A stretch of 64,000 nucleotides of DNA from Candidatus Acidiferrales bacterium (GTDB taxonomy: Bacteria; Chloroflexota; Limnocylindria; P2-11E). Within the stretch, counting starts at the first letter, position 1; each line of letters opens with the position of its first letter. The notes under the pieces are model-generated. The model had not been told where the DNA came from. It did not search any database and saw only the letters and a list, made by a program, of their open reading frames with translations. This document shows positions 1 to 64,000 of the stretch, piece by piece. The translations under genes and the position numbers were made by a program. The stretch lies in NCBI GenBank assembly GCA_035631715.1, contig DASQIF010000042.1, positions 1,582 to 65,581 on the forward strand. Direction: 5' to 3'.

Positions 1-1767
1 GGCGTGGACCCCGCGCCGTTCGATCCGCTGCAGACCCTCATCGACAAGGCGCACGCGAACGGCATCGAGGTCGAGGCCTGGGTCATCGCGACGGCGATCT
101 GGCGCGGCAGCACGCCGCCCCTGGCACCCGATCACGTGTTCAACACGCACGGTCCCAACGCGGGATCACAGTCGTGGCTGACCCGGCGCTCCGACGGCCT
201 GCAGCAGGTGAGCACCGACTGGATCCTCGACCCGGGCAACCCCGATGCCGCGCAGTGGATCGTCGACGACGCGCTCTCGATCGTGCGGAACTACAACGTC
301 GACGGCATCAACCTCGACCGCATCCGCTATCCCGACAACAATCTCGGCACGAACGTCCCGTCGTGGGGCTACAACGACGCCGCGGTCGCGCGGTTCGACG
401 CGATCTTCGGGCGCACCGGCGTGCCGGCGAACACCGACCCGGTGTGGACGCAGTGGCGCCGCGATCAGGTCACCGGGATCGTGCGCAAGATCTACGTCGA
501 GTCGTTCGCGATCCGGCCGAGCGTGCGCATCTCGGCGGACACGATCACCTACGGCTACGGCCCGCAGCACGGCAGCGGCTGGACCGGCACGCGCACCTAC
601 GCCGAGGTGCTGCAGGACTGGGACAGCTGGATGCGCGAGGGGATCCTCGACCTGAACATCCCGATGAACTACAAGCGCCAGGCCGACGCGAGCCAGGCGG
701 TGATGTTCCAGGAATGGAGCGACTTCGCGAAGGACGAGCAGTACTCGCGGCAGAGCGTGGTCGGCACCGCGCTCTATCTGAACGACATCCCCTCGAGCGC
801 GACGCAGGCGCAGCTCGCCGTGGCGCCGAGCAGCGCCGGCACGCCCTCCGCGGGCTGGGCCGGCTATTCGTACCGCACACCGAGCGCCGCGGTCGACGCG
901 GGTACGCAGACCGGAGCGGACGGCCGAGCCGCGTTCACGGCGGCGCTCGGATCGACGTTCGCGAACGACGTGCCGCCGCCGGCGATGACCTGGAAAACCC
1001 AGCCCACGACCGGCCACGTCCGCGGCACGACCGCGGCGAACGTGCCGGTCACGCTCACGTCGTATGCGGGCGCGAACCTCGTCGCGCGGACCGCGACCTC
1101 GGACGGCAAGGGCTGGTACGCATTCGTCGACGTCGCGCCCGGCACATACACGCTGAGCGCGGGTGGCGCGGTCATCGGATACGCGCAGGTGAGCGCGGGG
1201 ACGATCGCGCCCATCACGACGACACCGCCGGCGGCCACGCCGATGCCGCAGCCCACCTCGACGCCGCAACCAACACCGACGCCCACCCCCGCGGCGTGCA
1301 CCAGCACGGTCGGGCCGGGCATCGCGCCGCCTGCCTCGGTCCCGTCAGGGATCGGAGGGTTCCACGCGTCGTGGTACGGGCAGTCCGGTTACATGACGCT
1401 CTGCCCGGGCGACCGCGCGACCGCGACGGTCGCGTACTACAACTCCGGCGCGCGCGGCTGGGTCAGCGGCAAGCTCGGTGAGGTCGCGTATCTCGGCACG
1501 TGGTCGCCGGAGCCCGGTCAGGACATGGCCTCGTCCGTCGGCGGCGACGGCACCGCCGGATCGCCGAACACGGGGTGGCCGCGCTACAACCGCATCGCCG
1601 TGCAACCGGCCCCGTACGTCGGGCCGGGTCAGGTCTCGTGGTTCCAGTTCACGGTGCAGGCACCGATGACGCCGGGCATGTACCGCCTCTACCTGCGGCC
1701 GCTCGTGGAGGGCGCGCAGTGGATGGAGGACTACGGGGTCTACTGGGTGGTCACCGTCCGCAGCTAG
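1..1767 (+). CDS. Glycosyl hydrolase-like 10 (GHL10/DUF187) family protein, 5'-truncated at the window edge, with C-terminal beta-sandwich domains
   Basis: ORF 4..1767 runs to the window start with no start context. Motifs AHANGIEVEAWV and NVDGINLDRIRYP are typical of the GHL10 TIM-barrel. The C-terminus has a Pro/Thr-rich linker (PTSTPQPTPTPTP) followed by carboxypeptidase-regulatory-like and Ig/NBR1-like beta-sandwich regions. Confidence 0.65.
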   Translation, partial: GVDPAPFDPLQTLIDKAHANGIEVEAWVIATAIWRGSTPPLAPDHVFNTHGPNAGSQSWLTRRSDGLQQVSTDWILDPGNPDAAQWIVDDALSIVRNYNVDGINLDRIRYPDNNLGTNVPSWGYNDAAVARFDAIFGRTGVPANTDPVWTQWRRDQVTGIVRKIYVESFAIRPSVRISADTITYGYGPQHGSGWTGTRTYAEVLQDWDSWMREGILDLNIPMNYKRQADASQAVMFQEWSDFAKDEQYSRQSVVGTALYLNDIPSSATQAQLAVAPSSAGTPSAGWAGYSYRTPSAAVDAGTQTGADGRAAFTAALGSTFANDVPPPAMTWKTQPTTGHVRGTTAANVPVTLTSYAGANLVARTATSDGKGWYAFVDVAPGTYTLSAGGAVIGYAQVSAGTIAPITTTPPAATPMPQPTSTPQPTPTPTPAACTSTVGPGIAPPASVPSGIGGFHASWYGQSGYMTLCPGDRATATVAYYNSGARGWVSGKLGEVAYLGTWSPEPGQDMASSVGGDGTAGSPNTGWPRYNRIAVQPAPYVGPGQVSWFQFTVQAPMTPGMYRLYLRPLVEGAQWMEDYGVYWVVTVRS

Positions 1768-1911
1768 CGCCCATCTACATCGACTAGCGCCGTCTACGTC
1801 AAATGGATTAGACGTGTATGTAACAACCATCCGTAGGGCCACGTTTGCGGGGTCTGACTTAGGTCCTTCGCCCCTATAGCCGCCTTGCGCGCCAGTTGAG
1901 TCTCTCTATCC

Positions 1912-4900
1912 ATGGCAAACACCGGCGGGCGGGCGGTGCGGCCCATCGCGGCTCCAGAGCTGCTCTGGTACGCGGCCCTGATCGAGCTCGCCATCGGATC
2001 GCTCATGGTGATCTCGGGCGAGCTCTTCGCCGCCGATGTCTACCGCTTCGTCAACCAGCAGCTGGGGCTGGTCTCGGCTCTCTTCGTCGTCGGCGGTGGC
2101 GCTTCCGTGCTCGCGCTCAGCGGCTTCTGGCCGAAGCGCCTGCTCGCGCTCGTGCCGTTCATCGGCGCGGTGCCGCCGGCGATCCTCGCGGTGAACTTCC
2201 TGTTGTCCGGCGTCTCGAGCGGTGTGATCGCCTACGCCTACCTCACCCTGGCCCTGCTGATCTGCGGCGTATGGATGATCGCGCGACAGGACCGGCTCCC
2301 GATCCGTCTCTTCGTTCTCACCGCGGGCGCCGTGCTCGCCACCATCGGGGTCGCGATGGTCGTCGCGAGCGACAACTTCGCGAACCAGCTGACGTACGCC
2401 GACCTCGCGAGCTACCTGTGGCTCATCGCGCCGCTCTTCCTTCTCGGTGGCGTCGGGCTCTTCGTCACGGAGATACGCGTCGCGAGATCGCGCGCCACGT
2501 CGTCAAGGTTGCTGCTCGCCTTCGCGTGCATCGCGGCCCTGGACTTCGGTTTCCTCGTCGCGACCTTCACGACCACGCACACCTGGACGGGCGTTCTCTT
2601 CTACGGGTTCATGGCGGTGGTCCTGCTCGTGGCCGCACCGCGGCTCTCGGTCTGGAGCGAGACGCCGGTGCTATTCGCATGGATGGCGGCCGTCGCGTCG
2701 ATTGGGGATCTCGCGCTGGCGTCCCTGGACCGCTTCGACGGCCAGCGGCTGTTCCCGCCGTCCGCGCTGCTGCACCCCATCGGCGCAGCGGGGGTCGCCC
2801 TCGTCTCGATCGCGCTCGCCCTCGTGCTCTATCCCAAGCGCACGATCGTGCCGCGGCTGAGCGCGACCCTCGCGCTCTGTGGCGCGGGCATCGCGGTGCT
2901 CGGCCTCGTCGCGCAGCTGGGCGCGCCGACCGCCGCTCCCGAGGAACTGCTCGGCTATGCCGGTGCGGGCGAGGTCAGCCCGTCGCTCACCGGAATGCTG
3001 GTCATCCTCGCGTGCGCCGCGATCGTGCTGCTGCAGATCGCACGGCCCGCCACGCGCGCGCTCCCGCAGCTCTACGTCGGGCTCGCTGCGCTTCTCATCG
3101 GCTATCTGGCGCTCAACTCCCTTGCCTACATGGAGTCGTCGCCCGAAGCGCTTGCGGTGCTCGGCGTGAGCGCCATGCGCCAGCACGCGGTGCTCGCGGT
3201 CGGGAGCCTCGCCATCGCGCTGGCGTTCGCCGGCACAGCACGGCTCTTCTCCGCGCCGATCGGCGACCGGCTCTTCGGCGCGGTGATCGCGATCGGCGTG
3301 CTGGCCTGGATCCGCACGGCATTCTCTGATGAGTCGCTCGTCTACCTCGTGAACAACGGCTACAGCGCCACGTGGCTCTCGTCGCACGACACGATCCAGG
3401 ACGCGATGAGCGGCATGTCGATCCTCATCGTCGCGACGGCCTTCGGGGCCGCGCTGCTCTTCCTCCGTACGGTCACGTTCCCGCTGGACGAGATCATGCG
3501 GGCGATCGCCAGGGCGCGCGCGGGCGAGCCGCGTGCGCAGGCGTACGTCGACGGCGCGGACGAGATCGGGTCACTGGCGCGCGCCTTCAACCAGCTCACG
3601 CGCGAGCTCGCGGATCAATCGGACCTCAACGAGCGCACCGCGCTCCACGACCGGCTCACCGATCTCCCGAACCGCGCGCTCTTCGTGCAGCGGCTCGAGC
3701 GCGTCGTGCGCTCGGGGAGGCCGTTCACGATGCTCTACCTCGATCTCGACCGCTTCAAGGAGATCAACGACGCGTTCGGCCAGGACGCGGGCGACAGCGT
3801 CCTGCGCGAGTTCGCGCAGCGCCTCGGCGAAGGGCTCACAGGCGTGGACACGCTGGCGCGCTTCGGCGGTGACGAGTTCGGCATCCTGCTCCCCGACGCC
3901 GGCGAGCCGACCGGCGCGGTGAACGCCGCGGAGAGCGTGCGCGCGACGCTGGTGCGACCGTTCAAGCTGCGCGGCCACGACGTCTTCGTCGAGGCGAGCA
4001 TCGGCATCGTCCGCTTCCCGGCAGATGGCATCGATAGCGAGACGCTGCTGCGGCGCGCGGACATCGCGATGTACGACGCCAAGCGCAGCGGGAAGGGACT
4101 CGCCGCGTACACATCGGAGGCGGACCCGCAGAACGAGAAGCGCCTCGCGCTCATGAGCGACCTGCGTCACGCCATCGAACGTCACGAGCTGCTGCTGCAC
4201 TTCCAGCCACAGGTCCGGCTGCGGGGCGGCGGCGCGTGCGCGTCGGTCGAGGCGCTCGTGCGCTGGAAGCATCCGACGCGCGGCATGGTGTCGCCCGCCG
4301 ACTTCATCCCGCTGGCCGAGGAGTCGGGCTTCATCAACGAGCTCACGCTCTGGGTCGTGCGCGAAGCGACCGCGGCCGTGGCATCGCTCCACTCCACGGG
4401 CCAGGCGCTCCATCTCGCGGTGAACGTGTCCGCCCGCGACCTCCACTTCCCCGGTCTGGTCGACGCCGTCGACACCGCGCTACGGACGACGGGCATACAG
4501 CCGAACGCGCTCACTATCGAGATCACCGAGACCGCGGTCATGGCCGACACGGGTCGCTCGCTCGACACGCTCGCGCGGCTCTCCGCGCTCGGCGTGCGCC
4601 TCTCTATCGACGACTTCGGCGCCGGCTACTCGTCGCTCGCGTACCTGCGGCGCCTTCCCATGAACGAGCTCAAGATCGACCGCATGTTCGTGGCCGACAT
4701 GCTCGCGAACCCATCGAGCGACGCCATCGTCAGCTCGGTCATCCAGCTCGGTCACTCCCTCGGGCTGTCGCTCGTCGCCGAGGGCGTCGAGGACGCCGAC
4801 ACGCACGACGCGCTCAAGGCGCGGCACTGCGATCTCGCGCAGGGCTACCACATCGCGCGCCCGATGCCGCTCGTCGACCTTGCGGTCTGGCTCATGCGGC

Positions 4901-4938
4901 ACGAGGACAAGGTCGAGATCGAGACCGCGGCGGATTAG
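1912..4938 (+). CDS. Membrane-bound bifunctional diguanylate cyclase/phosphodiesterase: ~14-TM sensor domain, HAMP-like linker, GGDEF and EAL domains
   Basis: The N-terminal ~500 aa is highly hydrophobic with many predicted TM helices. A HAMP-like helix follows (DEIGSLARAFNQLTRELADQ). The GGDEF motif is intact (RFGGDEFGILL). The EAL motifs are intact (QPQV..EALVRW, DDFGAGYSSL, ELKIDRMFV). Confidence 0.9.
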   Translation: MANTGGRAVRPIAAPELLWYAALIELAIGSLMVISGELFAADVYRFVNQQLGLVSALFVVGGGASVLALSGFWPKRLLALVPFIGAVPPAILAVNFLLSGVSSGVIAYAYLTLALLICGVWMIARQDRLPIRLFVLTAGAVLATIGVAMVVASDNFANQLTYADLASYLWLIAPLFLLGGVGLFVTEIRVARSRATSSRLLLAFACIAALDFGFLVATFTTTHTWTGVLFYGFMAVVLLVAAPRLSVWSETPVLFAWMAAVASIGDLALASLDRFDGQRLFPPSALLHPIGAAGVALVSIALALVLYPKRTIVPRLSATLALCGAGIAVLGLVAQLGAPTAAPEELLGYAGAGEVSPSLTGMLVILACAAIVLLQIARPATRALPQLYVGLAALLIGYLALNSLAYMESSPEALAVLGVSAMRQHAVLAVGSLAIALAFAGTARLFSAPIGDRLFGAVIAIGVLAWIRTAFSDESLVYLVNNGYSATWLSSHDTIQDAMSGMSILIVATAFGAALLFLRTVTFPLDEIMRAIARARAGEPRAQAYVDGADEIGSLARAFNQLTRELADQSDLNERTALHDRLTDLPNRALFVQRLERVVRSGRPFTMLYLDLDRFKEINDAFGQDAGDSVLREFAQRLGEGLTGVDTLARFGGDEFGILLPDAGEPTGAVNAAESVRATLVRPFKLRGHDVFVEASIGIVRFPADGIDSETLLRRADIAMYDAKRSGKGLAAYTSEADPQNEKRLALMSDLRHAIERHELLLHFQPQVRLRGGGACASVEALVRWKHPTRGMVSPADFIPLAEESGFINELTLWVVREATAAVASLHSTGQALHLAVNVSARDLHFPGLVDAVDTALRTTGIQPNALTIEITETAVMADTGRSLDTLARLSALGVRLSIDDFGAGYSSLAYLRRLPMNELKIDRMFVADMLANPSSDAIVSSVIQLGHSLGLSLVAEGVEDADTHDALKARHCDLAQGYHIARPMPLVDLAVWLMRHEDKVEIETAAD

Positions 4939-5639
4939 CCGGCGGCGAGCTCTCGCACCACCGCGTCGATCCGCCTGGCCTGCTCCACGTTGGCGAGCTG
5001 CGCCTCCCGCAGGAGCGCGTCGGTCGTGACGCGCAGCGCGCGCGTCAGCGGCTCGGCGTCGACCCGGCCGACGAGCGCCTCCTCCAACGGCCCGGTCACG
5101 TCCATCGGCAGCTGATGCAGACCGCGTCCCTCGCGCGCGGGCAGGCCGAGGCGCAGGCACGCGAGCGAGAGCACGTGATCGCGCATCGCGCTCACCATGT
5201 ACTCGGCCTGCCAGTACCTGCCGCGCTTGATGCTGGAGCGCACGTGGAGCGCGTACAGCCAGGCGTATCCGATGAGCTCTCGTGGATCGGGTAGCGGCAC
5301 GTGCGGAAGCTCCGTCGACTCGCCGAAGACGAGCCGGAACGTTGGCTGACGCGCGCCGAAGTCGGGCGCCGGCGCGACCGCGACGTCCACCTGCAGCGTG
5401 CTGCGCAGAAGGAACACGCGGTAGATCCACGCGCGCGATGGGACGTCGAGGTGGTCGACGCATCCCTCGTCGTCGTACATCACGCGGGTGAAGCCGTCGA
5501 GCACCGGCAGCATGTCGCTCGGGCCGCGCACGCCGAACGCGAGATCGATGTCCGACCAGCGGTCCTCGCCGCCGATCGCTGCCGAGCCGGTGATCGCGCC
5601 TCCGGTGATGCGCGCGTCAGATCGTGAATGCGCGAGCAA
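4935..5639 (-). CDS. Nucleotidyltransferase-domain protein (Pol-beta superfamily, aminoglycoside nucleotidyltransferase-like)
   Basis: It carries a GS...D.D motif (ITGGAITGSAAIGGEDRWSDIDLAF). It is convergent with the GGDEF/EAL gene, and the stop codons overlap. Confidence 0.55.
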   Translation of the reverse strand: MLAHSRSDARITGGAITGSAAIGGEDRWSDIDLAFGVRGPSDMLPVLDGFTRVMYDDEGCVDHLDVPSRAWIYRVFLLRSTLQVDVAVAPAPDFGARQPTFRLVFGESTELPHVPLPDPRELIGYAWLYALHVRSSIKRGRYWQAEYMVSAMRDHVLSLACLRLGLPAREGRGLHQLPMDVTGPLEEALVGRVDAEPLTRALRVTTDALLREAQLANVEQARRIDAVVRELAAG

Positions 5640-5693
5640 TCGCTCACGCAGCCGTTCGCGGTCGTCTGGTGTGAAGATGCCTAGATGATGCCG

Positions 5694-6137
5694 CTAGTTC
5701 CGGTAGGAGATGTCCTCGACCGGTCGATGCACCATCGCGTTCACGAGGTCGAGCAGCTTCATCGCGTCGAAGGGCTTCTTCACGATCTGGATGCCACTCA
5801 CCTCGCCGCGCACGGAGCTGCGAAGGGTCCCCGACACGATGACGACCGGCGTGCGGCGTGACTCGGGTCGCGAGCGGAGGCACTCGAAGAACGTCGGCCC
5901 GTCCATGAACGGCATGCGCATGTCGAGGAGCACGAGGTCCGGCCAGCGCTCGCCTCGGTCGAGCGCGCCGAGCGCGGCCGCGCCGTCCTCCGCGGTCTGC
6001 ACGTCATACCCGGCGTCACCGAGGAGCTGACGGAGCGTGTCGCGGGTCACCGGATCGTCGTCGACCACCAGGACGCATGGGCGCTGATCGCTCGTCTGCA
6101 CGGTGCGCGGTCGATGCACCACCTGTGCCACGGCCAA
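5694..6137 (-). CDS. Single-domain response regulator receiver protein (CheY-like)
   Basis: It has the VLVVDDD acidic pocket, LDMRMP with the phospho-acceptor Asp, and the conserved T and K (VVIVSG...KKPF). It lies 9 nt downstream of the CoA-binding gene on the same strand. Confidence 0.85.
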   Translation of the reverse strand: MAVAQVVHRPRTVQTSDQRPCVLVVDDDPVTRDTLRQLLGDAGYDVQTAEDGAAALGALDRGERWPDLVLLDMRMPFMDGPTFFECLRSRPESRRTPVVIVSGTLRSSVRGEVSGIQIVKKPFDAMKLLDLVNAMVHRPVEDISYRN

Positions 6138-6146
6138 AAAGCAGGC

Positions 6147-6617
6147 TCACCGACGAGCGGTGATCTGCCCGGTATTGAATCCGAGCCAGTGCATACGGCC
6201 GAGGTGGCGGGCGTGCTCGACCTTCATGCAGCGGTCCATGACCACCTTGAGGCCGCCCTCCTCGGCGATCCGTCCGCCCTCGAGATTGATCACGCCGTAC
6301 TGACACCAGAGCGCCTTCGCGCCGACCCGCACGGCATCGCGCGCGATACCGGGAACGGCGTCGGGTGTTCGGAAGACGTCGACGACGTCGATGTCGAACG
6401 GTACCGACGCAAGATCGGGATAGCTGCTCTCGCCGAGGATGGTCCGCTCGCGCGGATTCACCGGCACGATGCGGTAGCCGTGCCGCTTCAGATAGAAGCC
6501 GACGAAGTGGCTCGCCCGGAGGTCGTTCGGCGACAGGCCGACGATCGCGATCGTCTCGGCGGTGTTGAGGATGCCCAGGATCGTGAGCGGGTCCTGCCAC
6601 TGCGCGGGGATGTTCAT
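6147..6617 (-). CDS. CoA-binding domain protein (YccU/YneT family)
   Basis: The C-terminal 156 codons of ORF 6147..7496 begin at MNIPAQWQ. They contain the IAIVGLSPNDLRASHFVGFYLKRHGYRIVPVNP motif typical of the CoA_binding_2 family. The start ATG overlaps the metY stop as ATGA. Confidence 0.8.
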   Translation of the reverse strand: MNIPAQWQDPLTILGILNTAETIAIVGLSPNDLRASHFVGFYLKRHGYRIVPVNPRERTILGESSYPDLASVPFDIDVVDVFRTPDAVPGIARDAVRVGAKALWCQYGVINLEGGRIAEEGGLKVVMDRCMKVEHARHLGRMHWLGFNTGQITARR

Positions 6618-7924
6618 GCGTGAACTCGCATCGCTTCGACCGCCTTGAGCGCCGTCGCGAGGTCGTCGATGAGATCCGCCGCCGTCTCGAGGCCCACCGA
6701 GAGCCGGATCGTGCCGGAGCTGATGCCGGCCGCCGCGAGCTCGTCGTCGTTCAGCTGGCGGTGCGTCGTCGTCGCGGGGTGGATGATCAGGCTCTTGGCG
6801 TCGCCGACGTTCGCGAGGTGGCTCCAGAGCTTCACGGTCTCGATGAACGCGCGGCCGGCGTCGCGGCCACCCGGCAGGTCGAAGGAGAAGATCGCACCCG
6901 CGCCCTGCGGCAGGTACTTCTTCACGAGCCGCGCGTATCTGCTCGACGCGAGGCCGGGGTATCGGACGTTCGTGATGCCGGGCTGTGCCTCCAGCCACTC
7001 CGCCACCGCGGTCGCGTTCTCCACATGCTTCGCCATGCGCAGCGGCAGCGTCTCGAGCCCGAGCAGGAAAAGGAACGCGTTGAAGGGGCTCATCGCCGCG
7101 CCGAGGTCGCGCAGGGATTCGGCGCGCAGCTTCATGAGGTAGCCGTACACGCCGAATGTCTCGTGGAAGGCGAGCCCGTGGTACGCGGGTGACGGGTCGG
7201 CCACCACCGGGAACCGCCCGTTGGACCAATCGAACGCGCCCGACTCGACGGTCACACCGCCGATGCTCGTGCCGTGGCCGCCGATGAACTTCGTCGCGGA
7301 GTGCGTGACGATGTCCGCGCCCCACTCGATCGGACGGCACAGGTACGGGGTCGCGAAGGTGGAGTCGATCATCAGCGGCGCGCCGTGCTCGTGCGCGATC
7401 GCGGCGACGGCCTCGATGTCCAGCACGTTCCCGCCGGGGTTGCCGATGGTCTCGCCGTACAGCAGCTTGGTGTTCGGCCGCAGCGCGGAGCGCCACTGGT
7501 CCAGATCGTCCGGGTCGATGAAGGTGAGCTCGAAGCCGAGCTTGCGCTGCAGGTGCTTGAGCTGCGTGACCGAGCCGCCGTAGAGCGCGGCGGACGAGAC
7601 GATGTGGTCGCCCGGCGTGAGCATCGTGAAGAACGCCGCGGCCTGTGCCGCGAGGCCGCTGGCGAACGCGACGCCGCCCGCGGCGCGCTCGAGCGAGGCG
7701 ACGCGCTCCTCGAATACCGCGGTCGTCGGATTCATGATCCGCGAGTAGGTGTTGCCGTACTCCTGCAGGTTGAAGTAGGCCGCGGCGGAGTCAGGGTCCT
7801 CGAACACGTAGGACGTCGTCTGGAAGATCGGCACCGCGCGCGCGCCGGTGTACGGATCGGGGCGCTGGCCCGCGTGGATCGCGCGCGTGTCGAAGCCGTA
7901 ATCCTTTGACGGCCGCTCCCTCAT
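6614..7924 (-). CDS. metY: O-acetylhomoserine aminocarboxypropyltransferase / sulfhydrylase (PLP-dependent, Cys/Met metabolism family)
   Basis: It shows full-length similarity to MetY/MetZ. The PLP-lysine region is HSATKFIGGHG, and the N-terminal motif is FDTRAIHAGQ. Its start overlaps the metX stop. Confidence 0.9.
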   Translation of the reverse strand: MRERPSKDYGFDTRAIHAGQRPDPYTGARAVPIFQTTSYVFEDPDSAAAYFNLQEYGNTYSRIMNPTTAVFEERVASLERAAGGVAFASGLAAQAAAFFTMLTPGDHIVSSAALYGGSVTQLKHLQRKLGFELTFIDPDDLDQWRSALRPNTKLLYGETIGNPGGNVLDIEAVAAIAHEHGAPLMIDSTFATPYLCRPIEWGADIVTHSATKFIGGHGTSIGGVTVESGAFDWSNGRFPVVADPSPAYHGLAFHETFGVYGYLMKLRAESLRDLGAAMSPFNAFLFLLGLETLPLRMAKHVENATAVAEWLEAQPGITNVRYPGLASSRYARLVKKYLPQGAGAIFSFDLPGGRDAGRAFIETVKLWSHLANVGDAKSLIIHPATTTHRQLNDDELAAAGISSGTIRLSVGLETAADLIDDLATALKAVEAMRVHA

Positions 7925-9099
7925 GCGAGGAACTCACGGATCAGCTCGATCATGCGCGCCTCCTCCAGCAGGAAGGAATCATGCCCGTACAGCGCCTCGA
8001 TCACCTCGTGGCGCGCGCGCTTGCCGTTCACCCGCAGCGCGCGCTCGATCTCCGCCGAGTCGCGCGACGGGTAGAGCCAGTCGGACGAGAACGAGATGAG
8101 CAGCGTCTTCGCCTTGACGCGCTCGAGCGCGCGCTCGAGCGAGCCCGAGCCGTACGTGCGGGCGAGGTCGAAGTACGTGAGCGCGCGCGAGATGTAGAGG
8201 TACGCGTTCGCGTCGAAACGCTTCGCGAACGCGTCCGCCTGGTAGCGCAGATAGGACTCGACCTGGAAGTCCGGCTCGGAGAGCGTGTACGAGTACGCGT
8301 CCCGTTCCTGCAGCTCGCGGCCGAACTTCTCGCGCATCGCCGCGTCGGAGAGGTAGGTCACGTGCCCGACCATTCGCGCGACCTTGATGCCGCGATCCGG
8401 TCGGCGTCCGGTCCCCTCGTAATGACCGTCCTGCCAGTCGGGGTCGGACATGATCGCGTTGCGCGCGATCGCGTTCCAGGCGACGCCCTGCGCACCGAGG
8501 CGCGCCGTCGCGGCGATCGGGATGATGTGCGCGATGGCGTCGGGGAACTGCACGGCCCACTCGAGCGCCTGCATCCCGCCGAGCGAGCCGCCCGACGCCG
8601 CGTAGATGCGATCGATGCCCAGCTGCCGGAAGAACATTCGCTGCGCGCGGACCATGTCGCCGACGGTGACCACCGGAAAGTCCGTGCCATAGACGCGACC
8701 GCTGCGCGGGTCGATCGATCCCGGCCCGGTCGAGCCGCGACACGACCCGATGAGGTTCGTGCAGACGACGTGGAAACGGTCCGTGTCGAAGGCCTTGCCC
8801 GGCCCGATCATGCCGTCCCACCACCCGAGGCCGCTGCGTCCACGCTCGGCCGCGCCCACGCCATCGACCGTGGTCGGCGCGTTCGGGTCGTCGCTCCAAC
8901 CGGCGGCGTGCGCGTCGCCGGACAGCGCGTGGCACACGAGGATCACGTTGTCCCGGGCCGGGGACAGCTTGCCGTAGTGCTCATACGCGATGCGCACCGG
9001 GGCGAGCGTGCGGCCCGAGTCGAGCGGGACCGGAGCGTCGAGGTCGAGGAAGCGTGTGTGAGCGGTGCCGACGCTCCCTCGTCCAGTCGCGATCGTCAC
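7921..9099 (-). CDS. metX: Homoserine O-acetyltransferase (alpha/beta hydrolase)
   Basis: It matches the MetX consensus (LAYEHYG, CHALSGDAH, catalytic GGSLGGMQALEW and RHEVIEALYGHDSFLLE). It starts with GTG and forms a metX-metY operon. Confidence 0.9.
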   Translation of the reverse strand: MTIATGRGSVGTAHTRFLDLDAPVPLDSGRTLAPVRIAYEHYGKLSPARDNVILVCHALSGDAHAAGWSDDPNAPTTVDGVGAAERGRSGLGWWDGMIGPGKAFDTDRFHVVCTNLIGSCRGSTGPGSIDPRSGRVYGTDFPVVTVGDMVRAQRMFFRQLGIDRIYAASGGSLGGMQALEWAVQFPDAIAHIIPIAATARLGAQGVAWNAIARNAIMSDPDWQDGHYEGTGRRPDRGIKVARMVGHVTYLSDAAMREKFGRELQERDAYSYTLSEPDFQVESYLRYQADAFAKRFDANAYLYISRALTYFDLARTYGSGSLERALERVKAKTLLISFSSDWLYPSRDSAEIERALRVNGKRARHEVIEALYGHDSFLLEEARMIELIREFLA

Positions 9100-9166
9100 C
9101 CGCGAAAGCGTACGGGTTGCGCCTCAGTCGGGTCGACCCGTTGGGCCGGGCGCATAGCATCGGCCC

Positions 9167-9466
9167 GTGTCCGCGTACGTCGTCGTCGAAACGGTGATCA
9201 CCGATCCCGAGCGCGCCGCCAGATACCGGCCCCTGTCGGGCGCGAGCGTCGAACGCCACGGCGGACGGTTCCTCGCCCGCGGCGGCGCGATCAGCGTGCT
9301 CGAGGGGTCATGGGATCCCAAGCGCGTCGTGATCATCGAGTTCCCGTCCGTCGAAAAGGCGCGTGAGTGGTACGAGTCGGAGGACTATGCGGTCGCGCGG
9401 GCCGTCCGCCAGGGCGCCGGGGAGTGGCGGATCGTGCTCGTCGAAGGGGTCCCGCAGAGCCGCTAG
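9167..9466 (+). CDS. DUF1330 domain protein
   Basis: This 99-aa ORF with a GTG start matches the DUF1330 family pattern (VVVETVITDPERAARY...EFPSVEKAREWYESEDY). It is divergent from metX. Confidence 0.7.
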   Translation: MSAYVVVETVITDPERAARYRPLSGASVERHGGRFLARGGAISVLEGSWDPKRVVIIEFPSVEKAREWYESEDYAVARAVRQGAGEWRIVLVEGVPQSR

Positions 9467-9607
9467 GGTGCCGAACGGCCCATCCAACTCGGGCCGCGCT
9501 CCCCTTCACCGCCCCGCCCGAGAGAGCAGCCTACTTAGCGAGTTCTCAGGTCCGCCCGAAGACGCGAGGAAAATGGGCCGAGGACCGACTTTCGAAGGAG
9601 AGTGGGC

Positions 9608-10912
9608 ATGACGAATACACGCATCGCCGCAACGGCGCTCGCGGTCGTCGGCATCGTTGCCCCGGCGTGCGGCGGCACGACGGCACCGACACCGACCGCA
9701 TCGAGCGCGGGCTCCGCGGCCGCGTCGCAGCAGACGGTCACGAAGACGCTGAACCTCGGATTCACCAACTCGCAGACCGGGGCGCAGCAGGTCGCGTCGA
9801 CCAAGCAGACCGAGGGCATCAAGCTCTGGGTCGATCAGGTCACGAAGGCGGGTGGCATCAAGCTCAAGGACGGAACCGTCCTGATGCCGAAGCTCACCTT
9901 CTACGACGACGGATCGGCCACCGATCGCGTGCAGCAGCTGTACACGAAGCTCATCAACGACGACAAGGTGGACTTCCTGCTGTCGCCGTACTCCTCGGGT
10001 CTCGTGAAGGCCGCGGCCGTCGTCTCGGAGCAGAACGGCAAGGTCATGATCACCGCGGGCGGCGCGGATGACGCGACCATGGAGCAGGGTTTCCAGAACA
10101 CGTACCAGGTCTACTCGCCGGGCTCGAAGTACCTCACCGGCGCGATCGACGCGATGCTCAAGCTCGACCCGACGATCAAGAAGGTCGCGATCATCAACGA
10201 GAAGGACAGCTTCTCGGTCTCCGTGGTCACGGCCGCGAAGCCGTACGCCGTGAGCAAGGGCCTCCAGGTCGTCCTCGAGCAGTCATACGACACTGGCACG
10301 ACCGACTTCGGCCCGTTCATCAACCAGATCATCGCCGCGGCGCCCGACGCCGTCATCGGCGGCGGCCACCTCGTCGACGGCAGCGCGCTCGCGAAGACAC
10401 TCTTCGAGAAGAAGGTCGGCGCGCGCTTCGTCTCGCTGCTCGTCGCTCCGCCCGAGCCGACGTTCAAGGACATCGGCGACGGCGCGCAGTTCATCGTGGG
10501 TCCCTCGCAGTGGGAGATCCCGGTGAAATACAACAGCGACACGGCGAAGGCGCTCGGCATCCCGTACTACGGGATCGCCAGCGACCAGTTCACCAGCGCG
10601 TACCAGGCGATGTTCAATGCGCCGCCCTCGTACCACTCGGCGGGTGGCTACGCCGCGGGCCTCGTGCTCCAGCGGGCGCTCGAGGACGCGGGCTCGACCG
10701 ACCCGGCGAAGGTGAAGGCGTCGCTCGACAAGACCGACGTCATGACGTTCTTCGGCCACATCAAGTTCTCGACGGACGCGAAGACGCACGGCAAGCAGAT
10801 CGCGCACGACATGGTCTACATCCAGTGGCAGAAGGGTTCGGACGGCAAGCTCGCCACGCAGGTCGTATGGCCGGCGGAGGCGAAGACCGCGGACCTGCAG
10901 CTCAAGAAGTAA
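9608..10912 (+). CDS. livJ: Branched-chain amino acid ABC transporter substrate-binding lipoprotein (LivJ/LivK-like, PBP type I)
   Basis: An ATG at 9608 is preceded by a GAAGGAG SD. It has a signal peptide and lipobox (VAPAC) and matches the Leu/Ile/Val-binding protein family. It is the first gene of the liv operon. Confidence 0.85.
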   Translation: MTNTRIAATALAVVGIVAPACGGTTAPTPTASSAGSAAASQQTVTKTLNLGFTNSQTGAQQVASTKQTEGIKLWVDQVTKAGGIKLKDGTVLMPKLTFYDDGSATDRVQQLYTKLINDDKVDFLLSPYSSGLVKAAAVVSEQNGKVMITAGGADDATMEQGFQNTYQVYSPGSKYLTGAIDAMLKLDPTIKKVAIINEKDSFSVSVVTAAKPYAVSKGLQVVLEQSYDTGTTDFGPFINQIIAAAPDAVIGGGHLVDGSALAKTLFEKKVGARFVSLLVAPPEPTFKDIGDGAQFIVGPSQWEIPVKYNSDTAKALGIPYYGIASDQFTSAYQAMFNAPPSYHSAGGYAAGLVLQRALEDAGSTDPAKVKASLDKTDVMTFFGHIKFSTDAKTHGKQIAHDMVYIQWQKGSDGKLATQVVWPAEAKTADLQLKK

Positions 10913-10938
10913 GCCCTCCAACTGAATAAGAGCCGAGC

Positions 10939-11805
10939 ATGAACCTCGAGGCGCTGATCCCATCGGCGATCGACGGTCTCATGCTCGGCTTCGTTTACGG
11001 GCTCGCCGCGATGGGCCTCACGCTCATCTTCGGCGTGATGCGCGTCATCAACCTCTCGCACGGGCCGGTCATCGCCGTCGGCATGTTCGTCGTCTACACG
11101 CTTTTCACCGGTCCGCTCGCCGTGAATCCGTATATCGGCATCCTTGCCGCGCTCGTGTTCGGGCTCGTGTTCGGCGTCGTCGAGTACTTCATCGCCGTCG
11201 ACCGCGTCATCAACGAGCCGGAGCTGACCACGCTCCTCGCGACGTTCTCGGTCAACCTCATGGTGGTCGGCATCGCGACGATCCTCTTCACCACGACACC
11301 GCGCGCGGTCGACGTCTCGCTCGGGTCGCTCGATGCGGGGAACGTGACGATCCTCGGGACGCACGTCGTGTCGGTCATCGTCGCAATCGTCGTCGCCGTC
11401 GCGCTGTATGGCTTCCTCTTCCGGACAAGGCTCGGCAAGTCGATCCGCGCGGTCGCGAACAATCGCGCGGCGGCGGAGCTCATGGGCATCGACTCGCGCC
11501 GCATGCTCGCGCTCGCCTTCGGGATCGGGACGTCGCTCGCGATGGTGAGCGGCGCGCTGCTCGCGACGCTCTTCCCGTTCAACCCGCTCTCGGGCGCGAG
11601 CTACGAGGTCAAGTCCTTCGTCATCGTCGTGCTCGGCGGGCTCGGGAACCCGACCGGCGCGCTCGTCGGTGGCATCGTGATCGGGCTGCTCGAGGGCGTG
11701 ACCACCGTCATCATCCCGGTCTCGTGGGTCCCGGTCCTCGAGTACGTCATCTTCATCGGGATTCTGCTGTTGCGGCCGCAGGGCATTCTCGGAGCCAGGG
11801 CGTGA
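10939..11805 (+). CDS. livH: Branched-chain amino acid ABC transporter permease
   Basis: It is a multi-TM protein with the BPD_transp_2 consensus (GLAAMGLTLIFGVMRVINLSHG). Confidence 0.9.
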   Translation: MNLEALIPSAIDGLMLGFVYGLAAMGLTLIFGVMRVINLSHGPVIAVGMFVVYTLFTGPLAVNPYIGILAALVFGLVFGVVEYFIAVDRVINEPELTTLLATFSVNLMVVGIATILFTTTPRAVDVSLGSLDAGNVTILGTHVVSVIVAIVVAVALYGFLFRTRLGKSIRAVANNRAAAELMGIDSRRMLALAFGIGTSLAMVSGALLATLFPFNPLSGASYEVKSFVIVVLGGLGNPTGALVGGIVIGLLEGVTTVIIPVSWVPVLEYVIFIGILLLRPQGILGARA

Positions 11806-12770
11806 TCCGCTACCGCATCCCGTTCCTGCCACTGGCGGTCGCGATCATCGCGCTCATCGCCGCGGTGCCGATCCTCACGAGCAACCCGTCGCTGCGCGAG
11901 GAGCTGTTCCTCGTCTTCATGCTCGTGACGCTCGCCTCGAGCATCAACATCATCATGGGATACACGGGCTACGTGTCCTTCGGGCACATCGTGTTCTTCG
12001 GCCTCGGCGGGTACTTCTCCTTCTATCTCATGCAGGTGCAGGGCTGGCACTTCCTTGCGGCGCTCCTCGTCGGCGCCGTCCCCGCGGCGCTCATCGCGCT
12101 GCTCATCGGCATGGCGATCCTTCGCCTGCGCGGCGCGTACTTCGCGCTCGCGACCGTCGGGATCAACGAGGCGACGCGCGTCTTCTTCAACAACTTCGAG
12201 CCGACCGGCGGCGCGGTGGGAATGTTCTTCAACTTCTCGGTCTATCTGCAGTACGGCGGCGCGAAGGGCGCCGGCGAGCTCGCGTACTACGTGATGACGG
12301 TCGTGGCGCTCGCGACGATCGCGACGTCGTACGCGATCAAGCGCTCGAAGTTCGGTCTCGCGCTCATGACGATCCGCGAGGACCAGGATGTCGCCATGGT
12401 CGTGGGGATCGACCCCGCGCGGGCGAAGGTCGCCGCCTACGTGATCTCGGCGGTCTTCCCGGCTATGGCCGGCGCGACGTTCTTCTTCAAGAACGGGATC
12501 ATCGAGCCGAACGTCGCCTTCGAGCTCCTTCGCTCGATCGAGTCGCTCGTGATGGTCGTGCTCGGCGGCATCGGCACCGTCGCCGGTCCGATCGTCGGCG
12601 CCGCGGTGTACGAATGGCTCCGCGGCTTCCTCATCACGAACCCGACGCTCGCGAACTTCCAGCTCTTCCTAGCGGGCCTGCTGCTGCTCATCGTGGTGCT
12701 CTTCATCACCGCCGGTCTGGTGGGCTATCTCCGCAACCGTTTCCCGGTGCTGCGGAGCTACATCCCGTGA
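11802..12770 (+). CDS. livM: Branched-chain amino acid ABC transporter permease
   Basis: A GTG start overlaps the livH stop as GTGA. It belongs to the LivM-type permease family (GYTGYVSFGHIVFFGLGGY). Confidence 0.85.
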   Translation: MIRYRIPFLPLAVAIIALIAAVPILTSNPSLREELFLVFMLVTLASSINIIMGYTGYVSFGHIVFFGLGGYFSFYLMQVQGWHFLAALLVGAVPAALIALLIGMAILRLRGAYFALATVGINEATRVFFNNFEPTGGAVGMFFNFSVYLQYGGAKGAGELAYYVMTVVALATIATSYAIKRSKFGLALMTIREDQDVAMVVGIDPARAKVAAYVISAVFPAMAGATFFFKNGIIEPNVAFELLRSIESLVMVVLGGIGTVAGPIVGAAVYEWLRGFLITNPTLANFQLFLAGLLLLIVVLFITAGLVGYLRNRFPVLRSYIP

Positions 12771-13522
12771 CCGCGATCCTCGAGTGCCGCGACGTCACGG
12801 TGCGGTTCGGCGGTCTCGTCGCGTGCGATGCCGCGACGTTCGACGTCGAGGAGGGCACGATCCTGGGCCTCATCGGCCCGAACGGCGCGGGGAAGACGAC
12901 GCTCTTCAACGCCATCAACGGCGTCTACCGCCGGCACGGTGGTCGCATCGTCTTCGGCGGCGAGACGATCAGCGGGCTGCGGCCGTTCCAGGTCGCGAAA
13001 CGAGGGATCGCACGCGCGCATCAGGTCGTGCGCCCGCTGAACGACCTGTCGGTCATCGCGAACGTCACCGTTGGTGCCGCGTTCGGGCGCGAGAACCTGG
13101 GGCTGCCCGCGGCACGTGCGGTCGCGGAGCAGACGCTCGCGCGCCTCGGTCTCGGCGACCGCGCCGAGACGATCGCGGGAAAGCTCAACGTCGCCCAGAA
13201 GAAGCGCCTCGAGCTGGCGCGCGCGCTCGCCGCGAAGCCGCGTCTGCTCCTCGCGGATGAGGTCCTCGCGGGCCTCAACCCGCAGGAGGTCGGCGAGATG
13301 CTCGTGATCTTCCGCGACATCAAGGCGCAGGGCGTGACCGTGATCATGATCGAGCACCTTATGCACGCGGTCATGAACGTGTGCGACCGGATCGTCGTGC
13401 TGGACTACGGGAAGAAGATCGCCGAGGGCACGCCCGGGCAGATCCAGAACGACCCCAAGGTCATCGAGGCGTATCTCGGCGATCCGAAGCTCGCCGAGCG
13501 CTTCGCGGCGGAGCAGACATGA
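12767..13522 (+). CDS. livG: Branched-chain amino acid ABC transporter ATP-binding protein
   Basis: A GTG start overlaps the livM stop. It has Walker A (GPNGAGKTT), the ABC signature and Walker B (LLLADEVLAGL). Confidence 0.9.
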   Translation: MTAILECRDVTVRFGGLVACDAATFDVEEGTILGLIGPNGAGKTTLFNAINGVYRRHGGRIVFGGETISGLRPFQVAKRGIARAHQVVRPLNDLSVIANVTVGAAFGRENLGLPAARAVAEQTLARLGLGDRAETIAGKLNVAQKKRLELARALAAKPRLLLADEVLAGLNPQEVGEMLVIFRDIKAQGVTVIMIEHLMHAVMNVCDRIVVLDYGKKIAEGTPGQIQNDPKVIEAYLGDPKLAERFAAEQT

Positions 13523-14229
13523 GCCGGCTCGCCATCGAGAACGTCGAGTCTGGATACGGCGAGGTGCAGATCCTGTGGGGCGCGTCGCTGAAGCTCGCCG
13601 AGGGCAAGCTCACGACGCTCGTCGGAAGCAACGGCGCCGGTAAGACGACGCTCCTGCGCGCCGTGATGGGCCTGCTCCCGGCGTGGGCGGGGACCGTCAC
13701 CCTGGATGACCGCGACGTCACGAAGCTGTCGGCCCACGACAAGGCCGGGCTCGGCCTCGTGCTCGTTCCCGAGGGCCGTCAGCTCTTCTCGACCATGACC
13801 ATCGTCGAGAACCTCGAGATGGGCGCGACTGTCAGTCACGCCCGCGGCGTCATGAAGGAGTCGTACGAGCGCGTCTTCTCGCTGTTCCCGCGTCTGGCCG
13901 AGCGGCGGACGCAGATGGCCGGCACGCTCTCAGGCGGCGAGCAGCAGATGCTGGCGATCGCACGCGGTCTCATGGCGAAGCCGAGGATCCTGATGTTCGA
14001 CGAGCCGAGCCTTGGGCTCTCGCCGCTGTTCACCCAAAGCCTGTTCGAGATCATCCGCGCGCTGAAGCGCGAGGGCCTCACGATGCTCCTCGTAGAGCAG
14101 AACGTGCAGCTGTCGCTCGCGATCTCGGACTTCGCGTACGTGCTGGACCACGGCAAGGTCGCGATCGAGGGGGAGGCGCGGAAGGTCCGCGAGATGCCCG
14201 AGGTGCGGAAGGCGTACCTCGGGCTCTAA
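13519..14229 (+). CDS. livF: Branched-chain amino acid ABC transporter ATP-binding protein
   Basis: An ATG overlaps the livG stop as ATGA. It has Walker A (GSNGAGKTT), the signature LSGGEQQML and Walker B (ILMFDEPSLGL). Confidence 0.9.
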   Translation: MSRLAIENVESGYGEVQILWGASLKLAEGKLTTLVGSNGAGKTTLLRAVMGLLPAWAGTVTLDDRDVTKLSAHDKAGLGLVLVPEGRQLFSTMTIVENLEMGATVSHARGVMKESYERVFSLFPRLAERRTQMAGTLSGGEQQMLAIARGLMAKPRILMFDEPSLGLSPLFTQSLFEIIRALKREGLTMLLVEQNVQLSLAISDFAYVLDHGKVAIEGEARKVREMPEVRKAYLGL

Positions 14230-14240
14230 TCTCAGCGGCG

Positions 14241-14756
14241 ATGCCCGCACCGAAGCGCGACCGCCCGCAGCTTCCGAAGGGCTACATCAAGACGACGGCG
14301 AAGGGGATGCTCACCTGGCCCGCGGCGAAGAAGATCCTCACGACGTTCCCCTACCTCTGGATCGCGACGACGGACGACGACGGCGCGCCGCACATGGTCC
14401 AGCAGTGGGGCGTGTGGGTGGACGACATCCTGTACTTCGAGGGAAGCGACAAGACGCGCTGGGCGCGCATCCTCGCACGCGACCCGCGTCTTGCCTTCGG
14501 CGTCAACGTCGCCGACCAGGCGGTGTACGGGACGGCCGAGGTCGAGATCGTGCGCGGCGTATCACGCGCGGTCGCGGTGAAGATCGCGCGTCAGTACGCG
14601 GCGAAGTACGGCAAGGGATTCAAGTACCGGCCGAAGCCGGAGCAGTACGAGAAGGGCCACGTGTTCCGCGCGCGTCCGATCAAGCTGATCGCGTTCGACG
14701 TGAAGCGATTCAACACGTCGGCGGCGCGGTTCACGTTCGAGACCGCGGCGCGTTAG
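14241..14756 (+). CDS. Pyridoxamine 5'-phosphate oxidase family protein (split-barrel FMN/F420-binding)
   Basis: It matches the PPOX-class pattern (FPYLWIATTDDDGAPHMVQQWGVWVDD). It is adjacent to an LLM oxidoreductase. Confidence 0.65.
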   Translation: MPAPKRDRPQLPKGYIKTTAKGMLTWPAAKKILTTFPYLWIATTDDDGAPHMVQQWGVWVDDILYFEGSDKTRWARILARDPRLAFGVNVADQAVYGTAEVEIVRGVSRAVAVKIARQYAAKYGKGFKYRPKPEQYEKGHVFRARPIKLIAFDVKRFNTSAARFTFETAAR

Positions 14757-15006
14757 GCGGCGATCTTCTTCGCTTCTTCGGTGTCGAAGCGAGGATCGCT
14801 GATGAGATGAGCGTACGGGATGAGAGCTTCGTCGCGAACGCGGTCAGCCTGCTGGCCACGGGCTTCGTTGCGGTGCTCGATGGAGCGGTAGAGGAGGATG
14901 CCTTGAAGGTCCCACATAGGAGCGCACTCCTTTCTTCTGTTCTCTCATTCACTGGAACGAACGAGCGAGTGCATTCCTTCCGGACTGTGACGAACGACAC
15001 AGAGTC

Positions 15007-16020
15007 ATGAGGCTCGACGGGTTCCTTCAGGGGACGCACATCACCGAATCGGGTGAGATCGCGTCCGCACTCGAGTCGTCCGGCTTCCACGGGCTGTGGC
15101 TCACCGAGACGCAGGTCGACCCGTTCCTCCCGCTCGCGGTCGCGGCGACGCGCACGACGACCATCCGCCTCGGCACCGGCATCGCGATCGCGCTCTCGCG
15201 CAGCCCGATGCTCCTCGCGATGGACGCGTGGGCGCTCCAGCGCGCGAGCCGCGGCCGGCTCGACCTCGGGCTCGGCACGCAGGTGCGCGCGCACATCGAG
15301 CGCCGTTTCGCGATGCCGTACGAGCGACCGGCCGCGCGCATCCGCGAATACGTCGCGGCGCTCCGTCACATCTGGGGCGCGTTCCAGCACGAGCACCGGC
15401 TTTCGTTCAAGGGCGACTTCTGGTCGTTCAGCCTCATGTCGCCGTTCTTCGATCCCGGGCCGATCGAGTGGCCGCGGATCGCGGTGTATCTCGCCGCCGT
15501 CAACGCGCGCATGTTCCGCGTCGCGGGCGAGGTCGCCGACGGCATCGTCGCGCACCCGTTCTCGACCCCGTCGTACCTCCGCGAGATCGGCGCGCCCGCG
15601 CTCGCGCGCGGGCTCGCGAAAGCGGGACGGGAACGCGCCTCGTTCGTCGTCTCGTGCCCGGTCTTCACGCTGGTCGAGGAATCAAGCTCATTCGCCGCGG
15701 ACGAGCGCTACGCGCGCGAGCAGATCGCCTTCTACGCATCGACGCCGTCGTATCGCGCCGTGCTCGAGCACCACGACTGGAGCGCTGTCGGCGAGGAGCT
15801 GTCGGACCTCGCACGCGCCGGGAAGTTCGACGACATGGCGCGCCTTGTCACGCCAGCGATGTTCGACGCCTTCGTCACGCGCGCGCCGACGTACACAGCC
15901 CTCGGCGCCCGGCTCCGCGAGCGCTACGACGGAGTCCTCGACCGCGTCGCGCTGTATCGCGACGCCACGCGGATCGCGAAGGACAAGATTGGCGCTCTGG
16001 CCGCGGCGCTGCGCCGCTGA
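15007..16020 (+). CDS. LLM-class (luciferase-like) F420-dependent oxidoreductase
   Basis: It has luciferase-like TIM-barrel motifs (FHGLWLTETQ, RLGTGIAIA, GRLDLGLGTQV). It has no SD and may be leaderless. Confidence 0.8.
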   Translation: MRLDGFLQGTHITESGEIASALESSGFHGLWLTETQVDPFLPLAVAATRTTTIRLGTGIAIALSRSPMLLAMDAWALQRASRGRLDLGLGTQVRAHIERRFAMPYERPAARIREYVAALRHIWGAFQHEHRLSFKGDFWSFSLMSPFFDPGPIEWPRIAVYLAAVNARMFRVAGEVADGIVAHPFSTPSYLREIGAPALARGLAKAGRERASFVVSCPVFTLVEESSSFAADERYAREQIAFYASTPSYRAVLEHHDWSAVGEELSDLARAGKFDDMARLVTPAMFDAFVTRAPTYTALGARLRERYDGVLDRVALYRDATRIAKDKIGALAAALRR

Positions 16021-16023
16021 AAT

Positions 16024-16052
16024 GGGACGACCCCGCCTTGCAGCGGGGCCGT
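16024..16052 (+). terminator. GC-rich hairpin (CCCCGC cttgca GCGGGG) directly after the LLM stop codon, without a T-tract
   Basis: It is seen directly in the sequence. It is the first of several hairpins in a 200-nt convergent intergenic region. Confidence 0.3.
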
Positions 16053-16221
16053 CGGGAGGGGGCGAAAATGTCGTCTTCGAACACGAACGATGGGCGAACG
16101 ATCAGGCGCTTGCTCTCCCCCGTTCGTTCGATAGGGGGCTCCTACCCCGTTCGGGGGAAAGAGGACGGCCCCGCGGCGTCCTTCGCCTCGAAGACGTGTC
16201 CGACGCCCGCGTTCGGGGCTA

Positions 16222-17673
16222 TCAGCCGTTCGGCGGTTTCATCACGACGCGACTCGTTGCTTGGACAGTCGTCGGGCTAGCAACGCGCACGAGCGCCGGA
16301 GTCCGCGCCGTAACACGCGAGCTGACGCCGAGCGCGGTGATGGCGCCGAGCAGCGAGAGGCCGGCTGAAAGACTGAGTGCGGGGCCAAAGCCGGCGACGA
16401 ACGTCGTCGGGGTCGCGAGGCTGCCGCTCGCCGAGAACACGGCGATTACGGCGGCGATCGCGAACGCGCTGCCGACGCGCTGGACCGTGCTATTCACGCC
16501 CGCGGCCTTGCCCATGTCGCTCGGCGCGACCGCGGACAGCATCGCGGTGGACGAGGTGGGGATCGCCATCGATACGCCGACGCCGGCCACAATGAACGGG
16601 ATGATCAGCGACGTGTAGCTCACGTCCAGCGTCCCGAGCGCGGCGATGGATGCGAGCCCGATGCCCTGCAGCGCCATGCCGGTCGCCAGGACACGCCGGC
16701 GTCCGATCCGGTCCGAGAGCGCGCCGGCGACGGGAGCCACGAGCATCGGCGTCATCGTCCATGGAAGGAACCGCAGACCGCTCTCGAGCGGCGAGTAATG
16801 CAGTCCGATCTGGAAGTACTGCGCTGCGAGGAAGGCGGCTGATGTCAGCGCGCCGGCCTGCAGGAACGCGGTCGCGGCACCCGCGGAGAAGCTCGTACTG
16901 CGGAAGAGCCGCAGCGGCAGCATCGGCGCGCGAGCACGCGCCTCCCACGCGACGAACAGCAGGAAGAGGACGAGGCCCAGACCGATGATGGCCAGGGACT
17001 CCAGGCTTGACCATCCGATCTCGCTCGCGCGCACGAGACCGTAGACGATCGCGGTCGCGCCGCCGGCGCTCAGCACGACACCGAGCGGATCGAGTGTCGT
17101 AGCCGGTCCGCGGCTCTCGGGCAGACGGAACATCGAGAACGCGGCGGCAAACAGTCCGAGAGGCACGTTCACCCAGAAGATCCAGTGCCAGTCGAGGCCC
17201 TGCGTGACGGCGCCTCCGACGACCGGCCCCAAGGCGACGGCAAGACCGCCGATGCCACCCCATAGCCCGACGATCGTGCCGCGCCGCTCCGGAGGGAACG
17301 CCGCGGTCAGGATGGTCAGGCTCACCGGCATGATGAGCGCCGCGCCGATGCCCTGGATCGCCCGCGCGGCGATCAGCAGCTCGGCGTTCGCTGCGAGCGC
17401 GCACGCGGCCGACGCGGCGCTGAAGAGAACGAGCCCGATGACGAACACCAGACGGCGTCCGAGGCGATCGCCCAGCGCCGCCGCGGTGATGATGCCCGCG
17501 GCGAAGGCGAGCGTGTATGCATTGATCGTCCACTCCAGGACGGCGAGGCTCGCGCCGAGCTCACGCTGCATCGTGGGGAGGGCGGTGACCACGATGGTCG
17601 TGTCGAGTGCGACCATGAAGAACGGGATGGAGGTCAGGCCGAGGATCCAGAGTAGTCGCCGGTCGCGAAGCAT
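16222..17673 (-). CDS. MFS transporter, DHA2 (EmrB/QacA) drug-efflux family
   Basis: It has 14 predicted TMs, the motif ALDTTIVVTALPTMQRELG and the motif GDRLGRRLVFVIG. It is divergent from the HxlR regulator. Confidence 0.85.
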   Translation of the reverse strand: MLRDRRLLWILGLTSIPFFMVALDTTIVVTALPTMQRELGASLAVLEWTINAYTLAFAAGIITAAALGDRLGRRLVFVIGLVLFSAASAACALAANAELLIAARAIQGIGAALIMPVSLTILTAAFPPERRGTIVGLWGGIGGLAVALGPVVGGAVTQGLDWHWIFWVNVPLGLFAAAFSMFRLPESRGPATTLDPLGVVLSAGGATAIVYGLVRASEIGWSSLESLAIIGLGLVLFLLFVAWEARARAPMLPLRLFRSTSFSAGAATAFLQAGALTSAAFLAAQYFQIGLHYSPLESGLRFLPWTMTPMLVAPVAGALSDRIGRRRVLATGMALQGIGLASIAALGTLDVSYTSLIIPFIVAGVGVSMAIPTSSTAMLSAVAPSDMGKAAGVNSTVQRVGSAFAIAAVIAVFSASGSLATPTTFVAGFGPALSLSAGLSLLGAITALGVSSRVTARTPALVRVASPTTVQATSRVVMKPPNG

Positions 17674-17699
17674 TTGTCGAAATCTCCCTCGTGGGCTGG

Positions 17700-17717
17700 A
17701 CTTTAGATATCTATAGT
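17700..17717. promoter_or_regulatory. Near-palindromic operator candidate (ACTtTAGATATCTAtAGT; perfect 10-bp core TAGATATCTA) in the divergent MFS/HxlR intergenic region
   Basis: The repeat is seen directly in the sequence. It sits in an AT-rich island between the MFS start (17673, minus) and the HxlR start (17738, plus). A TATTAT -10-like hexamer lies downstream. Confidence 0.4.
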
Positions 17718-17737
17718 GCCTATTATGTGAAAGTCAA

Positions 17738-18442
17738 GTGGATAAGCGACGGTATGCACAGTTCTGTGGCATCGCGTTCGCCCTCGACCTCGTGGGCGAG
17801 CGCTGGACGATGCTCATCGTTCGTGACCTCGTGCTCGGGCCCAAGCGCTTCAAGGACCTGCTCGAGGGTCTGCCGGGGATCGCCACGAACCTGCTCGCGC
17901 AGCGCCTCAAGGAGATGGAGGCGAACGGCCTTATCGAGCACGTGACACTTCCCCCACCTGCATCAGCCGCCGTGTATCAGCTCACCGCAAAGGGCGAGGC
18001 ACTCGAGCCGGCGATCATGGCGCTCGGCCGCTGGGGCGCGCAGGTCGGCAGGTCCGAGCCCGGCGACTTCTTCATGCCGTCGTCGTTTTTCGTTTCCTGC
18101 CGCGCGTCCTTCACGTCCGAGCGCGCGAAGGACATGCGTCTCGAGTTCCATGTCGCGGGGCACACCTTCGAGGTGACCGTGGATCACGGGAAGTGCATCA
18201 CCAAAGAGCGCGCGCCCAAGGATCCGGAAGCGGTGATCGAGGTGGACCGAGTCGAGACGCTGGTGGAGCTCCGGCGGAGCACGTTCGACCCGGACGACGC
18301 GCTGCGGAGCGGCAAGGTCAAGATCGTCTCCGGCGACAAGCGCGCCCTCCACCGCTTCTTGGACGTGTTCTCGTGGCGCAACCTGCCGTCGCTCGTCGCG
18401 GCGCCGACGCCGCGGAAGTCGAAGACGGCGACGGCTCGCTAG
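17738..18442 (+). CDS. HxlR-family winged-helix transcriptional regulator with a C-terminal extension
   Basis: The N-terminus matches the HxlR consensus (CGIAFALDLVGERWTMLIVRDL...PKRFKDLLEGLPGIATNLLAQRLKEMEANGLI). It starts with GTG and is divergent from the MFS pump. Confidence 0.8.
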   Translation: MDKRRYAQFCGIAFALDLVGERWTMLIVRDLVLGPKRFKDLLEGLPGIATNLLAQRLKEMEANGLIEHVTLPPPASAAVYQLTAKGEALEPAIMALGRWGAQVGRSEPGDFFMPSSFFVSCRASFTSERAKDMRLEFHVAGHTFEVTVDHGKCITKERAPKDPEAVIEVDRVETLVELRRSTFDPDDALRSGKVKIVSGDKRALHRFLDVFSWRNLPSLVAAPTPRKSKTATAR

Positions 18443-18471
18443 ACTCGGCCCATCCTTCCGGGAGGTCTTAC

Positions 18472-18618
18472 ATGGACTGGATCGAGCAGCTCTTCGGCAT
18501 CGACCCCGACATGGGCTCCGGATCACTCGAGCTCCTCATCGCCGGCGCTGTCGCGATCGTCGTCGTCGGCCTTGTCGCGATGCGTATGCGCAAGACGCGC
18601 GATGAGAAGGTGAGCTGA
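18472..18618 (+). CDS. Small (48-aa) predicted membrane protein
   Basis: A GGGAGG SD lies 7 nt upstream of the ATG. It has one TM helix (LLIAGAVAIVVVGLVAM) followed by a basic tail, and its codon bias matches the genome. Confidence 0.4.
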   Translation: MDWIEQLFGIDPDMGSGSLELLIAGAVAIVVVGLVAMRMRKTRDEKVS

Positions 18619-18704
18619 CCGCCACAGTCGCGCCTCCGCGCGAGGCGTTCGCGGCCCTAAGGCACAGCGACTTCCGCGCATATTTCGGGACCGGGCTCGT
18701 CGCG

Positions 18705-19868
18705 ATGATGGCCGACAACATCGAGCACGTCATCACGTACTGGCTCATATACGAGCGCTTCCATTCGCCGGCGCTGGCGGGTTTCGCGGTCATCAGCCAC
18801 TGGGCGCCGTTCCTCCTGTTCGGCATCACCTTCGGCGCGCTCTCGGACAAATACGACTGCCGCCGCATCATCCAGGCGGGGCAGGTCCTCTTCATCCTCG
18901 CGTCATTCTCGTGGGCGGTGCTGTTCCTCACGGACACGCTGCAGCCCTGGCACGCGGCGGTCCTCCTCGTGGTGCACGGCCTCGCCGGCGCGCTGTGGTC
19001 GCCCGCGAGCCAGCTCTTCCTCTACGACGTCGTCGGGCGTGATGAGCTGCAGAGCGCGGTGCGGCTCAACGCCACCAGCCGCAACATCGGCATCCTCCTC
19101 GGGCCGGCCGTCGGCAACGGCCTCCTGATCGCGTTCGGTCCCGCGGGCGGTCTCCTCATCAACTGCCTGCTCTACCTGCCGCTCATCGGCTGGCTCTTCA
19201 CCACCCGCTTTACCGGCCACGTCAAACACGGCGCCTCGCGGATGATCGGCGCGATCTCGCTCGCCGACGCGTGGCGCACCCTCGGTGACGTCGCGCGCCA
19301 GCCGATCGTGCTCTCGATGGTCGCGCTCGCAGGCGCCACGAGCTTCCTCGTCGGCAATGCGTACCAGGCGCAGATGCCGCAGTTCTCGGCCGAGATCCCG
19401 GGGGCGCAGGGCGAGGTCGGCTACGGCGTGCTGCTGACGGCCAGCGCCGCGGGCGCGGTCATCGCCGCGTTCGTGCTCGAGTGGTCGTCCTGGCTCCGCC
19501 GCCCGTCGGTGCAACCCGCGCTCGCGATGGGCGTCGCGTGGGCGCTCGCGATCGCCGTGTTCGCGTTCACGCGCGACTTCGGCGTGGCCATCGTCGCGCT
19601 CTTCGCGGCCGGCTTCCTCAACCTCGCGTTCTCGTCGCTCGCGCAGACGATCGTGCAGCTCGAGGCGCCGCCGGACCGGCGCGGCCGTTACGTCGGTGTG
19701 TTCACGCTCGCGCAGAACGGCCTGCGGGTCGGGAGCGGAGTCATGGTCGGCGTCGTCGGCGCGGCGGTGGGCATCCACTGGTCGCTCGGGATCGCCGCGC
19801 TGGTCTCGCTCGTGATCTGCCTGGGTCTGTTCGCGCTCGCGCGCAGCCCGCGCGTTGCGTTCGGTTAG
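18705..19868 (+). CDS. MFS transporter (EntS/YbdA-like family); the true start is probably upstream at a non-canonical codon
   Basis: It has 12 TMs and typical MFS motifs. The in-frame upstream peptide (LRHSDFRAYFGTGLVAM) looks like a genuine MFS N-terminus, but no ATG/GTG/TTG occurs before 18705. Confidence 0.75.
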   Translation: MMADNIEHVITYWLIYERFHSPALAGFAVISHWAPFLLFGITFGALSDKYDCRRIIQAGQVLFILASFSWAVLFLTDTLQPWHAAVLLVVHGLAGALWSPASQLFLYDVVGRDELQSAVRLNATSRNIGILLGPAVGNGLLIAFGPAGGLLINCLLYLPLIGWLFTTRFTGHVKHGASRMIGAISLADAWRTLGDVARQPIVLSMVALAGATSFLVGNAYQAQMPQFSAEIPGAQGEVGYGVLLTASAAGAVIAAFVLEWSSWLRRPSVQPALAMGVAWALAIAVFAFTRDFGVAIVALFAAGFLNLAFSSLAQTIVQLEAPPDRRGRYVGVFTLAQNGLRVGSGVMVGVVGAAVGIHWSLGIAALVSLVICLGLFALARSPRVAFG

Positions 19869-20871
19869 ACACCGGCTCGCTTCCTCGGCCGCTTATCGTT
19901 CCGCCGTGCGCTTATCGCAACAGGCTGCGCGCGCCGCAGTTAGGCGAGACGTGACCCGCATCGCGTCAGCGCTCCTTGTCGTGCTTCTCGCGACCGCATG
20001 CACGACGTCGCAAGCGATCGCCGAGACCACCGCGAAGCCGACGGCGACGATCCACTACACGCCCGAGCCGACCGCCAGCCCGACGCCGGCGCCGTCGATC
20101 ACGCCCGCGCCGGCTCCGACGGCGAGCCCCGCGCCGGACTGGAATGCGCTCCCCGTCGCCGCGAACGACCCGGGCGCCCTCGCCGCGCAGATCAAGGTGG
20201 TCGAGGACGCGCTTCGCGACCCGAAGGTCCAGGGCGCGCAGCTCGCGTACATGGGCCACCTGCAACAACTGACGTACAGCCGCCTCGCCGACTACCCCGA
20301 GTGGCAACCGGCCGTGCTCGCGGCGCTGCCGCAGTACAGCAAGGCGCTCTCGGACGCGCTCGACGCCGGCAAGAACCTCCGCTCGATGTCGAGCGTCGTC
20401 CCGACCCGTCTGCCCGACTGGAAGATCGTCGCGCCGCGTCAGATCGACGACCTCCTCGCCTTCTACAAGGAGGCCGAGGCCACGTACGGCATCGAGTGGC
20501 AGTACCTCGCGGCCATCCACCTCGTCGAGACGCGCATGGGTCGCATCCGCGGGCTCTCGAGCGCCGGCGCGCAGGGCCCCATGCAGTTCATGCCCGCGAC
20601 CTGGTCGCAGTACGGCCGCGGCGACGTCAACGACGATCACGACGCGATCCTCGCCGCGGCGCGCTACCTCAAGGCGGCCGGCGCGCCGGCGAACATGGCC
20701 AAGGCCCTGTTCGCGTACAACCACGCGCAGGCGTACGTGAACGCGCTCCTCGACTACGCCGACGCGATGAAGGCCGACCCGAGCGAGTACCGCGGGTACT
20801 GGGGCTGGCAGGTCTACTACCCGACGAAAGACGGACCGATCCTGCTCCCCACCGGCTGGACGAACGAATAG
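19855..20871 (+). CDS. Lytic transglycosylase-domain lipoprotein (SLT/MltB-like)
   Basis: It carries the catalytic-region motif IHLVETRMGR...GAQGPMQFMPATW. It has a signal peptide and lipobox (LLATAC) and a Pro/Thr/Ala-rich linker. An alternative GTG start lies at 19951. Confidence 0.75.
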   Translation: MRSVRHRLASSAAYRSAVRLSQQAARAAVRRDVTRIASALLVVLLATACTTSQAIAETTAKPTATIHYTPEPTASPTPAPSITPAPAPTASPAPDWNALPVAANDPGALAAQIKVVEDALRDPKVQGAQLAYMGHLQQLTYSRLADYPEWQPAVLAALPQYSKALSDALDAGKNLRSMSSVVPTRLPDWKIVAPRQIDDLLAFYKEAEATYGIEWQYLAAIHLVETRMGRIRGLSSAGAQGPMQFMPATWSQYGRGDVNDDHDAILAAARYLKAAGAPANMAKALFAYNHAQAYVNALLDYADAMKADPSEYRGYWGWQVYYPTKDGPILLPTGWTNE

Positions 20872-20877
20872 CGCGCG

Positions 20878-21108
20878 CTAACCGCGCGGCAACGGGTTCA
20901 GCACGAAGTGCGCGAGCAGCACGAACAGGAACAGCACCAGCGCACGCGCGAGCCAGGGGTTCCGCTGGGTCCAGGCGTCGATGTTCTCCGTGACGTTCGG
21001 CCAGCCACGAAAGTCCGCGACCGTGTCGAGCAGCGCGATGAGCGTGACGATGACGCAGAGCGCCTCGATCACGATGGCCATGCCGACGCGATACGTGTCG
21101 GCGGTCAC
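20878..21108 (-). CDS. Small (76-aa) 2-TM membrane protein, fourth gene of the CpaF-like operon
   Basis: A GTG start overlaps the upstream stop as GTGA. It has two hydrophobic helices. Confidence 0.5.
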   Translation of the reverse strand: MTADTYRVGMAIVIEALCVIVTLIALLDTVADFRGWPNVTENIDAWTQRNPWLARALVLFLFVLLAHFVLNPLPRG

Positions 21109-21626
21109 CGCTTCACCGCCGGACGCGTGAGCGCGTCGCTCCAGAACCAGTGGCCGGCGATGAGGAAGATCCCGAAGATCGCGATGCGCGTGAACCAGCC
21201 GCCGGTGAAGTCGGCGTCGAAGTAGATCGCGCAGCGCGTGTAATAGGTGATCGGCTCGAGCTTCGCGCCCGAGGCGAGCGCGATCTGCGCGGTGCCGATC
21301 GCCTCAAAGATCCATACGAGCGTCGCGCCGAAGAAGACGAGGACCATCGCCGCGCGCCCGGCCTTCACCGAGGCGTCCGTGCTCTTCGGCGGCCGGTCGG
21401 GTAGGACGACGCCGACGTAGTGACCGATGACGAACGCGACGACACCGATGACGAAGAGCCACGGGTCGGGAAGCCGATCGATCGTGTACACGCACGACGG
21501 CGGCGTGGGCGCGCGCCAGACCAGGAACGCGATCGTCGAACCCGAGGCGAAGATGCCGACGGTGATGGCGATGTGGAAGATGTGCGAGCCGATCGCCTGC
21601 GCGCGATGCCGCCCGACGATGTTCAT
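21105..21626 (-). CDS. 4-TM membrane protein (173 aa), third gene of the CpaF-like operon
   Basis: An ATGA overlap joins it to the upstream gene. It has four predicted TM helices and no recognisable family motif. Confidence 0.55.
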   Translation of the reverse strand: MNIVGRHRAQAIGSHIFHIAITVGIFASGSTIAFLVWRAPTPPSCVYTIDRLPDPWLFVIGVVAFVIGHYVGVVLPDRPPKSTDASVKAGRAAMVLVFFGATLVWIFEAIGTAQIALASGAKLEPITYYTRCAIYFDADFTGGWFTRIAIFGIFLIAGHWFWSDALTRPAVKR

Positions 21627-21919
21627 CGGAACACCGTGGTCGCGATGAGCACAGCCGCCGCGATCGTGACCACCAGAGCGGCGAGCGGACTGAGAGCGCT
21701 CGGCATCGCGAGATCGATCGGCGGGAGACCGCGCAGCAAACGGACGAGCGTCGCGAGAAAGCCGAGGAAACAGCAGGCGGCGATACCGAGCGACAGGCGG
21801 ACGAACAGCGACGCGACGACATGCGTGAGCGTCTCGAAGACCGCGCCGCCCGCGACCGCGCCGATGACGAACGCGATCGCAAGCGCGATGACGAGCTGCA
21901 CCAACGGACTCCGGAGCAT
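21623..21919 (-). CDS. Small (98-aa) 3-TM membrane protein, second gene of the CpaF-like operon
   Basis: A TGATG overlap joins it to the upstream ATPase-like gene. It is hydrophobic, with a G-G-AVFET segment faintly reminiscent of a Flp-type pilin processing site. Confidence 0.5.
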   Translation of the reverse strand: MLRSPLVQLVIALAIAFVIGAVAGGAVFETLTHVVASLFVRLSLGIAACCFLGFLATLVRLLRGLPPIDLAMPSALSPLAALVVTIAAAVLIATTVFR

Positions 21920-22518
21920 CAGAACCGCGTCGGCTCCGCCACGTTCTCGAAGCGATCGCGTCGCTCGTCCCAGCGATGGAGCAGCCGCAGCTCGCCGCCG
22001 TACTCGTTCACGTCCGCGATCACGCGGCGCGTCGGATGCTGCCAGTCGTCGCCGAGCGAGCGGATGTGCACAATGAGGTCGAGGCGTGAGAGATCATCGG
22101 GCGCGACGCGATTGCGCCGCAGGATCACGAGCGCGTCCTCCGCGGAGTCGGCGTGGAGCGCGGTCGAGAGCGACGTGCCGTTCGCGATCTCCGCGAACGC
22201 GGCCCGCACCGGCGGACCCCAGACGTAGCCCGCGGTCACCGGGAATCGGCTGACCTCAGGGACGTAGAGATAGCCGCCGCGAGCGGCGCGCGCGAGCGTC
22301 GCGACGTCGGTGCCGTCCTCGCCGAGCTCGCGAACGGGTGCGCCAGCGTCACGCGCGACCGCGAGCATGGCCTTGCCGACCGTGCTCTTTCCGGCCAGTC
22401 GCGGGAGCGCGATAACGAGGTAGGACGCTCGCTTGAGCGCAGCGCGGCGGAGGGTCGCCGCGATCTCAGGCGACATCGTGCCGCTCCCGACCAGGTCCGC
22501 CAACCTAAGGACCGCCAT
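21919..22518 (-). CDS. Truncated, degenerate CpaF/TadA/VirB11-family secretion-ATPase-like protein (199 aa)
   Basis: It aligns by eye to the T2SSE core of CpaF. LADLVGSGTMSPEIAATLRRAALKRASYLVIALPRLAGKST corresponds to the pre-Walker-A region, with the Walker A sequence altered to AGKST. The His-box-like sequence GTSLSTALHADSAEDALVIL matches TGHdGslsTiHAnsa.da. It lacks the whole N-terminal domain and a clear Walker B. Confidence 0.55.
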   Translation of the reverse strand: MAVLRLADLVGSGTMSPEIAATLRRAALKRASYLVIALPRLAGKSTVGKAMLAVARDAGAPVRELGEDGTDVATLARAARGGYLYVPEVSRFPVTAGYVWGPPVRAAFAEIANGTSLSTALHADSAEDALVILRRNRVAPDDLSRLDLIVHIRSLGDDWQHPTRRVIADVNEYGGELRLLHRWDERRDRFENVAEPTRF

Positions 22519-22663
22519 GTGGAAAGGGACACTAGACGGGAAGGCGCCACCTAACCCACACTTGGGTGGCCGGACGAACAGGCGACGAACAGGGCGTTGA
22601 GAGGCAACTCCTCCACGAGACTGACGGAACCATCGAGCGGCAGAAATTTCGGAGGAGACCTAA

Positions 22664-22984
22664 GTGTCATTCCAGGACAAGACCCTTACCTGTCGCGACT
22701 GCGGACAAGAATTCGTCTGGACCGCAGGCGAGCAGGAGTTCTTTCAGAGCCGTGGCCTCATGAACCCGCCGAGCCGTTGCCCGGCGGACCGTGCGGCACG
22801 TCGCGCCGGTGCCGGTGGCGGCGGTGGCGGCGGTGGCTACTCGAGCGGACCCCGCGAGATGTTCACGGCGACATGCAGCAACTGCGGTCGTGAGGCTCGC
22901 GTTCCGTTCCAGCCGCGTGGCGACAAGCCGGTGTACTGCTCGGATTGCTTCGAGAAGATGCGTGGGAGCAGGAACCGCTACTAG
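22664..22984 (+). CDS. zf-trcl-type zinc-ribbon protein (two CxxC...CxxC ribbons) with a poly-Gly spacer
   Basis: It starts with GTG, with a GGAGGAG SD 8 nt upstream. The first ribbon is CRDCGQEF...CPADR and the second is CSNCGREARVPFQPRGDKPVYCSDCF. These are separated by G8, encoded by a (GGY)n triplet repeat. Confidence 0.75.
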   Translation: MSFQDKTLTCRDCGQEFVWTAGEQEFFQSRGLMNPPSRCPADRAARRAGAGGGGGGGGYSSGPREMFTATCSNCGREARVPFQPRGDKPVYCSDCFEKMRGSRNRY

Positions 22985-23055
22985 TGGCACGCTCCGCCAC
23001 GAGCGTCACATTGAGGCTTCGTGGCGGTCCTTTTGATGGGCAGTCGGCGGTGGCC

Positions 23056-23193
23056 ATGGGTGCCACCGTCGGCTCGCTCATCACAGTCAACTCACGCAAT
23101 TACCGCGTGACGAAGATCGAGAACGTCCCCGGCCGCCGCGAGCAGGCCGGCGTCGCGAACTTCGAGCGCCCCGTGGAGAAGCCCAAGCCCTGA
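23056..23193 (+). CDS. Hypothetical small protein (45 aa)
   Basis: GC3-rich codons begin only at this ATG. A GGTGG sequence lies upstream, and the stop overlaps the next gene's ATG as TGATG. A longer GTG-initiated version at 22984 has atypical codons. Confidence 0.25.
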   Translation: MGATVGSLITVNSRNYRVTKIENVPGRREQAGVANFERPVEKPKP

Positions 23194-23558
23194 TGTCGGC
23201 GAAGCTCGCCCTGCAGATCGGCGCGGTCCTCGCGACGATCTTCGGCCTCGCGCTCGCGCTCGCTCCCGTTCAGATGCTCGGCGGCTTCGGCATGGCCACG
23301 CCGCCTGAAGCGCTCGTCGTGTCGCGCGACATCGGCGTCACGCTCCTCGGTGTCGCGGTCATCAACTGGCTTGCTCGCGATCAGACCGGTCCCGCGGTCC
23401 GCGCGATCCTCATCGGCAACGTTGTGATCCAGGTCCTCGAGGCGCTCGTGAATGGCTGGGAGGTCGCAGCCGCGATCATCCCCGTGCAGGCGCTCGGCGG
23501 CGTCGTCCTTCACGTGATCCTCGCGGTGATCTTCATCCTTCCGCTGCGCCGCGCGTAG
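23193..23558 (+). CDS. Small 4-TM membrane protein (121 aa)
   Basis: It has four hydrophobic helices and is translationally coupled (TGATG) to the preceding small ORF. Confidence 0.55.
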   Translation: MSAKLALQIGAVLATIFGLALALAPVQMLGGFGMATPPEALVVSRDIGVTLLGVAVINWLARDQTGPAVRAILIGNVVIQVLEALVNGWEVAAAIIPVQALGGVVLHVILAVIFILPLRRA

Positions 23559-23574
23559 CCCATCGGTCGGGCGG

Positions 23575-24726
23575 ATGCGGCAGATCTACGACGTCATCGT
23601 CATCGGGCTCGGAGCGCACGGCTCCGCCGCGGCGGCGCATCTCGCAAAGCGCGGCCTGCGCGTCCTCGGCATCGAGCAGTTCGCGCGCGGCCACACCCTC
23701 GGGTCGTCGGGCGGCCTCTCGCGCATCATCCGCCTCTCGTACTTCGAGGACCCGGGCTACGTCCCGCTGCTCCGCCGCGCGTGGGACCTCTGGCGCGCGC
23801 TCGAAGAGGAGTCATCCGAGTCGCTCCTCACGCAGACCGGCGGCCTCTACCTCGGGCCGCCCGACGGCGAGCTCGTGGCCGGCGCGCGAGAGAGCGCAAC
23901 GGTCCACGACCTCGCGCACTGGTTGCTCGACGCGCCGGAGATCCGCTACCGCTATCCGATGTTCCCGATCGACGACGACTGGCGCGGCCTCTTCGACGTG
24001 CAGGCCGGTTGGCTCGCGCCCGAGCGCTGCATCCTCGCTCACCTCGCGGTCGCCGAGCGCCACGGCGCGACGCTCCGGTTCGACGAGCCGGTCGCGCGGT
24101 GGGAGCGCGACGGGGACGGCGTGAAGGTGACGACCGCGACCGGCTCGTACCGCGCGGCGCGTCTCGTCCTCACCGCCGGCGCGTGGATGTCGCGCCTCCT
24201 GCCCGAGCTCGCGGAGCGTCTCTGGGTCGAGCGCAACGTGCTGTTCTGGTTCGAGCCGACCGCTCGCCGCGAGGAGTTCTCGAAGATGCCGGTGTGGATC
24301 ATGGAGGACGTCACGCGGACGAACGGCTTTCCCGCGTACCGCGATTACTACGGCTTCCCGCTCGACCCCGCGCACGGGCTGAAGCTGGCGGGGCTGCACT
24401 TCGGCGATCGGGTGGACCCCGACACCGTCGAGCGCGAGCCACGTGCCATCGACGAGGAGCGCGTGCGCGCCTTCCTGCGCCGGCGGATGCCGGATGCCGA
24501 CGGCGAGCGCCGCCTCGCGAAGGTCTGCATGTACACGAACAGCCCCGACGGGGACTTCATGATCGATCGCCTCGCTGACGCGCCCGTGATCTACGCGTCG
24601 GCCTGCTCCGGCCACGGCTTCAAGTTCGCGAGTTGGATCGGTGAACTGCTCGCGGCGATGACGGTCGACGGCGCGGAGGTCCCAGCGTTCCTCCGCGCCG
24701 ATCGACTCACCACGCGCTACGGGTAG
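23575..24726 (+). CDS. solA: Monomeric sarcosine oxidase / N-methyl-L-tryptophan oxidase family FAD enzyme
   Basis: It has an FAD-binding GxGxxG (VIVIGLGAHGSAAA). The C-terminal covalent-flavin region ACSGHGFKF is typical of MSOX/MTOX. Confidence 0.85.
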   Translation: MRQIYDVIVIGLGAHGSAAAAHLAKRGLRVLGIEQFARGHTLGSSGGLSRIIRLSYFEDPGYVPLLRRAWDLWRALEEESSESLLTQTGGLYLGPPDGELVAGARESATVHDLAHWLLDAPEIRYRYPMFPIDDDWRGLFDVQAGWLAPERCILAHLAVAERHGATLRFDEPVARWERDGDGVKVTTATGSYRAARLVLTAGAWMSRLLPELAERLWVERNVLFWFEPTARREEFSKMPVWIMEDVTRTNGFPAYRDYYGFPLDPAHGLKLAGLHFGDRVDPDTVEREPRAIDEERVRAFLRRRMPDADGERRLAKVCMYTNSPDGDFMIDRLADAPVIYASACSGHGFKFASWIGELLAAMTVDGAEVPAFLRADRLTTRYG

Positions 24727-24944
24727 TTCGGTGCGCCAGGCGCCGTCGCCGGGGCGCCCGTGGCGGGCGCGCCGGTCGCCGGTGCGGCGGAGTTGTACGG
24801 GGTCGGCGAGGAGCCGCCGTAGTTGCCCGCGATCGCGAAGTACGCGATGACGCCGACGATGGCGATCGCGATGAGCACCGTGACCACGGTCATCCATGGG
24901 GTGCCCGAACCTACGCGGCGGGCGCCCATCTGAGTTCCTTGCAT
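24717..24944 (-). CDS. Small (75-aa) single-TM protein with a Pro/Ala/Thr/Gly-rich repeat tail
   Basis: A perfect AAAGGAGGTGA SD lies 5 nt upstream of the ATG. It has one TM helix and a tail of APATG repeats encoded by a ~15-nt tandem repeat. Confidence 0.55.
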   Translation of the reverse strand: MQGTQMGARRVGSGTPWMTVVTVLIAIAIVGVIAYFAIAGNYGGSSPTPYNSAAPATGAPATGAPATAPGAPNYP

Positions 24945-25081
24945 CGGGTCACCTCCTTTGACCGAGGGTGCCGCAGCCCGCGGGCCAGCGCGCCCGATAC
25001 GTGTGCACGTTTTTTCGGATCACCGCGGTGCGCAACGCCTTCGTAACAGCGCACGCGAATAGCAGGCAGAATGACGCGCCT

Positions 25082-26302
25082 ATGAGCACGGTCGTGCGCG
25101 CGGGGACGTTCATCGACGGCAATGGCGGCGCGCCGAAGCGCGACGTGAACATCCACCTCGAGGGCGACTCGATCGTGAAGATCGGCGGCGAGATCCCGCG
25201 CGGCGCGACGGTGATCGATCGCTCGAGCGAGACCGTGATGCCCGGGATGATCGACTGCCACGTGCATCTGTGGTCGACGCCGGGCTCGATCGAGGAACGG
25301 CTCCAGAAGCCCTACTCGCTCAACGTCGCCGAGGCGTTCCGCAACGCGAAGATCACGCTGGACGCAGGATTCACGACGGTGCGCGACGCGGCGGGGACAC
25401 CGCTCGGCGTGAAGCAGGCCATCGACCGCGGGATGGTGCCGGGCCCGCGCCTGCGGATCGCCGTGGGCGCGCTCTCGCAGACCTCCGGTCACGGTGACTC
25501 GCGTTTCGCGAGCGGCGTCACCGGACGCGTCGACGATCCCGAGCATCCGTGGACCGTCGTCGACGGCGTCGAGGCGGTGCGCAAAGCGACGCGCGAGCTC
25601 CTCCGCGCCGGCGCCGATCAGATCAAGGTCCACACCTCGGGCGGCGTGATGTCGCCGTCCGACGAGCCGACGTCCACCGGGTTCTCGCCCGACGAGATCG
25701 CGGCCATCGTCTACGAGGCGCACGCCGCCGGAAAGACGGTCATGACGCACTCGCAGGCCACGCAGGGCATCCGCAACGCGGTGGAGGCCGGCATCGAGTC
25801 GATCGAGCACGGCATCTATCTCGACGCCGATACGGCCGAGCTCATGAAGAAGAAGGGCATCTACCTCGTGGCGACGCTCATCGCGCCGCTCTGGGTGCAG
25901 CGCCGCGCCGAACGGAAACCCGGATCGGTGCCCGCGTACGCGGTGCGGAAGGCGAACGAGGTCGTCGACGCGCACCAGAAGATGTTCCAGATGGCCGTGA
26001 AGATGGGCGTGCCGATCGCGATGGGCACGGACACCGGCGTCGGCGAGCACGGCACGAACGCCGAGGAGCTCGAGCTCATGGTGAAGCTCGGCATGACGCC
26101 GATGCAGGCGATCGTGGCGACGACCAAGACCGCGGCCGCGTGCGCGCGCGTGGGCAAGATCACCGGCACGCTCGAGCCGGGAAAGCGCGCCGACCTCATC
26201 GCCGTCGCCGGCGACCCGATCGCGGACATCGCGATCCTGCAGCGCGCGGAGTGCATCACGCTCGTGATGCGCGACGGTCAGGTCTTCAAGCAGCTCGCCT
26301 GA
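25082..26302 (+). CDS. Amidohydrolase-family metal-dependent hydrolase (imidazolonepropionase/Xaa-Pro dipeptidase-like)
   Basis: It has the motifs PGMIDCHVHL, HSQATQGIRNAVEAG and GTDTGVGEHG. The chosen ATG at 25082 gives a typical N-terminus. The SD (AAGGGAG) of the following gene lies within the gap. Confidence 0.8.
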   Translation: MSTVVRAGTFIDGNGGAPKRDVNIHLEGDSIVKIGGEIPRGATVIDRSSETVMPGMIDCHVHLWSTPGSIEERLQKPYSLNVAEAFRNAKITLDAGFTTVRDAAGTPLGVKQAIDRGMVPGPRLRIAVGALSQTSGHGDSRFASGVTGRVDDPEHPWTVVDGVEAVRKATRELLRAGADQIKVHTSGGVMSPSDEPTSTGFSPDEIAAIVYEAHAAGKTVMTHSQATQGIRNAVEAGIESIEHGIYLDADTAELMKKKGIYLVATLIAPLWVQRRAERKPGSVPAYAVRKANEVVDAHQKMFQMAVKMGVPIAMGTDTGVGEHGTNAEELELMVKLGMTPMQAIVATTKTAAACARVGKITGTLEPGKRADLIAVAGDPIADIAILQRAECITLVMRDGQVFKQLA

Positions 26303-26347
26303 GCGCTAACGCCCGGCGTTCGTACACTCGGGCCAAGGGAGTCGCCC

Positions 26348-27541
26348 ATGGCGAAGACACCGCGGATCATCGTCTACACGGGAAAGGGCGGCGTCGGTAA
26401 GACGAGCGTCGCGGCGGCGACGGCCGCGCTCTCCGCGCAGCGCGGCTACAAGACCATCGTCCTCTCGACCGACATCGCGCACTCGCTGGCGGACTCCTTC
26501 GACCGTCCGCTCGGTGCCGAGCCCGTGGAGATCGCGCCGAATCTCTGGGGCCAGGAGTCCGACGTCTACTACAACGTCCGCAAGTACTGGGGCACGATCC
26601 AGAGCTACGTGTCCAGCGTGCTCCAGTGGCGCGGTCTCGACACGGTGGTCGCCGAGGAGATGACGATCATCCCCGGCATGGACGAGCTCTCCAGCCTCAT
26701 GTGGATCGCGGAGCACCACGACAAGGGCGAGTACGACGTCATCGTGGTCGATGCGGCGCCGACCGGTGAGACGCTGCGCCTTCTGTCGCTCCCCGAGGCG
26801 GGCGAGTGGTGGCTCGAGCACATCTTCCCGATCCAGCGACAGGTGGCGAAGATCGCGGGCCCGATCGTCGGTCGCTTCGTTGGTGCGCCGATGCCGCAGG
26901 ACGCCGTGTTCGAGGCCGGCGAGAAGCTCTTCAAACGGCTGCAGCATCTGCACGCGATCCTCACCGACCCGCTCCGCACCTCGGTGCGGCTCGTCCTGAA
27001 CCTTGAGAAGATGGTCATCAAAGAAGCGCAGCGCAGCTTCACGTACTTCCATCTCTTCGGGTACCCGACGGACCTCGTCGTCGTGAACCGCGTGCTGCCG
27101 GCTGGCATGACCGGCTTCCTCGAGCAGTGGCAGGAGATCCAGGCGAGATACCTGCCGATCGTCCAGGACAGCTTCGCGCCGGTGCCGCTGAAGACGGCGC
27201 CGTTCTTCGAGACCGAGGTCGTCGGCCTCGACATGCTCAACCGCATGGGCAACGAGCTGTTCGAGGGCGTGGACCCGACCACGTTCTTCTACCGCGGGCG
27301 ACCGTACCGCGTGGAACGCGAGAACGGCGAGCTCGTCCTGTTGCTGCAGCTGCCCTTCACGTCGAAGGAGCAGGTGACCCTCAACCGGCACGCCGACGAG
27401 CTCGTCGTGCAGGTCGGCTCGTGGCGGCGGAACCTCATCCTGCCGCGCGCGCTCGTCGCGGCGCCGACGCGGTCGGCGCAATTCGAAGGTGACACGCTCA
27501 AGATCCACTTCACGGCGCCGGCCGGCGCGGAAAGGAAATAG
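26348..27541 (+). CDS. ArsA/GET3-family ATPase with a C-terminal ArsA_HSP20-like domain
   Basis: It has the deviant Walker A GKGGVGKTS, the switch region DAAPTGETLRLL and a C-terminal HSP20-like beta-sandwich (YRVERENGELVLLLQLPFTSKEQVTLNRHADELVVQVGSWRRNLILP). Confidence 0.8.
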   Translation: MAKTPRIIVYTGKGGVGKTSVAAATAALSAQRGYKTIVLSTDIAHSLADSFDRPLGAEPVEIAPNLWGQESDVYYNVRKYWGTIQSYVSSVLQWRGLDTVVAEEMTIIPGMDELSSLMWIAEHHDKGEYDVIVVDAAPTGETLRLLSLPEAGEWWLEHIFPIQRQVAKIAGPIVGRFVGAPMPQDAVFEAGEKLFKRLQHLHAILTDPLRTSVRLVLNLEKMVIKEAQRSFTYFHLFGYPTDLVVVNRVLPAGMTGFLEQWQEIQARYLPIVQDSFAPVPLKTAPFFETEVVGLDMLNRMGNELFEGVDPTTFFYRGRPYRVERENGELVLLLQLPFTSKEQVTLNRHADELVVQVGSWRRNLILPRALVAAPTRSAQFEGDTLKIHFTAPAGAERK

Positions 27542-27543
27542 GC

Positions 27544-27795
27544 ATGGCGACACAGCAGGAGCTGGAGCAGCGCATCGCGGACCTCGAGAAACGGATCGCC
27601 GAGCTTCAGGCGGAGGCGACGCCGGGCGGCCTGTTCGCGCTCATGGATCAGCTCTTCCCGCCCGAGACGCGGGCGCACCTGCGTGCGGCGCGGAAGGAGC
27701 AGCTCCTCGCGTTCCGTTCGCTCCTCGACAAGTGGATCGCGCGGGTCGACGAGGAGAAGGCGCCTCCGAAGCGAGAGGCCATCCGGATCGAGTGA
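27544..27795 (+). CDS. Small coiled-coil protein coupled to the ArsA-like ATPase
   Basis: It starts 2 nt after the ArsA stop, with a purine-rich GGAAAGGAAA upstream. The protein is heptad-rich (QQELEQRIADLEKRIAELQAE). Confidence 0.5.
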   Translation: MATQQELEQRIADLEKRIAELQAEATPGGLFALMDQLFPPETRAHLRAARKEQLLAFRSLLDKWIARVDEEKAPPKREAIRIE

Positions 27796-27808
27796 GCGTT
27801 CGCGCCGT

Positions 27809-28465
27809 CTAACCCAGGTGCTGCAGCGCCTCCCGCCCGATGAGCGCGAGCTGCAGCGCGAGACGGTCGTTCGCATCTGACAGGTCCGCGCCGGTGAGCT
27901 GCGCGATGCGCCGAAGGCGCTGGCGCACCGTGTTGCGGTGCAGGAAGAGGTCGCGCGCGACCGCGTTCACGCTGCCGTGCAGCCGGATGAACGCGTCGAG
28001 CGTCTTGATGAGATCCGCGTAGCGCTCCTCGTCCTCGGCGAGCTCGCCGAGGGCGCGCGTCGACTGCGCCTCGATGTCGGTCTCGGGCTGACCCAGCACG
28101 AACCGGAACTTGCCGAGATCGTCGAAGTGCGTCGTCTTCCCGGACCCGCCGTTGCGGTGCTCGAGCGCGACGGCCTGCTCGGCCTGGAGGAGCGCGAGGT
28201 GGGCGCCGGTGGTGCCGCGCTTCGGCCCGCTCACGGCGACGGTGATGTCCGGATCCGAGGCCTCCTCGGACACGATGGCGCGCAGCCGCTCCCCCTCGCC
28301 GCGGGGATCGACGTCCTCGTCGACCTCGTAGACCGCGGCGACGACGTCGCCGCGCGTCCGGACGACCTTCGCGCCTTCCGGCGCGGCCTCGGTCACGGCC
28401 GGTTTCAGGTGCCCGTTCGCGCTCCGGCTTGCGAACGCCACCGCGAGGTATCTGGTCTCCGACAT
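27809..28465 (-). CDS. PucR/CdaR-family transcriptional regulator (C-terminal HTH_30)
   Basis: The ATG at 28465 is preceded by a GGGAGGTG SD. The C-terminus carries a PucR-type HTH (ERYADLIKTLDAFIRLHGSVNAVARDLFLHRNTVRQRLRRI). Confidence 0.7.
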   Translation of the reverse strand: MSETRYLAVAFASRSANGHLKPAVTEAAPEGAKVVRTRGDVVAAVYEVDEDVDPRGEGERLRAIVSEEASDPDITVAVSGPKRGTTGAHLALLQAEQAVALEHRNGGSGKTTHFDDLGKFRFVLGQPETDIEAQSTRALGELAEDEERYADLIKTLDAFIRLHGSVNAVARDLFLHRNTVRQRLRRIAQLTGADLSDANDRLALQLALIGREALQHLG

Positions 28466-28511
28466 TGCCACACCTCCCAGGTCTCCAGAACGCCAAGGCT
28501 CCAAGAACGAG

Positions 28512-28536
28512 AAAGGCCTCCCTGTTGGGAGGCCTT
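28512..28536. promoter_or_regulatory. Perfect 10-bp inverted repeat / hairpin (AAGGCCTCCCtgttGGGAGGCCTT) in the divergent PucR/IDH-like intergenic region
   Basis: It is seen directly in the sequence. It lies between the PucR start (28465, minus) and the IDH-like start (28723, plus) and has no trailing T-run. Confidence 0.35.
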
Positions 28537-28722
28537 CATTCCTGCGGTTTGTACGGACGAGTGCTGCTAGTGGATGAAGCCTCCCATGGAAGTGCCCGCC
28601 GCACAGACGCAGGTGCAGCGAGCGAGGGACATGGCCATCCGATACGAGCAGCGCGTCATCTGTCGCAAGCATACGAGCGAGCAGCACGCCGTCAACGCTT
28701 CTGCGAGGATTGCCCTAGTTCG

Positions 28723-29774
28723 ATGTCGCGCTCTCACACGATCGCCGTCATCAGCGGTGACGGCATCGGCCCCGAGGTCACCACCGCCGCGCTCCGCGTG
28801 CTCGACGCGGCCGAGCGGCGGTTCAACTTTTCCACATCGCGCGAGGAATACGCCTGGTCATCGGCGCGTTACGTGGAGTTCGGCGAGCGCATCGGGTCGA
28901 AAGAGATCGACGGCCTCCGCCGCTTCGACGCCATCCTCTTCGGCGCGATCGGCGATCCGCGCGCGCCGCGCGGTGTCGTGGAACGGGCGGTCATCCTCGG
29001 GATGCGCAGGCAGCTCGACCTCTTCGTGAACCTCAGACCGATCGTGGCGTACGACGACCGCCTGGTGCCGCTGAAGAACAAGCCCGCATCGAGCGTCGAC
29101 ATGATCGTGGTGCGCGAGAACACCGAGGACGTGTACACGCAGACCGGCGCGATCACCGGCACCGGCAAGGATCAGGTCGCGGAGGTGCCGATGCGCTTCA
29201 CGCGTCCGGGCATCGAGCGCGTGGTCAGGTACGCGTTCGACCTCGCGCGTTCGCGCAAGCGGAAGCGCCTCACCCTCGTCGACAAGTCCAACGCCATCCA
29301 GGTGCAGCAGCTGTGGCGCGACATCTTCGACGAGATCGGTCGCGACTACGCCGACGTCGAGAAGGACGCGATGTACGTCGACGCGGCGTGCATGTGGATG
29401 CTGCAGAAGCCCGAGCAGTTCGACACCATCGTCACCACGAACCTCTTCGGCGACATCATCACCGACCTCGGCGCGGCGCTCTGCGGCGGCCTCGGCGTCG
29501 CCGCCTCGGGGAACATCCACCCCGGCAAGACGTCGATGTTCGAGCCGATCCACGGCTCCGCGCCGAAGTACACCGGGCAGAACGTCGCGTCGCCCATCGG
29601 CGCGATCGGCGCGCTGGCCATGCTCTTGCGACACGTCGGAGAGCGCGAGGCCGGTGACGCGATCGAACGCGCCGTCGCGAGCGGCCTGCGCAGCGGGCGG
29701 GTCAAGGGCGTGGAGGCCGGCATGCAGAAGACCGACGAGGTCGCGCGGATCATCAGCGAGGCCGTCGCCGCCGC

Positions 29775-29778
<4 letters not shown>
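28723..29778 (+). CDS. Isocitrate/isopropylmalate dehydrogenase-family enzyme (tartrate dehydrogenase/decarboxylase or 3-IPM dehydrogenase-like)
   Basis: It has the motifs IAVISGDGIGPEV, NLFGDIITDLGAALCGGLG and HGSAPKYTGQN. Confidence 0.85.
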
Positions 29779-32746
<2,968 letters not shown>

Positions 32747-32757
32747 GTGGCGGCTCG

Positions 32758-33273
32758 GTGATCCTGCCCAAGAAGCGCGATCCGCGGTTCATCACCATCC
32801 GTCGCGGCGGCACGCTGACGGACTCCGATCATCGGCTCCTGGCGGAGTGGGCCGCGCAGTGCGCCGAGCATGTGCTGCCGCTCTTCGAAGCGGTGCGGCC
32901 TCGGGATCGGCGGCCCCGCCGCGCCCTGGACCTGCTCCGCGCGTGGACGCGGGGCGATGTCACGATGACCGAGTCGCGCGCAGCCGCCGGTCACGCCAAC
33001 GCCGCGGCGCGAGATCTGTCCGGAGCGGCAAGACACGCGGCGTACGCGGCCGGCCAGGCCGCCGCCGTCGCGCACGTCGCGGCGCACGAGCTCGGCGCCG
33101 CGGCCTACGCGATCAAAGCGGTGCGGGCTGCCGCGCCGGAGGGCGAGGCCGATCGCGCCGGTCGGCGCGAGTTCCGCTGGCAGCGGTCGCGGCTGCCGAA
33201 GGCCATTCGCGCGCTCGTACTGGATGACGAGCGCCTCCGCAACGAGATCTGCTGGTCGGTGTTCGTGGTCTAA
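32758..33273 (+). CDS. Imm-5-like putative immunity-protein-family protein (all-alpha)
   Basis: The pattern LLAEWAAQCAEHVLPLFE...RPRRALDLLRAWTRGD matches my recollection of the Imm-5-like family, which is often mis-annotated as 'exonuclease SbcC' in actinomycetes. The assignment is from memory. Confidence 0.45.
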   Translation: MILPKKRDPRFITIRRGGTLTDSDHRLLAEWAAQCAEHVLPLFEAVRPRDRRPRRALDLLRAWTRGDVTMTESRAAAGHANAAARDLSGAARHAAYAAGQAAAVAHVAAHELGAAAYAIKAVRAAAPEGEADRAGRREFRWQRSRLPKAIRALVLDDERLRNEICWSVFVV

Positions 33274-33275
33274 AG

Positions 33276-33887
33276 ATGGCGAGTGATCGCGGCGCCAACA
33301 TGAGGGTCAGGCGGGGCTCCTGGCTCGCGAGCATCATCCTGGTCGGCGGCACGGCCACGCTCCAGCATGAGGCGGGACACTGGCTCGGCTTCGAGCTCTC
33401 CGGCATCCCTGCACGTATCTCGTTCAACCACACGTATTACCTGGACCACTGGGCTCCGTCACTCGCCGGGGACATCGGTGGACCGCTCGCGACGCTCCTG
33501 CTGTCGTACTGCGGCCTCGTGCTGATCGGCGTTGCCGCCTTTCGTGAGTTCGGTGCGGCGCTGGCTATCGGTCACGCCACGTCACGGCTCCTCGCCTACA
33601 TCGTCATCGTTCTCACCGGATCGATCCGTTGGAACGACGAGGGCGTCGCGGCGCTCTATCTTGGCTGGCCAGACTGGACGTTCGTCCTGCTGCTCGCGCC
33701 GCTGTTCATCCTGGCGCTTGGGCTGAGCTGGCGACGTCTCTCAGGTTCGCGACTCCAGCGCGCCAAGACATTCGCCGCTGTGATTCTCGCCGTGGCCGTG
33801 CTCGGCGGCGTTGAGACGGAGATCCTCGATCCGCGTCTGTTCCCGGATGCCCCCCGGCGCGAACTCGTGCTGCCCGCGCCGCAATAG
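33276..33887 (+). CDS. Multi-TM membrane protein with an HExxH zinc-binding motif (S2P/M50-like or DUF3267-like putative metalloprotease)
   Basis: It starts 3 nt after the previous stop. HEAGHW lies within a TM helix, and a later GDIGGP may correspond to the LDG motif of site-2 proteases. Confidence 0.5.
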   Translation: MASDRGANMRVRRGSWLASIILVGGTATLQHEAGHWLGFELSGIPARISFNHTYYLDHWAPSLAGDIGGPLATLLLSYCGLVLIGVAAFREFGAALAIGHATSRLLAYIVIVLTGSIRWNDEGVAALYLGWPDWTFVLLLAPLFILALGLSWRRLSGSRLQRAKTFAAVILAVAVLGGVETEILDPRLFPDAPRRELVLPAPQ

Positions 33888-33939
33888 ACCCACGCCTGAT
33901 CGTCACACGCTCATCGGGCAGCCGAAGTCGTCAGGCGCA

Positions 33940-34473
33940 TCAAGGTGAGCCCGGCGGAGCCAGCGCGGTTCGATAGCGGACCTCGTGCAGCACGACGTCG
34001 CCGCGAGTCTCCGACTTCGTGCCACCGTCCGGCTGCCAGCCGGCGACCTCGTAGAACCTACGCGCACGAGCGTTTGTTTCGAGCACCCAGAGCACCGCCG
34101 TGGAGTAGCCCGCCTCACGGAGGACTTGCGCGGCGCGTTCGAATAACTGCCGTCCGATCCCTTGGCGCCAGCCGCGCGGATGCACGTAGATCGCATAGAC
34201 CTGTCCGACATACGGATCGGCGTCATCTCCTTCGCTTGGGCCGCAGGTCGCGAAACCAACGATGCCCTCGGCGTCCTCGGCGACGAACTGCGTCCACCGT
34301 CGATCAGCAGCGCTTGCGATCATTCGCTCCCACCATGCGGTGCGCTGCTCCAATTGGCTGCTCATGCCGTCGAGGAACTCGTCGGGGAGCTGTTGCTTAT
34401 AGGCCGCCTGCCACGTCTCGATGTGCACCCGCGCGAGGCCCGCACCGTCGCCGGGCCGAGCCGTCCGTATCAC
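33940..34473 (-). CDS. GNAT-family N-acetyltransferase
   Basis: The GTG at 34473 is preceded by a GAGGTGG SD. The acetyl-CoA-binding motif is RGWRQGIGRQLFE. Confidence 0.8.
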   Translation of the reverse strand: MIRTARPGDGAGLARVHIETWQAAYKQQLPDEFLDGMSSQLEQRTAWWERMIASAADRRWTQFVAEDAEGIVGFATCGPSEGDDADPYVGQVYAIYVHPRGWRQGIGRQLFERAAQVLREAGYSTAVLWVLETNARARRFYEVAGWQPDGGTKSETRGDVVLHEVRYRTALAPPGSP

Positions 34474-34532
34474 CGCCGCCACCTCGCGAGTATCGCCGTG
34501 GGAGGCGGCAAGCGGCCCGAGAGTGTCCGGGG

Positions 34533-34919
34533 TTACTCGGTCGGCTTCTTGACGACGGTCTTCGAACGCCAGGCGCACCACGAACGGACGATCTTCTCGA
34601 TCTCGGCCTCGGCCTTGTTGGCTTCAGCGATCGTCGCGATCTTCATCACCCGAGATGTCGCTCCGGTGCCCTCGAGCCGCGGGTACGTCCCGGGGATCTT
34701 CGCGCCGGTGTGGAACATGAGACTCGCGTGGTCCTTGCTTTTCGGATAGAAGCTCGCGAGGTTGCCGTTGTACGTGAAGGTCGGCGCTTGCCACTTGATC
34801 GACTCCTCGATACGCGGATCCGCCGCGAGCACGATCTCGCGGATGCGCATGACGACGTCCTTCTTCGGATTGTCGTAGCGCTTGAACCAGGCATCGACTT
34901 CCTTCGATCGTTTGCCCAT
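34533..34919 (-). CDS. DUF1801 (YdhG-like) domain protein
   Basis: It has the family-typical motifs WFKRYDNP and IKWQAPTFTY. Confidence 0.7.
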   Translation of the reverse strand: MGKRSKEVDAWFKRYDNPKKDVVMRIREIVLAADPRIEESIKWQAPTFTYNGNLASFYPKSKDHASLMFHTGAKIPGTYPRLEGTGATSRVMKIATIAEANKAEAEIEKIVRSWCAWRSKTVVKKPTE

Positions 34920-34970
34920 CTCCGGTAGCCACCCTACGCCTCGCCGCCGAACGACGCAGCCCGCGTCGAT

Positions 34971-35879
34971 CTAGAGGAGCTCGACGAACATCGCCCACTG
35001 GTCCTCAAGGTCGTCGATGCTCTCGGCCGGAAATGCAAGGGAGGCACACTCGTCGACGCCGAGGGCTTCGAGCCGCGCGATCTTCTCGCGGATCACGTCG
35101 GGCGAGCCCACCAGATTCGACGCGGTCATGAGCGATTGATCGCGACCGGTCGTGTCGCTGGTGAGACGATGACGAACGAAGCGACTCGATTCGTAGCGCC
35201 GCACCGCGTCCTCATGCCGTGGCGCGATCGTCGCGCTGAGCTCGGGCGCGATGGCGAAAGCGCGCGCGTCGCGCCCGTGTGCCGCCAGCTCACGCCGGAG
35301 CAAGTCGATGCGTTCGGTGAGCACATCGAAGGGCTGCCAGCCCGGCATCCAGCCGTCGCCCTCACGCGCGGCACGCGTCACCGCCGCGGTGCCGTGCCCG
35401 CCGACATAGATAGGAATACGCGCGTCGCCGAGGTGCGCGCGAAGCGCGGCGAGCGTCTCGGCGAAGAGCTCGGCGCGCGGCCGGCCGACGGCCTCGGGAC
35501 GGGTCTCGGCCAGCTCCTCGGGATACGCGCCCAGACCGAGGCCGAGCACGAAACGTCCGCCGGAGAGCGCCGCGAGGGTGGCGGCCTGGCGCGCGAGCAG
35601 GACCGGCTCGCGCAGCAGCAGCGCAAGCACGGCCGTCCCGAGGCGCACTCGCTGCGTGACGGACGCCACGGACGCGAGCGTGACCATCGCCTCGTAGAAG
35701 TGCGGCGACTCGCCGCGCAGAAACGCCGGCGTCACGAGGTGGTCGTTCGCCCAGAGGCCGTCGAACCCGAGGCGTTCAGCGGTGCGCGCGAGACGATGGA
35801 GCGACGACGGGTCGCGCACCATGCCGACCGGATAGCCCAGACCCTCATACGCGGTCGGCAGCGCGACGCTGAAGCGCAT
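34971..35879 (-). CDS. LLM-class F420-dependent oxidoreductase (Rv2161c-like subfamily)
   Basis: It has luciferase-like motifs (FDGLWANDH, RVRLGTAVLAL, GRFVLGLGLG). It is the last gene of the long minus-strand cluster. Confidence 0.8.
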   Translation of the reverse strand: MRFSVALPTAYEGLGYPVGMVRDPSSLHRLARTAERLGFDGLWANDHLVTPAFLRGESPHFYEAMVTLASVASVTQRVRLGTAVLALLLREPVLLARQAATLAALSGGRFVLGLGLGAYPEELAETRPEAVGRPRAELFAETLAALRAHLGDARIPIYVGGHGTAAVTRAAREGDGWMPGWQPFDVLTERIDLLRRELAAHGRDARAFAIAPELSATIAPRHEDAVRRYESSRFVRHRLTSDTTGRDQSLMTASNLVGSPDVIREKIARLEALGVDECASLAFPAESIDDLEDQWAMFVELL

Positions 35880-35883
35880 CGCG

Positions 35884-37338
35884 CTACGCGCCGCGAGTGA
35901 AACCGATGGGCAGCGCGCGCACCTTCGCCTCGAGACGCTCGAGCGTCGGCGCGAGCTCGGCGAAGCGCGCAGCGCGCGCCGGGAGCGTGGACCAGATGCC
36001 GTCGACCAGGCGCTGCGCGTCGGCGAGCAAAGCCGGAGCGTCGACGCTCTTCACCTTTCCGCCCGCGACCACGACGGCGCCGTCGATGATGACCGTGTCC
36101 ACCGAGCGGCCGACCTCGGCGTAGACGAGCTGATTCGCGATCTGCTCCTTCGGGCCGAGACGCAGCTCACCGGCGCGCAGCAGCGCCAGATCGGCGCGGT
36201 AGCCGGGCGCGATTCGGCCGATCTTCTGGCGCATCGCGCGCGCGCCGCCGTCCCACATCATGCGCAGCGCGTCCATCGCGGTCGGCCACTCCGACTGCGG
36301 GCGGTGCGGCCGCTGCAGGATCGCGGCTGACTTCAGCGTCTCGAACATGTTCTGGCTGTCGCTGCTCGAGGCGCCGTCCGTGCCCAGACCGACATGCACG
36401 CCGGTGCGCAGCATGTCGGGGATCGGCGCCACGCCGGCACCGAGCTTCTGGTTGCTCATCGGGTTGTGCACGACGTTGCCGCCGAGCTCGCCCAGACGCC
36501 GGACCTCGGCATCGTCGAGCCAGATCGCGTGCGCGAACGAGGTCCACTCGGCGATGCCGCCGATGCGCTCGAGGAACGCGACGGTCGATCCGCCGTAGCG
36601 CTCCTTTGCGAGCGGCACCTGCGACTTCGCGGACAGCAGATGCGTGTGCAAGGCCACACCGCGCCGCTTGGCGAGGTCGACGGACGCCTCGAACAGCTCG
36701 GTCGAGCAGCGTGGCAGCGACGACGGGCCGAGCAACGGGCGAAGCCGCGGGTGGCGTGTCGCCCATCGCTCGAGGAACGGCTCGAGCCGCGAGAGCAGCT
36801 CGGGGACCTTCGCCGTGCGTGGCCGTTCCGTGGCCTCGCCGATGAGCGACATCGGGAGCGAATCGAAGAACTCGAGATCGCTGTACTGCGCGGCGACGTT
36901 CGCGCGCATCCCCGAGTCGGCGTACGCGCCCATGATCTCGTCCATGCCCTCGTCGAACCAGCGCTGATCGCAGCGCGGGCAGTCGAGGACGCTGGTCGTC
37001 CCGGTGGCGATCATCTCGAGCGCGCCGACCATCGTCGAGAGATAGAGGTCCTTCGGCTTGAGGGTCGCTCCCGCGCCGCCGTACGAGGCGACGACCATCC
37101 ACGTGTCGAGCGGCAGCGCGTCGCACAGGCCCTTCTCGATGGACTGGTTCGAGTGCGTGTGCGCGTTGATGAGTCCGGGCATGACGATCGTCCCGGCGGC
37201 GTCGACGACCGCCGCGCCGCGCGCATCCAGATCCCGGCCGACCGCCACGATCGCGCCGTCGTCGACGAGCACGTCTGCAATCTCGAACGGCCGCTCCAGA
37301 TCGAAGACGTGACCGCCGCGGATCAGCGTCTTAGCCAT
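35884..37338 (-). CDS. Amidohydrolase (TRZ/ATZ, guanine/aminohydrolase, MtaD-like family)
   Basis: It has the motifs PGLINAHTHS, HTHL and GLGTDGASSSD. It is 4 nt from the next gene. Confidence 0.85.
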   Translation of the reverse strand: MAKTLIRGGHVFDLERPFEIADVLVDDGAIVAVGRDLDARGAAVVDAAGTIVMPGLINAHTHSNQSIEKGLCDALPLDTWMVVASYGGAGATLKPKDLYLSTMVGALEMIATGTTSVLDCPRCDQRWFDEGMDEIMGAYADSGMRANVAAQYSDLEFFDSLPMSLIGEATERPRTAKVPELLSRLEPFLERWATRHPRLRPLLGPSSLPRCSTELFEASVDLAKRRGVALHTHLLSAKSQVPLAKERYGGSTVAFLERIGGIAEWTSFAHAIWLDDAEVRRLGELGGNVVHNPMSNQKLGAGVAPIPDMLRTGVHVGLGTDGASSSDSQNMFETLKSAAILQRPHRPQSEWPTAMDALRMMWDGGARAMRQKIGRIAPGYRADLALLRAGELRLGPKEQIANQLVYAEVGRSVDTVIIDGAVVVAGGKVKSVDAPALLADAQRLVDGIWSTLPARAARFAELAPTLERLEAKVRALPIGFTRGA

Positions 37339-37912
37339 GCAGCCGCTTCTGGAACGCCGCGCGATCCTGGTACTGCGTCGTCGGGCCGGGATCTGCCGGA
37401 TACGGCGACGCCTCGGGATCGACGTGGAGCGCGAGAAGGCCGAGGGACGGCGGCTCGCCGTCGCGCTGGAGGAGCGCGGGGACGAGCTTGTCGAGCTGCG
37501 CCTCGTCGTGCGCTTCGCCGGTCCACGGGAACCCCGCCGCGCCGGCGATCTGCGTGTACGACACGCGGCCGGCGTTCGGGAGCGGCTGACCGCCGCCCGT
37601 CTCGTAGCGGTCGTTGATGAACACGGCGATGCGCAGGTTGGACGGCGCGGCGCCGGCCAGCGTCACGAGCGCGCCGAGGTTCATGGTGAGGTCGCCGTCG
37701 CCCTCGAGCAGGACGATGCGGCGACGCGGCTGCGCCAGCGCGAGTCCGAGCGCCAGCGCGGGCGCGGTGCCCATCGGGTCGGAGCCGTTGTACGTGAGCT
37801 GCGGCGCGCCCGCCTCGGCCCACGCGCGACGCGTCGAGCCGAGCCCGCAGACGACGATGTCGTCCGGCGCGAGGTGCTTCTTGAACGTGGCGGCTGCGGC
37901 GGCGCGGCGCAT
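37331..37912 (-). CDS. comE: Sulfopyruvate decarboxylase beta-subunit-like TPP enzyme (ComE-like, TPP-binding C-terminal half)
   Basis: It has the TPP motif LEGDGDLTMNLGAL. Its start is joined to the alpha subunit by a TGATG overlap. Confidence 0.75.
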   Translation of the reverse strand: MRRAAAAATFKKHLAPDDIVVCGLGSTRRAWAEAGAPQLTYNGSDPMGTAPALALGLALAQPRRRIVLLEGDGDLTMNLGALVTLAGAAPSNLRIAVFINDRYETGGGQPLPNAGRVSYTQIAGAAGFPWTGEAHDEAQLDKLVPALLQRDGEPPSLGLLALHVDPEASPYPADPGPTTQYQDRAAFQKRLHG

Positions 37913-38424
37913 CAGCCCGCCGCCGGGAAGAGCGCGGAGTGTCGCAGCAGCAGCACCATGGGCTTCTCGCGCGCTTCATCGACCGCGCTCGCGATCGTGT
38001 CGAGCTCGTCGGCGCGCGTGAGGACGCGATACGGGATGCGCAGACCCGCGAGCACGCCCTCGGTCACCAGACCCTTGTACTTCTGGTAGTGGAAGCGGTC
38101 GTCCTCGAGCCCGCGGTAGACGGCGAGGACGAGGAACCCGAGCTGATGGTTGTGCGCGTAGCCAGCCAGCGCGTTCGCCGACAGGAGCACGCCGGCGTTC
38201 TGGCACACCACCGCGGCGCGCTTGCCGCCCAGTGCGCAACCCGCGGCGATGCCGACGGCGTCGTCCTCTCGGCCGACGCGGATGTGGCGGATCTTCGGCT
38301 CGGCATCGATGCGCGCGAGCACCGGCGCGAGCCACGAGTCGGGCAGGCTCGCCGCGACCTCGACCTTCGCGGCGACGAGCGCCTTCACGACGCGCTCGGC
38401 GCTCGCGGCACCGGGCTCGCTCAC
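37912..38424 (-). CDS. comD: Sulfopyruvate decarboxylase alpha-subunit-like TPP enzyme (ComD-like, N-terminal pyrimidine-binding half)
   Basis: The GTG at 38424 is preceded by a GGGAGG SD. It matches the TPP_enzyme_N pattern (GREDDAVGIAAGCALGGKRAAVVCQNAG). Confidence 0.75.
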   Translation of the reverse strand: MSEPGAASAERVVKALVAAKVEVAASLPDSWLAPVLARIDAEPKIRHIRVGREDDAVGIAAGCALGGKRAAVVCQNAGVLLSANALAGYAHNHQLGFLVLAVYRGLEDDRFHYQKYKGLVTEGVLAGLRIPYRVLTRADELDTIASAVDEAREKPMVLLLRHSALFPAAG

Positions 38425-39656
38425 GCTGCCTCCCGGAAGAAACGGACCGCGGTGTCGGCGTACGCGCGCGCCGCCTGCACCAGATCGTCGAGCGACACGC
38501 TCTCGATGCGCGGGTCGTCGGCGCCCCGCGTGACCTGCGGACCCATGCGCGCGGTCGGGATGCCGCGCGCGAGCAGCAGCGCGCCGTCGGTGGCGCCGCT
38601 CCACGCGGTCACCGGCGCGAGGTCGCCGAACGCGTCGCGCCATGCGGCCGTCGCGTGGCGCACGATCGCGCTTTGGTCGTCAGTCGCGCCGCCGGGCCCG
38701 TACGCGTACACGTCGACGCTGACACGCGGTGAGCGGGGCAACGCGGCCGCGACCGGCGCGAGCGCGGAGGCGAGCTCGCGCGCGACCTGCTGCGCGTCGG
38801 CGTCGGGCAGCAGCACGGCGTAGAGGAACAGCTCGAGCGAGCCGGGGAGCAGATCGGGCTTCTCGGGGCTGCCCGAGCGGATCGCGCCGATCGCGATCTC
38901 GGGCGCGAGCTGCCCGCGTGCGGGATGCGCGGCGAGATACCGCGCGCGCCAGTCCTCGATCGCGCCGATGACCGTGTCGGCGTGGCGCGCGAGCCCGCCG
39001 TCGGGAGCGACGACACGGCGCGCGAGCGCGGCGTCCCACCGGTCGTGCAGGGCGACGCGCAGGTACGCCGCGGCCGGCTCCTCGCGCAGCACGCCTCGTG
39101 GCCCGGCCTTCACGTTCAGCACCGCGTCGGGCTTCCAACCGGCATCGAGCGCGTGCGCGACGCCGCGGCCGAACGCGCTCATCGCCGTGTCCGGATCGGC
39201 GCGGTGCGTACCCGTCGCCGCGAGCAGGAGCGTGAGGCGATGCGGGATCTTCGCGCCGCGCAGCGCGCGCGCGGCCGCGATGAACGCGGCGATGCCGGCG
39301 GCGGTCGGCGCCTTCGCCACACCGACGCCGAAGCCGCGCACGGCGCGGCCGCGTACCTCGAACGGCGCGGGCGGCGCGTCGGTGCCGGTGATGCCGCGGT
39401 CACGACGCGCGTCGCCGGTGAGGCTCGTGTCGAGGTGTCCGTAGATGGCGAGCTCGCGTGGCGCCTGGCCGGATGACGCGCGCGCGAACACGTTGGCGCT
39501 GCGCTCGTCGATCGCGTCGACGTCCCACGCCGCGTCGGGTGCGGCGACGCGGCCCCAGCGCACCACGGCCTCCGCGAGCTCGCGCTCCGCGCCGTGCGGG
39601 CTCGCGACGCTCAGCAGGACCTTGAGCGGCTCGAGGACATCGGCGTCGCCGATCAC
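38421..39656 (-). CDS. M20/M25/M40-family metallopeptidase/deacylase (ArgE/DapE-like)
   Basis: It has the motif IYGHLDT. The chosen GTG start at 39656 overlaps the upstream stop as GTGA, and its own stop overlaps the comD start. Confidence 0.65.
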   Translation of the reverse strand: MIGDADVLEPLKVLLSVASPHGAERELAEAVVRWGRVAAPDAAWDVDAIDERSANVFARASSGQAPRELAIYGHLDTSLTGDARRDRGITGTDAPPAPFEVRGRAVRGFGVGVAKAPTAAGIAAFIAAARALRGAKIPHRLTLLLAATGTHRADPDTAMSAFGRGVAHALDAGWKPDAVLNVKAGPRGVLREEPAAAYLRVALHDRWDAALARRVVAPDGGLARHADTVIGAIEDWRARYLAAHPARGQLAPEIAIGAIRSGSPEKPDLLPGSLELFLYAVLLPDADAQQVARELASALAPVAAALPRSPRVSVDVYAYGPGGATDDQSAIVRHATAAWRDAFGDLAPVTAWSGATDGALLLARGIPTARMGPQVTRGADDPRIESVSLDDLVQAARAYADTAVRFFREAA

Positions 39657-42600
39657 GCCGGGCCGACGATCCGTCCGGACACGCGCGTCGCGAGACCGAG
39701 CGCCGCGTCGAGCTTCCACGCGTTGCGCTCGAGTGGATGACCCTCGCGATCGAGCTCGGCGTCGAGGGCGCGGTGTAGGTCATCGGCCGTGGCCCGGCGT
39801 CCCTCGAGGGCGCGCTCGGTCGCGCGCGCGCGCCACGGTGTCGGCGCGATCGCGCCGAGCACGACGCGCACGTCACGCCACGTCCCGACCGGCTCGACGC
39901 GCGCCGACACCGCGGCCGACGCCAGCGCGAAGTCGCCCTGCCAGAGGCCGAGCTTCTCGAACGCGCCGCGGCGCGCGAGCGCGTCCGGTCCGATGCGGAT
40001 GCGCGTGACGAGCTCGCCGTCCTTCAGCACCGTCTCGCCAGGGCCGGTGTAGAAGTCCGACAGCGCGACGGTCCGCTCGCCGGCCGCGCCGCGGATCACC
40101 GCGTCGGCATCGAGGGCCACGAGCGCGGTCGCGAGGTCGGAGGGCGTGACGGCCTGGCAGCGATGCGCGCCGAGCGCGGCGTGATAGAAGCGGTGATCGC
40201 CCTGCACCGCGTAGCACGGACACGTCACGCCGCCCCGCTTGTAGCAATCGAAGCCGTTGCGGAAGAACCAGCAGCGCTTCCCCTGCACGAGGTTCCCGCC
40301 GACCGTCGCGACGGCGCGGATCTGGGTGGAGGCGATCGAGCGCGCCGCCTCCGCCAGCACGGGAACATGGGTCGCGAGCTCGCGCGCTACCTGGGCGAGC
40401 GTCACCCCCGCGCCGATCTCGAGCGCGCCGTCGTCGGCGGTGCGGATGCGCCCGAGCTCCTCGATCTCGGCGAGCGCGACGAGGCGCGTCGGGTTCGTGA
40501 GGCGCTGCCGCCGCTGCAGGAGGAGGTCGGTCCCGCCCGCGATCGCGGCGGCGTCCGGCCCGAGCGCGCGCACCGCATCGTCCAGCGTTGCCGGCGTGGC
40601 GATCTCGGCGATCGCGCGCCGCGGCCGGCGCTTCGCGAAGCGCGTGCCGATGTGGTCGAGGACCCAGTGCAGGCCGAGGGGATATGAGCGACGGATGAAT
40701 TCGATCTCCCATCGCTTCGGCCGCGCCCAGATGCGGAACGAGCGCCTTCGTCGATGCTCCTTCGCGGCAAGCGCCGCGAGGACCTTGTCCGGCGTGAACG
40801 GGAGGTCACGCAGGCGGATGCCGACGGCGTCGTAGATCGCGTTCGCGATCGCCGGCGCGGCCGGGATCACGGCGAGCTCGCCGATGCTCTTCGCGCCGTA
40901 CGGCCCGTTCGGGTCGGGATCCTCGACGAGGATCGGACGCACGCGCGGCACGTCGGCGGCACGCGGAAGCGCGTAATTGATGTAGGTCGGGTTCACCGGC
41001 CGGCCGTTCTCGTAGATGAGCTCCTCGCCGAGCACCGCGCCGAGGGCCATGACCACGCCACCGATGATCTGGCCCTCGACCATCATCGGGTTGATGGCCT
41101 TGCCGATGTCGTGGGCCGCGACGTAATCGAGGATCCGGATGCGCCCGGTCGCGCGGTCGACCTCGACCTCGGCGGCGTGCGCGGCGAAGGTGTACGCCGC
41201 GGAGAAGTTCGGCGACTTGCTCGACCCGGGCGGCTCCATGATCGTGTCGGTGTAGGCGTCCTCGTGCGTGAGCACGCCGCCCGCGGGCACGCGCTCCCCC
41301 GCCTTGAGACGCTCGGCCATGCCGCGCGCGGCCTTGCGCACCGCGTGACCGGTCATATAGGTGCCGCGCGATGACCACGCGCCCTGATCGATCGGGGTGC
41401 GCTCGCTGTCGATGGAGAGGACCTCGACGCGCTCGTACGCGAGGCCGAGCTCCTCGGCCGCGATCTGCGCGAGGATGCCGCGCTGTCCGGTGCCGGCATC
41501 GGCGCCGCCGAAGCGCACCCGCGCGCGGCCGTCCTCGTACAGATCGATCGCGGCCATGCTCGTGTTCGATCCGGGGATGGCGTACGAGCCGCTGCCGTGC
41601 ATGGCCGCTGCGACCCCGACGCCGCGCCCGGCGCGCTTGTTCCTGCGCTTCTCGGTCCAGCCGATCGCGTCGCGGACCGAGCGCAGGCAGTCGTCGAGCC
41701 GCGCCGAGGAGAGCTTCGCGCCGCAGAGGGCGACGGTGTTCGGCTGGTTCGCGTTCTGGATGCGCAGCTCGAGCGGGTCGCGGCCGAGCTGCTCGGCCAG
41801 CTCGTCGACCGCGCTCTCGAGCGCGAACGACGCCTGCGGGCTGCCATAGCCGCGGAACTGGCCCCCGGGCACGAGGGCCGTGTCGATGAGGCGTGCGTCC
41901 CAGACGACGCCGTCGGGCATGTAGATCGTGCCGAAGGTCTTGAGGCCGACGTGCATCACCGAAGGGCCGAAGTGGTTGTACGCGCCGTTGTCGACGTCGA
42001 TGCGCGAGTCGAAGAGCGTGATGCGGCCGTCGCGGTCGGCGCGAGCCTCGAGGTGGACGCGGAACGCGTGGCGCGGCTTCGTGTACGCGAACTCCTCCTC
42101 GCGGGAGAGCGCGATCTTCACCGTGCGACCGCTCTTGCGCGCGAGCGCGGCGGCGAGCGCCTCATGCTCGGAGACCTTGGACTTCGATCCGAAGCCGCCG
42201 CCCACCGCGACCTCGCGGCAGATGACCTGCTCGCGCTTGAGGCCGAAGACTTTGGCGAGCTCGCTCACCACGAAGTGCGGCGCCTGCGTCGACGTCCAGA
42301 GCTCGAAGCGCTCGGCCTCCGTGTCCCAGCGCGCGATGCAGATGTTCTGCTCCATGACCGCGTGTCCGACGCGCGGATACCAGTACGTGCCGCGCGAGAT
42401 CACCGAGCCGTTGCGCCGTCCGAGCTCGGCGTCGCCCCACATGCCGGCGCTCTTCAGCGACACGTTCCCTTCGCCGGTCTTGCGCTGGTGCAGACGGAGC
42501 GCGCCAGGGGCGAGCGCCTCGTCGATGGTGAGCGGCGCGCGATGCGGTCGGTACTTGACGACGATCGCGTCGAGCGCGTCGGCGGCCTGCTCCTCGGTGT

Positions 42601-42919
42601 CGGCCGCGACCGCGGCGACCTCCTCGCCGACGTAGCGGACCACGCTCACCGCGAGCGGACCGCGGTCCGACGTGTCGCCGCCGCTGTGGATGTAGCGCGC
42701 GCCGGGCGGGAAGTCTTTCGCGGTGATGACCGCGCGGACGCCGGGCATGGTCTCGGCACGCGTCGTGTCGATCGAGAGGATGTCCGCGTAAGGGTGCGGC
42801 GAGCGCAGGATGCGGCCGGCGATGACGCCCTCGATCGGCAGGTCCGCGGTGTACGCGTCGGTGCCCGCGGTGCGCTTGTCCCAGCCGATCGCGCGGACGC
42901 GCTGGCCGACGACGGTCAT
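39653..42919 (-). CDS. Xanthine dehydrogenase/CO dehydrogenase-family molybdopterin hydroxylase: natural fusion of large (CoxL-like) and FAD-binding medium (CoxM-like) subunits
   Basis: It is a 1088-aa continuous ORF. The first ~740 aa carry aldehyde-oxidase/xanthine-dehydrogenase Mo-binding motifs (GGGFGSK, IGELAVIPAAPAIANA). A basic linker follows, then a ~290-aa FAD_binding_5/CO-dehydrogenase flavoprotein domain (AIAGGTDLLL). Confidence 0.85.
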   Translation of the reverse strand: MTVVGQRVRAIGWDKRTAGTDAYTADLPIEGVIAGRILRSPHPYADILSIDTTRAETMPGVRAVITAKDFPPGARYIHSGGDTSDRGPLAVSVVRYVGEEVAAVAADTEEQAADALDAIVVKYRPHRAPLTIDEALAPGALRLHQRKTGEGNVSLKSAGMWGDAELGRRNGSVISRGTYWYPRVGHAVMEQNICIARWDTEAERFELWTSTQAPHFVVSELAKVFGLKREQVICREVAVGGGFGSKSKVSEHEALAAALARKSGRTVKIALSREEEFAYTKPRHAFRVHLEARADRDGRITLFDSRIDVDNGAYNHFGPSVMHVGLKTFGTIYMPDGVVWDARLIDTALVPGGQFRGYGSPQASFALESAVDELAEQLGRDPLELRIQNANQPNTVALCGAKLSSARLDDCLRSVRDAIGWTEKRRNKRAGRGVGVAAAMHGSGSYAIPGSNTSMAAIDLYEDGRARVRFGGADAGTGQRGILAQIAAEELGLAYERVEVLSIDSERTPIDQGAWSSRGTYMTGHAVRKAARGMAERLKAGERVPAGGVLTHEDAYTDTIMEPPGSSKSPNFSAAYTFAAHAAEVEVDRATGRIRILDYVAAHDIGKAINPMMVEGQIIGGVVMALGAVLGEELIYENGRPVNPTYINYALPRAADVPRVRPILVEDPDPNGPYGAKSIGELAVIPAAPAIANAIYDAVGIRLRDLPFTPDKVLAALAAKEHRRRRSFRIWARPKRWEIEFIRRSYPLGLHWVLDHIGTRFAKRRPRRAIAEIATPATLDDAVRALGPDAAAIAGGTDLLLQRRQRLTNPTRLVALAEIEELGRIRTADDGALEIGAGVTLAQVARELATHVPVLAEAARSIASTQIRAVATVGGNLVQGKRCWFFRNGFDCYKRGGVTCPCYAVQGDHRFYHAALGAHRCQAVTPSDLATALVALDADAVIRGAAGERTVALSDFYTGPGETVLKDGELVTRIRIGPDALARRGAFEKLGLWQGDFALASAAVSARVEPVGTWRDVRVVLGAIAPTPWRARATERALEGRRATADDLHRALDAELDREGHPLERNAWKLDAALGLATRVSGRIVGPA

Positions 42920-43785
42920 GCCGCGAGGCTCCGGAGACGCGGCAGCAGCGCAGCCGCGGTCTCGACCGCCGCCCGCACGTCGGCGCTCGTGTGCGCCTGC
43001 ACCGGGAACAGCATGAAGTCGGTGAAGCCGTGCTCGAGCGAGCGGCGCGCGATCTCGACCGGCGTGTCGCTGCCGTCCGCGAGCATCACGTGCGCGCGTC
43101 GGATCGTCTTCGGGTCACGGCCCACGGCACGACAGTGCTCGTCGAGGACCTTCGATAGCGCATACGTCGACTCCATGGCCGCACCGTTCGTCGGCCAGAC
43201 GTCGCAGCTCCACACGTCGGCGCGCTTGGCGGCGACGCGCAGCGTGCGCTTCGGTCCGTTGCCGCCGATCCAGAGCGGCGGGCCCGGGCGCTGCAGCGGC
43301 TTCGGCTCGCAGATCGCGTCGTGCAGCTGGTAATAGCGGCCGTCGAACGACGCGCGCGGCTCGGTCCAGAGGGCCTTCAGCACCTGACACGCCTCGTCGA
43401 GCCGCTCGATGCGCTCACGCGCGCTCGTCGGGAATGGCATGCCGTACGTCGCGAACTCGGATGCGTTCCACCCCGCGCCGATCCCCATCTCGAGACGGCC
43501 GCCCGAAAGGTGATCGACCGTGACCGCGATCTTCGCCAGCAGGCCCGGATGGCGGTAGAGGTTGCCGGTGACGTTGAGGCCGATGCGCACGCGCTTCGTG
43601 CGCTCGGCGACGGACGCGAGCGTCGTCCATCCGTCGAAGACCGGGCCCTCTTGATGAATCGCGACGAGATGGTCGAAGAGCCAGAGATGGTCGAAGCCCG
43701 CCTCGTCCACCATGCGCCACGCCTCGCGCTGTGACTCGAGCGAGAAGATCTGCTGCGACAGCTTGAGGCCGACACGCAGCTTCAC
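42916..43785 (-). CDS. LLM-class F420-dependent oxidoreductase (Rv1855c-like)
   Basis: A GTG start overlaps the coxS-like stop, and its stop overlaps the start of the Mo subunit. It has luciferase-like motifs (FDHLWLFDHL, GRLEMGIGAGW). Confidence 0.8.
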   Translation of the reverse strand: MKLRVGLKLSQQIFSLESQREAWRMVDEAGFDHLWLFDHLVAIHQEGPVFDGWTTLASVAERTKRVRIGLNVTGNLYRHPGLLAKIAVTVDHLSGGRLEMGIGAGWNASEFATYGMPFPTSARERIERLDEACQVLKALWTEPRASFDGRYYQLHDAICEPKPLQRPGPPLWIGGNGPKRTLRVAAKRADVWSCDVWPTNGAAMESTYALSKVLDEHCRAVGRDPKTIRRAHVMLADGSDTPVEIARRSLEHGFTDFMLFPVQAHTSADVRAAVETAAALLPRLRSLAA

Positions 43786-44273
43786 TCGCCGGCCGCGGCA
43801 GCGCCTGCCGCGCGCCGCGCGGCCCGCTTCCGCGCGGTCATGAGCACCGCGTCGACGATCTGCGCGTATCCGGTGCAGCGGCACACGTTTCCCGACATCT
43901 GCTCGCGCACGGTGCGCTCGTCAGGGACACCGCCGCCGGCGAGCAGCGCCTGCGCGCGCACGACCTGGCCGGGCGTGCAGAAGCCGCACTGGAAGGCGCC
44001 GGCGTCGGCGAAGGCCTCGCGCAGATCGCGCGCATCCTCGGCGATGCCCTCGATCGTCGTGACCTCGCCGCGCACGAGGGACGCGAGCTGGATGCACGAC
44101 ATCACCGGCTGTCCGTCGATGAGCACGGTGCAGGCGCCGCACTCTCCGCGCTCGCACGCCGCCTTCGCGCCGGTCAGGCGGAGACGTTCGCGCAAGACGT
44201 GCAGCAGCGTGTCGCCGGGCGCGAGCTCCACGTCGGCGTCGCGGCCGTTCACGCGCAGGCGGCGCGCGCTCAT
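43782..44273 (-). CDS. (2Fe-2S)-binding small subunit of molybdopterin hydroxylase (CoxS-like)
   Basis: It has two [2Fe-2S] motifs (CERGECGACTV and CGFCTPG...CRCTGY). Confidence 0.9.
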   Translation of the reverse strand: MSARRLRVNGRDADVELAPGDTLLHVLRERLRLTGAKAACERGECGACTVLIDGQPVMSCIQLASLVRGEVTTIEGIAEDARDLREAFADAGAFQCGFCTPGQVVRAQALLAGGGVPDERTVREQMSGNVCRCTGYAQIVDAVLMTARKRAARRAAGAAAAGE

Positions 44274-44277
44274 GGGG

Positions 44278-45153
44278 CTAGAGGTCGTGCCAGTCGTCGG
44301 CTGCGGGACGCCACACGTCGATGTTCCGCGCGTCGATCGACATGCGTCGCGGCTTGGCGGTCGCGTGCTCCTCTTCGGTGAGGCGGCGGTGGCCGTCGCA
44401 CAGCTCGATGCGCGGCCCGTGCCTGTCGTCCTCGATGTAGAAGGCGATCGACTTCGAGGCAGAGTGATTCGCCATGTCCGCGGCGATGCGGACCTTGTCG
44501 TATACGGCGAGCGCGCGGCCCCGCATCACGTGGTCGAGGCTCTTCATCGCGAAGCAGATGTGCGCGATCTCCTTCTCTTTGGAGCGGCGCATGGCGAAGG
44601 AGTGGTGGAGACGGTTCTCGCTCCGAAGGAACGCGGTCACGTTCGCGATGTAGTCGGACGCGCGGAAGCCGAGCACGTCGAGATAGAACTTCAGGGTCTC
44701 GTCGAACTTCGGCGTCCCGATGAACGGGTGGACGATGTAGGCCGGCGTGTAGAACAGCGACGGCATCTCCGCCCACTCCTGGTAGTCGGTGAAGAACTCG
44801 AGGGTGTTGCCCGCGGGGTCGACCGTCGCGAAGCCGCCGGCGCACCACTGCTTCTGCGCCTCGTCCAGCTCCTTGACCGGTGCGCCCGACGCCTTCACGC
44901 GCTGCTTGATCCCCTCGAGGACCTCCTCCGACTCCACGCTGAAGCCGAACGCGCGGACCTCGTGCTTCTTGAGCGCGCGGTCCTCGACCAGATCGAGCGA
45001 GTGGTGCGGCAGGCCCGCGCGCAGGTACGTGTGACCGTCGGTCTTGCCGGCGAGATCGACGCCGACGTACTTCATGTACCACGCCTTCGTCGCCTCGAGA
45101 TCGGGCACGGCGATGCGCGCGTACTCGAAGCTGTAGGGGCCCTTCATCGTCAT
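44278..45153 (-). CDS. Two-domain VOC-family extradiol ring-cleavage dioxygenase (catechol 2,3-dioxygenase-like)
   Basis: The ATG at 45153 is preceded by a GGGAGGTG SD. It has a duplicated glyoxalase/VOC fold and metal-binding His/Glu positions. Confidence 0.7.
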   Translation of the reverse strand: MTMKGPYSFEYARIAVPDLEATKAWYMKYVGVDLAGKTDGHTYLRAGLPHHSLDLVEDRALKKHEVRAFGFSVESEEVLEGIKQRVKASGAPVKELDEAQKQWCAGGFATVDPAGNTLEFFTDYQEWAEMPSLFYTPAYIVHPFIGTPKFDETLKFYLDVLGFRASDYIANVTAFLRSENRLHHSFAMRRSKEKEIAHICFAMKSLDHVMRGRALAVYDKVRIAADMANHSASKSIAFYIEDDRHGPRIELCDGHRRLTEEEHATAKPRRMSIDARNIDVWRPAADDWHDL

Positions 45154-45181
45154 CGCGACACCTCCCAGGTCCTCTTCGCCA

Positions 45182-45667
45182 TCACAGGATGAAACTAAGC
45201 CGTCCGCCGGGCCGGAGCACCTCGAGCTCGAGCACCGCCCGGCGCTTCCAGAATCGCAGGCGACCGCCCTCGGTCGAGAGCACATGCTCGTACCGGCCGA
45301 CGAACTGGTCGACGTTGCCGTCGCGGATCTTGTAGATGAGGAACGCCGCGTACACCGGCAGGAGCGTGCCGTCGGCCTTGCCCAGGCGCACGTTCGTCAC
45401 GAGACGGCGGGTGCGCGAGTGCGGGTTCTCCGCGTGCGCGTGTTTGCTCTTCAGCCGGCGCACGCGCGCGGAGAGGAGCTCGTAGTCGTCCCACACGTAG
45501 TACTGCGAGCGACGCGGATCCTCGTTCGGACGGTCGGTCGTCGGCACCTCGTACGTGGCGCCCGGCTCGAACGTCTGGAGCCACTCGTCCAGCCGCCACG
45601 CGTCGAGGAGCGCGGCGTCCTCGAAGAGGAAGTCCTCGACCTCCTGGCGCGTGACCGTGGCGATCAC
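45182..45667 (-). CDS. Aromatic ring-hydroxylating dioxygenase beta (small) subunit
   Basis: It has an NTF2-like fold and the motif FLFEDAALLDAWRLDEWL. It is joined to the alpha subunit by an ATGA overlap. Confidence 0.85.
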   Translation of the reverse strand: MIATVTRQEVEDFLFEDAALLDAWRLDEWLQTFEPGATYEVPTTDRPNEDPRRSQYYVWDDYELLSARVRRLKSKHAHAENPHSRTRRLVTNVRLGKADGTLLPVYAAFLIYKIRDGNVDQFVGRYEHVLSTEGGRLRFWKRRAVLELEVLRPGGRLSFIL

Positions 45668-46986
45668 CGCGGCGCCGACCCGCTCAGGACGTCGTCCCAG
45701 TGACGCCAGAAGCCGCGGATGCCGGCTTCGTCGACGTTGCGCGCCGGCTGACCCTCGGCCTCACGCGCCATGCCGCGGCTGATGTCGCTCCAGTCCACGG
45801 CGGGGCGCGGATCGCCCGCGGTCGCGACGATGCCGCGCTGCACGCACTCGTACGCCTCGACGTCGTCGGGGGTCGCGAGACCGCCGGGGCCGATGAACGA
45901 GCCGAGGATGCGGATGCGCAGCTCGCGCTCCTCCGGTGTCTCGGTCGCCGGCGCGAGCTCCCAGGCGCGGACGTCGGTGAAGTCGGGGCGGACCGGCTCG
46001 AGCTGCCGCGCCGCGAGCCCCTCGATGTCGAAGAGCAGCAGGTTCGGGAAGACGTAGAGGATGCGGCTCGTGCTCGCGATGCGCTTCGCGCGCTCCTCGC
46101 CGACGCGGCCCGCGAGACGCTTCACGTTCTGCTCGGTGAGCGACTTCTGCGCCTCCCCGAAGCGCGGCTCCCACTGCATGCCGACGCGGCCGCCGTGTCC
46201 TGAGAACACCAGCACGCTGTGCCCGTTCTCGAGCGTGATCGCGCGGCCGCCCTCGTCGCTCGTCACGTACCCCGTGGTCTTCAGGTACTCGACGAACGTC
46301 ACGTGCGTCGGCGAGAAGTGGTAACCGTCCATGGCGTTCTCGACCGCGAGCTTCCAGTTCCCGCGGATCGCGTACATGTGCGTGCCCGGGATGACCTCGA
46401 GGCCGCGCTCGGAATGGTCGACCATGAGGTCGAGGTAGTCGCGCGCGTCGGCGAGGTGCTCCTTCAGGCTCGGGCCGTCGGCGGCGAACGAGACGAAGAC
46501 GAAGCCCCGGTAGTTCTCGAAGCGCGGCGGCTGTCGCAGACCCATCTCCGCGGCGAACCCGCGCTCCGGCGGATACGCACCGGGATCGGGGATGCCGACG
46601 AGCTCACCGGTGTTGGCGAACGTCCACGCGTGATAGAAGCACTGATAGGTCTTCGTGTTGCCCTCGGTCTCGCGGCAGAGCACCGTGCCGCGATGCGGGC
46701 AGGAGTTCAGGTAGGCGCGGACACGGCCCATCGAGTCGCGCGCGAAGATGAGCGGCCGTCCCGCGAGCGTGCGCTGCTTGAAGTCACCGGTGTTCGGCAC
46801 CTCGGTCTCGTGGCCGAGATAGAGCCAGCTGCGGTCCCAGATGAGCCGCCGCTCGTCGTCGAGGACCTCCGGCGAGCGGAACGCCTCGCGGTTCACGCGG
46901 AAGATGCGCCGGCCCCAGTCCTCCTGTATGAACCGGGTGCTGCGGTCGGCGGTCCGCGGCCGAGCGTCGATCGTCGTCTGCGTCAT
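45664..46986 (-). CDS. Rieske non-heme iron aromatic ring-hydroxylating dioxygenase alpha subunit
   Basis: It has a Rieske motif (CPHRGTVLCR...CFYHAW) and a mononuclear iron site (DGYHFSPTH). The start is at MTQTTIDARP. Confidence 0.9.
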   Translation of the reverse strand: MTQTTIDARPRTADRSTRFIQEDWGRRIFRVNREAFRSPEVLDDERRLIWDRSWLYLGHETEVPNTGDFKQRTLAGRPLIFARDSMGRVRAYLNSCPHRGTVLCRETEGNTKTYQCFYHAWTFANTGELVGIPDPGAYPPERGFAAEMGLRQPPRFENYRGFVFVSFAADGPSLKEHLADARDYLDLMVDHSERGLEVIPGTHMYAIRGNWKLAVENAMDGYHFSPTHVTFVEYLKTTGYVTSDEGGRAITLENGHSVLVFSGHGGRVGMQWEPRFGEAQKSLTEQNVKRLAGRVGEERAKRIASTSRILYVFPNLLLFDIEGLAARQLEPVRPDFTDVRAWELAPATETPEERELRIRILGSFIGPGGLATPDDVEAYECVQRGIVATAGDPRPAVDWSDISRGMAREAEGQPARNVDEAGIRGFWRHWDDVLSGSAPR

Positions 46987-47048
46987 GCTCTTCGCGTTTC
47001 TCCCCTCGTCTCGCGATACGATACGACCTCTCGCATCGTGCGCGCGCG

Positions 47049-48050
47049 CTATCGGGGCGGCCTCAGCGCGTAGTCGGCGCCCATCGCGACGCCGACGAGC
47101 CCGGAGAGGTTCGCGAGCGAGAACACGATCCGCGTCTCCTCGCCGCCGGCGCGCACGCCAACGGTGATGCCGTTGCGGCGCGGCGGGAGACACACGATGT
47201 CGCCGCGCTCGGTCGCGAACGACTCGTCGTCGACGTCGATGATCGGCCTTCCGGCGAGGACGTAGGCGTAGCCGTTCCCGGGCATGGTGAGCAGCTCGCT
47301 CTCCTGTCGCGGCTCGAGGCGCTGCGTGAACACGAACATCGGCGCGGTCCCGGCGAACCCGGGCGCCGCCGGGTGCACGTACCACCGGAGCTCGCCGAAG
47401 CCGTTCTTGTCGACGGGCAGGTCCGCTCGGCGGATGAGGGCCGGCGGATGCAGCGTCTCGCGCTGCCGGTCGCGGAGCTCGATGAGGCCCGCGAGGGTCG
47501 GCGATGACGGCGCGCTCGCGACGCCGCGATCGACGGCCTTCCCGGCCTTGGCCGCCTCCCATTTCGACTCGCGCGTCTGCGGCTCGAGCTGCACCATCTC
47601 CGCCCCAAGCCCCACCACGAGCGGCTCGTAGATGATGCCCATGAATTTCGACGGCCGGTCGTCGCGCGCGCGGAAGTGCTGGTGGTCGAGACCGCCCGGG
47701 ACGATCGGGAGGAGCACGGCGTCCTCCGCGGTCCAGTCGAAGCGCTGTCCGTTCACGACGCTGTAACCGTCGCCCTCGACGCCGAAGATGGTGATGCCGC
47801 CCTGGTGGGTGTGACGGCCGCTCGGGACACCGGTGTGATCGCGAACGAAGACGACCCACTGCGTGAGAGCGAGCTCCTCGAACTGCGGCATCACGTAGAA
47901 CTGGCTCGTGCCCTGTCGACTGTCGACGACCGGCACGTCCGTCCTCTTGATGTGCAGCTTCCCGTAGTGCGCTCGCTTGTAGAGCTGCTCCCACCGGGTG
48001 AACAGGTCGTCGTAGTCGCGTCCGGTGGTCACGGTCACGGTGCGGCTCAC
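47049..48050 (-). CDS. Bicupin dioxygenase-like protein (gentisate/1-hydroxy-2-naphthoate 1,2-dioxygenase-like)
   Basis: It has two cupin barrels with His-rich motifs (HTHQGG in the first). A GTG start overlaps the IclR stop as GTGA. Confidence 0.65.
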   Translation of the reverse strand: MSRTVTVTTGRDYDDLFTRWEQLYKRAHYGKLHIKRTDVPVVDSRQGTSQFYVMPQFEELALTQWVVFVRDHTGVPSGRHTHQGGITIFGVEGDGYSVVNGQRFDWTAEDAVLLPIVPGGLDHQHFRARDDRPSKFMGIIYEPLVVGLGAEMVQLEPQTRESKWEAAKAGKAVDRGVASAPSSPTLAGLIELRDRQRETLHPPALIRRADLPVDKNGFGELRWYVHPAAPGFAGTAPMFVFTQRLEPRQESELLTMPGNGYAYVLAGRPIIDVDDESFATERGDIVCLPPRRNGITVGVRAGGEETRIVFSLANLSGLVGVAMGADYALRPPR

Positions 48051-48901
48051 GCGGATCTCCCGTTCATCGCTGTCTCGGGCAGCGCGCCGAAGTCGCGCGA
48101 CAGCTGCGACGCCGTCGCGAGGAGCGCGCGAGCCATGTGCGAGCTCGTGGACTCGGGCACCGACGCGCTCGTGCCGACGATGGCGACGGCGGCGATGCAG
48201 TGGTCGCCCTGGTACACCGGCGCCGCGAGGGCGCGGATCCCGGGTTCGACCTCGGATGCCTCGGCGATGCCCTCCTTGCGGATGCGACGCAGCTCGGCCG
48301 CGAGGCCGGTCTCGCGTCGCAGCGCGCGCCGTAGGCCGGAGATGTCCGACTCGGGCAGGAACGCGCAGAACACGCGGCCCTGGCTCGAACGGAACGGCGT
48401 GAGACGCGCCCCGGTGTGGATGCTGATGCGCACGAGCCGGTCGGGGTTGTCGTCGACGCGCACGACGATCGGCGCCTCACCGTCCCAGATGGAGAGCACC
48501 ACCGTCTCGTTCACCTTGCGCACCAGGGCCTCCATGTGCGGGCCCGCGATCGCCACCACGGGCAGGCCCGCGCCGGCGGCCGCGGACAGCGTGAGGACCT
48601 GCGGGCCGAGGGTGTACTCGTTCGTCGCGGGATCGAATCGCAGCAGGTTCGCCTGTCGCAGCGCGACGGTGTAGCGGTGCGCGGTGGCGCGGCTCACGCC
48701 GAGGCGCGCGGTGATCTCCGACAGCGAGCGCCGCGGCCGGCCGACGGTGAAGAAGCCGAGGATGTGGGCCGCGCGGGCCACCGACTGGATCGCCGACTCG
48801 TGGCCATTGGCATCTTTCGTGGCCCGGAGAGCGGCGCGATCTCGCACGACGGCGAGTGGTGTAGCACGGGCCGCTGTGCGCGTCGAGGCGCGTCGCGTCA
48901 T
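48047..48901 (-). CDS. IclR-family transcriptional regulator
   Basis: It has an N-terminal HTH (IQSVARAAHILGFF...LSEITARLGVSRATAHRYTVAL) and a C-terminal IclR effector domain. It is embedded in the operon by overlaps on both sides. Confidence 0.85.
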   Translation of the reverse strand: MTRRASTRTAARATPLAVVRDRAALRATKDANGHESAIQSVARAAHILGFFTVGRPRRSLSEITARLGVSRATAHRYTVALRQANLLRFDPATNEYTLGPQVLTLSAAAGAGLPVVAIAGPHMEALVRKVNETVVLSIWDGEAPIVVRVDDNPDRLVRISIHTGARLTPFRSSQGRVFCAFLPESDISGLRRALRRETGLAAELRRIRKEGIAEASEVEPGIRALAAPVYQGDHCIAAVAIVGTSASVPESTSSHMARALLATASQLSRDFGALPETAMNGRSA

Positions 48902-49677
48902 GCGAGCACCTGCCGCGTCGCCGCGAGGACGCTCGCGAGACCCGCGCGCATGAACTGCACGTCCGAACCGATGAGGACGTAGCGGAGGCCCTGACCCGCG
49001 AAGGCCGCGAGCTGCTCCGCGTTCGCGACCCACGCGCCCATCGGCACCGACGCGCGGCTCGCCGCCGCCGCGATCTCGGCGACGCGCGCCTTGACGCGCT
49101 CATCGTCGAGCTTCCCCGGGCGGCCCATGTCGACGGACAGATCGGTCGTGCCGATGAAGGCGCAGTCCAGGCCGCGGAGGATGTCATCGAGGCCGTCGTC
49201 GGTCTTCGCCGTCTCGATCTGGCCGACGAGCAGCGGAAAGTCCCTGCTCTTCTGCAGATATGTCCCGAGCGGGATCCCGCTGTAGTCGGCCTGTGGATGC
49301 GCGAGGCTGACGCTTCGCGTGCCATCGGGTGCGTAGCGCGTGGCCGCGACGAGCGCGTCGCGATCCCGCCGCGAGCGCAGCGTCGACAGCTGGATGCCCG
49401 CGGCGCCCGCCTCGAGCATGCGGTTGATCTGGCCGGCGTCGCGCGTGGGCGTGCGCACGAGCATGGGCAGCCCAAGGGCCGCGCCGTGACGGAGCAGCGC
49501 GAGGATGGCGGCCTCGTCGAGCTGCGAGTGCTCCCCGTCGATGGTGGCGAGGTCGAAGCCGACCGATCGCACGAGGTCGACGCTCTCGAGCGCCGGAAGC
49601 TTCACGAAGGTCCCGACGAGCGGCGCGCCCGAGCCGAGCCGGTCGCGCAGCCGCGTCGCCGGGACGGCGTCGGTCAC
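48898..49677 (-). CDS. HpcH/HpaI aldolase-family protein (2-keto-3-deoxy acid aldolase)
   Basis: It starts with GTG 2 nt after the upstream stop. It matches the HpcH_HpaI consensus (LVGTFVKLP, IDGEHS, GQIETA). Confidence 0.8.
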   Translation of the reverse strand: MTDAVPATRLRDRLGSGAPLVGTFVKLPALESVDLVRSVGFDLATIDGEHSQLDEAAILALLRHGAALGLPMLVRTPTRDAGQINRMLEAGAAGIQLSTLRSRRDRDALVAATRYAPDGTRSVSLAHPQADYSGIPLGTYLQKSRDFPLLVGQIETAKTDDGLDDILRGLDCAFIGTTDLSVDMGRPGKLDDERVKARVAEIAAAASRASVPMGAWVANAEQLAAFAGQGLRYVLIGSDVQFMRAGLASVLAATRQVLA

Positions 49678-49679
49678 GT

Positions 49680-50570
49680 TCAGTTCAGGCCGAGGACGCG
49701 CGAGGGATTGTCGCGGACCATCTTTCGCAGATCGCGTTCGCTCACCCCGAGGTCGTTCAGCTCGCCGAGCAGCTTCTTGAACGACTCGACCGGGAGCGGG
49801 TTGTTCACCTGACCGAGATCGCTCCCGATGCTCGTGCGGTCCGCGCCGACGAGGTCGATCCAGCCCTTCAGCTTCGCCGCATCCCAGTGATAGAACTCCG
49901 ACGCCTCGTCGTACATGCAGCACTCGTGCTCGATGAGCGCGCCGGTGTCCGCGAACTTCACGACCTGCTCGCGCGTCGCCTCGATGACGTACTCGGGGTG
50001 GTTCACCACCATGCGCTTCACGCCGGTGTCGCGCGCCGCCTCGAGCAGGATCTGGATGCGGTCCGGCGCCTGGTGTCCCGCGGCCACGACCGCGTCGGCG
50101 TCGGCGATCATCTTGAGGATCACCGGGACCTCCGGCCGGAGCGATCCCTGCTCGTCGAGGATGTCGACGATGTCTGGCTTGCGCAGCGGGACGCTCGGCT
50201 TCGGGAACTTCAGATCGGGATGCGCGGCCTGGTGCTCCTGATGGCGGCGCGCGGAGATCGTCGGGAACCACACGATCTTTGCGCCCATCTTGAGCGCGAG
50301 GTCGACCGCCGAGGGATTCAGGCCGCCGACCATCGAGTTGAGCGCGATCGATCCGAACACCTTCGTCTTGATGCCGTCGAAGTACGGCGCCATCGCGCGC
50401 ACGTCCATCACCGTGGGGTGGTGGTGCGACTTCACGACGATCGCGCGCATCCCCTCCTTGTCCGCCATGCGCGCCGCCTCGACGTGGTCCATGCGGCGCG
50501 GGAACGGCGAGGGACCCGAATGACAGTGCAGGTCGACCGCGCCCTCGAGGATGCGATCGATCGTGCTCAT
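49680..50570 (-). CDS. Amidohydro_2 (PF04909-like) TIM-barrel metal-dependent hydrolase/decarboxylase-family protein
   Basis: It has the N-terminal motif VDLHCH and a C-terminal PSRVLGLN typical of amidohydrolase-2. An ATGA overlap joins it to the upstream gene. Confidence 0.7.
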   Translation of the reverse strand: MSTIDRILEGAVDLHCHSGPSPFPRRMDHVEAARMADKEGMRAIVVKSHHHPTVMDVRAMAPYFDGIKTKVFGSIALNSMVGGLNPSAVDLALKMGAKIVWFPTISARRHQEHQAAHPDLKFPKPSVPLRKPDIVDILDEQGSLRPEVPVILKMIADADAVVAAGHQAPDRIQILLEAARDTGVKRMVVNHPEYVIEATREQVVKFADTGALIEHECCMYDEASEFYHWDAAKLKGWIDLVGADRTSIGSDLGQVNNPLPVESFKKLLGELNDLGVSERDLRKMVRDNPSRVLGLN

Positions 50571-51241
50571 GCAGGCACGGCGGCACCGACGCCGAGCGCG
50601 CGCGCGACATCGGCGATGGATGTCACGAGACCGTGGAAGCGGTCGGTGCTCGCGAGGACGGCGTCGTGCGCGGCCTGGTCGGTATCGGACACGACCTCGG
50701 CCGGGACGAGCACGTCGTAATCGCGCATGTACGCGTCGCGGATGGTTGAGTCGATGCAGAACGAGGTCGTGGTCCCTGCGATGACCAGGACCTGGATGCC
50801 TTTCGCGCGCAGCTCCGTGTTCAGCGGGGTCTCGAAGAACGCGCTCGCGCGGTGCTTGATGATGACGTCGTCCTCGGGCCGCATCACGGCCTTGATCTCG
50901 TCGAGCAGCTCGGTGCCCCACGTGCCGCGGTAGCAGAGCTCGAGCTTCACGCCGCGGCGGTCGAGGTGCGAGGGGATGCGGCGGCGCTTACGCGCCTGAT
51001 CGTCCGGGTAATGGACCTGACGTGTATAGGTGACACGCGCGCCGGCCGCGCGTGCGATTCGGATCATCTCCACCACGGCGGGGATCGACGCTCGCGGCAT
51101 GGCGATGGCGTCGACGCCGAAGGCCTTCGCGCGCGCACCCTCCGGATGGCAAAAGTCGTTCTGCATGTCGACCACCAGGAGCATGACCTCCTTAGGGTCG
51201 AGCTTGGGCAATTCGAGCTTGCGCACCTTGTCCTCAGGCAT
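50567..51241 (-). CDS. Isochorismatase/cysteine-hydrolase-family protein (N-carbamoylsarcosine amidase / maleamate amidohydrolase-like)
   Basis: It has the family motif MLLVVDMQNDFC and a catalytic Cys (TTSFCIDST). Confidence 0.8.
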   Translation of the reverse strand: MPEDKVRKLELPKLDPKEVMLLVVDMQNDFCHPEGARAKAFGVDAIAMPRASIPAVVEMIRIARAAGARVTYTRQVHYPDDQARKRRRIPSHLDRRGVKLELCYRGTWGTELLDEIKAVMRPEDDVIIKHRASAFFETPLNTELRAKGIQVLVIAGTTTSFCIDSTIRDAYMRDYDVLVPAEVVSDTDQAAHDAVLASTDRFHGLVTSIADVARALGVGAAVPA

Positions 51242-51310
51242 CCCCGGCTCCTTCCGCCCGTTCGCTGCACGCTATTTTGCGTCCTGCTCGCGTAGCGAGA
51301 TAGATGTCCA

Positions 51311-53347
51311 TCATGCGGTATGCGGCGCGACACCGTGCGCGCGCGCGATCGCGTCCGCGGTGCGGTAGGCGAGCGCCCAGATCGTTCCGGTGGGGTTGAC
51401 CCCGGCCGACGTCACGAACGTTCCGCTGCCAGCGAGGTAGAGGTTCGGCACGTCGTGCGCCCGGCCGTCCGGGTCGGTCACGCTCTTCGCGGGATCGGTG
51501 CCCATGCGGACGGTCCCCATGTGGTGTCCGGCGTACATCCCGGCCGGCACGGCGGAGCGCTGCGTGAGCACCTCGCGCGCACCCGCTTCGCGAACGACCG
51601 CTGCGACGCGCTCGGCCATGAACGCTTCCATCTCGAGCGTGTTGCGGTGATAGCGGTAGTGGATGCGCAGCCCGGGTCCGCCGTCAGCGAGGCGCAGCGT
51701 GGGATCGAGCTCCACCCGGTTCTCCTCCATCGGGAGGTCCTCGCACAGGGCATACGCGCCGAGGTGGCGGGCATAGGCGCGCGCCAGGAAGTCACGGAAC
51801 TCCGCGCCCCACGGCGGCACCCCGCTCGGCAACGGCGCGGTGAGCCCGGCCGCGTTCGCGAACGCGAGCGGACCGCCGGCGAACACCAGCGGGATCCCGC
51901 CGAGGATCGCGGCGCCGCGCACGAACGAGGCGCCGTGGCGCTCGCGCGGGCGATCCTCGTCGAGGTCGTCGAAGGCGGCGGCGGTCTGCGGGCCGCGGTC
52001 GGCGTAGAGCAACTCCTCGAACGTGCCCCAGGCCATCACGTTGGTGTGGAACATGAGGTTGCGGCCCACCAGGCCGGACGAGTTGGCGAGCCCGCGCGGA
52101 TGCGCGCGCGACGTCGACAGGAGCAGCATGCGCGCCTGGTACGCCGCACCGTTCGCGAGGACGACCGTGCGTGCGGTGACGTCGCGGCGGCCGCGCGCGT
52201 CGCGATAGCGGACGCCGGTCGCCAGGCCGCTGCGCGGATCGGTAAGCACGCGCTCGACCCGCGCGCCGGCGCGGATGTCGATGCGACCGCTCCGTGCAGC
52301 GCGTGCGAGCACGCTGTCGCGGGTGTTCCCCTTCGCGAGGCGGAAGCACTCGTAGTGCGAGCAGTGACCGCACAGATCACAGGCGCGCCGGTCGCCGCGA
52401 TCCGCCGTCAGCACCGCGGCCGGTGTGGCGTACGGCGCGTATCCGAGGCGGCGCGCGGCGTCGGCAAATCGGGACGCCGCGCGCGTGAACGGCACGGCCG
52501 GAAGCGGGAACGGCGCGCTGCGGCGTCCCTCGAACGGATTCGCACCGGCGACGCCGGCGACGCCGATCGCGCGGTCCGCACGCGCGTAGTACGGCTCGAG
52601 GTCCTCATAGCCGATCGGCCAATCGGCGACGCTCGTGCCGGACACGTGACCCGACGTCGACCGCACGCGGAAGTCCGACGGGTGGAAGCGGTACGTGATC
52701 GTCGTCCAGTGCAGCGGGCCGCCGACGCCGATGTTGCGCGCGAGGTACGAGCCGCGCATGACCAGCCCGTCGTTGACCACGAGGTTCTCGGGCTCGTTCC
52801 AGAAGAGCGCGCGCCGCACCTGGAACTCGCGCTCGTCGGTGCTCGCGCGACCGGCGGCCGGTCCAGCCTCGACGGCGATGACGCGCAGCCCGGCCTCGGC
52901 GAGCTCGGCCGCGATGACGCCGCCAGCCGCGCCGAGACCGACGACGATCACGTCGGCGTCGTCGCCGCCGCGACGCGTCTTGATCTTGGGCGGCACCCAC
53001 GTATGCAGCGCACCGGCGGTGGCCGCGACCGGCCGCGCCTCGGCCGCCTCGCGCGTCGTGAAGCCGCGCGGCTGCGGATCACCGACCGCGCCGAGCAGCC
53101 GCCAGCCCCACATCCCGCGGTTGCCGCCGTAGCGCGGATGCGCGAACGCGGCCTCGAGCGCGACGAGACGGAGCGCGAAGAACGCCGACGGTGATTCCTG
53201 TCGAAGCGCGTCGAGCGAAATGGTGCGAAGGATGCCGACCGTGCGACGCAGCGCGGCGCGCTCTGCGGGCGTCGCGTCCGTGAGCCAGCGCGCGGCGTAC
53301 GACGCCGCGCCCGCATCGGCGACACCGGGGACGATCTGATCGAGCAC
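51311..53347 (-). CDS. GMC-family FAD oxidoreductase with an N-terminal gluconate-2-dehydrogenase subunit-3-like domain (fusion)
   Basis: The N-terminal ~90 aa end in HPRYGGNRGMWGW (gluconate 2-DH subunit-3-like). An FAD GxGxxG follows (IVVGLGAAGGVIAAELAEAG), with GMC C-terminal motifs (GTVRMG, TFVTSAGVNPT). It starts with GTG. Confidence 0.75.
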   Translation of the reverse strand: MLDQIVPGVADAGAASYAARWLTDATPAERAALRRTVGILRTISLDALRQESPSAFFALRLVALEAAFAHPRYGGNRGMWGWRLLGAVGDPQPRGFTTREAAEARPVAATAGALHTWVPPKIKTRRGGDDADVIVVGLGAAGGVIAAELAEAGLRVIAVEAGPAAGRASTDEREFQVRRALFWNEPENLVVNDGLVMRGSYLARNIGVGGPLHWTTITYRFHPSDFRVRSTSGHVSGTSVADWPIGYEDLEPYYARADRAIGVAGVAGANPFEGRRSAPFPLPAVPFTRAASRFADAARRLGYAPYATPAAVLTADRGDRRACDLCGHCSHYECFRLAKGNTRDSVLARAARSGRIDIRAGARVERVLTDPRSGLATGVRYRDARGRRDVTARTVVLANGAAYQARMLLLSTSRAHPRGLANSSGLVGRNLMFHTNVMAWGTFEELLYADRGPQTAAAFDDLDEDRPRERHGASFVRGAAILGGIPLVFAGGPLAFANAAGLTAPLPSGVPPWGAEFRDFLARAYARHLGAYALCEDLPMEENRVELDPTLRLADGGPGLRIHYRYHRNTLEMEAFMAERVAAVVREAGAREVLTQRSAVPAGMYAGHHMGTVRMGTDPAKSVTDPDGRAHDVPNLYLAGSGTFVTSAGVNPTGTIWALAYRTADAIARAHGVAPHTA

Positions 53348-53388
53348 CGCGACGAGACGGCGGACGAAGGGGTCCGCCGGGCGCGTGC

Positions 53389-54813
53389 TCAGCCGCGGTC
53401 CAGCAACAGCGACATGCCGTCCACCATGTTCGTCATCTTGCCGAGGAACAGGCTGCCCTTCGCGATAAACAGCGCGTTGCGGAGCGAGCCATCGCGGAGC
53501 TTCGGCAGCGCGTGCGCGAGGTATGGGAGCGCGGCGGGGATGTGCCCCTGCGTCGGGACGAAACCCGGCATGCCGTGCACGCGCTCGAAACCGTCGACCT
53601 CTTCGCGCTTCATCTCGCCGCGCTGCACGCCGAGCGCGGCGATGATGCGGTAGTTCGTGCGCGGGACATTGCCGCTCCCCGCGGGCACGGTGATCTCGGG
53701 GTTGTGCAGCTCGACCGCGTACTTGTCGACGTCGGGGATGCGCAGGCCGAGATGACCGAGAGGCTCAGACACGAGCGCCTCGTAGATGGCGCCAGCGGAA
53801 CCGCCCGACGCGACGGTGTGCTTTCCCACCGCGTCGAGGCGCATGCGGACGCCGCTGCCGTCCGCGGGGCCGACGAGGATCGCCACGGACGCGAGGCAGT
53901 CCTCGAGCAGCGGCATGTCCTTCTGCATGTGGCCCAGCATCTTCATGCCGAGCTTCGCGAGCGATCCACCGCCGACGACGATCACGTTCTTGTACACGCC
54001 GCCCTGCACCAGCGCGCCCGCGAGCACGAGCGCGTGCACCGGCGCGCAGCAGAACGCCTTCACGTCCGAGCCGGTCGCCTGCGTGCAGCCGGCCATCTCG
54101 GCCATGGCCTTCGAGATGCTCCCGCCGCCGCGCTGGTAGCGGTCGCCGACCGCCTCCTCGCCGCAGCCGAGCAGGTACTCGACCTCGCCCGGCTCCATCT
54201 TCATCTGCGCGAGCAGCTCCTTCAGCGCGAGCGCGCCGGAGGCCTTGCACGCGAGGTTCTCGATGAGGATGTCCGCGGTCTGGCTCGAGTCTCCGGGATA
54301 GCCGTTCGCGATGCGGCCGACCTCGGATCCGTCCGCGGCGTTCAGTGAGATCGATCCGTCACTCGAGGCCGGCGGCTTCGCCGCCTTCACCGCGCGCTCG
54401 AGCTCGGCGTCGGCGAACAGGCCGGTGGCGCGGAGCAGATCGCGCGAGCGTTCGAGGCGCGACTTGTCGATGTCGAGGATGCCGAAGTCGTCGGCCATCT
54501 GGAGCAGACCCCAGAAGTGGTCCTCACCCACGATGCGACCCGCGGGTCCGGTCGCGCGCGCCCCCTCGTCACCGTGGCGCCACCACGGCTCGGGCACGCT
54601 CCAGAGCCACTCCGGGCCGTGATTGCCGATGAAGACCTGGTTCGGACCGTACGCGACCGCGTCGTCGAACGAGCGCAGGTGCGGTCGCATCTTGTCGAAG
54701 AGGCCGGGCTCGCGCGCGAGCTCGCGCGTCGGCTTCGAGCCATAGCGAAGAAGACCCGGGGTGTGGGAGATCACGCATGCGATGCCGCGGATGGTGGGGA
54801 ACGTCTCAGTCAT
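53389..54813 (-). CDS. grdC: Glycine/sarcosine/betaine reductase complex component C beta-subunit-like protein (GrdC-like)
   Basis: The N-terminus (GIACVISHTPGLLRYG...LRSFDDAVAYGPNQVFIG) matches my recollection of GrdC. Its start overlaps the grdA stop as ATGA. The assignment is from memory. Confidence 0.6.
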   Translation of the reverse strand: MTETFPTIRGIACVISHTPGLLRYGSKPTRELAREPGLFDKMRPHLRSFDDAVAYGPNQVFIGNHGPEWLWSVPEPWWRHGDEGARATGPAGRIVGEDHFWGLLQMADDFGILDIDKSRLERSRDLLRATGLFADAELERAVKAAKPPASSDGSISLNAADGSEVGRIANGYPGDSSQTADILIENLACKASGALALKELLAQMKMEPGEVEYLLGCGEEAVGDRYQRGGGSISKAMAEMAGCTQATGSDVKAFCCAPVHALVLAGALVQGGVYKNVIVVGGGSLAKLGMKMLGHMQKDMPLLEDCLASVAILVGPADGSGVRMRLDAVGKHTVASGGSAGAIYEALVSEPLGHLGLRIPDVDKYAVELHNPEITVPAGSGNVPRTNYRIIAALGVQRGEMKREEVDGFERVHGMPGFVPTQGHIPAALPYLAHALPKLRDGSLRNALFIAKGSLFLGKMTNMVDGMSLLLDRG

Positions 54814-55277
54814 GACCCGAGGGTACGCTCGCGCACTTTGCGGATGCTCTGCCAGATGTCGTCGGTCTGCATGGCGACCTCAGAGAGACCGATCTGGTCC
54901 TGGTAAATGGACGCGTCGGCCTTCTCCCGAACCTCTGGTTCGGTCACGTGATAGACGGGGAGTCCCAACGAGACTCCGGCCAGCGGACCTGTGTATGTCG
55001 GATCGCCTGCGGTGACCGTCTCAGCCATCATCTCGACGTACGCGGGCTCGGCCGCTCCGAGGATCACTACCAGCCCGTCCTTGCCCTGCGTGTCGTAGAT
55101 GCGCTTGATCTCGGTCTGCTCATCCAGGTCCGAGGCACCGGCGCTCGTTCAGACGAAGCACTGATTCAGCTCGAGCAGCACTTCGGCGCCGGCGCTCCGC
55201 GCCACCGCCGCGATCGCTGTCGCCTGCACTCCGTCACGCTCGCCGATCGCGATGACCTTCTTGCCTTGAAGATCCAA
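54810..55277 (-). CDS. grdA: Glycine/sarcosine/betaine reductase selenoprotein A (GrdA) with in-frame UGA-selenocysteine at 55149..55151
   Basis: A TTG start is preceded by a strong GGAGGGAGGTGA SD. Reading through the in-frame TGA gives MDLQGKKVIAIGERDG...NQCFV-U-TSAGASDLDEQ...AETVTAGDPTYTGPLAGV, which is collinear with the GrdA consensus including the CFVUT motif. The ORF table lists only the 85-aa C-terminal part. Confidence 0.8.
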
Positions 55278-55355
55278 TCGTTCACCTCCCTCCGACTTTC
55301 TTCTCATCGAGTATCGCATTGCGAGGTGCCGTCACGCTAGACGAGACGGCGCATG

Positions 55356-56660
55356 TCAGGACTCGACCGACCCCGAACGGCCGAAGCCGATGGGATTCGC
55401 GGCGCCGGCGTAGAAGGTGCGCCGCTCGAGGGTGATGGCGGTGTCGATCGGGTACGGCACGCCCCCGATCTCCGGACGCACGCGGATGGCCTGATCCCCA
55501 GCCACGCGATCCATCTTCGGGAGCGCCAGCGGCTCGTCGAGGTTCCCCGTGCTCACGATGGCCACCGCCTCAGGCACCGCGAACGGCAACGGGTAGTCCG
55601 AGCCGTCCGGCCCGGCGTGCTCCCACGTGATGAGCACGGTCTTGATGCCACGTCGCTCGCATTCCTGTATCGCCAACATCACCTCGGTGACGTTATTCCC
55701 GGCACCGCCCAGTGTGAACACGACGCCGTTCGCGCCGAGCAGCGTCGCGCTCTCCGCGATGCGCAGGCCGACGCGCTGCTTGTCCTCGTAGAGATAGAAG
55801 TGACCGCGGTGCAGCACGATGCCCGCGAAGTCCCAGCGCTTCCCGTGGGCGGCGACGAGGTGCTCGACGACGGCGTTGTTCTGATGCATCCAGGTGTGGA
55901 GCTTCACGCCGTGGCCGCCCAGGCCGCCCGCGGTGAGCGCCCCGTCGGCGAGCTCGTTCGGATGCACGAGCGTGGGCTGGAGCTCGTCGAGCACGCGTCC
56001 GTACAGACGGCTGCGCATGAACACGCCCTGCGACTGCACCTGATACGCGTAGACGATGCGGGGCAGCGCGGCCGCGGGGCGCGAGAGGTCGCGGTGCTCG
56101 ACCGACGACGGCGCGGCGTCGCGCGCGGTGAGCGCGAGCGCGCGCGCGACCTTCTCGCCGGCGAGGAGCAGGCCGCGCTCGTACCCCTCGTGGTCGACGC
56201 CGTCCTTGAACGTGAACCGGAGCACGACGAGATGCAGGTTGGCGTACGGCTGCAGGTCCGCCCCCGGCCCGGCCATGTCGAGCACGCTGTCGTGCGGAAC
56301 GAAGAGACCTTTCGCGCCGAGCCAGGGAACAGGTCCCGACGTGACGACGGCGACGCCGCGGAGGCGATCGGTGCGGCCGGAGCCGACGGGCTCGACCGCC
56401 GAAAGCAGACCGGGGAACACACCGCCGGTGCCGCCGGACTTCGCGCGTGGCTCGATGACGTCGGTGATCTGCGGGATGCGCACGCTCTCGTGCGGGCGCA
56501 CGAGCATGACCTCGACGCCGGCGAACGCGGGATCCGAGGACGCGAGCGTCGCGATCTCGTCGCGCGCGATGGTCAGCTTGCCGCCGGCGAAGGCGGTGCG
56601 GTCGCCGAACGCGACGTCCGCGACGTCGAAGGTGCCTAGCTCGAGCGTCTTCGCGCTCAT
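55356..56660 (-). CDS. grdE: Glycine/sarcosine/betaine reductase component B alpha/beta proprotein-like (GrdE-family)
   Basis: Its motifs resemble GrdE/PrdA (VEVMLVRPHESVRIPQITDVIEPR, YAYQVQSQGV, WMHQNNAV, IKTVLITWEHAGPDGS). Its start overlaps the grdB stop as ATGA. The assignment is from memory. Confidence 0.6.
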   Translation of the reverse strand: MSAKTLELGTFDVADVAFGDRTAFAGGKLTIARDEIATLASSDPAFAGVEVMLVRPHESVRIPQITDVIEPRAKSGGTGGVFPGLLSAVEPVGSGRTDRLRGVAVVTSGPVPWLGAKGLFVPHDSVLDMAGPGADLQPYANLHLVVLRFTFKDGVDHEGYERGLLLAGEKVARALALTARDAAPSSVEHRDLSRPAAALPRIVYAYQVQSQGVFMRSRLYGRVLDELQPTLVHPNELADGALTAGGLGGHGVKLHTWMHQNNAVVEHLVAAHGKRWDFAGIVLHRGHFYLYEDKQRVGLRIAESATLLGANGVVFTLGGAGNNVTEVMLAIQECERRGIKTVLITWEHAGPDGSDYPLPFAVPEAVAIVSTGNLDEPLALPKMDRVAGDQAIRVRPEIGGVPYPIDTAITLERRTFYAGAANPIGFGRSGSVES

Positions 56661-57970
56661 GACGCACCGCGGAAGAGGGTGGCCTTGTCGATCTTCTCGC
56701 CGAGCGCGCCGAGGGCCGCGCGCACCAGACCGATACGCAGCGCGTGGTCGCCGGCCGGCTCGAGCGTCGGATCGCCGCAGGGGTGCGGGATCTTCACGCC
56801 TCGGATGACGCGGTTCGCGCCGAGGTCCGCCGCGACCGGGCCGAGCGCGGTGATCATCGCGGTGGGCAGCCCGGCACGCTCGAGTTCCGCACTGATCGCT
56901 GCACCGCAGCGATTGCAGGTCCCTCAGGTCGCGGTGAGGATGACCCCGTTCACGCCGCGTTCCTTCAGCTGCGCGGCGATCTCGCGGCCCATGCGGCGCG
57001 CCTCCACCACCGCGGTGCCGACACCGGTCGTGACGATGTAGCGCTCGTCCAGATCGCCGAACGCGTGCGCGTGCTGCAGCTCGCGCACCGCGTCGAGGGG
57101 CATGACGTAGTTCGGATTGCTGTTCGCCGCGCTCGCGTCGTAGCCAGAGTGGATCGACTCATACTTCCCCGGCTCGAGCTGTTCGAGGCCGGCGATCGGG
57201 TACGCGCGCCACTCCGTGGAGTTCGACTGCTTCAGTCCGTCGGGATTGCCCTTGGGGACGATGCCGCCGGTCGTGATGAGCGCGATCCGGGCCGACGCGA
57301 CGTCGGCCAGAGGCGCCGCCGGCGCGACGTGCTCGACCGCTGGGAGCGTGAGCTCGGTCGCGAACTTCTGCCCGGCCATCCGCGCCACGAGCATGTCGAG
57401 CGCGCGCTCCGCGGCCGGACGGTCGAGGATGGCGGTTCGGTGCACGCCCTTGCCGTAATAGCCCTCCACCGCGGCCGCGCCGATGACCTCATGGCGGCCG
57501 AGCCGGATCGCGAACCGCGCGAGCCGTCCAAGGGTCTCGTTCATGCCGAGCGCCGTCGGCGTGGTGGGAAGGACGTAGGTCTTCGCGCGATACAGGTCGA
57601 CCCCCGGGTTCTCCGCGTTCATCGCGGTCACAGCCGGGATCCCGAGCGCCGCGGCGCGCGCGCAGGCCTCGCCACACGCGAGCCCGTAGCGGCCGGCGTT
57701 GAACGCCGGTCCCGCGACGAGGACGTCGGCGCGCTGCTCGCGCAGCGCGGCCGTCACCGCGGCGCCGAACGCCTCGAGGTCGGTGGCCGCGCGGTTGTCG
57801 CCGCAGATGAACGTCGCGACCACCTGGCCGGCGTCGCCGAGCTCCTTCTGCAGACCGATGCCGGGGCCGATCGGACCGCCGCGTACGGTGAAGGGGTGAT
57901 CCCCGGCCTCCTCCGCGCCGATCCGGCCGAAGAACTGATTGACGTAGTGGACGACGCGCAGGCTCGCCAT
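56657..57970 (-). CDS. grdB: Glycine/sarcosine/betaine reductase selenoprotein B (GrdB-family) with in-frame UGA-selenocysteine at 56924..56926
   Basis: Two table ORFs (56924..57970 and 56657..56857) are in the same frame and separated only by TGA. Readthrough gives a 437-aa protein collinear with GrdB (VVHYVNQFFG, GPAFNAGRYG, IPAVTAMNAENPGVD, VILTAT-U-GTCNRCGA, ANRVIRGVKIPHPCGDP). An AGGAGA SD lies upstream of the ATG. Confidence 0.85.
56892..56918 (-). promoter_or_regulatory. SECIS-like stem-loop immediately 3' of the grdB UGA (8-bp perfect stem AUCGCUGC/GCAGCGAU, GGU apical loop, plus a 3-bp lower stem)
   Basis: It is seen directly in the sequence. The mRNA reads UGA GGGAC CUGca AUCGCUGC GGU GCAGCGAU CAG. 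An apical loop with GGU 15-25 nt after UGA is characteristic of bacterial SECIS elements bound by SelB. Confidence 0.55.
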
Positions 57971-58074
57971 CGGGGAAAGGCTCTCCTCTTCGCGCTCCGA
58001 GGTGCCGTCTCACGATACGGGATGCGACCCTTCGACGCTGGACCAAACGCGCGGCGTGAAGGACCATCGCGGCG

Positions 58075-58989
58075 GTGAGATACATCCTCCAGCGCCTCGC
58101 GCAGGGGTTGCTCGTGCTCCTCGGCGTCACGACCATCGTCTTCGCACTCACCTTCGTGGCAGGCGACCCGGTCTCGACGCTCGCGCCGCTCGAGGCGACG
58201 CCGGAGGAGCGCGCCGCGTTCGCGCACAACATGGGCCTCGATCGTCCGATCCCGGTGCAGTACGTCGACTTCCTCGCGCACGCGGTGCGCGGCGACTTCG
58301 GTCTGTCGTACAGCAGCCACGAACCGGCGATGGGCGAGGTGCTCGACCGCCTTCCGGCGACGATCCTCCTCACCGCGGCCGCGGTGCTCTTCGCGCTCGT
58401 CGTCTCCGTCCCGCTCGGCCTGCTGGCGGCGATGAACCACGACCGCTGGGTCGACGTCATCGCGCGGCTCTTCGCGTTCCTCGGCCAGTCGATACCGGTG
58501 TTCCTGCTCGGGATCGTCCTCATCATCGTGTTCGGGGTCGATCTCCACTGGCTGCCGTCCTCGGGCAGCGGCTCGTGGAAGAACCTCGTCATGCCCGCCG
58601 TGGCCGTCGGCTCGTTCTCGGCCGCCGTGCTGGCGCGGCTGCTCCGCTCGAGCCTGCTCGAGGTCCTCGGCCAGGAGTACATCCGCACCGCCTACGCGAA
58701 GGGCCTCCGCGGGCGCGTCGTGGTGGTGCGTCACGCGCTGCGTAATGCCGCGCTCCCGTTCGTCACGATGGTCGGCCTGCAGGTCGGCTTCCTGCTCTCC
58801 GGCGCGGTCGTCGCCGAGACGATCTTCGCGTACCCCGGCATGGGTCGGCTCGCGGTCACGGCCATCTCGCGCAAGGACGTCCCGGTCATCCAGTCGTTCG
58901 TCATCGTGGCCGCGGTGATCGTCATCCTGGCGAACCTGTTCGTCGACCTCGTCTACACGCGGATCGATCCCCGCATCCGTCTGCGGTGA
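58075..58989 (+). CDS. ABC transporter permease (DppB/OppB-like, peptide/nickel family)
   Basis: It starts with GTG, has 6 TMs and carries the EAA-loop region (YIRTAYAKGLRGRVVVVRHALRNA). Confidence 0.85.
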   Translation: MRYILQRLAQGLLVLLGVTTIVFALTFVAGDPVSTLAPLEATPEERAAFAHNMGLDRPIPVQYVDFLAHAVRGDFGLSYSSHEPAMGEVLDRLPATILLTAAAVLFALVVSVPLGLLAAMNHDRWVDVIARLFAFLGQSIPVFLLGIVLIIVFGVDLHWLPSSGSGSWKNLVMPAVAVGSFSAAVLARLLRSSLLEVLGQEYIRTAYAKGLRGRVVVVRHALRNAALPFVTMVGLQVGFLLSGAVVAETIFAYPGMGRLAVTAISRKDVPVIQSFVIVAAVIVILANLFVDLVYTRIDPRIRLR

Positions 58990-59831
58990 GGCGCCGCTGG
59001 ATCTCGCGCGCACGCACCATCCCCGGCTACGCCGGCCTGGCGGTGCTCCTGCTGCTGATCGCCGCGGCCTTGTTGGCGGACCAGATCGCGCCGACCGCGG
59101 ACACGCAGCTGCTCCTGCAGCGGCTCGACGCGCCGACGTGGGCCGGCGGGGCGCACGGATACCTCTTGGGCTCCGACAATCTCGGCCGGGACCTCTTCCT
59201 CCGGATGATCCAGGGCGCGCGGGTCTCGCTCACCGTCGGCTTCATCGGCGTGGTCGTATCCGGCGGCATCGGCATCACCCTCGGGCTCATCGCGGGATAT
59301 CTCGGTGGTAGCTGGGATCGCGTGATCATGCGCGTCGCTGATGTGCAGCAGGCGATCCCGGTCCTGGTCCTCGCCGTGGCGATCGCCGCGATCCTGCGGC
59401 CGAGCGTCGCGAACCTCATCGCGGTGCTGGCGTTGACGACGTGGTTCACGTTCGCGCGCGTCGTGCGCGCGGAGGTCCTCGGTATCCGCGAGATGCTCTA
59501 CGTCGAGTCCGCGCGGGTCGTGGGCGCGAACGCGCGCCGCATCATCGTGCGCCACGTCCTGCCGAACGCCGCGGCATCGATCATCGTCATCGCGACGCTC
59601 CAGGTCGGGAACCTCATCCTCTTCGAGGCGAGCCTGTCGTTCCTCGGTGTGGGCGTGCCGGTGACGACGCCCACCTGGGGCCGGATGGTGTTCGACGGCC
59701 TCGACTACGTTTCGACCGCCTGGTGGATCGCGCTCTTCCCGGGGATCGCGGTCATGACCACGGTCTTCGCGACGAACCTGGTCGGCGACTGGCTCCGCGA
59801 CGCGCTCGACCCGCGGCAGCGCGAGCCCTAG
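58986..59831 (+). CDS. ABC transporter permease (DppC/OppC-like)
   Basis: A GTGA overlap joins it to the previous permease. It has the EAA-loop (ARVVGANARRIIVRHVLPNA). Confidence 0.85.
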   Translation: MRRRWISRARTIPGYAGLAVLLLLIAAALLADQIAPTADTQLLLQRLDAPTWAGGAHGYLLGSDNLGRDLFLRMIQGARVSLTVGFIGVVVSGGIGITLGLIAGYLGGSWDRVIMRVADVQQAIPVLVLAVAIAAILRPSVANLIAVLALTTWFTFARVVRAEVLGIREMLYVESARVVGANARRIIVRHVLPNAAASIIVIATLQVGNLILFEASLSFLGVGVPVTTPTWGRMVFDGLDYVSTAWWIALFPGIAVMTTVFATNLVGDWLRDALDPRQREP

Positions 59832-59847
59832 CCGCGGCCGCCGCCCG

Positions 59848-60420
59848 TCACCAGTCGCTGTACGACGGCCAGTCGTCGTGCGCCGCGGGCGCCGATGCGA
59901 CCTTGTCGCTCGACCACGCCGAGTAACTGCGCCGGTAATACATGAGCGGCATCCGTTCGAACGAGTCGCCGCCCTCGACCGACGCGAGAAAGAGCAGGTG
60001 GTCTCCCGCGGCGATGCGCTGCGTGATGACGCACTCCGCGTACGCGACGCTGTCCTCGGCGAGCACCGGGCTCCCGCGAGCGATCTTCGACGGCCGCCAG
60101 TTCACGTGAGCGAACTTCTCCTCGTCCTTGGAGGCGAACGTGTTCGAGAGGCGCTCGCGGCCCGCGGCAAGGAAGTTCACGACGAAGGCACCGCGCGTTT
60201 CGACCGCGTCGAGCGTGCGGGAAGTGTGATCGAGGCTGATGAGCAGGAGCGGAGGTTCGGTGGATACCGCGAGGAATGCCTGAAGGGTGAGCCCCTTTGG
60301 CTGACCGTCAGCGCCGACGGTCGTCACGACGGTGACGCCGGTCGGGAACGCGCTCATGAGTCGACGGAACGTATCGCGATCGAGCGGCAACTCAACACCC
60401 TCTCTACAAGAGTGTCCCAC
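59848..60420 (-). CDS. Flavin reductase-family protein (HpaC-like NAD(P)H:flavin oxidoreductase)
   Basis: It has the motif FRRLMSAFPTGVTVVTT and flavin-reductase-like-fold features. It lies downstream of an LLM gene. Confidence 0.8.
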   Translation of the reverse strand: MGHSCREGVELPLDRDTFRRLMSAFPTGVTVVTTVGADGQPKGLTLQAFLAVSTEPPLLLISLDHTSRTLDAVETRGAFVVNFLAAGRERLSNTFASKDEEKFAHVNWRPSKIARGSPVLAEDSVAYAECVITQRIAAGDHLLFLASVEGGDSFERMPLMYYRRSYSAWSSDKVASAPAAHDDWPSYSDW

Positions 60421-60432
60421 GGCTTTCCGCCG

Positions 60433-61509
60433 TCAGGCGTTCACCAGCCCGATCATGCGCCGGAACGCGCGCGCCAACTCGACGTAGCCCTCCGACCAGC
60501 TCGCGGAGGGCGGCGGCAGCGCGTACAGGCGAACGCCGGTCACGGCGGGCAGCTCGCGGGTGATCGCGCGGATGCGCTGTGCACACTCCTCCGGGGTCCC
60601 CGCGACCGCGAACTGGTCGAGGATGTCGTCGGTGATGAGGTCGGCCAGCTCCTTCGGCAGATAGGGCGACGTCCAGAAGTCCCACTTCGCGAGCGCCGAT
60701 ACCACGTGATCGGGGACGCGGAACTCGTCCGGTCGCTTCCAGTCGGCGCGCTCGCGGGAGTACTTCTCCGCGCCGGCCATCCACAGGATCCCCTGCGCCG
60801 CGGGCCGCGTCGCGGCGCGTTTCGCGGCGCGTCCGTCCTCGCTCACCGAGCAGGGCATGGTGATGTCGATCTCGAAGGAGCCGGGCTTTCTCCCCGCCTT
60901 CGCCGCGCCGCGCGACACGTGCTCGAGCTCATCGCGGCGATGCCCGAGACCCATGAAGAACGCGGCGAGGTGAACGATGTCGGCGAGCTCACCGGCGAGT
61001 TCGATCATGCGTTTGCCGCGCGCGGCGATGAGGATGGGCAGGTCGGCGCGGTACGGCTTGAAGTCGAGCTTCGCGCCCTCGACGCTGATGACCTTGCCGC
61101 GATACGTCACCCTCTCGCCGCGGAACATGCCACGGCAGATGGCGATCGCGTCGCGCACCGCCTCCAACGGATGCGCGCGCTCGTGCGGCCAGAGCGCGGG
61201 CTGCTCGAGCCCGCCGCCGAGACCGAGCACGACGCGACCCTGCGACAGGTCGTCCATCGTCGCCATCGCGACCGCGGTGAGCGACGGATGGCGTACGAAC
61301 GGATCGGTCACCAGGCTCTCGAGCTCGAGACGTGTCGTGGCCTGCAGGCACGCGGTCATCTCGACAAAGAGGTCGGGATAGAAGCGCCAGTCCGCGACGC
61401 CGAAGCGCTGGAAACCCGCGGCCTCGTAGTGCGGCGCGAGCGCGACGAAGCGTTCGGCCGGCTCGCGCCACAGCGATGTCGGGAGGTCGAAGGTGAACTT
61501 CAGGCTCAT
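60433..61509 (-). CDS. LLM-class flavin/F420-dependent oxidoreductase
   Basis: It has a luciferase-like TIM barrel (GRVVLGLGGG). The last 230 aa are ~65% identical to the paralog at 63215..64000. Confidence 0.8.
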   Translation of the reverse strand: MSLKFTFDLPTSLWREPAERFVALAPHYEAAGFQRFGVADWRFYPDLFVEMTACLQATTRLELESLVTDPFVRHPSLTAVAMATMDDLSQGRVVLGLGGGLEQPALWPHERAHPLEAVRDAIAICRGMFRGERVTYRGKVISVEGAKLDFKPYRADLPILIAARGKRMIELAGELADIVHLAAFFMGLGHRRDELEHVSRGAAKAGRKPGSFEIDITMPCSVSEDGRAAKRAATRPAAQGILWMAGAEKYSRERADWKRPDEFRVPDHVVSALAKWDFWTSPYLPKELADLITDDILDQFAVAGTPEECAQRIRAITRELPAVTGVRLYALPPPSASWSEGYVELARAFRRMIGLVNA

Positions 61510-61551
61510 GGAACGAGGAGGGGCCTCCCGCGGGAGGCCCCTCTTAATGCC

Positions 61552-63144
61552 TTACTTGCTGACCGTCGTGTTGGTGGCGACGATCGGCGTGACGCCGTGG
61601 GCCTTCCAGCCCTGGACCTTGCTCGAGAGCCCGGTGATCGAGTTGTCGCCGCTGATGTAGATGCCGAACGGATCGGTCGCGAAGACCTTCTCGGCCCCCG
61701 TGTACGCCGAGGTCTGTGTGGCCGCGTCGAGCGTGCCGGCGCCCTGATCGAGGAACTTCTGCGCGTCGGCGTTGCAGAAGTTGGAGAGGAACTGCTTGCA
61801 ACCGGCGAGCAGGTTGAGCAGATCCGGGTGCGTGAAGGTGTTCCAGGTCACGAAGTACATCTGGTCGAACCCATGGGACACCCACTTGTTGTTGAACACG
61901 TCCGTGGGCATCACGTTGAGGTTGACCTTGATGCCGACCTGCGCGAGCTGCGCGACGATCGCCTGCGGCACGTCCTGCTTCGCGGTGTTGGAGACGTCCG
62001 CGTCGATGGTGAAGCCGTTCGGGTACCCGGCGTCAGCAAGGAGTTGCTTCGCCTTCGCCTGATCGAACGCGAATGGCTTGAGATCGCTCGTGAAGCCCAT
62101 GGTGAGGTCGGTGACGCCACCGGCCAGCTGCCGCGCGTGGCCGCCGAGGACGGTCTTGATGATCGTCGCGGTGTCGACCGCGTAGTTCATCGCCTGGCGG
62201 ACGCGGGTGTCGAGCAGTGGCTTCGCCGACGGAGATGTGCTGAGGGTGTTGTAGAAGGCCCAGTTGTAGACCGGACTCTTCGACTCCACCACGTTGAAGC
62301 CACCCGACTTCAGCGGGTCGACCTGGTCGGTCGGAAGGTCCTGGACCATGTCGACCGAGCCGGCCTTCAGCTCGGAGACGCGCGTCGCGGCGGTCGGGAT
62401 CGCGCGGAAGACGAGCGTCTTCACGAGCGGCTTGCCCTTCCAGCTTCCGGACCAGTAGTCGGCGTTCGCCTCCATGGTGATGCGGTCGTCCTTGGCCCAC
62501 GACACGAACTTGAACGGGCCGGTGCCGATCGGCTTCGAAATGAAGCCGGCCTGGCCGACCGACTGGTAGTACTTCGACGGGAGGATGGACAGGTTGTTCG
62601 CGAACGTGTCGAGGATGCGCGGGTCGACCTTGTTCAGGTTCACGGTGACGGTGTTGTCGTCGACGACCGTCGCGCCGTCCACGGCGCCGAAGTTCCCGGC
62701 CTGACCCGAGTTCAGGTCCTTGCTCTTCAGCGTGTCGATCGAGAACTTCACGTCGGCGGCCGTCAGCGGATCGCCGTTGTGGAACTTCACGCCCTTGCGC
62801 AGCGTGAAGGTGATGTTCTTTCCGTCCACCTTCCACGACTCCGCGAGCGCCGGCACGATCTTGCCGTCGTAGTCCCACTCGACGAGCGCGTCGAACACGT
62901 TGTAGCGGTACGAGATGCCGACGATGTCGTAGCTGAGGTACGGATGCGTGCTCTGGATGTCGCCGCGCATCGCGATGGTGAGCGTGCCCTGCGGGCCGGC
63001 CGGCGTCGGGGCCACCGTCGCCGCGGCCGTGCCGGGCGCGCCCGAGGCGCCCGGCGACGCCTGCTGCGTGCAGGCGACGACGAACGCGAGCGCGAGCGGA
63101 AGCGCGAGCATCCGCGCGAGCTTTGGGAACCGTCCGAACGTCAT
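61552..63144 (-). CDS. ABC transporter substrate-binding lipoprotein, family 5 (DppA/OppA-like)
   Basis: It has a signal peptide and lipobox (LAFVVAC). It matches the SBP_bac_5 pattern (ESWKVDGKNITFTLRKGVKFHNGDPLTAADVKFS). Confidence 0.85.
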   Translation of the reverse strand: MTFGRFPKLARMLALPLALAFVVACTQQASPGASGAPGTAAATVAPTPAGPQGTLTIAMRGDIQSTHPYLSYDIVGISYRYNVFDALVEWDYDGKIVPALAESWKVDGKNITFTLRKGVKFHNGDPLTAADVKFSIDTLKSKDLNSGQAGNFGAVDGATVVDDNTVTVNLNKVDPRILDTFANNLSILPSKYYQSVGQAGFISKPIGTGPFKFVSWAKDDRITMEANADYWSGSWKGKPLVKTLVFRAIPTAATRVSELKAGSVDMVQDLPTDQVDPLKSGGFNVVESKSPVYNWAFYNTLSTSPSAKPLLDTRVRQAMNYAVDTATIIKTVLGGHARQLAGGVTDLTMGFTSDLKPFAFDQAKAKQLLADAGYPNGFTIDADVSNTAKQDVPQAIVAQLAQVGIKVNLNVMPTDVFNNKWVSHGFDQMYFVTWNTFTHPDLLNLLAGCKQFLSNFCNADAQKFLDQGAGTLDAATQTSAYTGAEKVFATDPFGIYISGDNSITGLSSKVQGWKAHGVTPIVATNTTVSK

Positions 63145-63214
63145 GGTCTCCTCCTCATATCTCTGTTCTCTCTGTCACCGAATGATGTTCTCGTGTCTGC
63201 CTCCCCTTCCCGTT

Positions 63215-64000
63215 CTACGCCATCACCGGCCGCGCCCTGCTGTTGACCAGGCGGGCGACGCGACCAAATCCCTTCACCATGTCGACATATCCCTCGAAGA
63301 GCGGCTTTCCGGCGGGTGGCACGGCATAGATGCGTACCCCGGTCACCTCGGGAAGTTCACGCTCGAGCGCACGGAGGCGCTCGGCGCACTCCTCGGGCGT
63401 GCCGGCGAGCGCGAACTGGTCCAGCACGTCGTCGGTGATGAGGTCGGCGAGGCGGTCCGGGAATTCGGCCTGTGTCCAGAAATCCCATGAGGCCAGCGCC
63501 TCGACGACGTCTTCCGGCACCGAGAACTGCGGCGGCCGCACCCAGTCCTTGCGATCGCGCGAGTAACGCTCGGCGGCGGCCGTCCACAGGATGCCCTGCG
63601 CGGCCGGGCGCTTCGCGGCACGGCGGGCGGCCTTCCGATCCGCGGAGACCGAGCACGGCATCGAGATGTCGATCTCGAACGTGCCCATGCGCCGTCCGGC
63701 GCGCTCGGCTCCGCGGCGCACAATCTCGAGGTTGTCGCGATGATGCCCGGCGTTCACGAAGAAGGACGCGAGGTGGACGATGTCGCCGAGCTCGCCAGCG
63801 AGCTCGAGCATCGTCGCGCCACGGGCGGCGATGAGGATCGGAAGGTCCTTTCGGTACGGCGTGAAGTTGAGCCCGGCCTTCTCCACGCTGATGACGTTCC
63901 CCTGGTACGTCACCGTCTCGCCACGGAACATGCGGCGGCAGATCTCGACCGCGTCGCGGACGGCCTCACGGGGATGCGGCCGGTCGTAGCCCCAGAACGT
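63215..64000 (-). CDS. LLM-class oxidoreductase paralog, 5'-truncated by the window edge
   Basis: The ORF reaches the window end. It is collinear with the C-terminal 230 aa of the LLM at 60433..61509. Confidence 0.7.
   Translation of the reverse strand, partial: TFWGYDRPHPREAVRDAVEICRRMFRGETVTYQGNVISVEKAGLNFTPYRKDLPILIAARGATMLELAGELGDIVHLASFFVNAGHHRDNLEIVRRGAERAGRRMGTFEIDISMPCSVSADRKAARRAAKRPAAQGILWTAAAERYSRDRKDWVRPPQFSVPEDVVEALASWDFWTQAEFPDRLADLITDDVLDQFALAGTPEECAERLRALERELPEVTGVRIYAVPPAGKPLFEGYVDMVKGFGRVARLVNSRARPVMA

Follow-up and report, generated by a model that had tools for sequence, protein, structure and literature searches.

Does a gene for a shortened secretion-type ATPase, followed without a gap by three genes for small membrane proteins, specify a miniature secretion or pilus machine, or do two separable units share one promoter? 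The question is raised by a locus in a 64-kb stretch of DNA (the window) from a Limnocylindria genome, whose minus strand carries four head-to-tail ORFs, A199, B98, C173 and D76 (Table 1). The initial annotation had described them as a four-gene operon of 199-, 98-, 173- and 76-aa products with TGATG (A/B), ATGA (B/C) and GTGA (C/D) junctions; lengths, coordinates and junctions all proved exact, and the quoted peptides LADLVGSGTMSPEIAATL, AGKST, GTSLSTALHADSAEDAL and GAVFET were confirmed in the translations.

Coding status and surroundings of the four genes

The window has about 69% G+C, so that long spurious ORFs are frequent in it. All four ORFs are genuine coding genes, since they share a coding-type composition (GC3 0.85-0.94 vs GC2 0.40-0.52), their dN/dS ratios against two relatives lie below 1 (about 0.2 for A; 0.12-0.53 for B/C/D, with 0.16-0.53 for B98), undamaged homologues are known for them, and B, C and D have conserved motifs as well. 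Upstream of A199 just 145 bp separate it from the divergent zf_Tbcl gene, and a search of this interval for a sigma-70-like consensus returned none; A-B-C-D would presumably be co-transcribed from it. At the other end, where D76 and the SLT gene converge, the hairpin spanning the D76 stop codon is a possible terminator; sites of this kind are no more numerous than expected from shuffled sequence. A defence-system or phage origin of the genes was considered and discarded, as none of the four has a significant match in PADLOC or PHROGs.

Table 1. Features of the A199-D76 locus, in window coordinates.
Feature	Position	Strand	Description
A199	21919..22518	-	Predicted C-terminal-domain-only ATPase of the archaeal-type GspE/FlaI/CpaF branch; conserved orphan family, Chloroflexota
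B98	21623..21919	-	Small integral membrane protein, ~3 TM helices; start overlaps A stop (TGATG)
C173	21105..21626	-	4-TM membrane protein; alignment A3
D76	20878..21108	-	2-TM membrane protein; last gene of unit
A199-zf_Tbcl divergent intergenic region	22519..22663	.	145 bp; presumed shared promoter and 5' leader
GC-rich hairpin CGCGCGGTTAGCGCGCG	20871..20888	.	Spans D76 stop, between convergent D76 and SLT
Walker A / P-loop, A199 residues 37-46 (ALPRLAGKST)	22381..22410	-	GK[ST] retained, glycines ahead of GK substituted
Asp-box-like segment, A199 residues 63-69 (RELGEDG)	22312..22332	-	Aligns with ...IEDT.E of afGspE and FlaI
Walker B strand, A199 residues 83-89 (YLYVPEV)	22252..22272	-	Catalytic-type Glu88 at end of predicted beta-strand 83-89
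His box, A199 residues 117-125 (LSTALHADS)	22144..22170	-	Aligns with tlHA of afGspE, FlaI and CpaF

A199 and its family: the C-terminal ATPase domain

As a single sequence A199 has no match in Pfam, T2SSE (PF00437) at E <= 1 included, and nothing significant in NCBIfam, where the sole match was to TIGR03819 (TadA family) with 13.7 bits and E 0.026. A profile of the narrow family (A1) gave nothing significant against PDB sequences, and Pfam T2SSE remained below its cutoff in every A-family member examined. The homology is seen solely through structure and through a broader profile built from alignment A2 (54 sequences, the most distant 26% identical to A199), not through the single sequence or the narrow profile. 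The A2 profile matches afGspE (2oap) with E 6.8e-29, FlaI with 7e-22 and CpaF with 1.2e-9; A199 is a relative of the ATPases of type II/IV secretion, of Tad pili and of the archaellum, in agreement with the kinship to secretion and Tad ATPases proposed at the outset. Judged from these profile matches, archaeal GspE and FlaI are nearer to it than CpaF is, and VirB11, PilT, PilB and GspE (the T2SSE proteins) are also more distant from it than this archaeal-type branch.

The A2 match consists of two stretches, afGspE 233-299, which comprises the pre-Walker-A helix, Walker A and the Asp box, and afGspE 342-498, which takes in the His box and everything after it up to the C-terminus; the fold of the C-terminal RecA-like ATPase domain is present in A199. 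Since the match is confined to afGspE residue 233 onward, the A family corresponds to the C-terminal ATPase domain only: the first ~230 residues of afGspE have no counterpart in it, A199 starts 7 residues ahead of the position equivalent to residue 233, and nothing in it corresponds to the N-terminal (N2/PAS-like) domain by which these ATPases pack against the adjacent subunit. The loss of the whole N-terminal domain had been claimed from the sequence, and the start of the match, the mere 145 bp between A199 and the divergent gene upstream, and the uniform shortness of some 450 family clusters all bear it out. A detached N-domain encoded in a neighbouring ORF was sought and rejected, as no relevant Pfam or PDB match was obtained for the 82-aa ORF (22945-23193) or for the acidic 125-135-aa protein found beside A in two relatives (L019/L020). 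Longer family members (260-280 aa) carry a C-terminal tail that matches Pfam PilB3_C (best E 1.2e-7); this helical extension is missing in the Limnocylindria subgroup, A199 included, which has lost it as well as being without the N-domain.

The same protein had been called motif-degenerate, with no clear Walker B, and hence a non-catalytic or highly reduced ATPase. The part of this description that stands concerns the P-loop, which does read AGKST with the glycines upstream of GK replaced; this is the only true motif departure and belongs to the Limnocylindria subgroup, distant members having a canonical GPNGAGKT where A199 has LPRLAGKST. The motifs are otherwise strictly conserved, G43, K44, E88, Y98 and H122 being invariant across A2, down to 26% identity, and P39, A42, T46, W100, G101, A123 and R165 nearly so, while A1 has invariant R63, E64, L65, G66 and G69. 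Conservation also extends to the ED of the Asp box. A Walker B strand is present (YLYVPE, within 83-89) with its invariant E88, and H122 of the His box comes directly after the predicted strand 116-121. The Walker A lysine, Asp box, Walker B glutamate and His box are all kept, under strong purifying selection, and this conservation together with a dN/dS of about 0.2 points to a functional nucleotide site, against the non-catalytic reading; A199 would be expected to hydrolyse ATP. The loss of the leading P-loop glycines counts against a catalytic role. In canonical members the nucleotide site and the packing of the hexamer both depend in part on the N-domain, so that the activity of A199 without such a domain is uncertain.

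Set beside afGspE (2oap), FlaI/ArlI (4ihq, 4ii7) and the PilB3-type PilB, A199 is without the ~230-residue N-terminal part and the C-terminal helical tail; its P-loop is LPRLAGKST whereas theirs is G(x)TxSGKTT, its Walker B has PE where theirs has GE, the A family has a GY[VIL]WG loop of its own after Walker B, and genes for a FlaJ/PilC-type platform, pilin or archaellin are not linked to A199. From VirB11/HP0525, PilT, PilB and GspE it differs in having no T2SSE match at E <= 1 and no N-domain.

Could A199 then be a decaying remnant of a full-length secretion ATPase, or a non-catalytic nucleotide-binding regulator derived from one? Such an origin would accommodate the lost N-domain, the atypical P-loop, the failure to match Pfam T2SSE and the absence of A from one related locus (L033/L034, see below), where it is dispensable. 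We nevertheless hold it to be improbable, because the family is large and uniformly short, purifying selection is strong, K44, E88 and H122 are invariant, no frameshifted copy of A was seen in 30 or more loci, and a pure binder would need neither the Walker B glutamate nor the His box. A pseudogene was rejected, the relatives being without frameshifts and dN/dS well below 1.

The A family itself is sizeable. It yielded 354 matches in a set of 5.8 billion proteins and, when the 50%-identity representatives were searched at E <= 1e-3, 450 clusters, every one made up of short proteins; members have 200-280 aa, and those with names come from MAGs of Candidatus Limnocylindria, Dehalococcoidia or "Chloroflexota bacterium". 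The initial annotation had been unable to assign the four-gene module to a described system. For the A family, NCBI entries read "hypothetical protein" throughout, some JGI entries carry automatic VirB11/CpaF COG names, no curated family in Pfam or NCBIfam covers it, and no description was found in the literature on Rv0959, PilB3, Limnocylindria and pili, or secretion ATPases without an N-domain. It is an unannotated, N-domain-less GspE/FlaI-type ATPase family of Chloroflexota MAGs. Chloroflexota that abound in soil and fresh water commonly carry it.

The membrane proteins and known systems

Hydropathy predicts about three transmembrane helices for B, four for C and two for D, some nine in total, and almost no cytoplasmic mass. 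Searches of B98, C173 and D76 against Pfam, NCBIfam, PADLOC and PHROGs gave no significant match; for D76 the Pfam matches were all sub-threshold, DUF7427 among them with E 0.002, below the cutoff. For B98, homologues came only from L007-L009 and L032, with 61-83% identity, and from L033/L034, with 45%. C173 has seven homologues in 5.8 billion proteins, against more than 350 for A. Its alignment A3 shows invariant cysteines, C45 and C132, in the two loops with a predicted outward orientation, and invariant histidines, H18, H69 and H159, within or close to transmembrane helices. LEPITYYTRC and IAGHWFW are conserved motifs of C173, and the AF2 model of this protein has a pLDDT of 63.5.

A reduced Tad/Flp pilus, with A in the place of CpaF/TadA, C173 in that of TadB/C and B98 in that of a Flp-like pilin, would draw on the homology of A to CpaF, on the weak TIGR03819 match and on the GAVFET segment of B98. 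CpaF itself possesses N-terminal domains, and genes for TadB/TadC (T2SSF), Flp pilins and TadV accompany its own; relative to Tad CpaF/TadA (8rkd, 9e24), the T2SSF platform, Flp pilins and TadV are undetected at the A199 locus. No T2SSF, Flp or prepilin-peptidase signal was obtained from B/C/D or the neighbouring genes, and CpaF is a more distant relative of A than archaeal GspE and FlaI are. C173, for which a comparison with T2SSF had been suggested, does not match it, and a fold search with this protein returned generic TM helices only. In B98 the putative pilin motif comes after about 24 hydrophobic residues, inside the hydrophobic stretch, and its glutamate at +4 is a lysine in L008; the class III signal peptide (a short charged leader, G/xxxxE[Y], then a hydrophobic helix) is not there. 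The Flp-like pilin was rejected on these grounds, and the Tad/Flp reading as a whole is largely refuted and keeps hardly any credibility.

In layout, the locus resembles the SpoIIIA operon, in which the gene for the secretion-type ATPase SpoIIIAA is followed by the small membrane-protein genes SpoIIIAB-AH. This is an architectural analogy only: A-D have no SpoIIIA Pfam match at E <= 1, the association seen here is not conserved, and the host lineage of A199 is not known to sporulate.

Separate occurrence of A199 and the membrane cassette

Whether the four genes belong together was approached by comparing the window genes, by tblastn, with 25 related loci. The complete A-B-C-D arrangement, for which a search of other genomes had been suggested, is present only in the closest relatives, L007, L008, L009 and L032, whose A proteins share 84-88% identity with A199. 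The order MFS_3, SLT, A, zf_Tbcl is kept in other Limnocylindria, most of which have A alone: in L001, L004-6 and L011 there is no B/C/D and the end of A abuts the convergent SLT gene, and the B/C/D slot holds an ABC transporter in L010 and an opposite-strand zinc-ribbon/TM ORF in L017. In further subgroups A begins 4 nt behind a gene for a CvpA(Colicin_V)-CAP membrane protein and is followed by an IscA-like gene (L026-31), or stands by itself near uvrA (L019-23). The four-gene arrangement is not a conserved module.

A different neighbour accompanies three distant 270-aa members, which lie directly downstream of a gene for a 630-675-aa Mb0984_helical/Rv0959_3rd/VWA protein, the two genes overlapping by 4 nt in L018. 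It might be supposed that the ancestral partner of A was such an Rv0959/Mb0984-type VWA protein (cf. MoxR-VWA pairs), which in Limnocylindria would be encoded elsewhere, B/C/D then being irrelevant to A. This we consider very unlikely: the three loci are syntenic with one another and thus represent about one lineage, other subgroups have different neighbours, and an Rv0959-like VWA gene was found neither in the 64-kb window nor in the fetched Limnocylindria loci.

The reverse case, a cassette without its ATPase, came from scanning metagenome contigs with the C173 family, which retrieved L033 and L034 on contigs of 3-4 kb. Their flanking genes are nearly those of the window at the protein level (zf_Tbcl 100%, the 82-aa ORF 91% and SLT 92% identical), and directly between zf_Tbcl and SLT lies B'-C'-D', with 45%, 46% and 50% identity to B, C and D; the cassette diverges far faster than the genes that flank it. 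No A gene was found in these contigs by tblastn with A199 at E < 4, and the genome behind them could encode A outside the 3-4 kb recovered. In L033, nucleotide identity (85%) begins on the zf_Tbcl side and persists as far as window position 22520, two nucleotides away from the start codon of A, and the B' ORF starts about 4 nt past the position equivalent to the ATG of A. L032, with A-B-C-D, and L034, with B'-C'-D', come from the same sample series. The same promoter region would thus drive A alone, A-B-C-D or B'-C'-D' in related populations. As the cassette occurs without A, and A without the cassette, at one locus, the two are separable. Co-occurrence of the ATPase with a partner is not conserved: A and BCD are each found without the other, and A has several neighbourhoods unrelated to one another.

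These observations bear on the idea that the four genes make one membrane machine, in which the mini-ATPase docks on B/C/D and powers export, insertion or remodelling. The overlapping A/B, B/C and C/D junctions speak for it, as do the gene order preserved intact in four relatives, the finding of B/C/D-type cassettes only here, behind the same promoter, and the existence of another subgroup in which A lies 4 nt downstream of the membrane protein CvpA-CAP. On the other hand, most of the A family is without B/C/D, B'C'D' occurs without A in L033/L034, B/C/D offer almost no cytoplasmic mass on which an ATPase could dock, no similarity to platform proteins was found, and C173 has just seven homologues. 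On balance a single machine seems unlikely. The more specific proposal of a miniaturised secretion or pilus module was not supported, B/C/D being confined to a narrow clade and A and the cassette occurring apart; the locus is not evidence for a new secretion system.

The reading that we favour, as probable but well short of certain, is that the locus consists of two separable units behind one promoter, the A199 ATPase and the B98-C173-D76 cassette. In the first unit, A199 would be a stand-alone C-terminal RecA-like ATPase domain of the archaeal-type GspE/FlaI/CpaF lineage that binds and hydrolyses ATP, as its motifs suggest, probably forms a ring oligomer through contacts between C-terminal domains, and may act on partners that vary by lineage and are often membrane-associated. 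The second unit would be a clade-specific, faster-evolving cassette, translationally coupled behind A in this clade; because A and the cassette each occur without the other at the same locus, it would serve an accessory role at the envelope or membrane, expressed together with the ATPase, and not be a miniature pilus or secretion platform. A and BCD may interact directly, although the data do not require it. The overlapping stop and start codons, and cassettes seen only at this promoter, would also fit a real partnership.

A bolder view of the family, which we rate as rather improbable, is that it represents a free-standing minimal motor without an N-domain that works with interchangeable, lineage-specific partners (B/C/D, CvpA-CAP or the Rv0959-type VWA protein), or a hetero-subunit of a full-length PilB/CpaF ring. 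In secretion, pilus and archaellum ATPases the N-terminal domain is regarded as necessary both to pack the hexamer and to couple it to the membrane platform. The A family is large, strongly conserved and catalytically intact-looking, yet has the C-terminal domain only, and could therefore reveal what the bare core is able to do, or a function outside pili. The three configurations found behind one promoter in close populations (A, A-BCD and BCD') amount to a natural experiment on the interaction of ATPase and cassette. If the two do not interact, the finding is an unannotated protein family together with clade-specific orphan membrane genes; if the minimal-motor or hetero-subunit reading is true, it would be an undescribed use of the secretion-ATPase fold in monoderm Chloroflexota.

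Candidate partners and anomalous entries of the ATPase family

Relatives of A199, the short secretion-type ATPase devoid of an N-terminal domain, occur in several genomic settings (coordinates are compiled in the table). In a subgroup at ~55% identity (L026-L031) the ATPase gene lies 4 nt 3' of a gene encoding a CvpA-CAP fusion, in which a Colicin_V production membrane protein is joined to a CAP domain; uvrB and uvrA are found upstream and a gene for IscA/HesB-like Fe-S biogenesis follows the ATPase. More distant members of 268-279 aa are encoded in L018, L025 and L024, each shortly 3' of the gene for a 630-675-aa VWA-type protein with Mb0984_helical, Rv0959_3rd and VWA domains, with ribosomal protein L25 upstream. 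The two genes overlap by 4 nt in L018, and a UPF0175/DUF3368 pair sits between them in L024. These proteins could represent an ATPase-VWA pairing like that of MoxR-VWA.

Three database entries deserve separate comment. P0001, a 194-aa protein encoded on a 73.9-kb contig and the closest to A199 at 99% identity, has its start codon called 5 residues downstream of that of its homologues and is labelled Candidatus Acidoferrales, whereas every other relative is assigned to Limnocylindria or Chloroflexota; the taxonomic label or the binning of its MAG may be wrong. The other two are apparent fusions: in P0146 (351 aa) a CoA-ligase domain is attached to the N-terminal two-thirds of the ATPase, in P0171 (452 aa) a GntR-aminotransferase to its C-terminal half. 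Both look like chimeras of assembly or gene calling rather than true domain architectures.

Features of the loci compared
Feature	Location	Remark
A199 gene	window 21919-22518 (-)	
C173 gene	window 21105-21626	
B gene of L007	L007:2484-2780	
B'C'D' loci	L033:1082-2310; L034:2718-3731	
zf_Tbcl gene and next 70-82-aa ORF	window 22664-23558	also L001, L004, L011
48-aa ORF, one TM helix (MDWIEQLFGIDPDMGSG...)	window 18472-18618	upstream of MFS_3 gene
Perfect GC-rich palindrome (CGCGCGGTTAGCGCGCG)	window 20871-20888	across D76 stop codon
CvpA-CAP/ATPase locus	L026:5013-6991	also in L027-L031
VWA-protein/ATPase loci	L018:5109-7822; L025:714-3605; L024:2691-6517	

Neighbouring genes and sites

The zf_Tbcl gene and its small ORF, the latter in two copies in L001, L013 and L015, adjoin the ATPase gene in most Limnocylindria, the orientation of the pair flipping from one lineage to another. 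In the window, L001 and L007 the pair and A diverge; in L004, L005 and L011 the pair lies upstream of A and is co-directional with it. The 48-aa ORF is conserved at 62-96% identity in L001, L007, L008, L015 and L017 and hence probably encodes a genuine small membrane protein. The palindrome, placed 0-6 nt from the stop of the convergent SLT gene, could be a bidirectional terminator; the number of such terminator-like sites is no greater than shuffle expectation.

The three small membrane-protein genes

At the protein level, the flanks of L033 and L034, two loci without A, are 91-100% identical to those of the window, whereas their B'C'D' cassette reaches just 45-50%, nucleotide similarity picking up again within the 3' half of C, at window position 21310. 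Such conserved flanks around a diverged cassette suggest that the cassette underwent allelic replacement or horizontal exchange, or that it evolved at an accelerated rate. The B gene of L007 carries CTG, and no ATG, GTG or TTG, where its start would overlap the A stop; with the start called 15 codons downstream (83 aa), the B N-terminus, or the coupling of B to A, is, as judged from this gene, not strictly conserved.

C173 has invariant Cys45 and Cys132, both in loops predicted to face outward, making a disulfide between them possible, and invariant His18, His69 and His159, within or close to TM helices; D76 has one His in TM2. Weak, sub-threshold Pfam matches link C173 to Nitrate_red_gam and D76 to Sdh_cyt, both haem-b membrane subunits. 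Speculatively, these features could point to a cofactor- or metal-binding membrane complex.

Follow-up and report, generated by a model that had tools for sequence, protein, structure and literature searches.

Gene content of the minus-strand block

In this study, a 64-kb stretch of DNA (the window) from an uncultured soil member of the Limnocylindria (Chloroflexota) was analyzed, in which all GC3-supported genes between 34971 and 57970 lay on the minus strand (Table 1). The co-directional block of approximately 23 kb was therefore real, but it contained 21 genes (22 if the DUF1801 gene at 34533-34919 was added) instead of the 24 originally predicted; two of the surplus genes would be accounted for by breaking grdA and grdB at in-frame TGA codons. 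Moreover, the conserved system exceeds this block and reaches at least 63931. The permeases, SBP_bac_5 and both Mer-like LLMs adjoin grdB in L007 and L009-L018, and the flavin reductase does not.

Table 1. Features of the block and its flank, from the highest to the lowest position in the window.
Feature	Position	Strand	Match or location
Second Mer-like LLM	63215-63931	-	Outside block; ORF open to window end at 64000
SBP_bac_5	61552-63144	-	Outside block
Mer-like LLM	60433-61509	-	Outside block
Flavin reductase	59848-60420	-	Outside block; window-specific
Two ABC permeases	58075-59831	+	Outside block; divergent from grdB
Conserved cis-element CGTATCGTGAGACGGCACCTCG	57998..58019	-	Before grdB; divergent region that also precedes the ABC permease genes
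GrdB-family selenoprotein B, 437 aa	56657..57970	-	NCBIfam TIGR01918, 437.8 bits (cut-off 65)
SECIS-like hairpin AUCGCUGC-GGU-GCAGCGAU	56895..56917	-	Begins 11 nt past the grdB UGA
GrdE/GrdG-like substrate subunit, 434 aa	55356..56660	-	Pfam Gly_reductase, E = 5.7e-95
12-mer GACGGCACCTCG	55322..55333	-	GrdE-grdA gap; identical to part of the grdB upstream element
GrdA selenoprotein A	54810..55277	-	NCBIfam reduct_selen_A equivalog, 188 bits (cut-off 130)
GrdC, component C beta subunit	53389..54813	-	NCBIfam reduct_C_beta equivalog, 549 bits (cut-off 450)
GMC flavoprotein oxidoreductase fusion	51311..53347	-	Pfam GMC_oxred_N and GMC_oxred_C
Isochorismatase-family cysteine hydrolase	50567..51241	-	Nearest RutB and biuret hydrolase
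DUF6282 protein, Amidohydro_2-related	49680..50570	-	Pfam DUF6282, E = 2.5e-71
HpcH/HpaI-family class II aldolase	48898..49677	-	Profile matches
IclR-family regulator	48047..48901	-	Pfam
Bicupin-sized cupin protein	47049..48050	-	Weakly similar to gentisate 1,2-dioxygenase
Cis-element GTATCGTATCGCGAGAC	47008..47024	-	Upstream of RHD alpha
Rieske ring-hydroxylating oxygenase (RHD) alpha	45664..46986	-	Best named relative Ca. Limnocylindria, 84% identity
Ring-hydroxylating oxygenase beta	45182..45667	-	Profile match
Two-domain VOC-type extradiol dioxygenase	44278..45153	-	Profile match
CoxS/XdhC-like 2x[2Fe-2S] small subunit	43782..44273	-	Profile match
F420-dependent LLM-class oxidoreductase	42916..43785	-	TIGR03560, 245.7 bits (cut-off 231.4)
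CoxL+CoxM fusion, 1088 aa	39653..42919	-	Moco subunit joined to FAD subunit
Divergent M20-family metallohydrolase	38421..39656	-	Orthologues after CoxLM in every relative
Split TPP-dependent decarboxylase, N-domain gene	37912-38424	-	Resembles ComDE and phosphonopyruvate decarboxylase
Split TPP-dependent decarboxylase, C-domain gene	37331-37912	-	Resembles ComDE and phosphonopyruvate decarboxylase
Amidohydro_1, TRZ/ATZ, SsnA and 8-oxoguanine-deaminase group	35884..37338	-	Profile matches
LLM-class oxidoreductase, probably F420-dependent	34971..35879	-	Last gene of the block

In transcription order, the 20 junctions measured -4, 78, -4, 41, 69, -4, +2, -4, -4, 62, -4, 28, +4, -4, -4, -4, -4, -1, -8 and +4 nt. 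Stop/start overlaps (1-8 nt) occurred at 12 of them and gaps of 2-4 nt at three, in agreement with the pervasive overlaps and short gaps that had been described. The five larger gaps (28-78 nt) preceded grdA (78), the GMC fusion (41), the isochorismatase gene (69), RHD alpha (62) and the VOC gene (28 nt); the first four had been placed correctly, while the last had been assigned to RHD beta.

Pfam and NCBIfam upheld most family assignments, namely Rieske alpha/beta, VOC extradiol dioxygenase, cupin, HpcH, CoxS, the CoxL+CoxM fusion, M20, the split ComDE-like TPP enzyme, isochorismatase, IclR and the GMC fusion, and in the selenoprotein reductase module GrdA, GrdB, GrdC and the GrdE-like subunit. 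The original prediction was thus confirmed in part, and the counts and some identities required correction. Two LLMs instead of three were found in the block, with two more upstream, and a single Amidohydro_1 gene replaced the two amidohydrolases. The gene taken for amidohydro_2 belongs to DUF6282, although some DUF6282 homologues also match PF04909. The N-terminal region of the GMC fusion was gluconate-2-dehydrogenase-subunit-3-like, and PF13618 matched the orthologues in L001 and L174. Among the enzymes, GrdA and GrdC alone reached an NCBIfam equivalog cut-off, so all step assignments are at family level.

Conserved order, modularity and a shared upstream element

The order of the whole block recurred at 65-92% protein identity on at least 10 independent Limnocylindria contigs from soil metagenomes or MAGs (loci L001/2/4, L009-L018, L090-L112 and L174), which indicates more than chance. 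As a mosaic, the block consists of three parts: a core (isochorismatase-like amidase, DUF6282, HpcH, CoxS, CoxL-CoxM, M20, split TPP decarboxylase and TRZ/ATZ-type amidohydrolase); an aromatic module (Rieske αβ, extradiol, bicupin and IclR); and a Grd module with an ABC transporter and F420-type LLMs. In two other, unrelated genomes (L169 and L173), isochorismatase-CoxS-CoxLM-M20-TPPN-TPPC-Amidohydro_1 lay beside DUF6282-HpcH at 39-61% identity (61% for the isochorismatase), contiguous and without grd or Rieske genes. Since the core halves are contiguous there and split by the Rieske module here, the Rieske module lies inside one functional unit, and the predicted catabolic unit, as opposed to a random run of genes, was borne out. 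Furthermore, CoxS was translationally coupled to VOC in all arrangements, even with CoxLM 6 kb away (L093). The adjacency of Grd and Cox was seen in three differing gene orders: a second-type GrdB/GrdE pair lay directly between CoxLM and the orthologue of the LLM at 42916..43785 in L021 and L093, and JGI 3300047160 carried GrdB-CoxMSL-GrdE-like x2-isochorismatase-amidohydrolase-TPP. The Grd-Cox link therefore does not depend on gene order.

An element of the form GTATCG..GAGAC was located 26-67 nt upstream of grdB and RHD alpha and nowhere else in the window, where 0.08 matches were expected by chance. The RHD alpha copy, a candidate promoter or operator, was present at the orthologous position in L001-L004, L009, L010, L013, L016, L093, L098 and L112. 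In addition, the element headed CoxS in L091 and CoxLM in L021, and the 12-mer before grdA lies in a conserved, inverted, related element. The sharing of one element by grdB and RHD alpha, and by CoxS and CoxLM in variants, suggested one regulon with several transcription units. Given these separate heads, the block is probably not one transcript. At least three expression units are most likely: grdB and the GrdE-like gene; grdA-grdC onward; and RHD alpha to the last LLM (11 genes, 46986 to 34971). The IclR protein presumably regulates through the shared element; the element could also be a lineage-typical promoter instead of a pathway-specific operator, the search having covered approximately 64 kb of the genome.

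It is conceivable that independent pathways (aromatic-acid meta-cleavage, N-heterocycle or purine-like salvage, and an osmolyte or amino-acid reductase) are packed head-to-tail as an island in a compact genome of high GC content and have no common substrate. Every module occurs without the others: the Rieske module stands alone in Desertimonas, next to an IclR orthologue (50% identity); Grd in L007 is accompanied by other amidohydrolases and LLMs, with no Cox within 10 kb; and the core stands by itself in L169 and L173. Moreover, the five larger gaps are close to module borders, an IclR gene lies mid-block, and catabolic genes are common in the genome, such as DAO, amidohydrolase and PucR at 23.5-28.7 kb of the window. 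However, the split core, the constant CoxS-VOC coupling, the recurrent Grd-Cox adjacency and the one element common to the grd, Rieske and Cox units all argue against such an island, and we consider it unlikely.

Rieske and extradiol oxygenases need O2. Their position beside Grd was counted against the single-regulon reading, as the known Grd systems belong to anaerobes and microaerophiles (PMC1794560).

Selenoproteins and partner subunits of the Grd module

The in-frame TGA of grdB (56924-56926; motif TAT-U-GTCNRCG) and that of grdA (55149-55151; motif CFV-U-T) were kept in all relatives; for grdA, the TTG start at 55277 and its Shine-Dalgarno sequence were read directly. The SECIS-like hairpin folded in all 53 distinct GrdB loci examined, with compensatory U-A to C-G changes in the stem across clades, and Rfam SECIS_4 gave a weak match exactly at this hairpin. 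On this comparative evidence, the conserved TGA codons and SECIS covariation demonstrate Sec decoding in GrdA and GrdB. The CxxU of GrdA, the UxxCxxC of GrdB, GrdC and the position of the hairpin in GrdB are all shared with the Grd systems of Peptoclostridium acidaminophilum, C. sticklandii and C. difficile. Unlike those systems, the block has no adjacent GrdD, GrdX or trxAB and no GrdD gene after GrdC; its Grd genes share the block with a Mo enzyme, F420-type LLMs and oxygenases that depend on O2, and they come from a soil lineage and not from a Stickland fermenter. The window as a whole contained no Rieske reductase or ferredoxin, GrdD, thioredoxin system or Sec machinery, which likewise speaks against the single-regulon reading.

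An ordinary glycine, sarcosine or betaine reductase yielding acetyl phosphate, with glycine or sarcosine supplied by hetero-ring breakdown (as in purinolytic and creatinine-fermenting clostridia) or betaine by import, would agree with GrdA and GrdC above their equivalog cut-offs, with sarcosine GrdF and GrdG as the top GrdB/GrdE models, and with the ABC importer next to grdB. In addition, the isochorismatase family includes N-carbamoylsarcosine amidase (3eef), and the XDH-family, amidohydrolase and M20 genes resemble purine-degradation sets. However, GrdB scored only 394-447 bits against the GrdB/GrdF/GrdH equivalog cut-offs of 602-800, and the GrdE-like subunit 249 bits against the GrdG cut-off of 780, so that both fall far below all substrate-specific cut-offs. 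The GrdE-like clade is Chloroflexota-specific, with at least 54% identity inside and at most 47% to everything else, and the M20 and cupin proteins did not match allantoate or ureidoglycine hydrolase models. In GrdE of C. difficile, Cys242 is the pyruvoyl residue (PMC9908766); Leu247 occupies the aligned position here, C334 is the sole Cys of the protein, and the pyruvoyl Cys is absent from both Chloroflexota GrdE types. Glycine and sarcosine are consequently unlikely substrates. The cleavage Cys is also missing from the GrdE-family partners of betaine reductase GrdHI and the fluoroacetate reductase FarBE of Cloacibacillus, GrdI and FarE (PMC10838667), and since GrdI is likewise non-pyruvoyl, betaine reductase is the hardest of the three to exclude. 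Taken together, an ordinary reductase is quite improbable, and the module is an unusual selenium-dependent member of the glycine-reductase family that is probably not an ordinary glycine reductase.

Relation to known pathways and proposed function

The core and aromatic modules resemble the aerobic degradation of quinoline (Qor, OxoOR Rieske and meta-cleavage), nicotinate (NicAB...NicX, NicF) and picolinate (PicA-G), in which a CoxSML-type hydroxylase is followed by an oxygenase, ring cleavage, an Amidohydro_2-type decarboxylase or hydratase and an isochorismatase-family amidase. A NicX-family gene adjoins the core in L169, and an OxoO-type Rieske gene adjoins a distant CoxLM fusion in L109. 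Gene-for-gene and equivalog matches were absent, however; in the block, L is joined to M, a [4Fe-4S] insertion is present in M, and the split TPP decarboxylase, M20, TRZ/ATZ hydrolase, F420 LLMs and Grd have no counterpart in these pathways.

In the PDB, the Moco domain matched HcrABC and PaoABC-type aldehyde oxidoreductases best, with the 4-hydroxybenzoyl-CoA reductase alpha subunit (1rm6_A) at the top (E = 5.8e-107). The FAD part carried a Cys-rich [4Fe-4S]-type insertion that aligned without gaps over the FeS insertion of 1rm6_B and 5y6q_B and is also present in 5g5g_B. Unlike these systems, the block has no CoA ligase, its identity is modest, and L and M are fused. The Mo-dependent hydroxylation originally proposed thus needs refinement as to direction: with an insertion as in 4-hydroxybenzoyl-CoA reductase and PaoB, hydroxylation is only one possible direction, and either reductive dehydroxylation or oxidation is possible.

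Selenium-linked purine and urate sets (clostridial XDH with amidohydrolases and glycine reductase; E. coli ygeW-ygfK-ssnA-ygeY-xdhD) share an XDH-family enzyme, an SsnA-like amidohydrolase (3e-45), a weakly YgeY-like M20 and a Grd selenoprotein with the block. In contrast, all block matches were below cut-off, its GrdE-like subunit cannot form pyruvoyl, Rieske and extradiol oxygenases are present, and carbamate kinase, carbamoyltransferase and YgfK-like genes are not. As for protocatechuate 4,5-cleavage (the Amidohydro_2 enzymes LigI/LigJ, and LigK), DUF6282 is always beside the class II aldolase, including in L169 and L173, and follows LigAB in direct coupling in Gaiellales; yet DUF6282 is another Pfam family without a solved structure, and the block aldolase is HpcH-type, not LigK-type. 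The DUF6282 protein is a candidate hydratase, lactonase or decarboxylase. With equivalogs limited to GrdA and GrdC, no gene-for-gene match and no published description of the cluster found, the earlier statement that this is not a described pathway holds.

A biosynthetic cluster for a modified N-heterocyclic secondary metabolite or cofactor is highly improbable: F420-dependent LLMs, TPP enzymes and tailoring-type oxygenases do occur in such clusters, but profile search detected no scaffold-forming enzyme (NRPS, PKS, terpene, RiPP), the transport genes are of importer type, extradiol ring cleavage is combined with an aldolase and several amidases, and IclR regulators are typical of catabolic operons.

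We therefore favor, with some reserve, a lineage-typical conserved catabolic regulon of soil Limnocylindria, by which an N-containing compound, probably N-heteroaromatic and possibly bicyclic, would be taken up and degraded. The predicted N-heteroaromatic substrate fits the Mo-hydroxylase-family enzyme, the TRZ/ATZ/8-oxoguanine-deaminase-like hydrolase and the RutB/biuret-hydrolase-like cysteine hydrolase, similarities that point to N-heterocycle and ureido chemistry. In agreement with this, more distant CoxLM fusions adjoin OxoO-type Rieske oxygenases or NMT1-type importers. The three modules would be joined in one co-directional array. The core may hydroxylate or oxidize the substrate beside N (CoxS and CoxL-CoxM as a Mo-flavo-FeS enzyme), open and deaminate the hetero-ring (TRZ/ATZ-type deaminase/hydrolase, RutB-like cysteine amidase, M20 deacylase) and convert the carbon skeleton to pyruvate-type products (ComDE-like 2-oxoacid decarboxylase, DUF6282 hydratase/decarboxylase, HpcH aldolase), whereas the aromatic module may attack a carbocyclic or aromatic ring. 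The Grd module, together with its F420-type LLMs and peptide/opine-type ABC importer, would split an X-CH2-COOH-type substrate or intermediate reductively into XH and an enzyme-bound acetyl group released as acetyl phosphate, where X would be something other than a primary or secondary amine requiring Schiff-base activation. In a speculative chain, the TPP decarboxylase would convert X-CH2-CO-COOH to X-CH2-CHO, and the Mo aldehyde-oxidoreductase-like enzyme would yield X-CH2-COOH for Grd cleavage.

In conclusion, the original prediction was partly supported, in that a conserved catabolic unit exists, although as an evolutionary mosaic and probably not as a single transcript. The locus represents a genuine degradation system that is conserved widely and has apparently not been described before.

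Gene content of the block and selenocysteine decoding

The block consists of 21 genes, all of them on the minus strand, which were called in this DNA of about 70% G+C by third-position GC and frame plots first and by start-codon context next. Overlaps occurred at 12 of the 20 junctions, and gaps of 28-78 nt at five. A co-directional 22nd gene (DUF1801) follows 51 nt after the block, and the genes past 34533 are unrelated (GNAT, Imm5-like protein and MFS transporters). The original prediction had counted 24 genes; two of the extra ones would be explained by the in-frame TGA of each selenoprotein gene, which would have been read as split. Moreover, two rather than three LLM genes and one rather than two Amidohydro_1 genes were found inside the block. 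Its description of the junctions was accurate overall, except that the 28-nt gap precedes the VOC gene and not the RHD beta gene.

Genes of the block in order of transcription, followed by other located features of the window and of related contigs (L handles); junctions are distances to the next gene, negative where the genes overlap
Order	Feature	Coordinates	Strand	Junction (nt)
	Whole block	34971-57970	-	
1	GrdB-family selenoprotein		-	-4
2	GrdE/G-like subunit (GrdE')	55356-56660	-	78
3	GrdA		-	-4
4	GrdC		-	41
5	GMC flavoprotein with fused gluconate-2-DH-subunit-3-like region		-	69
6	Isochorismatase-family hydrolase, closest to RutB and biuret hydrolase		-	-4
7	DUF6282 (Amidohydro_2 co-matched by homologues)		-	+2
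8	HpcH aldolase		-	-4
9	IclR		-	-4
10	Bicupin-sized cupin, weak gentisate-dioxygenase similarity		-	62
11	Rieske alpha (RHD alpha)		-	-4
12	Rieske beta (RHD beta)		-	28
13	Two-domain VOC extradiol dioxygenase		-	+4
14	CoxS		-	-4
15	F420-class LLM, passes TIGR03560		-	-4
16	CoxL+CoxM fusion (CoxLM), 1088 aa		-	-4
17	Divergent M20		-	-4
18	Split TPP enzyme, ComDE/phosphonopyruvate-decarboxylase-like		-	-1
19	Split TPP enzyme, second gene		-	-8
20	Amidohydrolase resembling TRZ/ATZ, SsnA or 8-oxoguanine-deaminase		-	+4
21	LLM		-	
	DUF1801 gene	34533-34919	-	
	TGA codon of GrdB	56924-56926		
	TGA codon of GrdA	55149-55151		
	Element upstream of grdB, CGTATCGTGAGACGGCACCTCG	57998-58019		
	Element upstream of RHD alpha, GTATCGTATCGCGAGAC	47008-47024		
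	12-mer of the grdA element	55322-55333		
	Syntenic region upstream of grdB	58075-63931		
	PF01613 flavin reductase	59848-60420	-	
	Second Mer-like LLM	63215-64000	-	
	Separate nitrogen-catabolic set	23530-28714	+	
	PucR-type regulator of that set	27809-28714	+	
	Possible toxin/immunity pair	31315-33273	+	
	469-aa ORF of the pair	31315-32724	+	
	Imm5-like protein of the pair	32758-33273	+	
	HAMP-GGDEF-EAL protein	1900-4938	+	
	Response regulator	5694-6146		
	GrdB-GrdE-GrdC-GrdA cluster	L065:8452-13442		
	Second GrdB/GrdE pair	L021:2151-4759		
	Second GrdB/GrdE pair	L093:7263-9883		
	NicX-family gene	L169:1591-2553		

Families were assigned from Pfam and NCBIfam. Equivalog cut-offs were reached only by GrdA (reduct_selen_A, 188 bits; cut-off 130) and GrdC (549 bits; cut-off 450), and all other block genes were assigned at family level. 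The Rieske alpha subunit carries PF00355 and PF00848 and the beta subunit PF00866, the alpha/beta composition of a ring-hydroxylating dioxygenase. Neither the block nor its flanks contained a dedicated Rieske reductase or ferredoxin. The sole flavin reductase, of the PF01613 type, lies between the ABC permeases and a Mer-like LLM; orthologous Limnocylindria loci lack it, and it seems to be a genome-specific insertion. PDB sequence searches with DUF6282 and with GrdE' gave no match.

Selenocysteine decoding of GrdA and GrdB is well supported by their nucleotide sequences, because the in-frame TGA codons are retained in all relatives examined, a covarying hairpin follows that of grdB, and Rfam SECIS_4 matches weakly and precisely at this hairpin. 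GrdA contains a Cys-x-x-Sec motif (CFV-U-T). GrdB contains U-x-x-C-x-x-C (TAT-U-GTCNRCG) and scored 437.8 bits against TIGR01918 (cut-off 65). The hairpin begins 11 nt past the grdB UGA and was found in 53 of 53 distinct GrdB sequences from many phyla, with compensatory changes in its stem: AUCGUUGC/GCAACGAU in most phyla, AUCGCUGC/GCAGCGAU in the clade of the window and ACCGUUGC/GCGACGGU in some Dehalococcoidia. Searches of the window with Rfam at its gathering thresholds and for tRNA genes returned zero matches, and therefore neither a tRNA-Sec nor a riboswitch is present in it.

Other genes of the window were also surveyed. Outside the cluster, the opposite strand carries a further small set of nitrogen-catabolic genes, which encode a DAO-type FAD oxidoreductase, an Amidohydro_1 protein, an ArsA-like ATPase and a PucR-type regulator. 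A 469-aa ORF without a Pfam match and the Imm5-like protein encoded after it may form a toxin/immunity pair. Also encoded are a large HAMP-GGDEF-EAL signalling protein and, close by, a response regulator, with no apparent relation to the cluster.

Shared regulatory element and modular conservation

Scans of the window for sigma-70 promoters and intrinsic terminators did not exceed shuffle expectation; in high-GC Chloroflexota DNA they carry no information, so operon limits could not be set in that way. Comparison of the larger intergenic gaps revealed a shared element upstream of grdB and RHD alpha. The pattern CGTATCG-N0-6-GAGACG occurs at only these two sites in 64 kb, where 0.08 matches were expected. 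The grdA gene is preceded by a related, inverted element that has an exact 12-mer in common with the grdB element, and all three elements are kept at orthologous positions in relatives. Furthermore, in metagenome loci retrieved with CoxLM as the query, the shared element also heads CoxS in L091, with no Rieske genes ahead, and heads CoxLM in L021, in the divergent region beside a type-2 grdB. The element has a fixed orientation and lies 26-67 nt from the start codon, as would suit a promoter that may also include an operator; IclR may act at this element. These features are read as at least three putative transcription units in one regulon, of which the 11 genes from RHD alpha to the final LLM (gaps of at most 28 nt) very likely form one operon that brings aromatic and Mo-enzyme genes together. 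A hairpin in the GrdE-grdA gap (GCCGTC...GACGGC) was rejected as an RNA structure, as it is not kept in orthologues.

The closest named relatives are soil Candidatus Limnocylindria MAGs (Chloroflexota), with protein identities of about 80-90%. The co-directional supercluster of the original prediction was borne out by synteny, the full order being kept on many independent contigs, namely L001, L002, L004, L009-L018, L090-L112 and L174. Synteny also reaches past the block upstream of grdB, across two divergently transcribed ABC permeases, an SBP_bac_5 binding protein and a pair of Mer-like F420-type LLMs. The window showed no gene for an ABC ATPase to serve this transporter. In the second Mer-like LLM, the first start codon in frame is at 63931, but the Pfam match runs from profile position 138 and the frame is open to the window end; its true start, and with it the conserved system, may extend beyond 64000.

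The modules of the block are separable, as would be expected if independent pathways had simply been juxtaposed. In Desertimonas flava, a Rieske alpha of 62% identity lies in a cupin-RHDαβ-VOC-AKR-M20-FAA hydrolase-HpcH-IclR cluster without grd or cox genes. Two other genomes (L169/L170 and L173) encode DUF6282 homologues of about 61% identity in a contiguous core set, in which DUF6282-HpcH lies beside Amidohydro_1-TPP_C-TPP_N-M20-like-CoxLM-CoxS-isochorismatase. These genes are orthologous to window genes 16-20, 14 and 6-8 of the table (g3-g7, g9 and g15-g17; 39-61% identity), and grd, Rieske, LLM and GMC genes are absent from the set. This contiguous, grd-less core indicates that genes from both block halves form one ancestral unit, into which, judged from gene order, the IclR-bicupin-Rieske-VOC segment is inserted in the window. 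Such juxtaposition is weakened by the splitting of the core by the Rieske segment, by the shared element and by the coupling of CoxS to VOC, which persists in L093 even though CoxLM lies 6 kb off, separated by an NMT1-type transporter and a type-2 grd pair. In L169 (also L170), a genome of 64% G+C, a NicX-family (2,5-dihydroxypyridine dioxygenase-like) gene with M20 and B12-dependent mutase genes was found about 8 kb from the grd-less core, which hints at pyridine-ring chemistry for the core.

Links between Grd and the core recur in other arrangements. A JGI contig has the order GrdB-CoxM-CoxS-CoxL-GrdE'x2-isochorismatase-amidohydrolase-TPP-amidohydrolase-LLM, and in L007 GrdA/B/E' occur together with the same ABC transporter as here, Mer-like LLMs, amidohydrolases and an isochorismatase. 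In L021 and L093, type-2 GrdB/GrdE are wedged between orthologues of CoxLM (72-77% identity) and of the g8 LLM (58-64%). This second pair shares 42-49% identity with that of the window and has no pyruvoyl Cys; some relatives may thus have two Grd-like systems tied to one core.

Non-pyruvoyl Grd subunits and the Mo enzyme

The window GrdB scored 394 bits against the GrdB equivalog (cut-off 602), 446.5 against GrdF (800) and 419.9 against GrdH (775), and GrdE' was far under the NCBIfam GrdG cut-off. The GrdE' clade is confined to Chloroflexota, with identities of 54-100% inside and at most 47% outside. In an alignment of 140 family representatives, the canonical-type Cys242 (P0287, SGN-C-VS) aligned to Leu247 of GrdE', whose single Cys is C334, and the Asn-Cys cleavage site of the GrdE/GrdG proprotein, which glycine and sarcosine enzymes need for their pyruvoyl group, was not found. 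A second Chloroflexota GrdE type, encoded beside CoxLM in other loci, has GN-V at this site. In C. difficile GrdE, Cys242 is the residue turned into the pyruvoyl group (PMC9908766). The betaine reductase GrdI and the fluoroacetate reductase FarE are also without the pyruvoyl cysteine, because their substrates are not activated via a Schiff base (PMC10838667). The absence of this cysteine makes glycine or sarcosine an unlikely substrate here. Together with the sub-threshold scores, it also weakens the explanation that an ordinary glycine, sarcosine or betaine reductase serves purine- or creatinine-like breakdown, although the case against betaine is the weakest.

Protein C of the complex comprises GrdC and GrdD. 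No GrdD-like gene was present among the Pfam-scanned window genes (the largest GC3-supported ORFs) or the genes called in the related loci that were read, and GrdD may be encoded elsewhere in the genome. The electron donor of the Grd complex is thioredoxin/thioredoxin reductase, usually encoded alongside; thioredoxin genes were found neither in the 64-kb window nor in the neighbouring DNA of relatives. Across the family, only 7 of the 140 aligned members have Cys at the canonical pyruvoyl position, and Grd family diversity is therefore mostly non-canonical and uncharacterised. GrdB-GrdE-GrdC-GrdA clusters are also widespread in Rokubacteria/Methylomirabilota, Dehalococcoidia, Binatia and Deltaproteobacteria MAGs (L065 and many loci among L022-L088).

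The Mo enzyme has the domains of the XDH/CODH (CoxSML) family, namely two [2Fe-2S] domains in the small subunit, Moco-binding domains and an FAD domain, with PF00111 and PF01799 on g9 (CoxS) and PF01315, PF02738, PF20256, PF00941 and PF03450 on g7 (CoxLM). CoxS lies below every equivalog cut-off, and no characterised member (XDH, CODH, Qor, Ndh, 4-HBCR, Pao) was assigned. Looking up the exact CoxLM sequence returned no contig. The best match of the Moco part was 4-hydroxybenzoyl-CoA reductase alpha (E = 5.8e-107, 362 bits, partial coverage), followed by quinoline oxidoreductase (E = 4e-71). The FAD part aligns without gaps across the Cys-rich insertion of 4-HBCR beta, PaoB and Methylobacillus aldehyde oxidase, an insertion that binds a [4Fe-4S] cluster in those enzymes, and related Grd loci contain small Fer4 ferredoxin genes. 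More distant CoxLM fusions adjoin an OxoO-type Rieske oxygenase or an NMT1-type importer, the classical layout of N-heteroaromatic degradation. The enzyme could catalyse heterocycle hydroxylation, aldehyde oxidation or a reductive reaction.

Proposed chemistry and significance for Limnocylindria

Every part of the block belongs to a known enzyme family. The combination was absent from NCBIfam equivalogs and the searchable literature, in agreement with the original prediction, which did not recognise it as a described pathway; these sources also held nothing on a Chloroflexota-specific non-pyruvoyl Grd branch, no repeated link of Grd to an FeS-bearing Mo enzyme and no Grd in a regulon with O2-dependent oxygenases. 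The nic/pic pathways use a Mo hydroxylase, NicC/PicB monooxygenase, NicX dioxygenase, NicD deformylase, NicF amidase and maleate isomerase. Of these, the block has a Mo enzyme and an isochorismatase-family protein only, both below cut-off; a NicX-family gene was seen solely beside the core in L169. The Rut pyrimidine pathway, which comprises the RutA LLM, RutB and RutF, was rejected on the scores of RutB (96.8 bits; cut-off 378) and RutA (64 bits; cut-off 498), and the purine/allantoin pathway because M20 and the cupin had no matches to AllC or ureidoglycine hydrolase models. Benzoate/anthranilate dioxygenase, creatinine to sarcosine and s-triazine pathways were ruled out at the equivalog level. 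A biosynthetic cluster is unlikely, since a scaffold enzyme is absent, transport is by an importer and the gene set includes ring-cleavage enzymes and amidases.

From the observed anatomy and comparative links we infer the following chemistry. The substrate would be imported by the SBP_bac_5 ABC system, or by an NMT1-type system in variant loci. The Mo enzyme would oxidize or hydroxylate next to N, and the TRZ/ATZ hydrolase, the cysteine amidase and M20 would deaminate or open the hetero-ring. The TPP enzyme would decarboxylate a 3-substituted 2-oxo acid. DUF6282 and HpcH might convert a ring-fission product to pyruvate and an aldehyde, by analogy to LigI/J plus aldolase; in Gaiellales, DUF6282 is coupled to LigAB. 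The Rieske, VOC and bicupin enzymes would attack a carbocyclic/aromatic ring, in this substrate or a related one, and Grd would yield acetyl phosphate by reductive cleavage of a carboxymethyl-type compound. A speculative chain can be drawn for the three consistently co-located enzymes, in which the TPP decarboxylase would convert X-CH2-CO-COOH to X-CH2-CHO, the Mo aldehyde-oxidoreductase-like enzyme would yield X-CH2-COOH, and Grd would release XH and acetyl-P.

We tentatively propose, as a possible rather than a probable reading, that soil Limnocylindria have a new, non-pyruvoyl Grd branch with a substrate different from glycine, sarcosine and betaine. This branch would be wired into an O2-dependent aromatic/N-heterocycle degradation regulon and provide Se-dependent reductive C-N (or C-O) cleavage with formation of acetyl phosphate. 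The candidate substrate of such a branch is a heteroaryl-, ureido- or otherwise substituted acetate, which might be imported or made by the core of Mo enzyme, TPP decarboxylase and amidohydrolase that is co-regulated with the branch.

Little is known about the C and N sources of Limnocylindria (CSP1-4/Ellin6529-type Chloroflexota), which are abundant in soil but uncultured. A conserved regulon of at least 21 genes provides a concrete, testable catabolic trait for this group. The Grd selenoenzyme family would extend outside Stickland fermenters, with a new substrate class, and it is repeatedly linked to a Mo enzyme with the FeS insertion of reductive or ferredoxin-coupled relatives. Moreover, DUF6282 and the widespread split ComDE-like decarboxylase gain a functional context. 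Should a plant- or microbe-derived N-heterocycle prove to be the substrate, the system would bear on soil N turnover and on Se dependence in aerobic soils. These findings offer a solid, testable lead on the physiology of Limnocylindria and the substrate range of Grd.

Follow-up and report, generated by a model that had tools for sequence, protein, structure and literature searches.

The window, i.e. the entire 64-kb stretch of DNA analysed here, carries on its minus strand an operon in which the genes of an iron-sulfur protein (S), a luciferase-like oxidoreductase (LLM1) and a fused molybdenum/FAD protein (L-M) follow one another (Table 1). The three ORFs and their overlaps, described in an earlier note on this DNA, were confirmed in the sequence: S ends with ...GGC GAG TGA and LLM1 starts with the GTG within GAGTGAAG (GTGA overlap); LLM1 ends with ...GCA TGA and L-M starts with ATG ACC GTC (ATGA overlap). 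On the basis of GC3 values of 0.88–0.93 and hundreds of homologues for each ORF, S, LLM1 and L-M are real genes. The Pfam domains support the previous assignment of S and L-M to a molybdenum hydroxylase of the xanthine-oxidase family with a separate 2x[2Fe-2S] protein, and the Cys motifs of the latter, CERGECGAC...C and CGFC...CRC, are readable. LLM genes are frequent in the window, which contains five of them.

Table 1. Features of the window in order of decreasing position (percentages, identity to the Nocardioides simplex ATCC 6946 locus L033)
Feature	Position	Strand	Description
LumI-like isochorismatase-family hydrolase	50567..51241	-	RutB/biuret-hydrolase-like; Pfam Isochorismatase; 63% to ORF directly upstream of S
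IclR-family regulator	48047..48901	-	Pfam HTH_IclR, IclR_C
Cupin-domain protein	47049..48050	-	Directly upstream of dioxygenase genes; Pfam Cupin_2
LumC-like Rieske dioxygenase alpha subunit	45664..46986	-	440 aa; Pfam Rieske, Ring_hydroxyl_A; 57% to LumC; start (ATG at 46986) picked by homology to L082
LumD-like Rieske dioxygenase beta subunit	45182..45667	-	Pfam Ring_hydroxyl_B; 54%
LumE-like extradiol dioxygenase	44278..45153	-	291 aa; Pfam Glyoxalase; 53% to LumE
S subunit	43782..44273	-	163 aa; 2x[2Fe-2S] ferredoxin-like; Pfam Fer2, Fer2_2
LLM1	42916..43785	-	289 aa; TIGR03560-family (F420-type) luciferase-like oxidoreductase; Pfam Bac_luciferase
L-M fusion	39653..42919	-	1088 aa; Mo/molybdopterin domain, linker, FAD domain; LumJ-like N-heterocycle hydroxylase
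Linker	40604..40759	-	L-M residues ~721-772 between L and M domains; basic, conserved
Cys-rich insert	40157..40273	-	L-M residues 883-921; putative [4Fe-4S] site
LumF-like M20-family metallohydrolase	38421..39656	-	Pfam Peptidase_M20; 41%; start candidates 39656 (4-bp overlap) or 39719
LumK-like TPP-dependent decarboxylase subunit alpha	37912..38424	-	Pfam TPP_enzyme_N; NCBIfam sulfopyruvate decarboxylase alpha; 50%
LumL-like TPP-dependent decarboxylase subunit beta	37331..37912	-	44% to ORF between LumK and LumM; TPP_enzyme_C present in L082 orthologue
LumM-like TRZ/ATZ-type amidohydrolase	35884..37338	-	Pfam Amidohydro_1; 52% to LumM over 485 aa
LLM2, second luciferase-like oxidoreductase	34971..35879	-	Operon end; Pfam Bac_luciferase

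L-M is composed of five Pfam domains in an L-then-M order, Ald_Xan_dh_C (residues 19–125), MoCoBD_1 (162–390) and MoCoBD_2 (416–658) being followed by FAD_binding_5 (773–976) and CO_deh_flav_C (988–1054), so that a large and an FAD subunit are genuinely combined in one polypeptide. E681, the GGxFG motif (240–244) and R356 are invariant in all 79 fusion sequences. In the linker region, where the stretch quoted by the earlier note, AAKEHRRRRSFRIWARPKRW, was found at residues ~718–737, R726, R733, P734, W737, R743, Y746, G749 and L754 are at least 97% conserved among the 79 proteins, and AlphaFold2 predicts two helices (735–748 and 750–760; pLDDT 55–77). Full-length fused homologues of 1088–1154 residues form at least 120 independent protein clusters (53–81% identity), including isolates with complete genomes; in species-representative genomes the same full-length architecture recurs in 188 stretches, and it is fused in 80 of the 80 loci kept. 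The fused L-M is thus the standard form of a large, widespread family and not, as previously supposed, an unusual arrangement confined to this locus. Since the window stems from a metagenome-assembled genome, where indels are possible, a sequencing or assembly error joining separate L and M genes, for instance the single-base indel at ~40500–40700 considered before, had to be weighed. However, identical architecture in clusters and loci of independent origin, the conserved linker and an even GC3 (0.93) along the entire ORF rule out a frameshift and leave this reading with practically no probability.

The FAD_binding_5 match covers 204 residues over 163 profile positions and accommodates an insert of 40 residues. 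Its cysteines C883, C892, C902 and C921 occur without exception in the 79 fusion sequences and align with four cysteines of PaoB (5g5g_B) and 5y6q_B, which act as [4Fe-4S] ligands in PaoB-type subunits; both chains rank, together with 1rm6_B, as the three best PDB matches of the M domain. With 1rm6_B, only C883 and C921 of the four pair with Cys, whereas the third Cys pairs with the variable C900 instead of C902 and the fourth with Y911. Judged from these alignments, the insert is a putative [4Fe-4S] cluster site. The earlier note had overlooked the insert, the conservation of the linker and the lumichrome/quinoxaline catabolic context described below.

The first studied member of the fused family is LumJ, the ‘quinoxaline oxidase’ encoded in N. 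(Pimelobacter) simplex ATCC 6946 by the lum operon, which serves the breakdown of lumichrome, a fragment of vitamin B2, and was reconstituted in 2025 (PMC12746152). LumJ converts 7-methyl-2-oxo-1,2-dihydroquinoxaline-6-carboxylate (compound 22) to the 2,3-dione (30a) with PMS as acceptor and is described as a 140-kDa protein with FeS, FAD and Mo domains in classical order; the L-before-M topology and the separate S ORF are not discussed there (PMC12746152). Regarding the earlier question whether a homologous arrangement is already characterised, the answer is therefore positive for S-LM, with LumJ as one characterised family member, but negative for S-LLM-LM. In the locus of this strain, used as reference (L033), the gene order parallels the letters of the paper, from the Rieske alpha and beta subunits (C, D), extradiol dioxygenase (E), M20 hydrolase (F) and amidohydrolase (H) to the isochorismatase (I), S, L-M (J), the TPP decarboxylase (K, L) and a further amidohydrolase (M). 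The window contains homologues of LumC, D, E, F, I, S, J, K, L and M with identities of 41–63%. The S ORF that precedes LumJ matches S of the window at 50–57% identity, and LumJ itself matches L-M at 54–56% over the full length. In the sequence phylogeny, L-M falls on the side of LumJ and into the same subfamily: a split setting the window and L033 proteins apart from non-lum paralogues was recovered in 100 of 100 NJ bootstrap replicates, the exact clade of window protein and LumJ in only 16 of 100. Because of the latter value and because the raw identity to LumJ (56%) does not exceed that to a paralogue which the strain encodes outside the lum operon (57%), we infer a common substrate mainly from synteny. 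As no homologues of LumH and LumA were found in the 64-kb window, the true substrate may be another alloxazine or quinoxaline, or a related N-heterocycle.

The cupin gene preceding the dioxygenase genes is conserved in L002, L004, L081, L082 and L088, and IclR homologues (49–59% identity) flank lum-like clusters at many loci. LLM2, whose best NCBIfam match TIGR03619 stays below the cut-off (153.5 versus 166.9 bits), has orthologues of 52–55% identity at the equivalent position in L002–L004. Between the cupin gene and LLM2, seven of 11 junctions are overlaps of 1–8 bp and two more are gaps of 4 nt, with gene starts picked by homology to the L082 gene calls. Since most operon junctions overlap, the close coupling of S, LLM1 and L-M is nothing special within the operon and does not indicate the partnership that the earlier note had deduced from it.

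LLM1 exceeds the cut-offs of TIGR03560 (245.7 versus 231.4 bits) and TIGR03619 (169.4 versus 166.9), its nearest PDB relatives are F420 enzymes and an identical protein at NCBI carries the same F420-type name, all in agreement with the F420 type proposed previously. Its orthologues were only found in lum-like clusters of the Limnocylindria type, in every one examined (L-M 71–81%, LLM 62–80% identical to those of the window), at variable positions. The S-LLM-LM order recurs in L002, L004 and L082 and, with gaps of 70–80 nt in place of overlaps, in the more distant L088 and L089. This persistence might reflect a physical or redox partnership with the molybdenum hydroxylase, e.g. acceptor regeneration via F420, in which translational coupling keeps the three proteins stoichiometric; in its favour, LumJ was assayed in vitro with PMS in place of a physiological acceptor. 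However, in about 74 of 80 loci, including that of LumJ, S immediately precedes L-M and no LLM gene lies between or near them, so that the molybdenum enzyme needs none. In L001, L083 and L090, moreover, an ABC transporter lies between LLM1 and S, and two genes on the opposite strand between LLM1 and L-M; in L081, LLM1 adjoins the dioxygenase genes with neither S nor L-M within 6 kb. LLM enzymes are also known as substrate oxidoreductases rather than electron-transfer proteins. We therefore regard the partnership as unsupported and very improbable, and found nothing in favour of the acceptor regeneration suggested before.

The variable position of LLM1 and the commonness of such genes would also fit a neutral passenger without a role in the pathway. 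This explanation has a slender chance at best, as LLM1 is retained in all examined clusters of the Limnocylindria type and forms a lum-associated clade distinct from a housekeeping paralogue in tRNA_edit/serA/serC/rpe context; the earlier statement that LLM1 is no chance insertion agrees with both observations. LLM1 is thus a lineage-specific addition to the operon, and a role in the pathway is likely.

One such role would be the replacement of the missing LumH step: by redox chemistry, LLM1, possibly together with LLM2, would open the alloxazine at its pyrimidine ring, or prepare this ring for opening, and so feed the RutB-like LumI. Conceivable reactions are a Rut-like oxidative cleavage or an F420H2-dependent reduction followed by hydrolysis. 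LumH orthologues (63–95% identity) are present in 17 of 17 lum-like loci devoid of LLM, in the order H-I-S-J, but were not detected in the 64-kb window, L001, L002, L004, L081–L083 and L088–L090, which all carry LLM1. Furthermore, the window retains LumI, which needs a ring-opened ureido substrate and has RutB and BiuH as best NCBIfam matches, both under cut-off. A precedent is given by the Rut pathway, in which the N3-C4 bond of uracil is broken by RutA, an LLM-fold enzyme, and RutB belongs to the hydrolases of the isochorismatase family. However, the complementary LumH/LLM1 pattern carries little statistical weight, as it reflects one evolutionary event in two clades, and LLM1 reaches only 64.4 bits on RutA (cut-off 498.3) while passing those of F420 families, and F420 enzymes are not known to be oxygenases. 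The operon also lacks a flavin reductase, the nearest one (59848..60420) being located beside another LLM gene, and in L088 the job could be done by an additional amidohydrolase, whose gene lies between those of the extradiol dioxygenase and S. Altogether, we consider the replacement of LumH unlikely, albeit worth mentioning.

The observed architecture, conservation, synteny and distribution are best explained, in our opinion with good likelihood, by a fused hydroxylase of the LumJ subfamily that works with S in a lum-like operon and by LLM1 as pathway enzyme instead of partner. For substrate, electron path and LLM1 function we infer the following scenario: L-M, a natural fusion of the large (Mo/molybdopterin) and medium (FAD) subunits, would cooperate with the separate S protein, and its Mo centre would hydroxylate, with water, the C-H beside the ring nitrogen of a quinoxalin-2(1H)-one-type intermediate to a quinoxaline-2,3-dione. 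Electrons would flow from Mo via the two [2Fe-2S] clusters of S to the FAD of the M domain and from there, as the four invariant cysteines suggest, probably via a [4Fe-4S] cluster to an acceptor. The operon enzymes, in the order Rieske dioxygenase, extradiol dioxygenase, S, LLM1, L-M, M20 hydrolase, two-subunit TPP decarboxylase, amidohydrolase and LLM2, would jointly subject a ureido- or amino-quinoxaline carboxylate to decarboxylation, hydroxylation and two ring cleavages. LLM1 was recruited in the Limnocylindria-type lineage through duplication of the housekeeping paralogue and most probably acts in the pathway on an intermediate of low molecular weight; that it is a subunit of the Mo enzyme, or a partner regenerating its acceptor, is the less probable reading.

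Among known systems, the Rut pathway offers a purely hypothetical analogy, as the cluster, which has to provide for the opening of a ring similar to uracil, contains both an LLM gene and the gene of a RutB-like hydrolase, although LLM1 falls outside the RutA family. The best PDB matches are PaoABC (E. coli periplasmic aldehyde oxidoreductase), the Methylobacillus aldehyde oxidase (5y6q) and 4-hydroxybenzoyl-CoA reductase HcrABC (1rm6). The L part matches 1rm6_A with an E value of 6e-107 and a Foldseek TM of 0.87 normalised to the target, and the Cys insert aligns Cys-for-Cys with PaoB and 5y6q_B; in contrast to L-M, however, these enzymes consist of three separate subunits, and L-M stays far below the equivalog cut-offs of 4-hydroxybenzoyl-CoA reductase (525 versus 994.55 and 143.8 versus 404.55). 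Subunit fusion has precedents in the single S-M-L chain of eukaryotic xanthine dehydrogenase/aldehyde oxidase and in XdhAB of Rhodobacter capsulatus, where S is fused to M and L is a chain of its own; both contain the same cofactor-binding domains. Compared to them, the domain order is permuted, with L before M and S separate; only the Mo part of L-M, ca. 760 columns, aligns with their chains in Foldseek, and no solved chain among the top matches has the L-then-M order. The N. simplex locus differs from the window: S and L-M adjoin without an LLM gene, LumH and LumI immediately precede S, and LumA, which the window lacks, is present. Shared by both are the same L-linker-M polypeptide with its four-Cys insert and linker motifs, the separate preceding S gene, in L033 joined to L-M by an ATGA overlap, and LumC, D, E, F, I, K, L and M as neighbours. 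Overall, the fused enzyme is of a known kind and the operon variant modestly new.

The genes for the small subunit S, with its two [2Fe-2S] clusters, for the luciferase-like protein LLM1 and for the fused molybdenum and FAD protein L-M were confirmed on the minus strand at the coordinates first described, and the reported GTGA overlap between S and LLM1 and ATGA overlap between LLM1 and L-M are both present.

Features of the window discussed in the text
Feature	Coordinates	Strand	Remarks
S	43782..44273	-	163 aa; Fer2 + Fer2_2 (Pfam)
LLM1	42916..43785	-	289 aa counted from GTG; Bac_luciferase (Pfam, 2.8e-48)
L-M fusion	39653..42919	-	1088 aa; five Pfam domains
M20 hydrolase	38421..39719	-	start ambiguous: GTG 39656 gives 411 aa and a 4-bp overlap with L-M; GTG 39719 gives 432 aa (431 aa in the orthologue of locus L082) and a 67-nt overlap with L-M
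LumI-like isochorismatase hydrolase	50567..51241	-	adjoins GMC oxidoreductase
GMC-family oxidoreductase	51311..53347	-	adjoins LumI-like hydrolase
Gly_reductase/GRDB-like genes (glycine/sarcosine/betaine reductase component B) and DUF5940/ACP_syn_III protein	53389..57970	-	upstream of cluster
LLM gene	14920..16020	+	passes F420-type TIGR03617 (382 vs cut-off 278)
LLM gene	34971..35879	-	
LLM gene	60433..61509	-	Mer-like, adjoins flavin reductase (59848..60420); two-component-monooxygenase-like
LLM gene	63215..63931	-	
Imm5-like putative immunity gene	32758..33273	+	Pfam 2.7e-38; just past the end of the catabolic operon, unrelated

L-M carries the Pfam domains Ald_Xan_dh_C, MoCoBD_1, MoCoBD_2, FAD_binding_5 and CO_deh_flav_C in this order and thus joins a molybdenum/molybdopterin part (a/b hammerhead, MoCoBD_1 and MoCoBD_2 with E values of 4.5e-26, 3e-65 and 1e-61, each past its gathering score) to an FAD-binding part (FAD_binding_5, 6.5e-43; CO_deh_flav_C, 1.1e-11). 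In an alignment of 79 fused proteins the GGTD and GGN motifs of the FAD domain are conserved, and the molybdenum-site motifs GGGFG, the arginine of FRGYG and the catalytic Glu681 are invariant; at the residue level E681, G240, G241, F243, G244 and R356 are found in all 79 members and the active-site glutamine Q212 in 70. These molybdenum-site residues, which we take to be equivalent to those of bovine xanthine oxidase and D. gigas MOP, were equated by motifs and not by structural superposition. Both cysteine motifs of S are readable in its ORF, and the Fer2 and Fer2_2 domains lead us to expect a partner with two [2Fe-2S] clusters. On the basis of domains and motifs, L-M and S are assigned to the molybdenum hydroxylases of the xanthine oxidase/dehydrogenase family, with the corresponding activity predicted.

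A single-base indel or frameshift as the source of the fusion, for which a check had been advised, is excluded because the fused architecture is widespread and its linker conserved. Full-length homologues of 1088–1154 residues with the same five domains and 53–81% identity form at least 120 clusters at the 90% identity level, including isolates of Actinomadura, Spirillospora, Pimelobacter simplex, Rhodococcus, Amycolatopsis, Streptomyces radicis and Eoetvoesiella caeni. Searching one genome for each species gave 188 stretches matching L-M; query residues ~1–1080 are matched without a break in all 80 loci that were kept. The linker, described in the earlier note as basic, is indeed so but not merely so, as R726, R733, P734, W737, R743, Y746, G749 and L754 each show a conservation of 97% or more across 79 sequences; an AlphaFold2 model of L-M (pTM 0.83) predicts two linker helices with modest confidence. 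The fused protein is therefore a common form and not peculiar to the window. When the model was compared with the PDB by Foldseek, only the molybdenum part was aligned, best to the alpha subunit of 4-hydroxybenzoyl-CoA reductase (target-normalised TM score 0.87), and the order L-then-M occurs in no solved chain among the top matches. Our literature search on L-M fused molybdenum hydroxylases or quinoxaline hydroxylases returned only the paper on LumJ, the molybdenum hydroxylase of lumichrome catabolism, and its commentary; the fused topology is widespread yet not described in the searched literature.

A further feature of L-M, overlooked in the earlier note, is an insert of about 40 residues in the FAD domain, where FAD_binding_5 covers 204 residues against 163 profile positions. 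It contains C883, C892, C902 and C921, which are invariant in all 79 fused proteins and align one-to-one with cysteines of 5y6q_B and PaoB. The three best PDB matches of the M part, 5y6q_B, 1rm6_B and PaoB (5g5g_B), are the [4Fe-4S]-bearing FAD subunits of the family. The insert with its four putative cysteine ligands accordingly marks the M domain as a predicted [4Fe-4S] type, like those of PaoB, HcrB and 5y6q_B.

NCBIfam scores reject 4-hydroxybenzoyl-CoA reductase as an identity for L-M (HcrA, TIGR03194, 525.4 against a cut-off of 994.55; HcrB, TIGR03195, 143.8 against 404.55), and all equivalog scores for xanthine dehydrogenase and CO dehydrogenase are far under their cut-offs. Upstream of S-LLM1-L-M, on the same strand, lie genes for an IclR regulator, a cupin protein, both subunits (alpha and beta) of a Rieske dioxygenase, and an extradiol dioxygenase; downstream come the M20 hydrolase, a TPP enzyme of two subunits that is similar to sulfopyruvate decarboxylase, an amidohydrolase of the TRZ/ATZ type and a second luciferase-like gene, LLM2. 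Genes for a GMC oxidoreductase and for a hydrolase of the isochorismatase family are found 6 kb upstream. The 25-gene lum operon of Nocardioides (Pimelobacter) simplex ATCC 6946 serves lumichrome catabolism and was rebuilt in vitro in November 2025: LumH, LumI and LumM act hydrolytically on the pyrimidine ring of 7-carboxylumichrome, the two-subunit TPP enzyme LumK/L decarboxylates the 3-oxo-quinoxaline-2-carboxylate so formed, the ‘xanthine oxidase’ LumJ hydroxylates the quinoxalin-2-one (compound 22) to the quinoxaline-2,3-dione (30a) with PMS as acceptor, and two dioxygenases, LumABCD of the Rieske type and LumE of the extradiol type, open the rings (PMC12746152). Locus L033 of our set belongs to this very strain, and its gene order follows the alphabet of the paper. 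Compared with the 23 kb fetched from this strain, outside of which LumB, LumU and LumW/X/Y lie, the window encodes counterparts of LumC (57% identity), LumD (54%), LumE (53%), LumF (41%), LumI (63%), S (50–57%), LumJ (54%), LumK (50%), LumL (44%) and LumM (52%); those of LumK/L, LumM, LumI, LumC/D and LumE (44–63%) are located in the operon or at most 7 kb away. No homologue of LumH or LumA was found in the window. Judged by these homologies, the operon matches the core of the lum operon.

L-M resembles LumJ in the same L-linker-M architecture and in 54–56% identity over residues 1–1085, and its linker and cysteine loop align with those of LumJ in the 79-protein alignment. Raw identities do not discriminate between LumJ (56% identical to L-M) and the second P. 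simplex paralogue (57%). In a neighbour-joining tree of the 79 fused proteins (100 bootstraps, this method only), proteins with lum-type neighbours group together with the window among them; the split setting the window and LumJ apart from the clade of other-context paralogues received 100 of 100 bootstraps, but the smallest clade with both is weakly supported (16 of 100). On synteny and phylogeny, not identity, the window protein is regarded as a probable LumJ-like enzyme, its activity on the LumJ substrate being predicted. LumJ was described as a 140-kDa protein with [2Fe-2S], FAD and Mo domains (PMC12746152). The N. simplex locus (L033, 9387..13360), however, encodes S and L-M in two separate ORFs that overlap by ATGA; their products of 16–22 and ~120 kDa sum to ~136–142 kDa, the reported size. 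P. simplex and Nocardioides carbamazepini (L075, L018) possess a second S-LM pair in another context lacking the genes for TPP decarboxylase, LumM and Rieske proteins, and a large clade of fused enzymes (L020–L071) stands in such non-lum contexts; the fused family therefore covers further substrates.

LLM1 passes the F420-type family TIGR03560 (Rv1855c; 245.7 against a cut-off of 231.4), an identical protein bears the same family name at NCBI, and its nearest PDB relatives are F420 enzymes, so that it is classified as an F420-type LLM oxidoreductase with predicted F420 use; none of the PDB matches is named as the riboflavin monooxygenase RcaE; RutA pyrimidine monooxygenase is rejected by score (TIGR03612, 64.4 against an equivalog cut-off of 498.3). 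It is one of five LLM genes in the 64 kb. The earlier note had read its tight coupling as a functional partnership, for instance in regenerating an electron acceptor. However, S lies directly upstream of L-M, with nothing between, in about 74 of the 80 loci; the LLM is hence no general partner of S-LM enzymes, and no support was found for acceptor regeneration. Nor do gene overlaps indicate a complex: in this operon they are usual, with 7 of its 11 junctions affected, and those of 4 bp are typical. LLM1 is not tied to the molybdenum enzyme.

Orthologues of LLM1 (62–86% identity) occur only in clusters of the Limnocylindria/Chloroflexota type, and weak LLM matches (26–36%) near other S-LM loci belong to other LLM subfamilies. 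The arrangement S-LLM-LM is found in the window and in L002, L004 and L082, and with gaps of 70–80 nt in L088 and L089; L001, L083 and L090 have the order S, ABC transporter, LLM, two reverse genes and L-M, and L081 the order extradiol dioxygenase, LLM and ABC transporter, S or L-M being absent within 6 kb. The reverse genes are paralogues (42–53% identical) of the component B genes of the window (L001 7161..9784, L083 6881..9564, L090 7958..10638). More distant homologues of LLM1 (59–63%) reside in an unrelated conserved tRNA_edit/serA/serC/rpe neighbourhood, and the lum-associated LLMs form a clade of their own. The separate clade and the context of the distant homologues indicate recruitment of LLM1 from a housekeeping paralogue; in this lineage it is a stable member of the cluster. 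The closest loci (77–80% identity) are all from Limnocylindria/Chloroflexota MAGs, whereas P0001, the NCBI protein 100% identical to L-M, carries the label of a ‘Candidatus Acidoferrales’ (Acidobacteriota) MAG. This mismatch may stem from mis-binning, wrong labelling or horizontal transfer.

All 17 lum-like loci without an LLM have a LumH orthologue, none was found in any LLM1-bearing locus, the window included, and the RutB-like LumI is retained in the window. This complementary distribution faintly suggests, as it reflects one evolutionary event, that an LLM may stand in for the hydrolase that opens the ring. RutA and RutB provide the precedent. One might thus conceive that LLM1, perhaps with LLM2, takes over the steps of LumH and/or the P450 LumU in a variant route for lumichrome/riboflavin or another alloxazine/quinoxaline, for example by opening the alloxazine pyrimidine ring with redox assistance before LumI acts. 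We consider this unlikely, as LLM1 is not RutA-like by score and F420 enzymes are not known to be oxygenases. In the distant S-LLM-LM cluster L088 an extra 382-residue amidohydrolase (6086..7234), 30–35% identical to LumM-type amidohydrolases and 47% to a gene of locus L054, is encoded between the extradiol dioxygenase and S and may be an alternative ring-opening hydrolase. The pair of GMC oxidoreductase and LumI-like hydrolase recurs with 76–86% identity in L002 and L004; the former might oxidise the alcohol group of a hydroxymethyl intermediate in place of the N. simplex oxidases. The S-LLM-LM arrangement in a cluster devoid of LumH is a lineage-specific variant.

The cluster, which comes from an uncultured soil lineage and has its closest relatives in Chloroflexota/Limnocylindria MAGs, is likely to belong to the newly described vitamin B2/lumichrome (quinoxaline) catabolic pathway, and lum-like clusters extend beyond Nocardioides to other Actinomycetota and Chloroflexota MAGs among the fetched loci. 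The LumH-less, LLM-containing variant is a testable starting point for learning what this F420-type LLM family does and by which other chemistry rings might be opened; a ring-opening role of the LLM, if true, would be new chemistry for a TIGR03560 enzyme, a family of which we know no characterised member. Enzyme type and reaction have been known since 2025, the fusion is common, and current understanding is not overturned. The permuted topology of LumJ-type enzymes, a separate S followed by L joined via a conserved linker to a [4Fe-4S]-type M, is absent from the founding paper (PMC12746152) and represented by no solved structure among the top PDB matches, and should be useful for expressing or modelling such enzymes.
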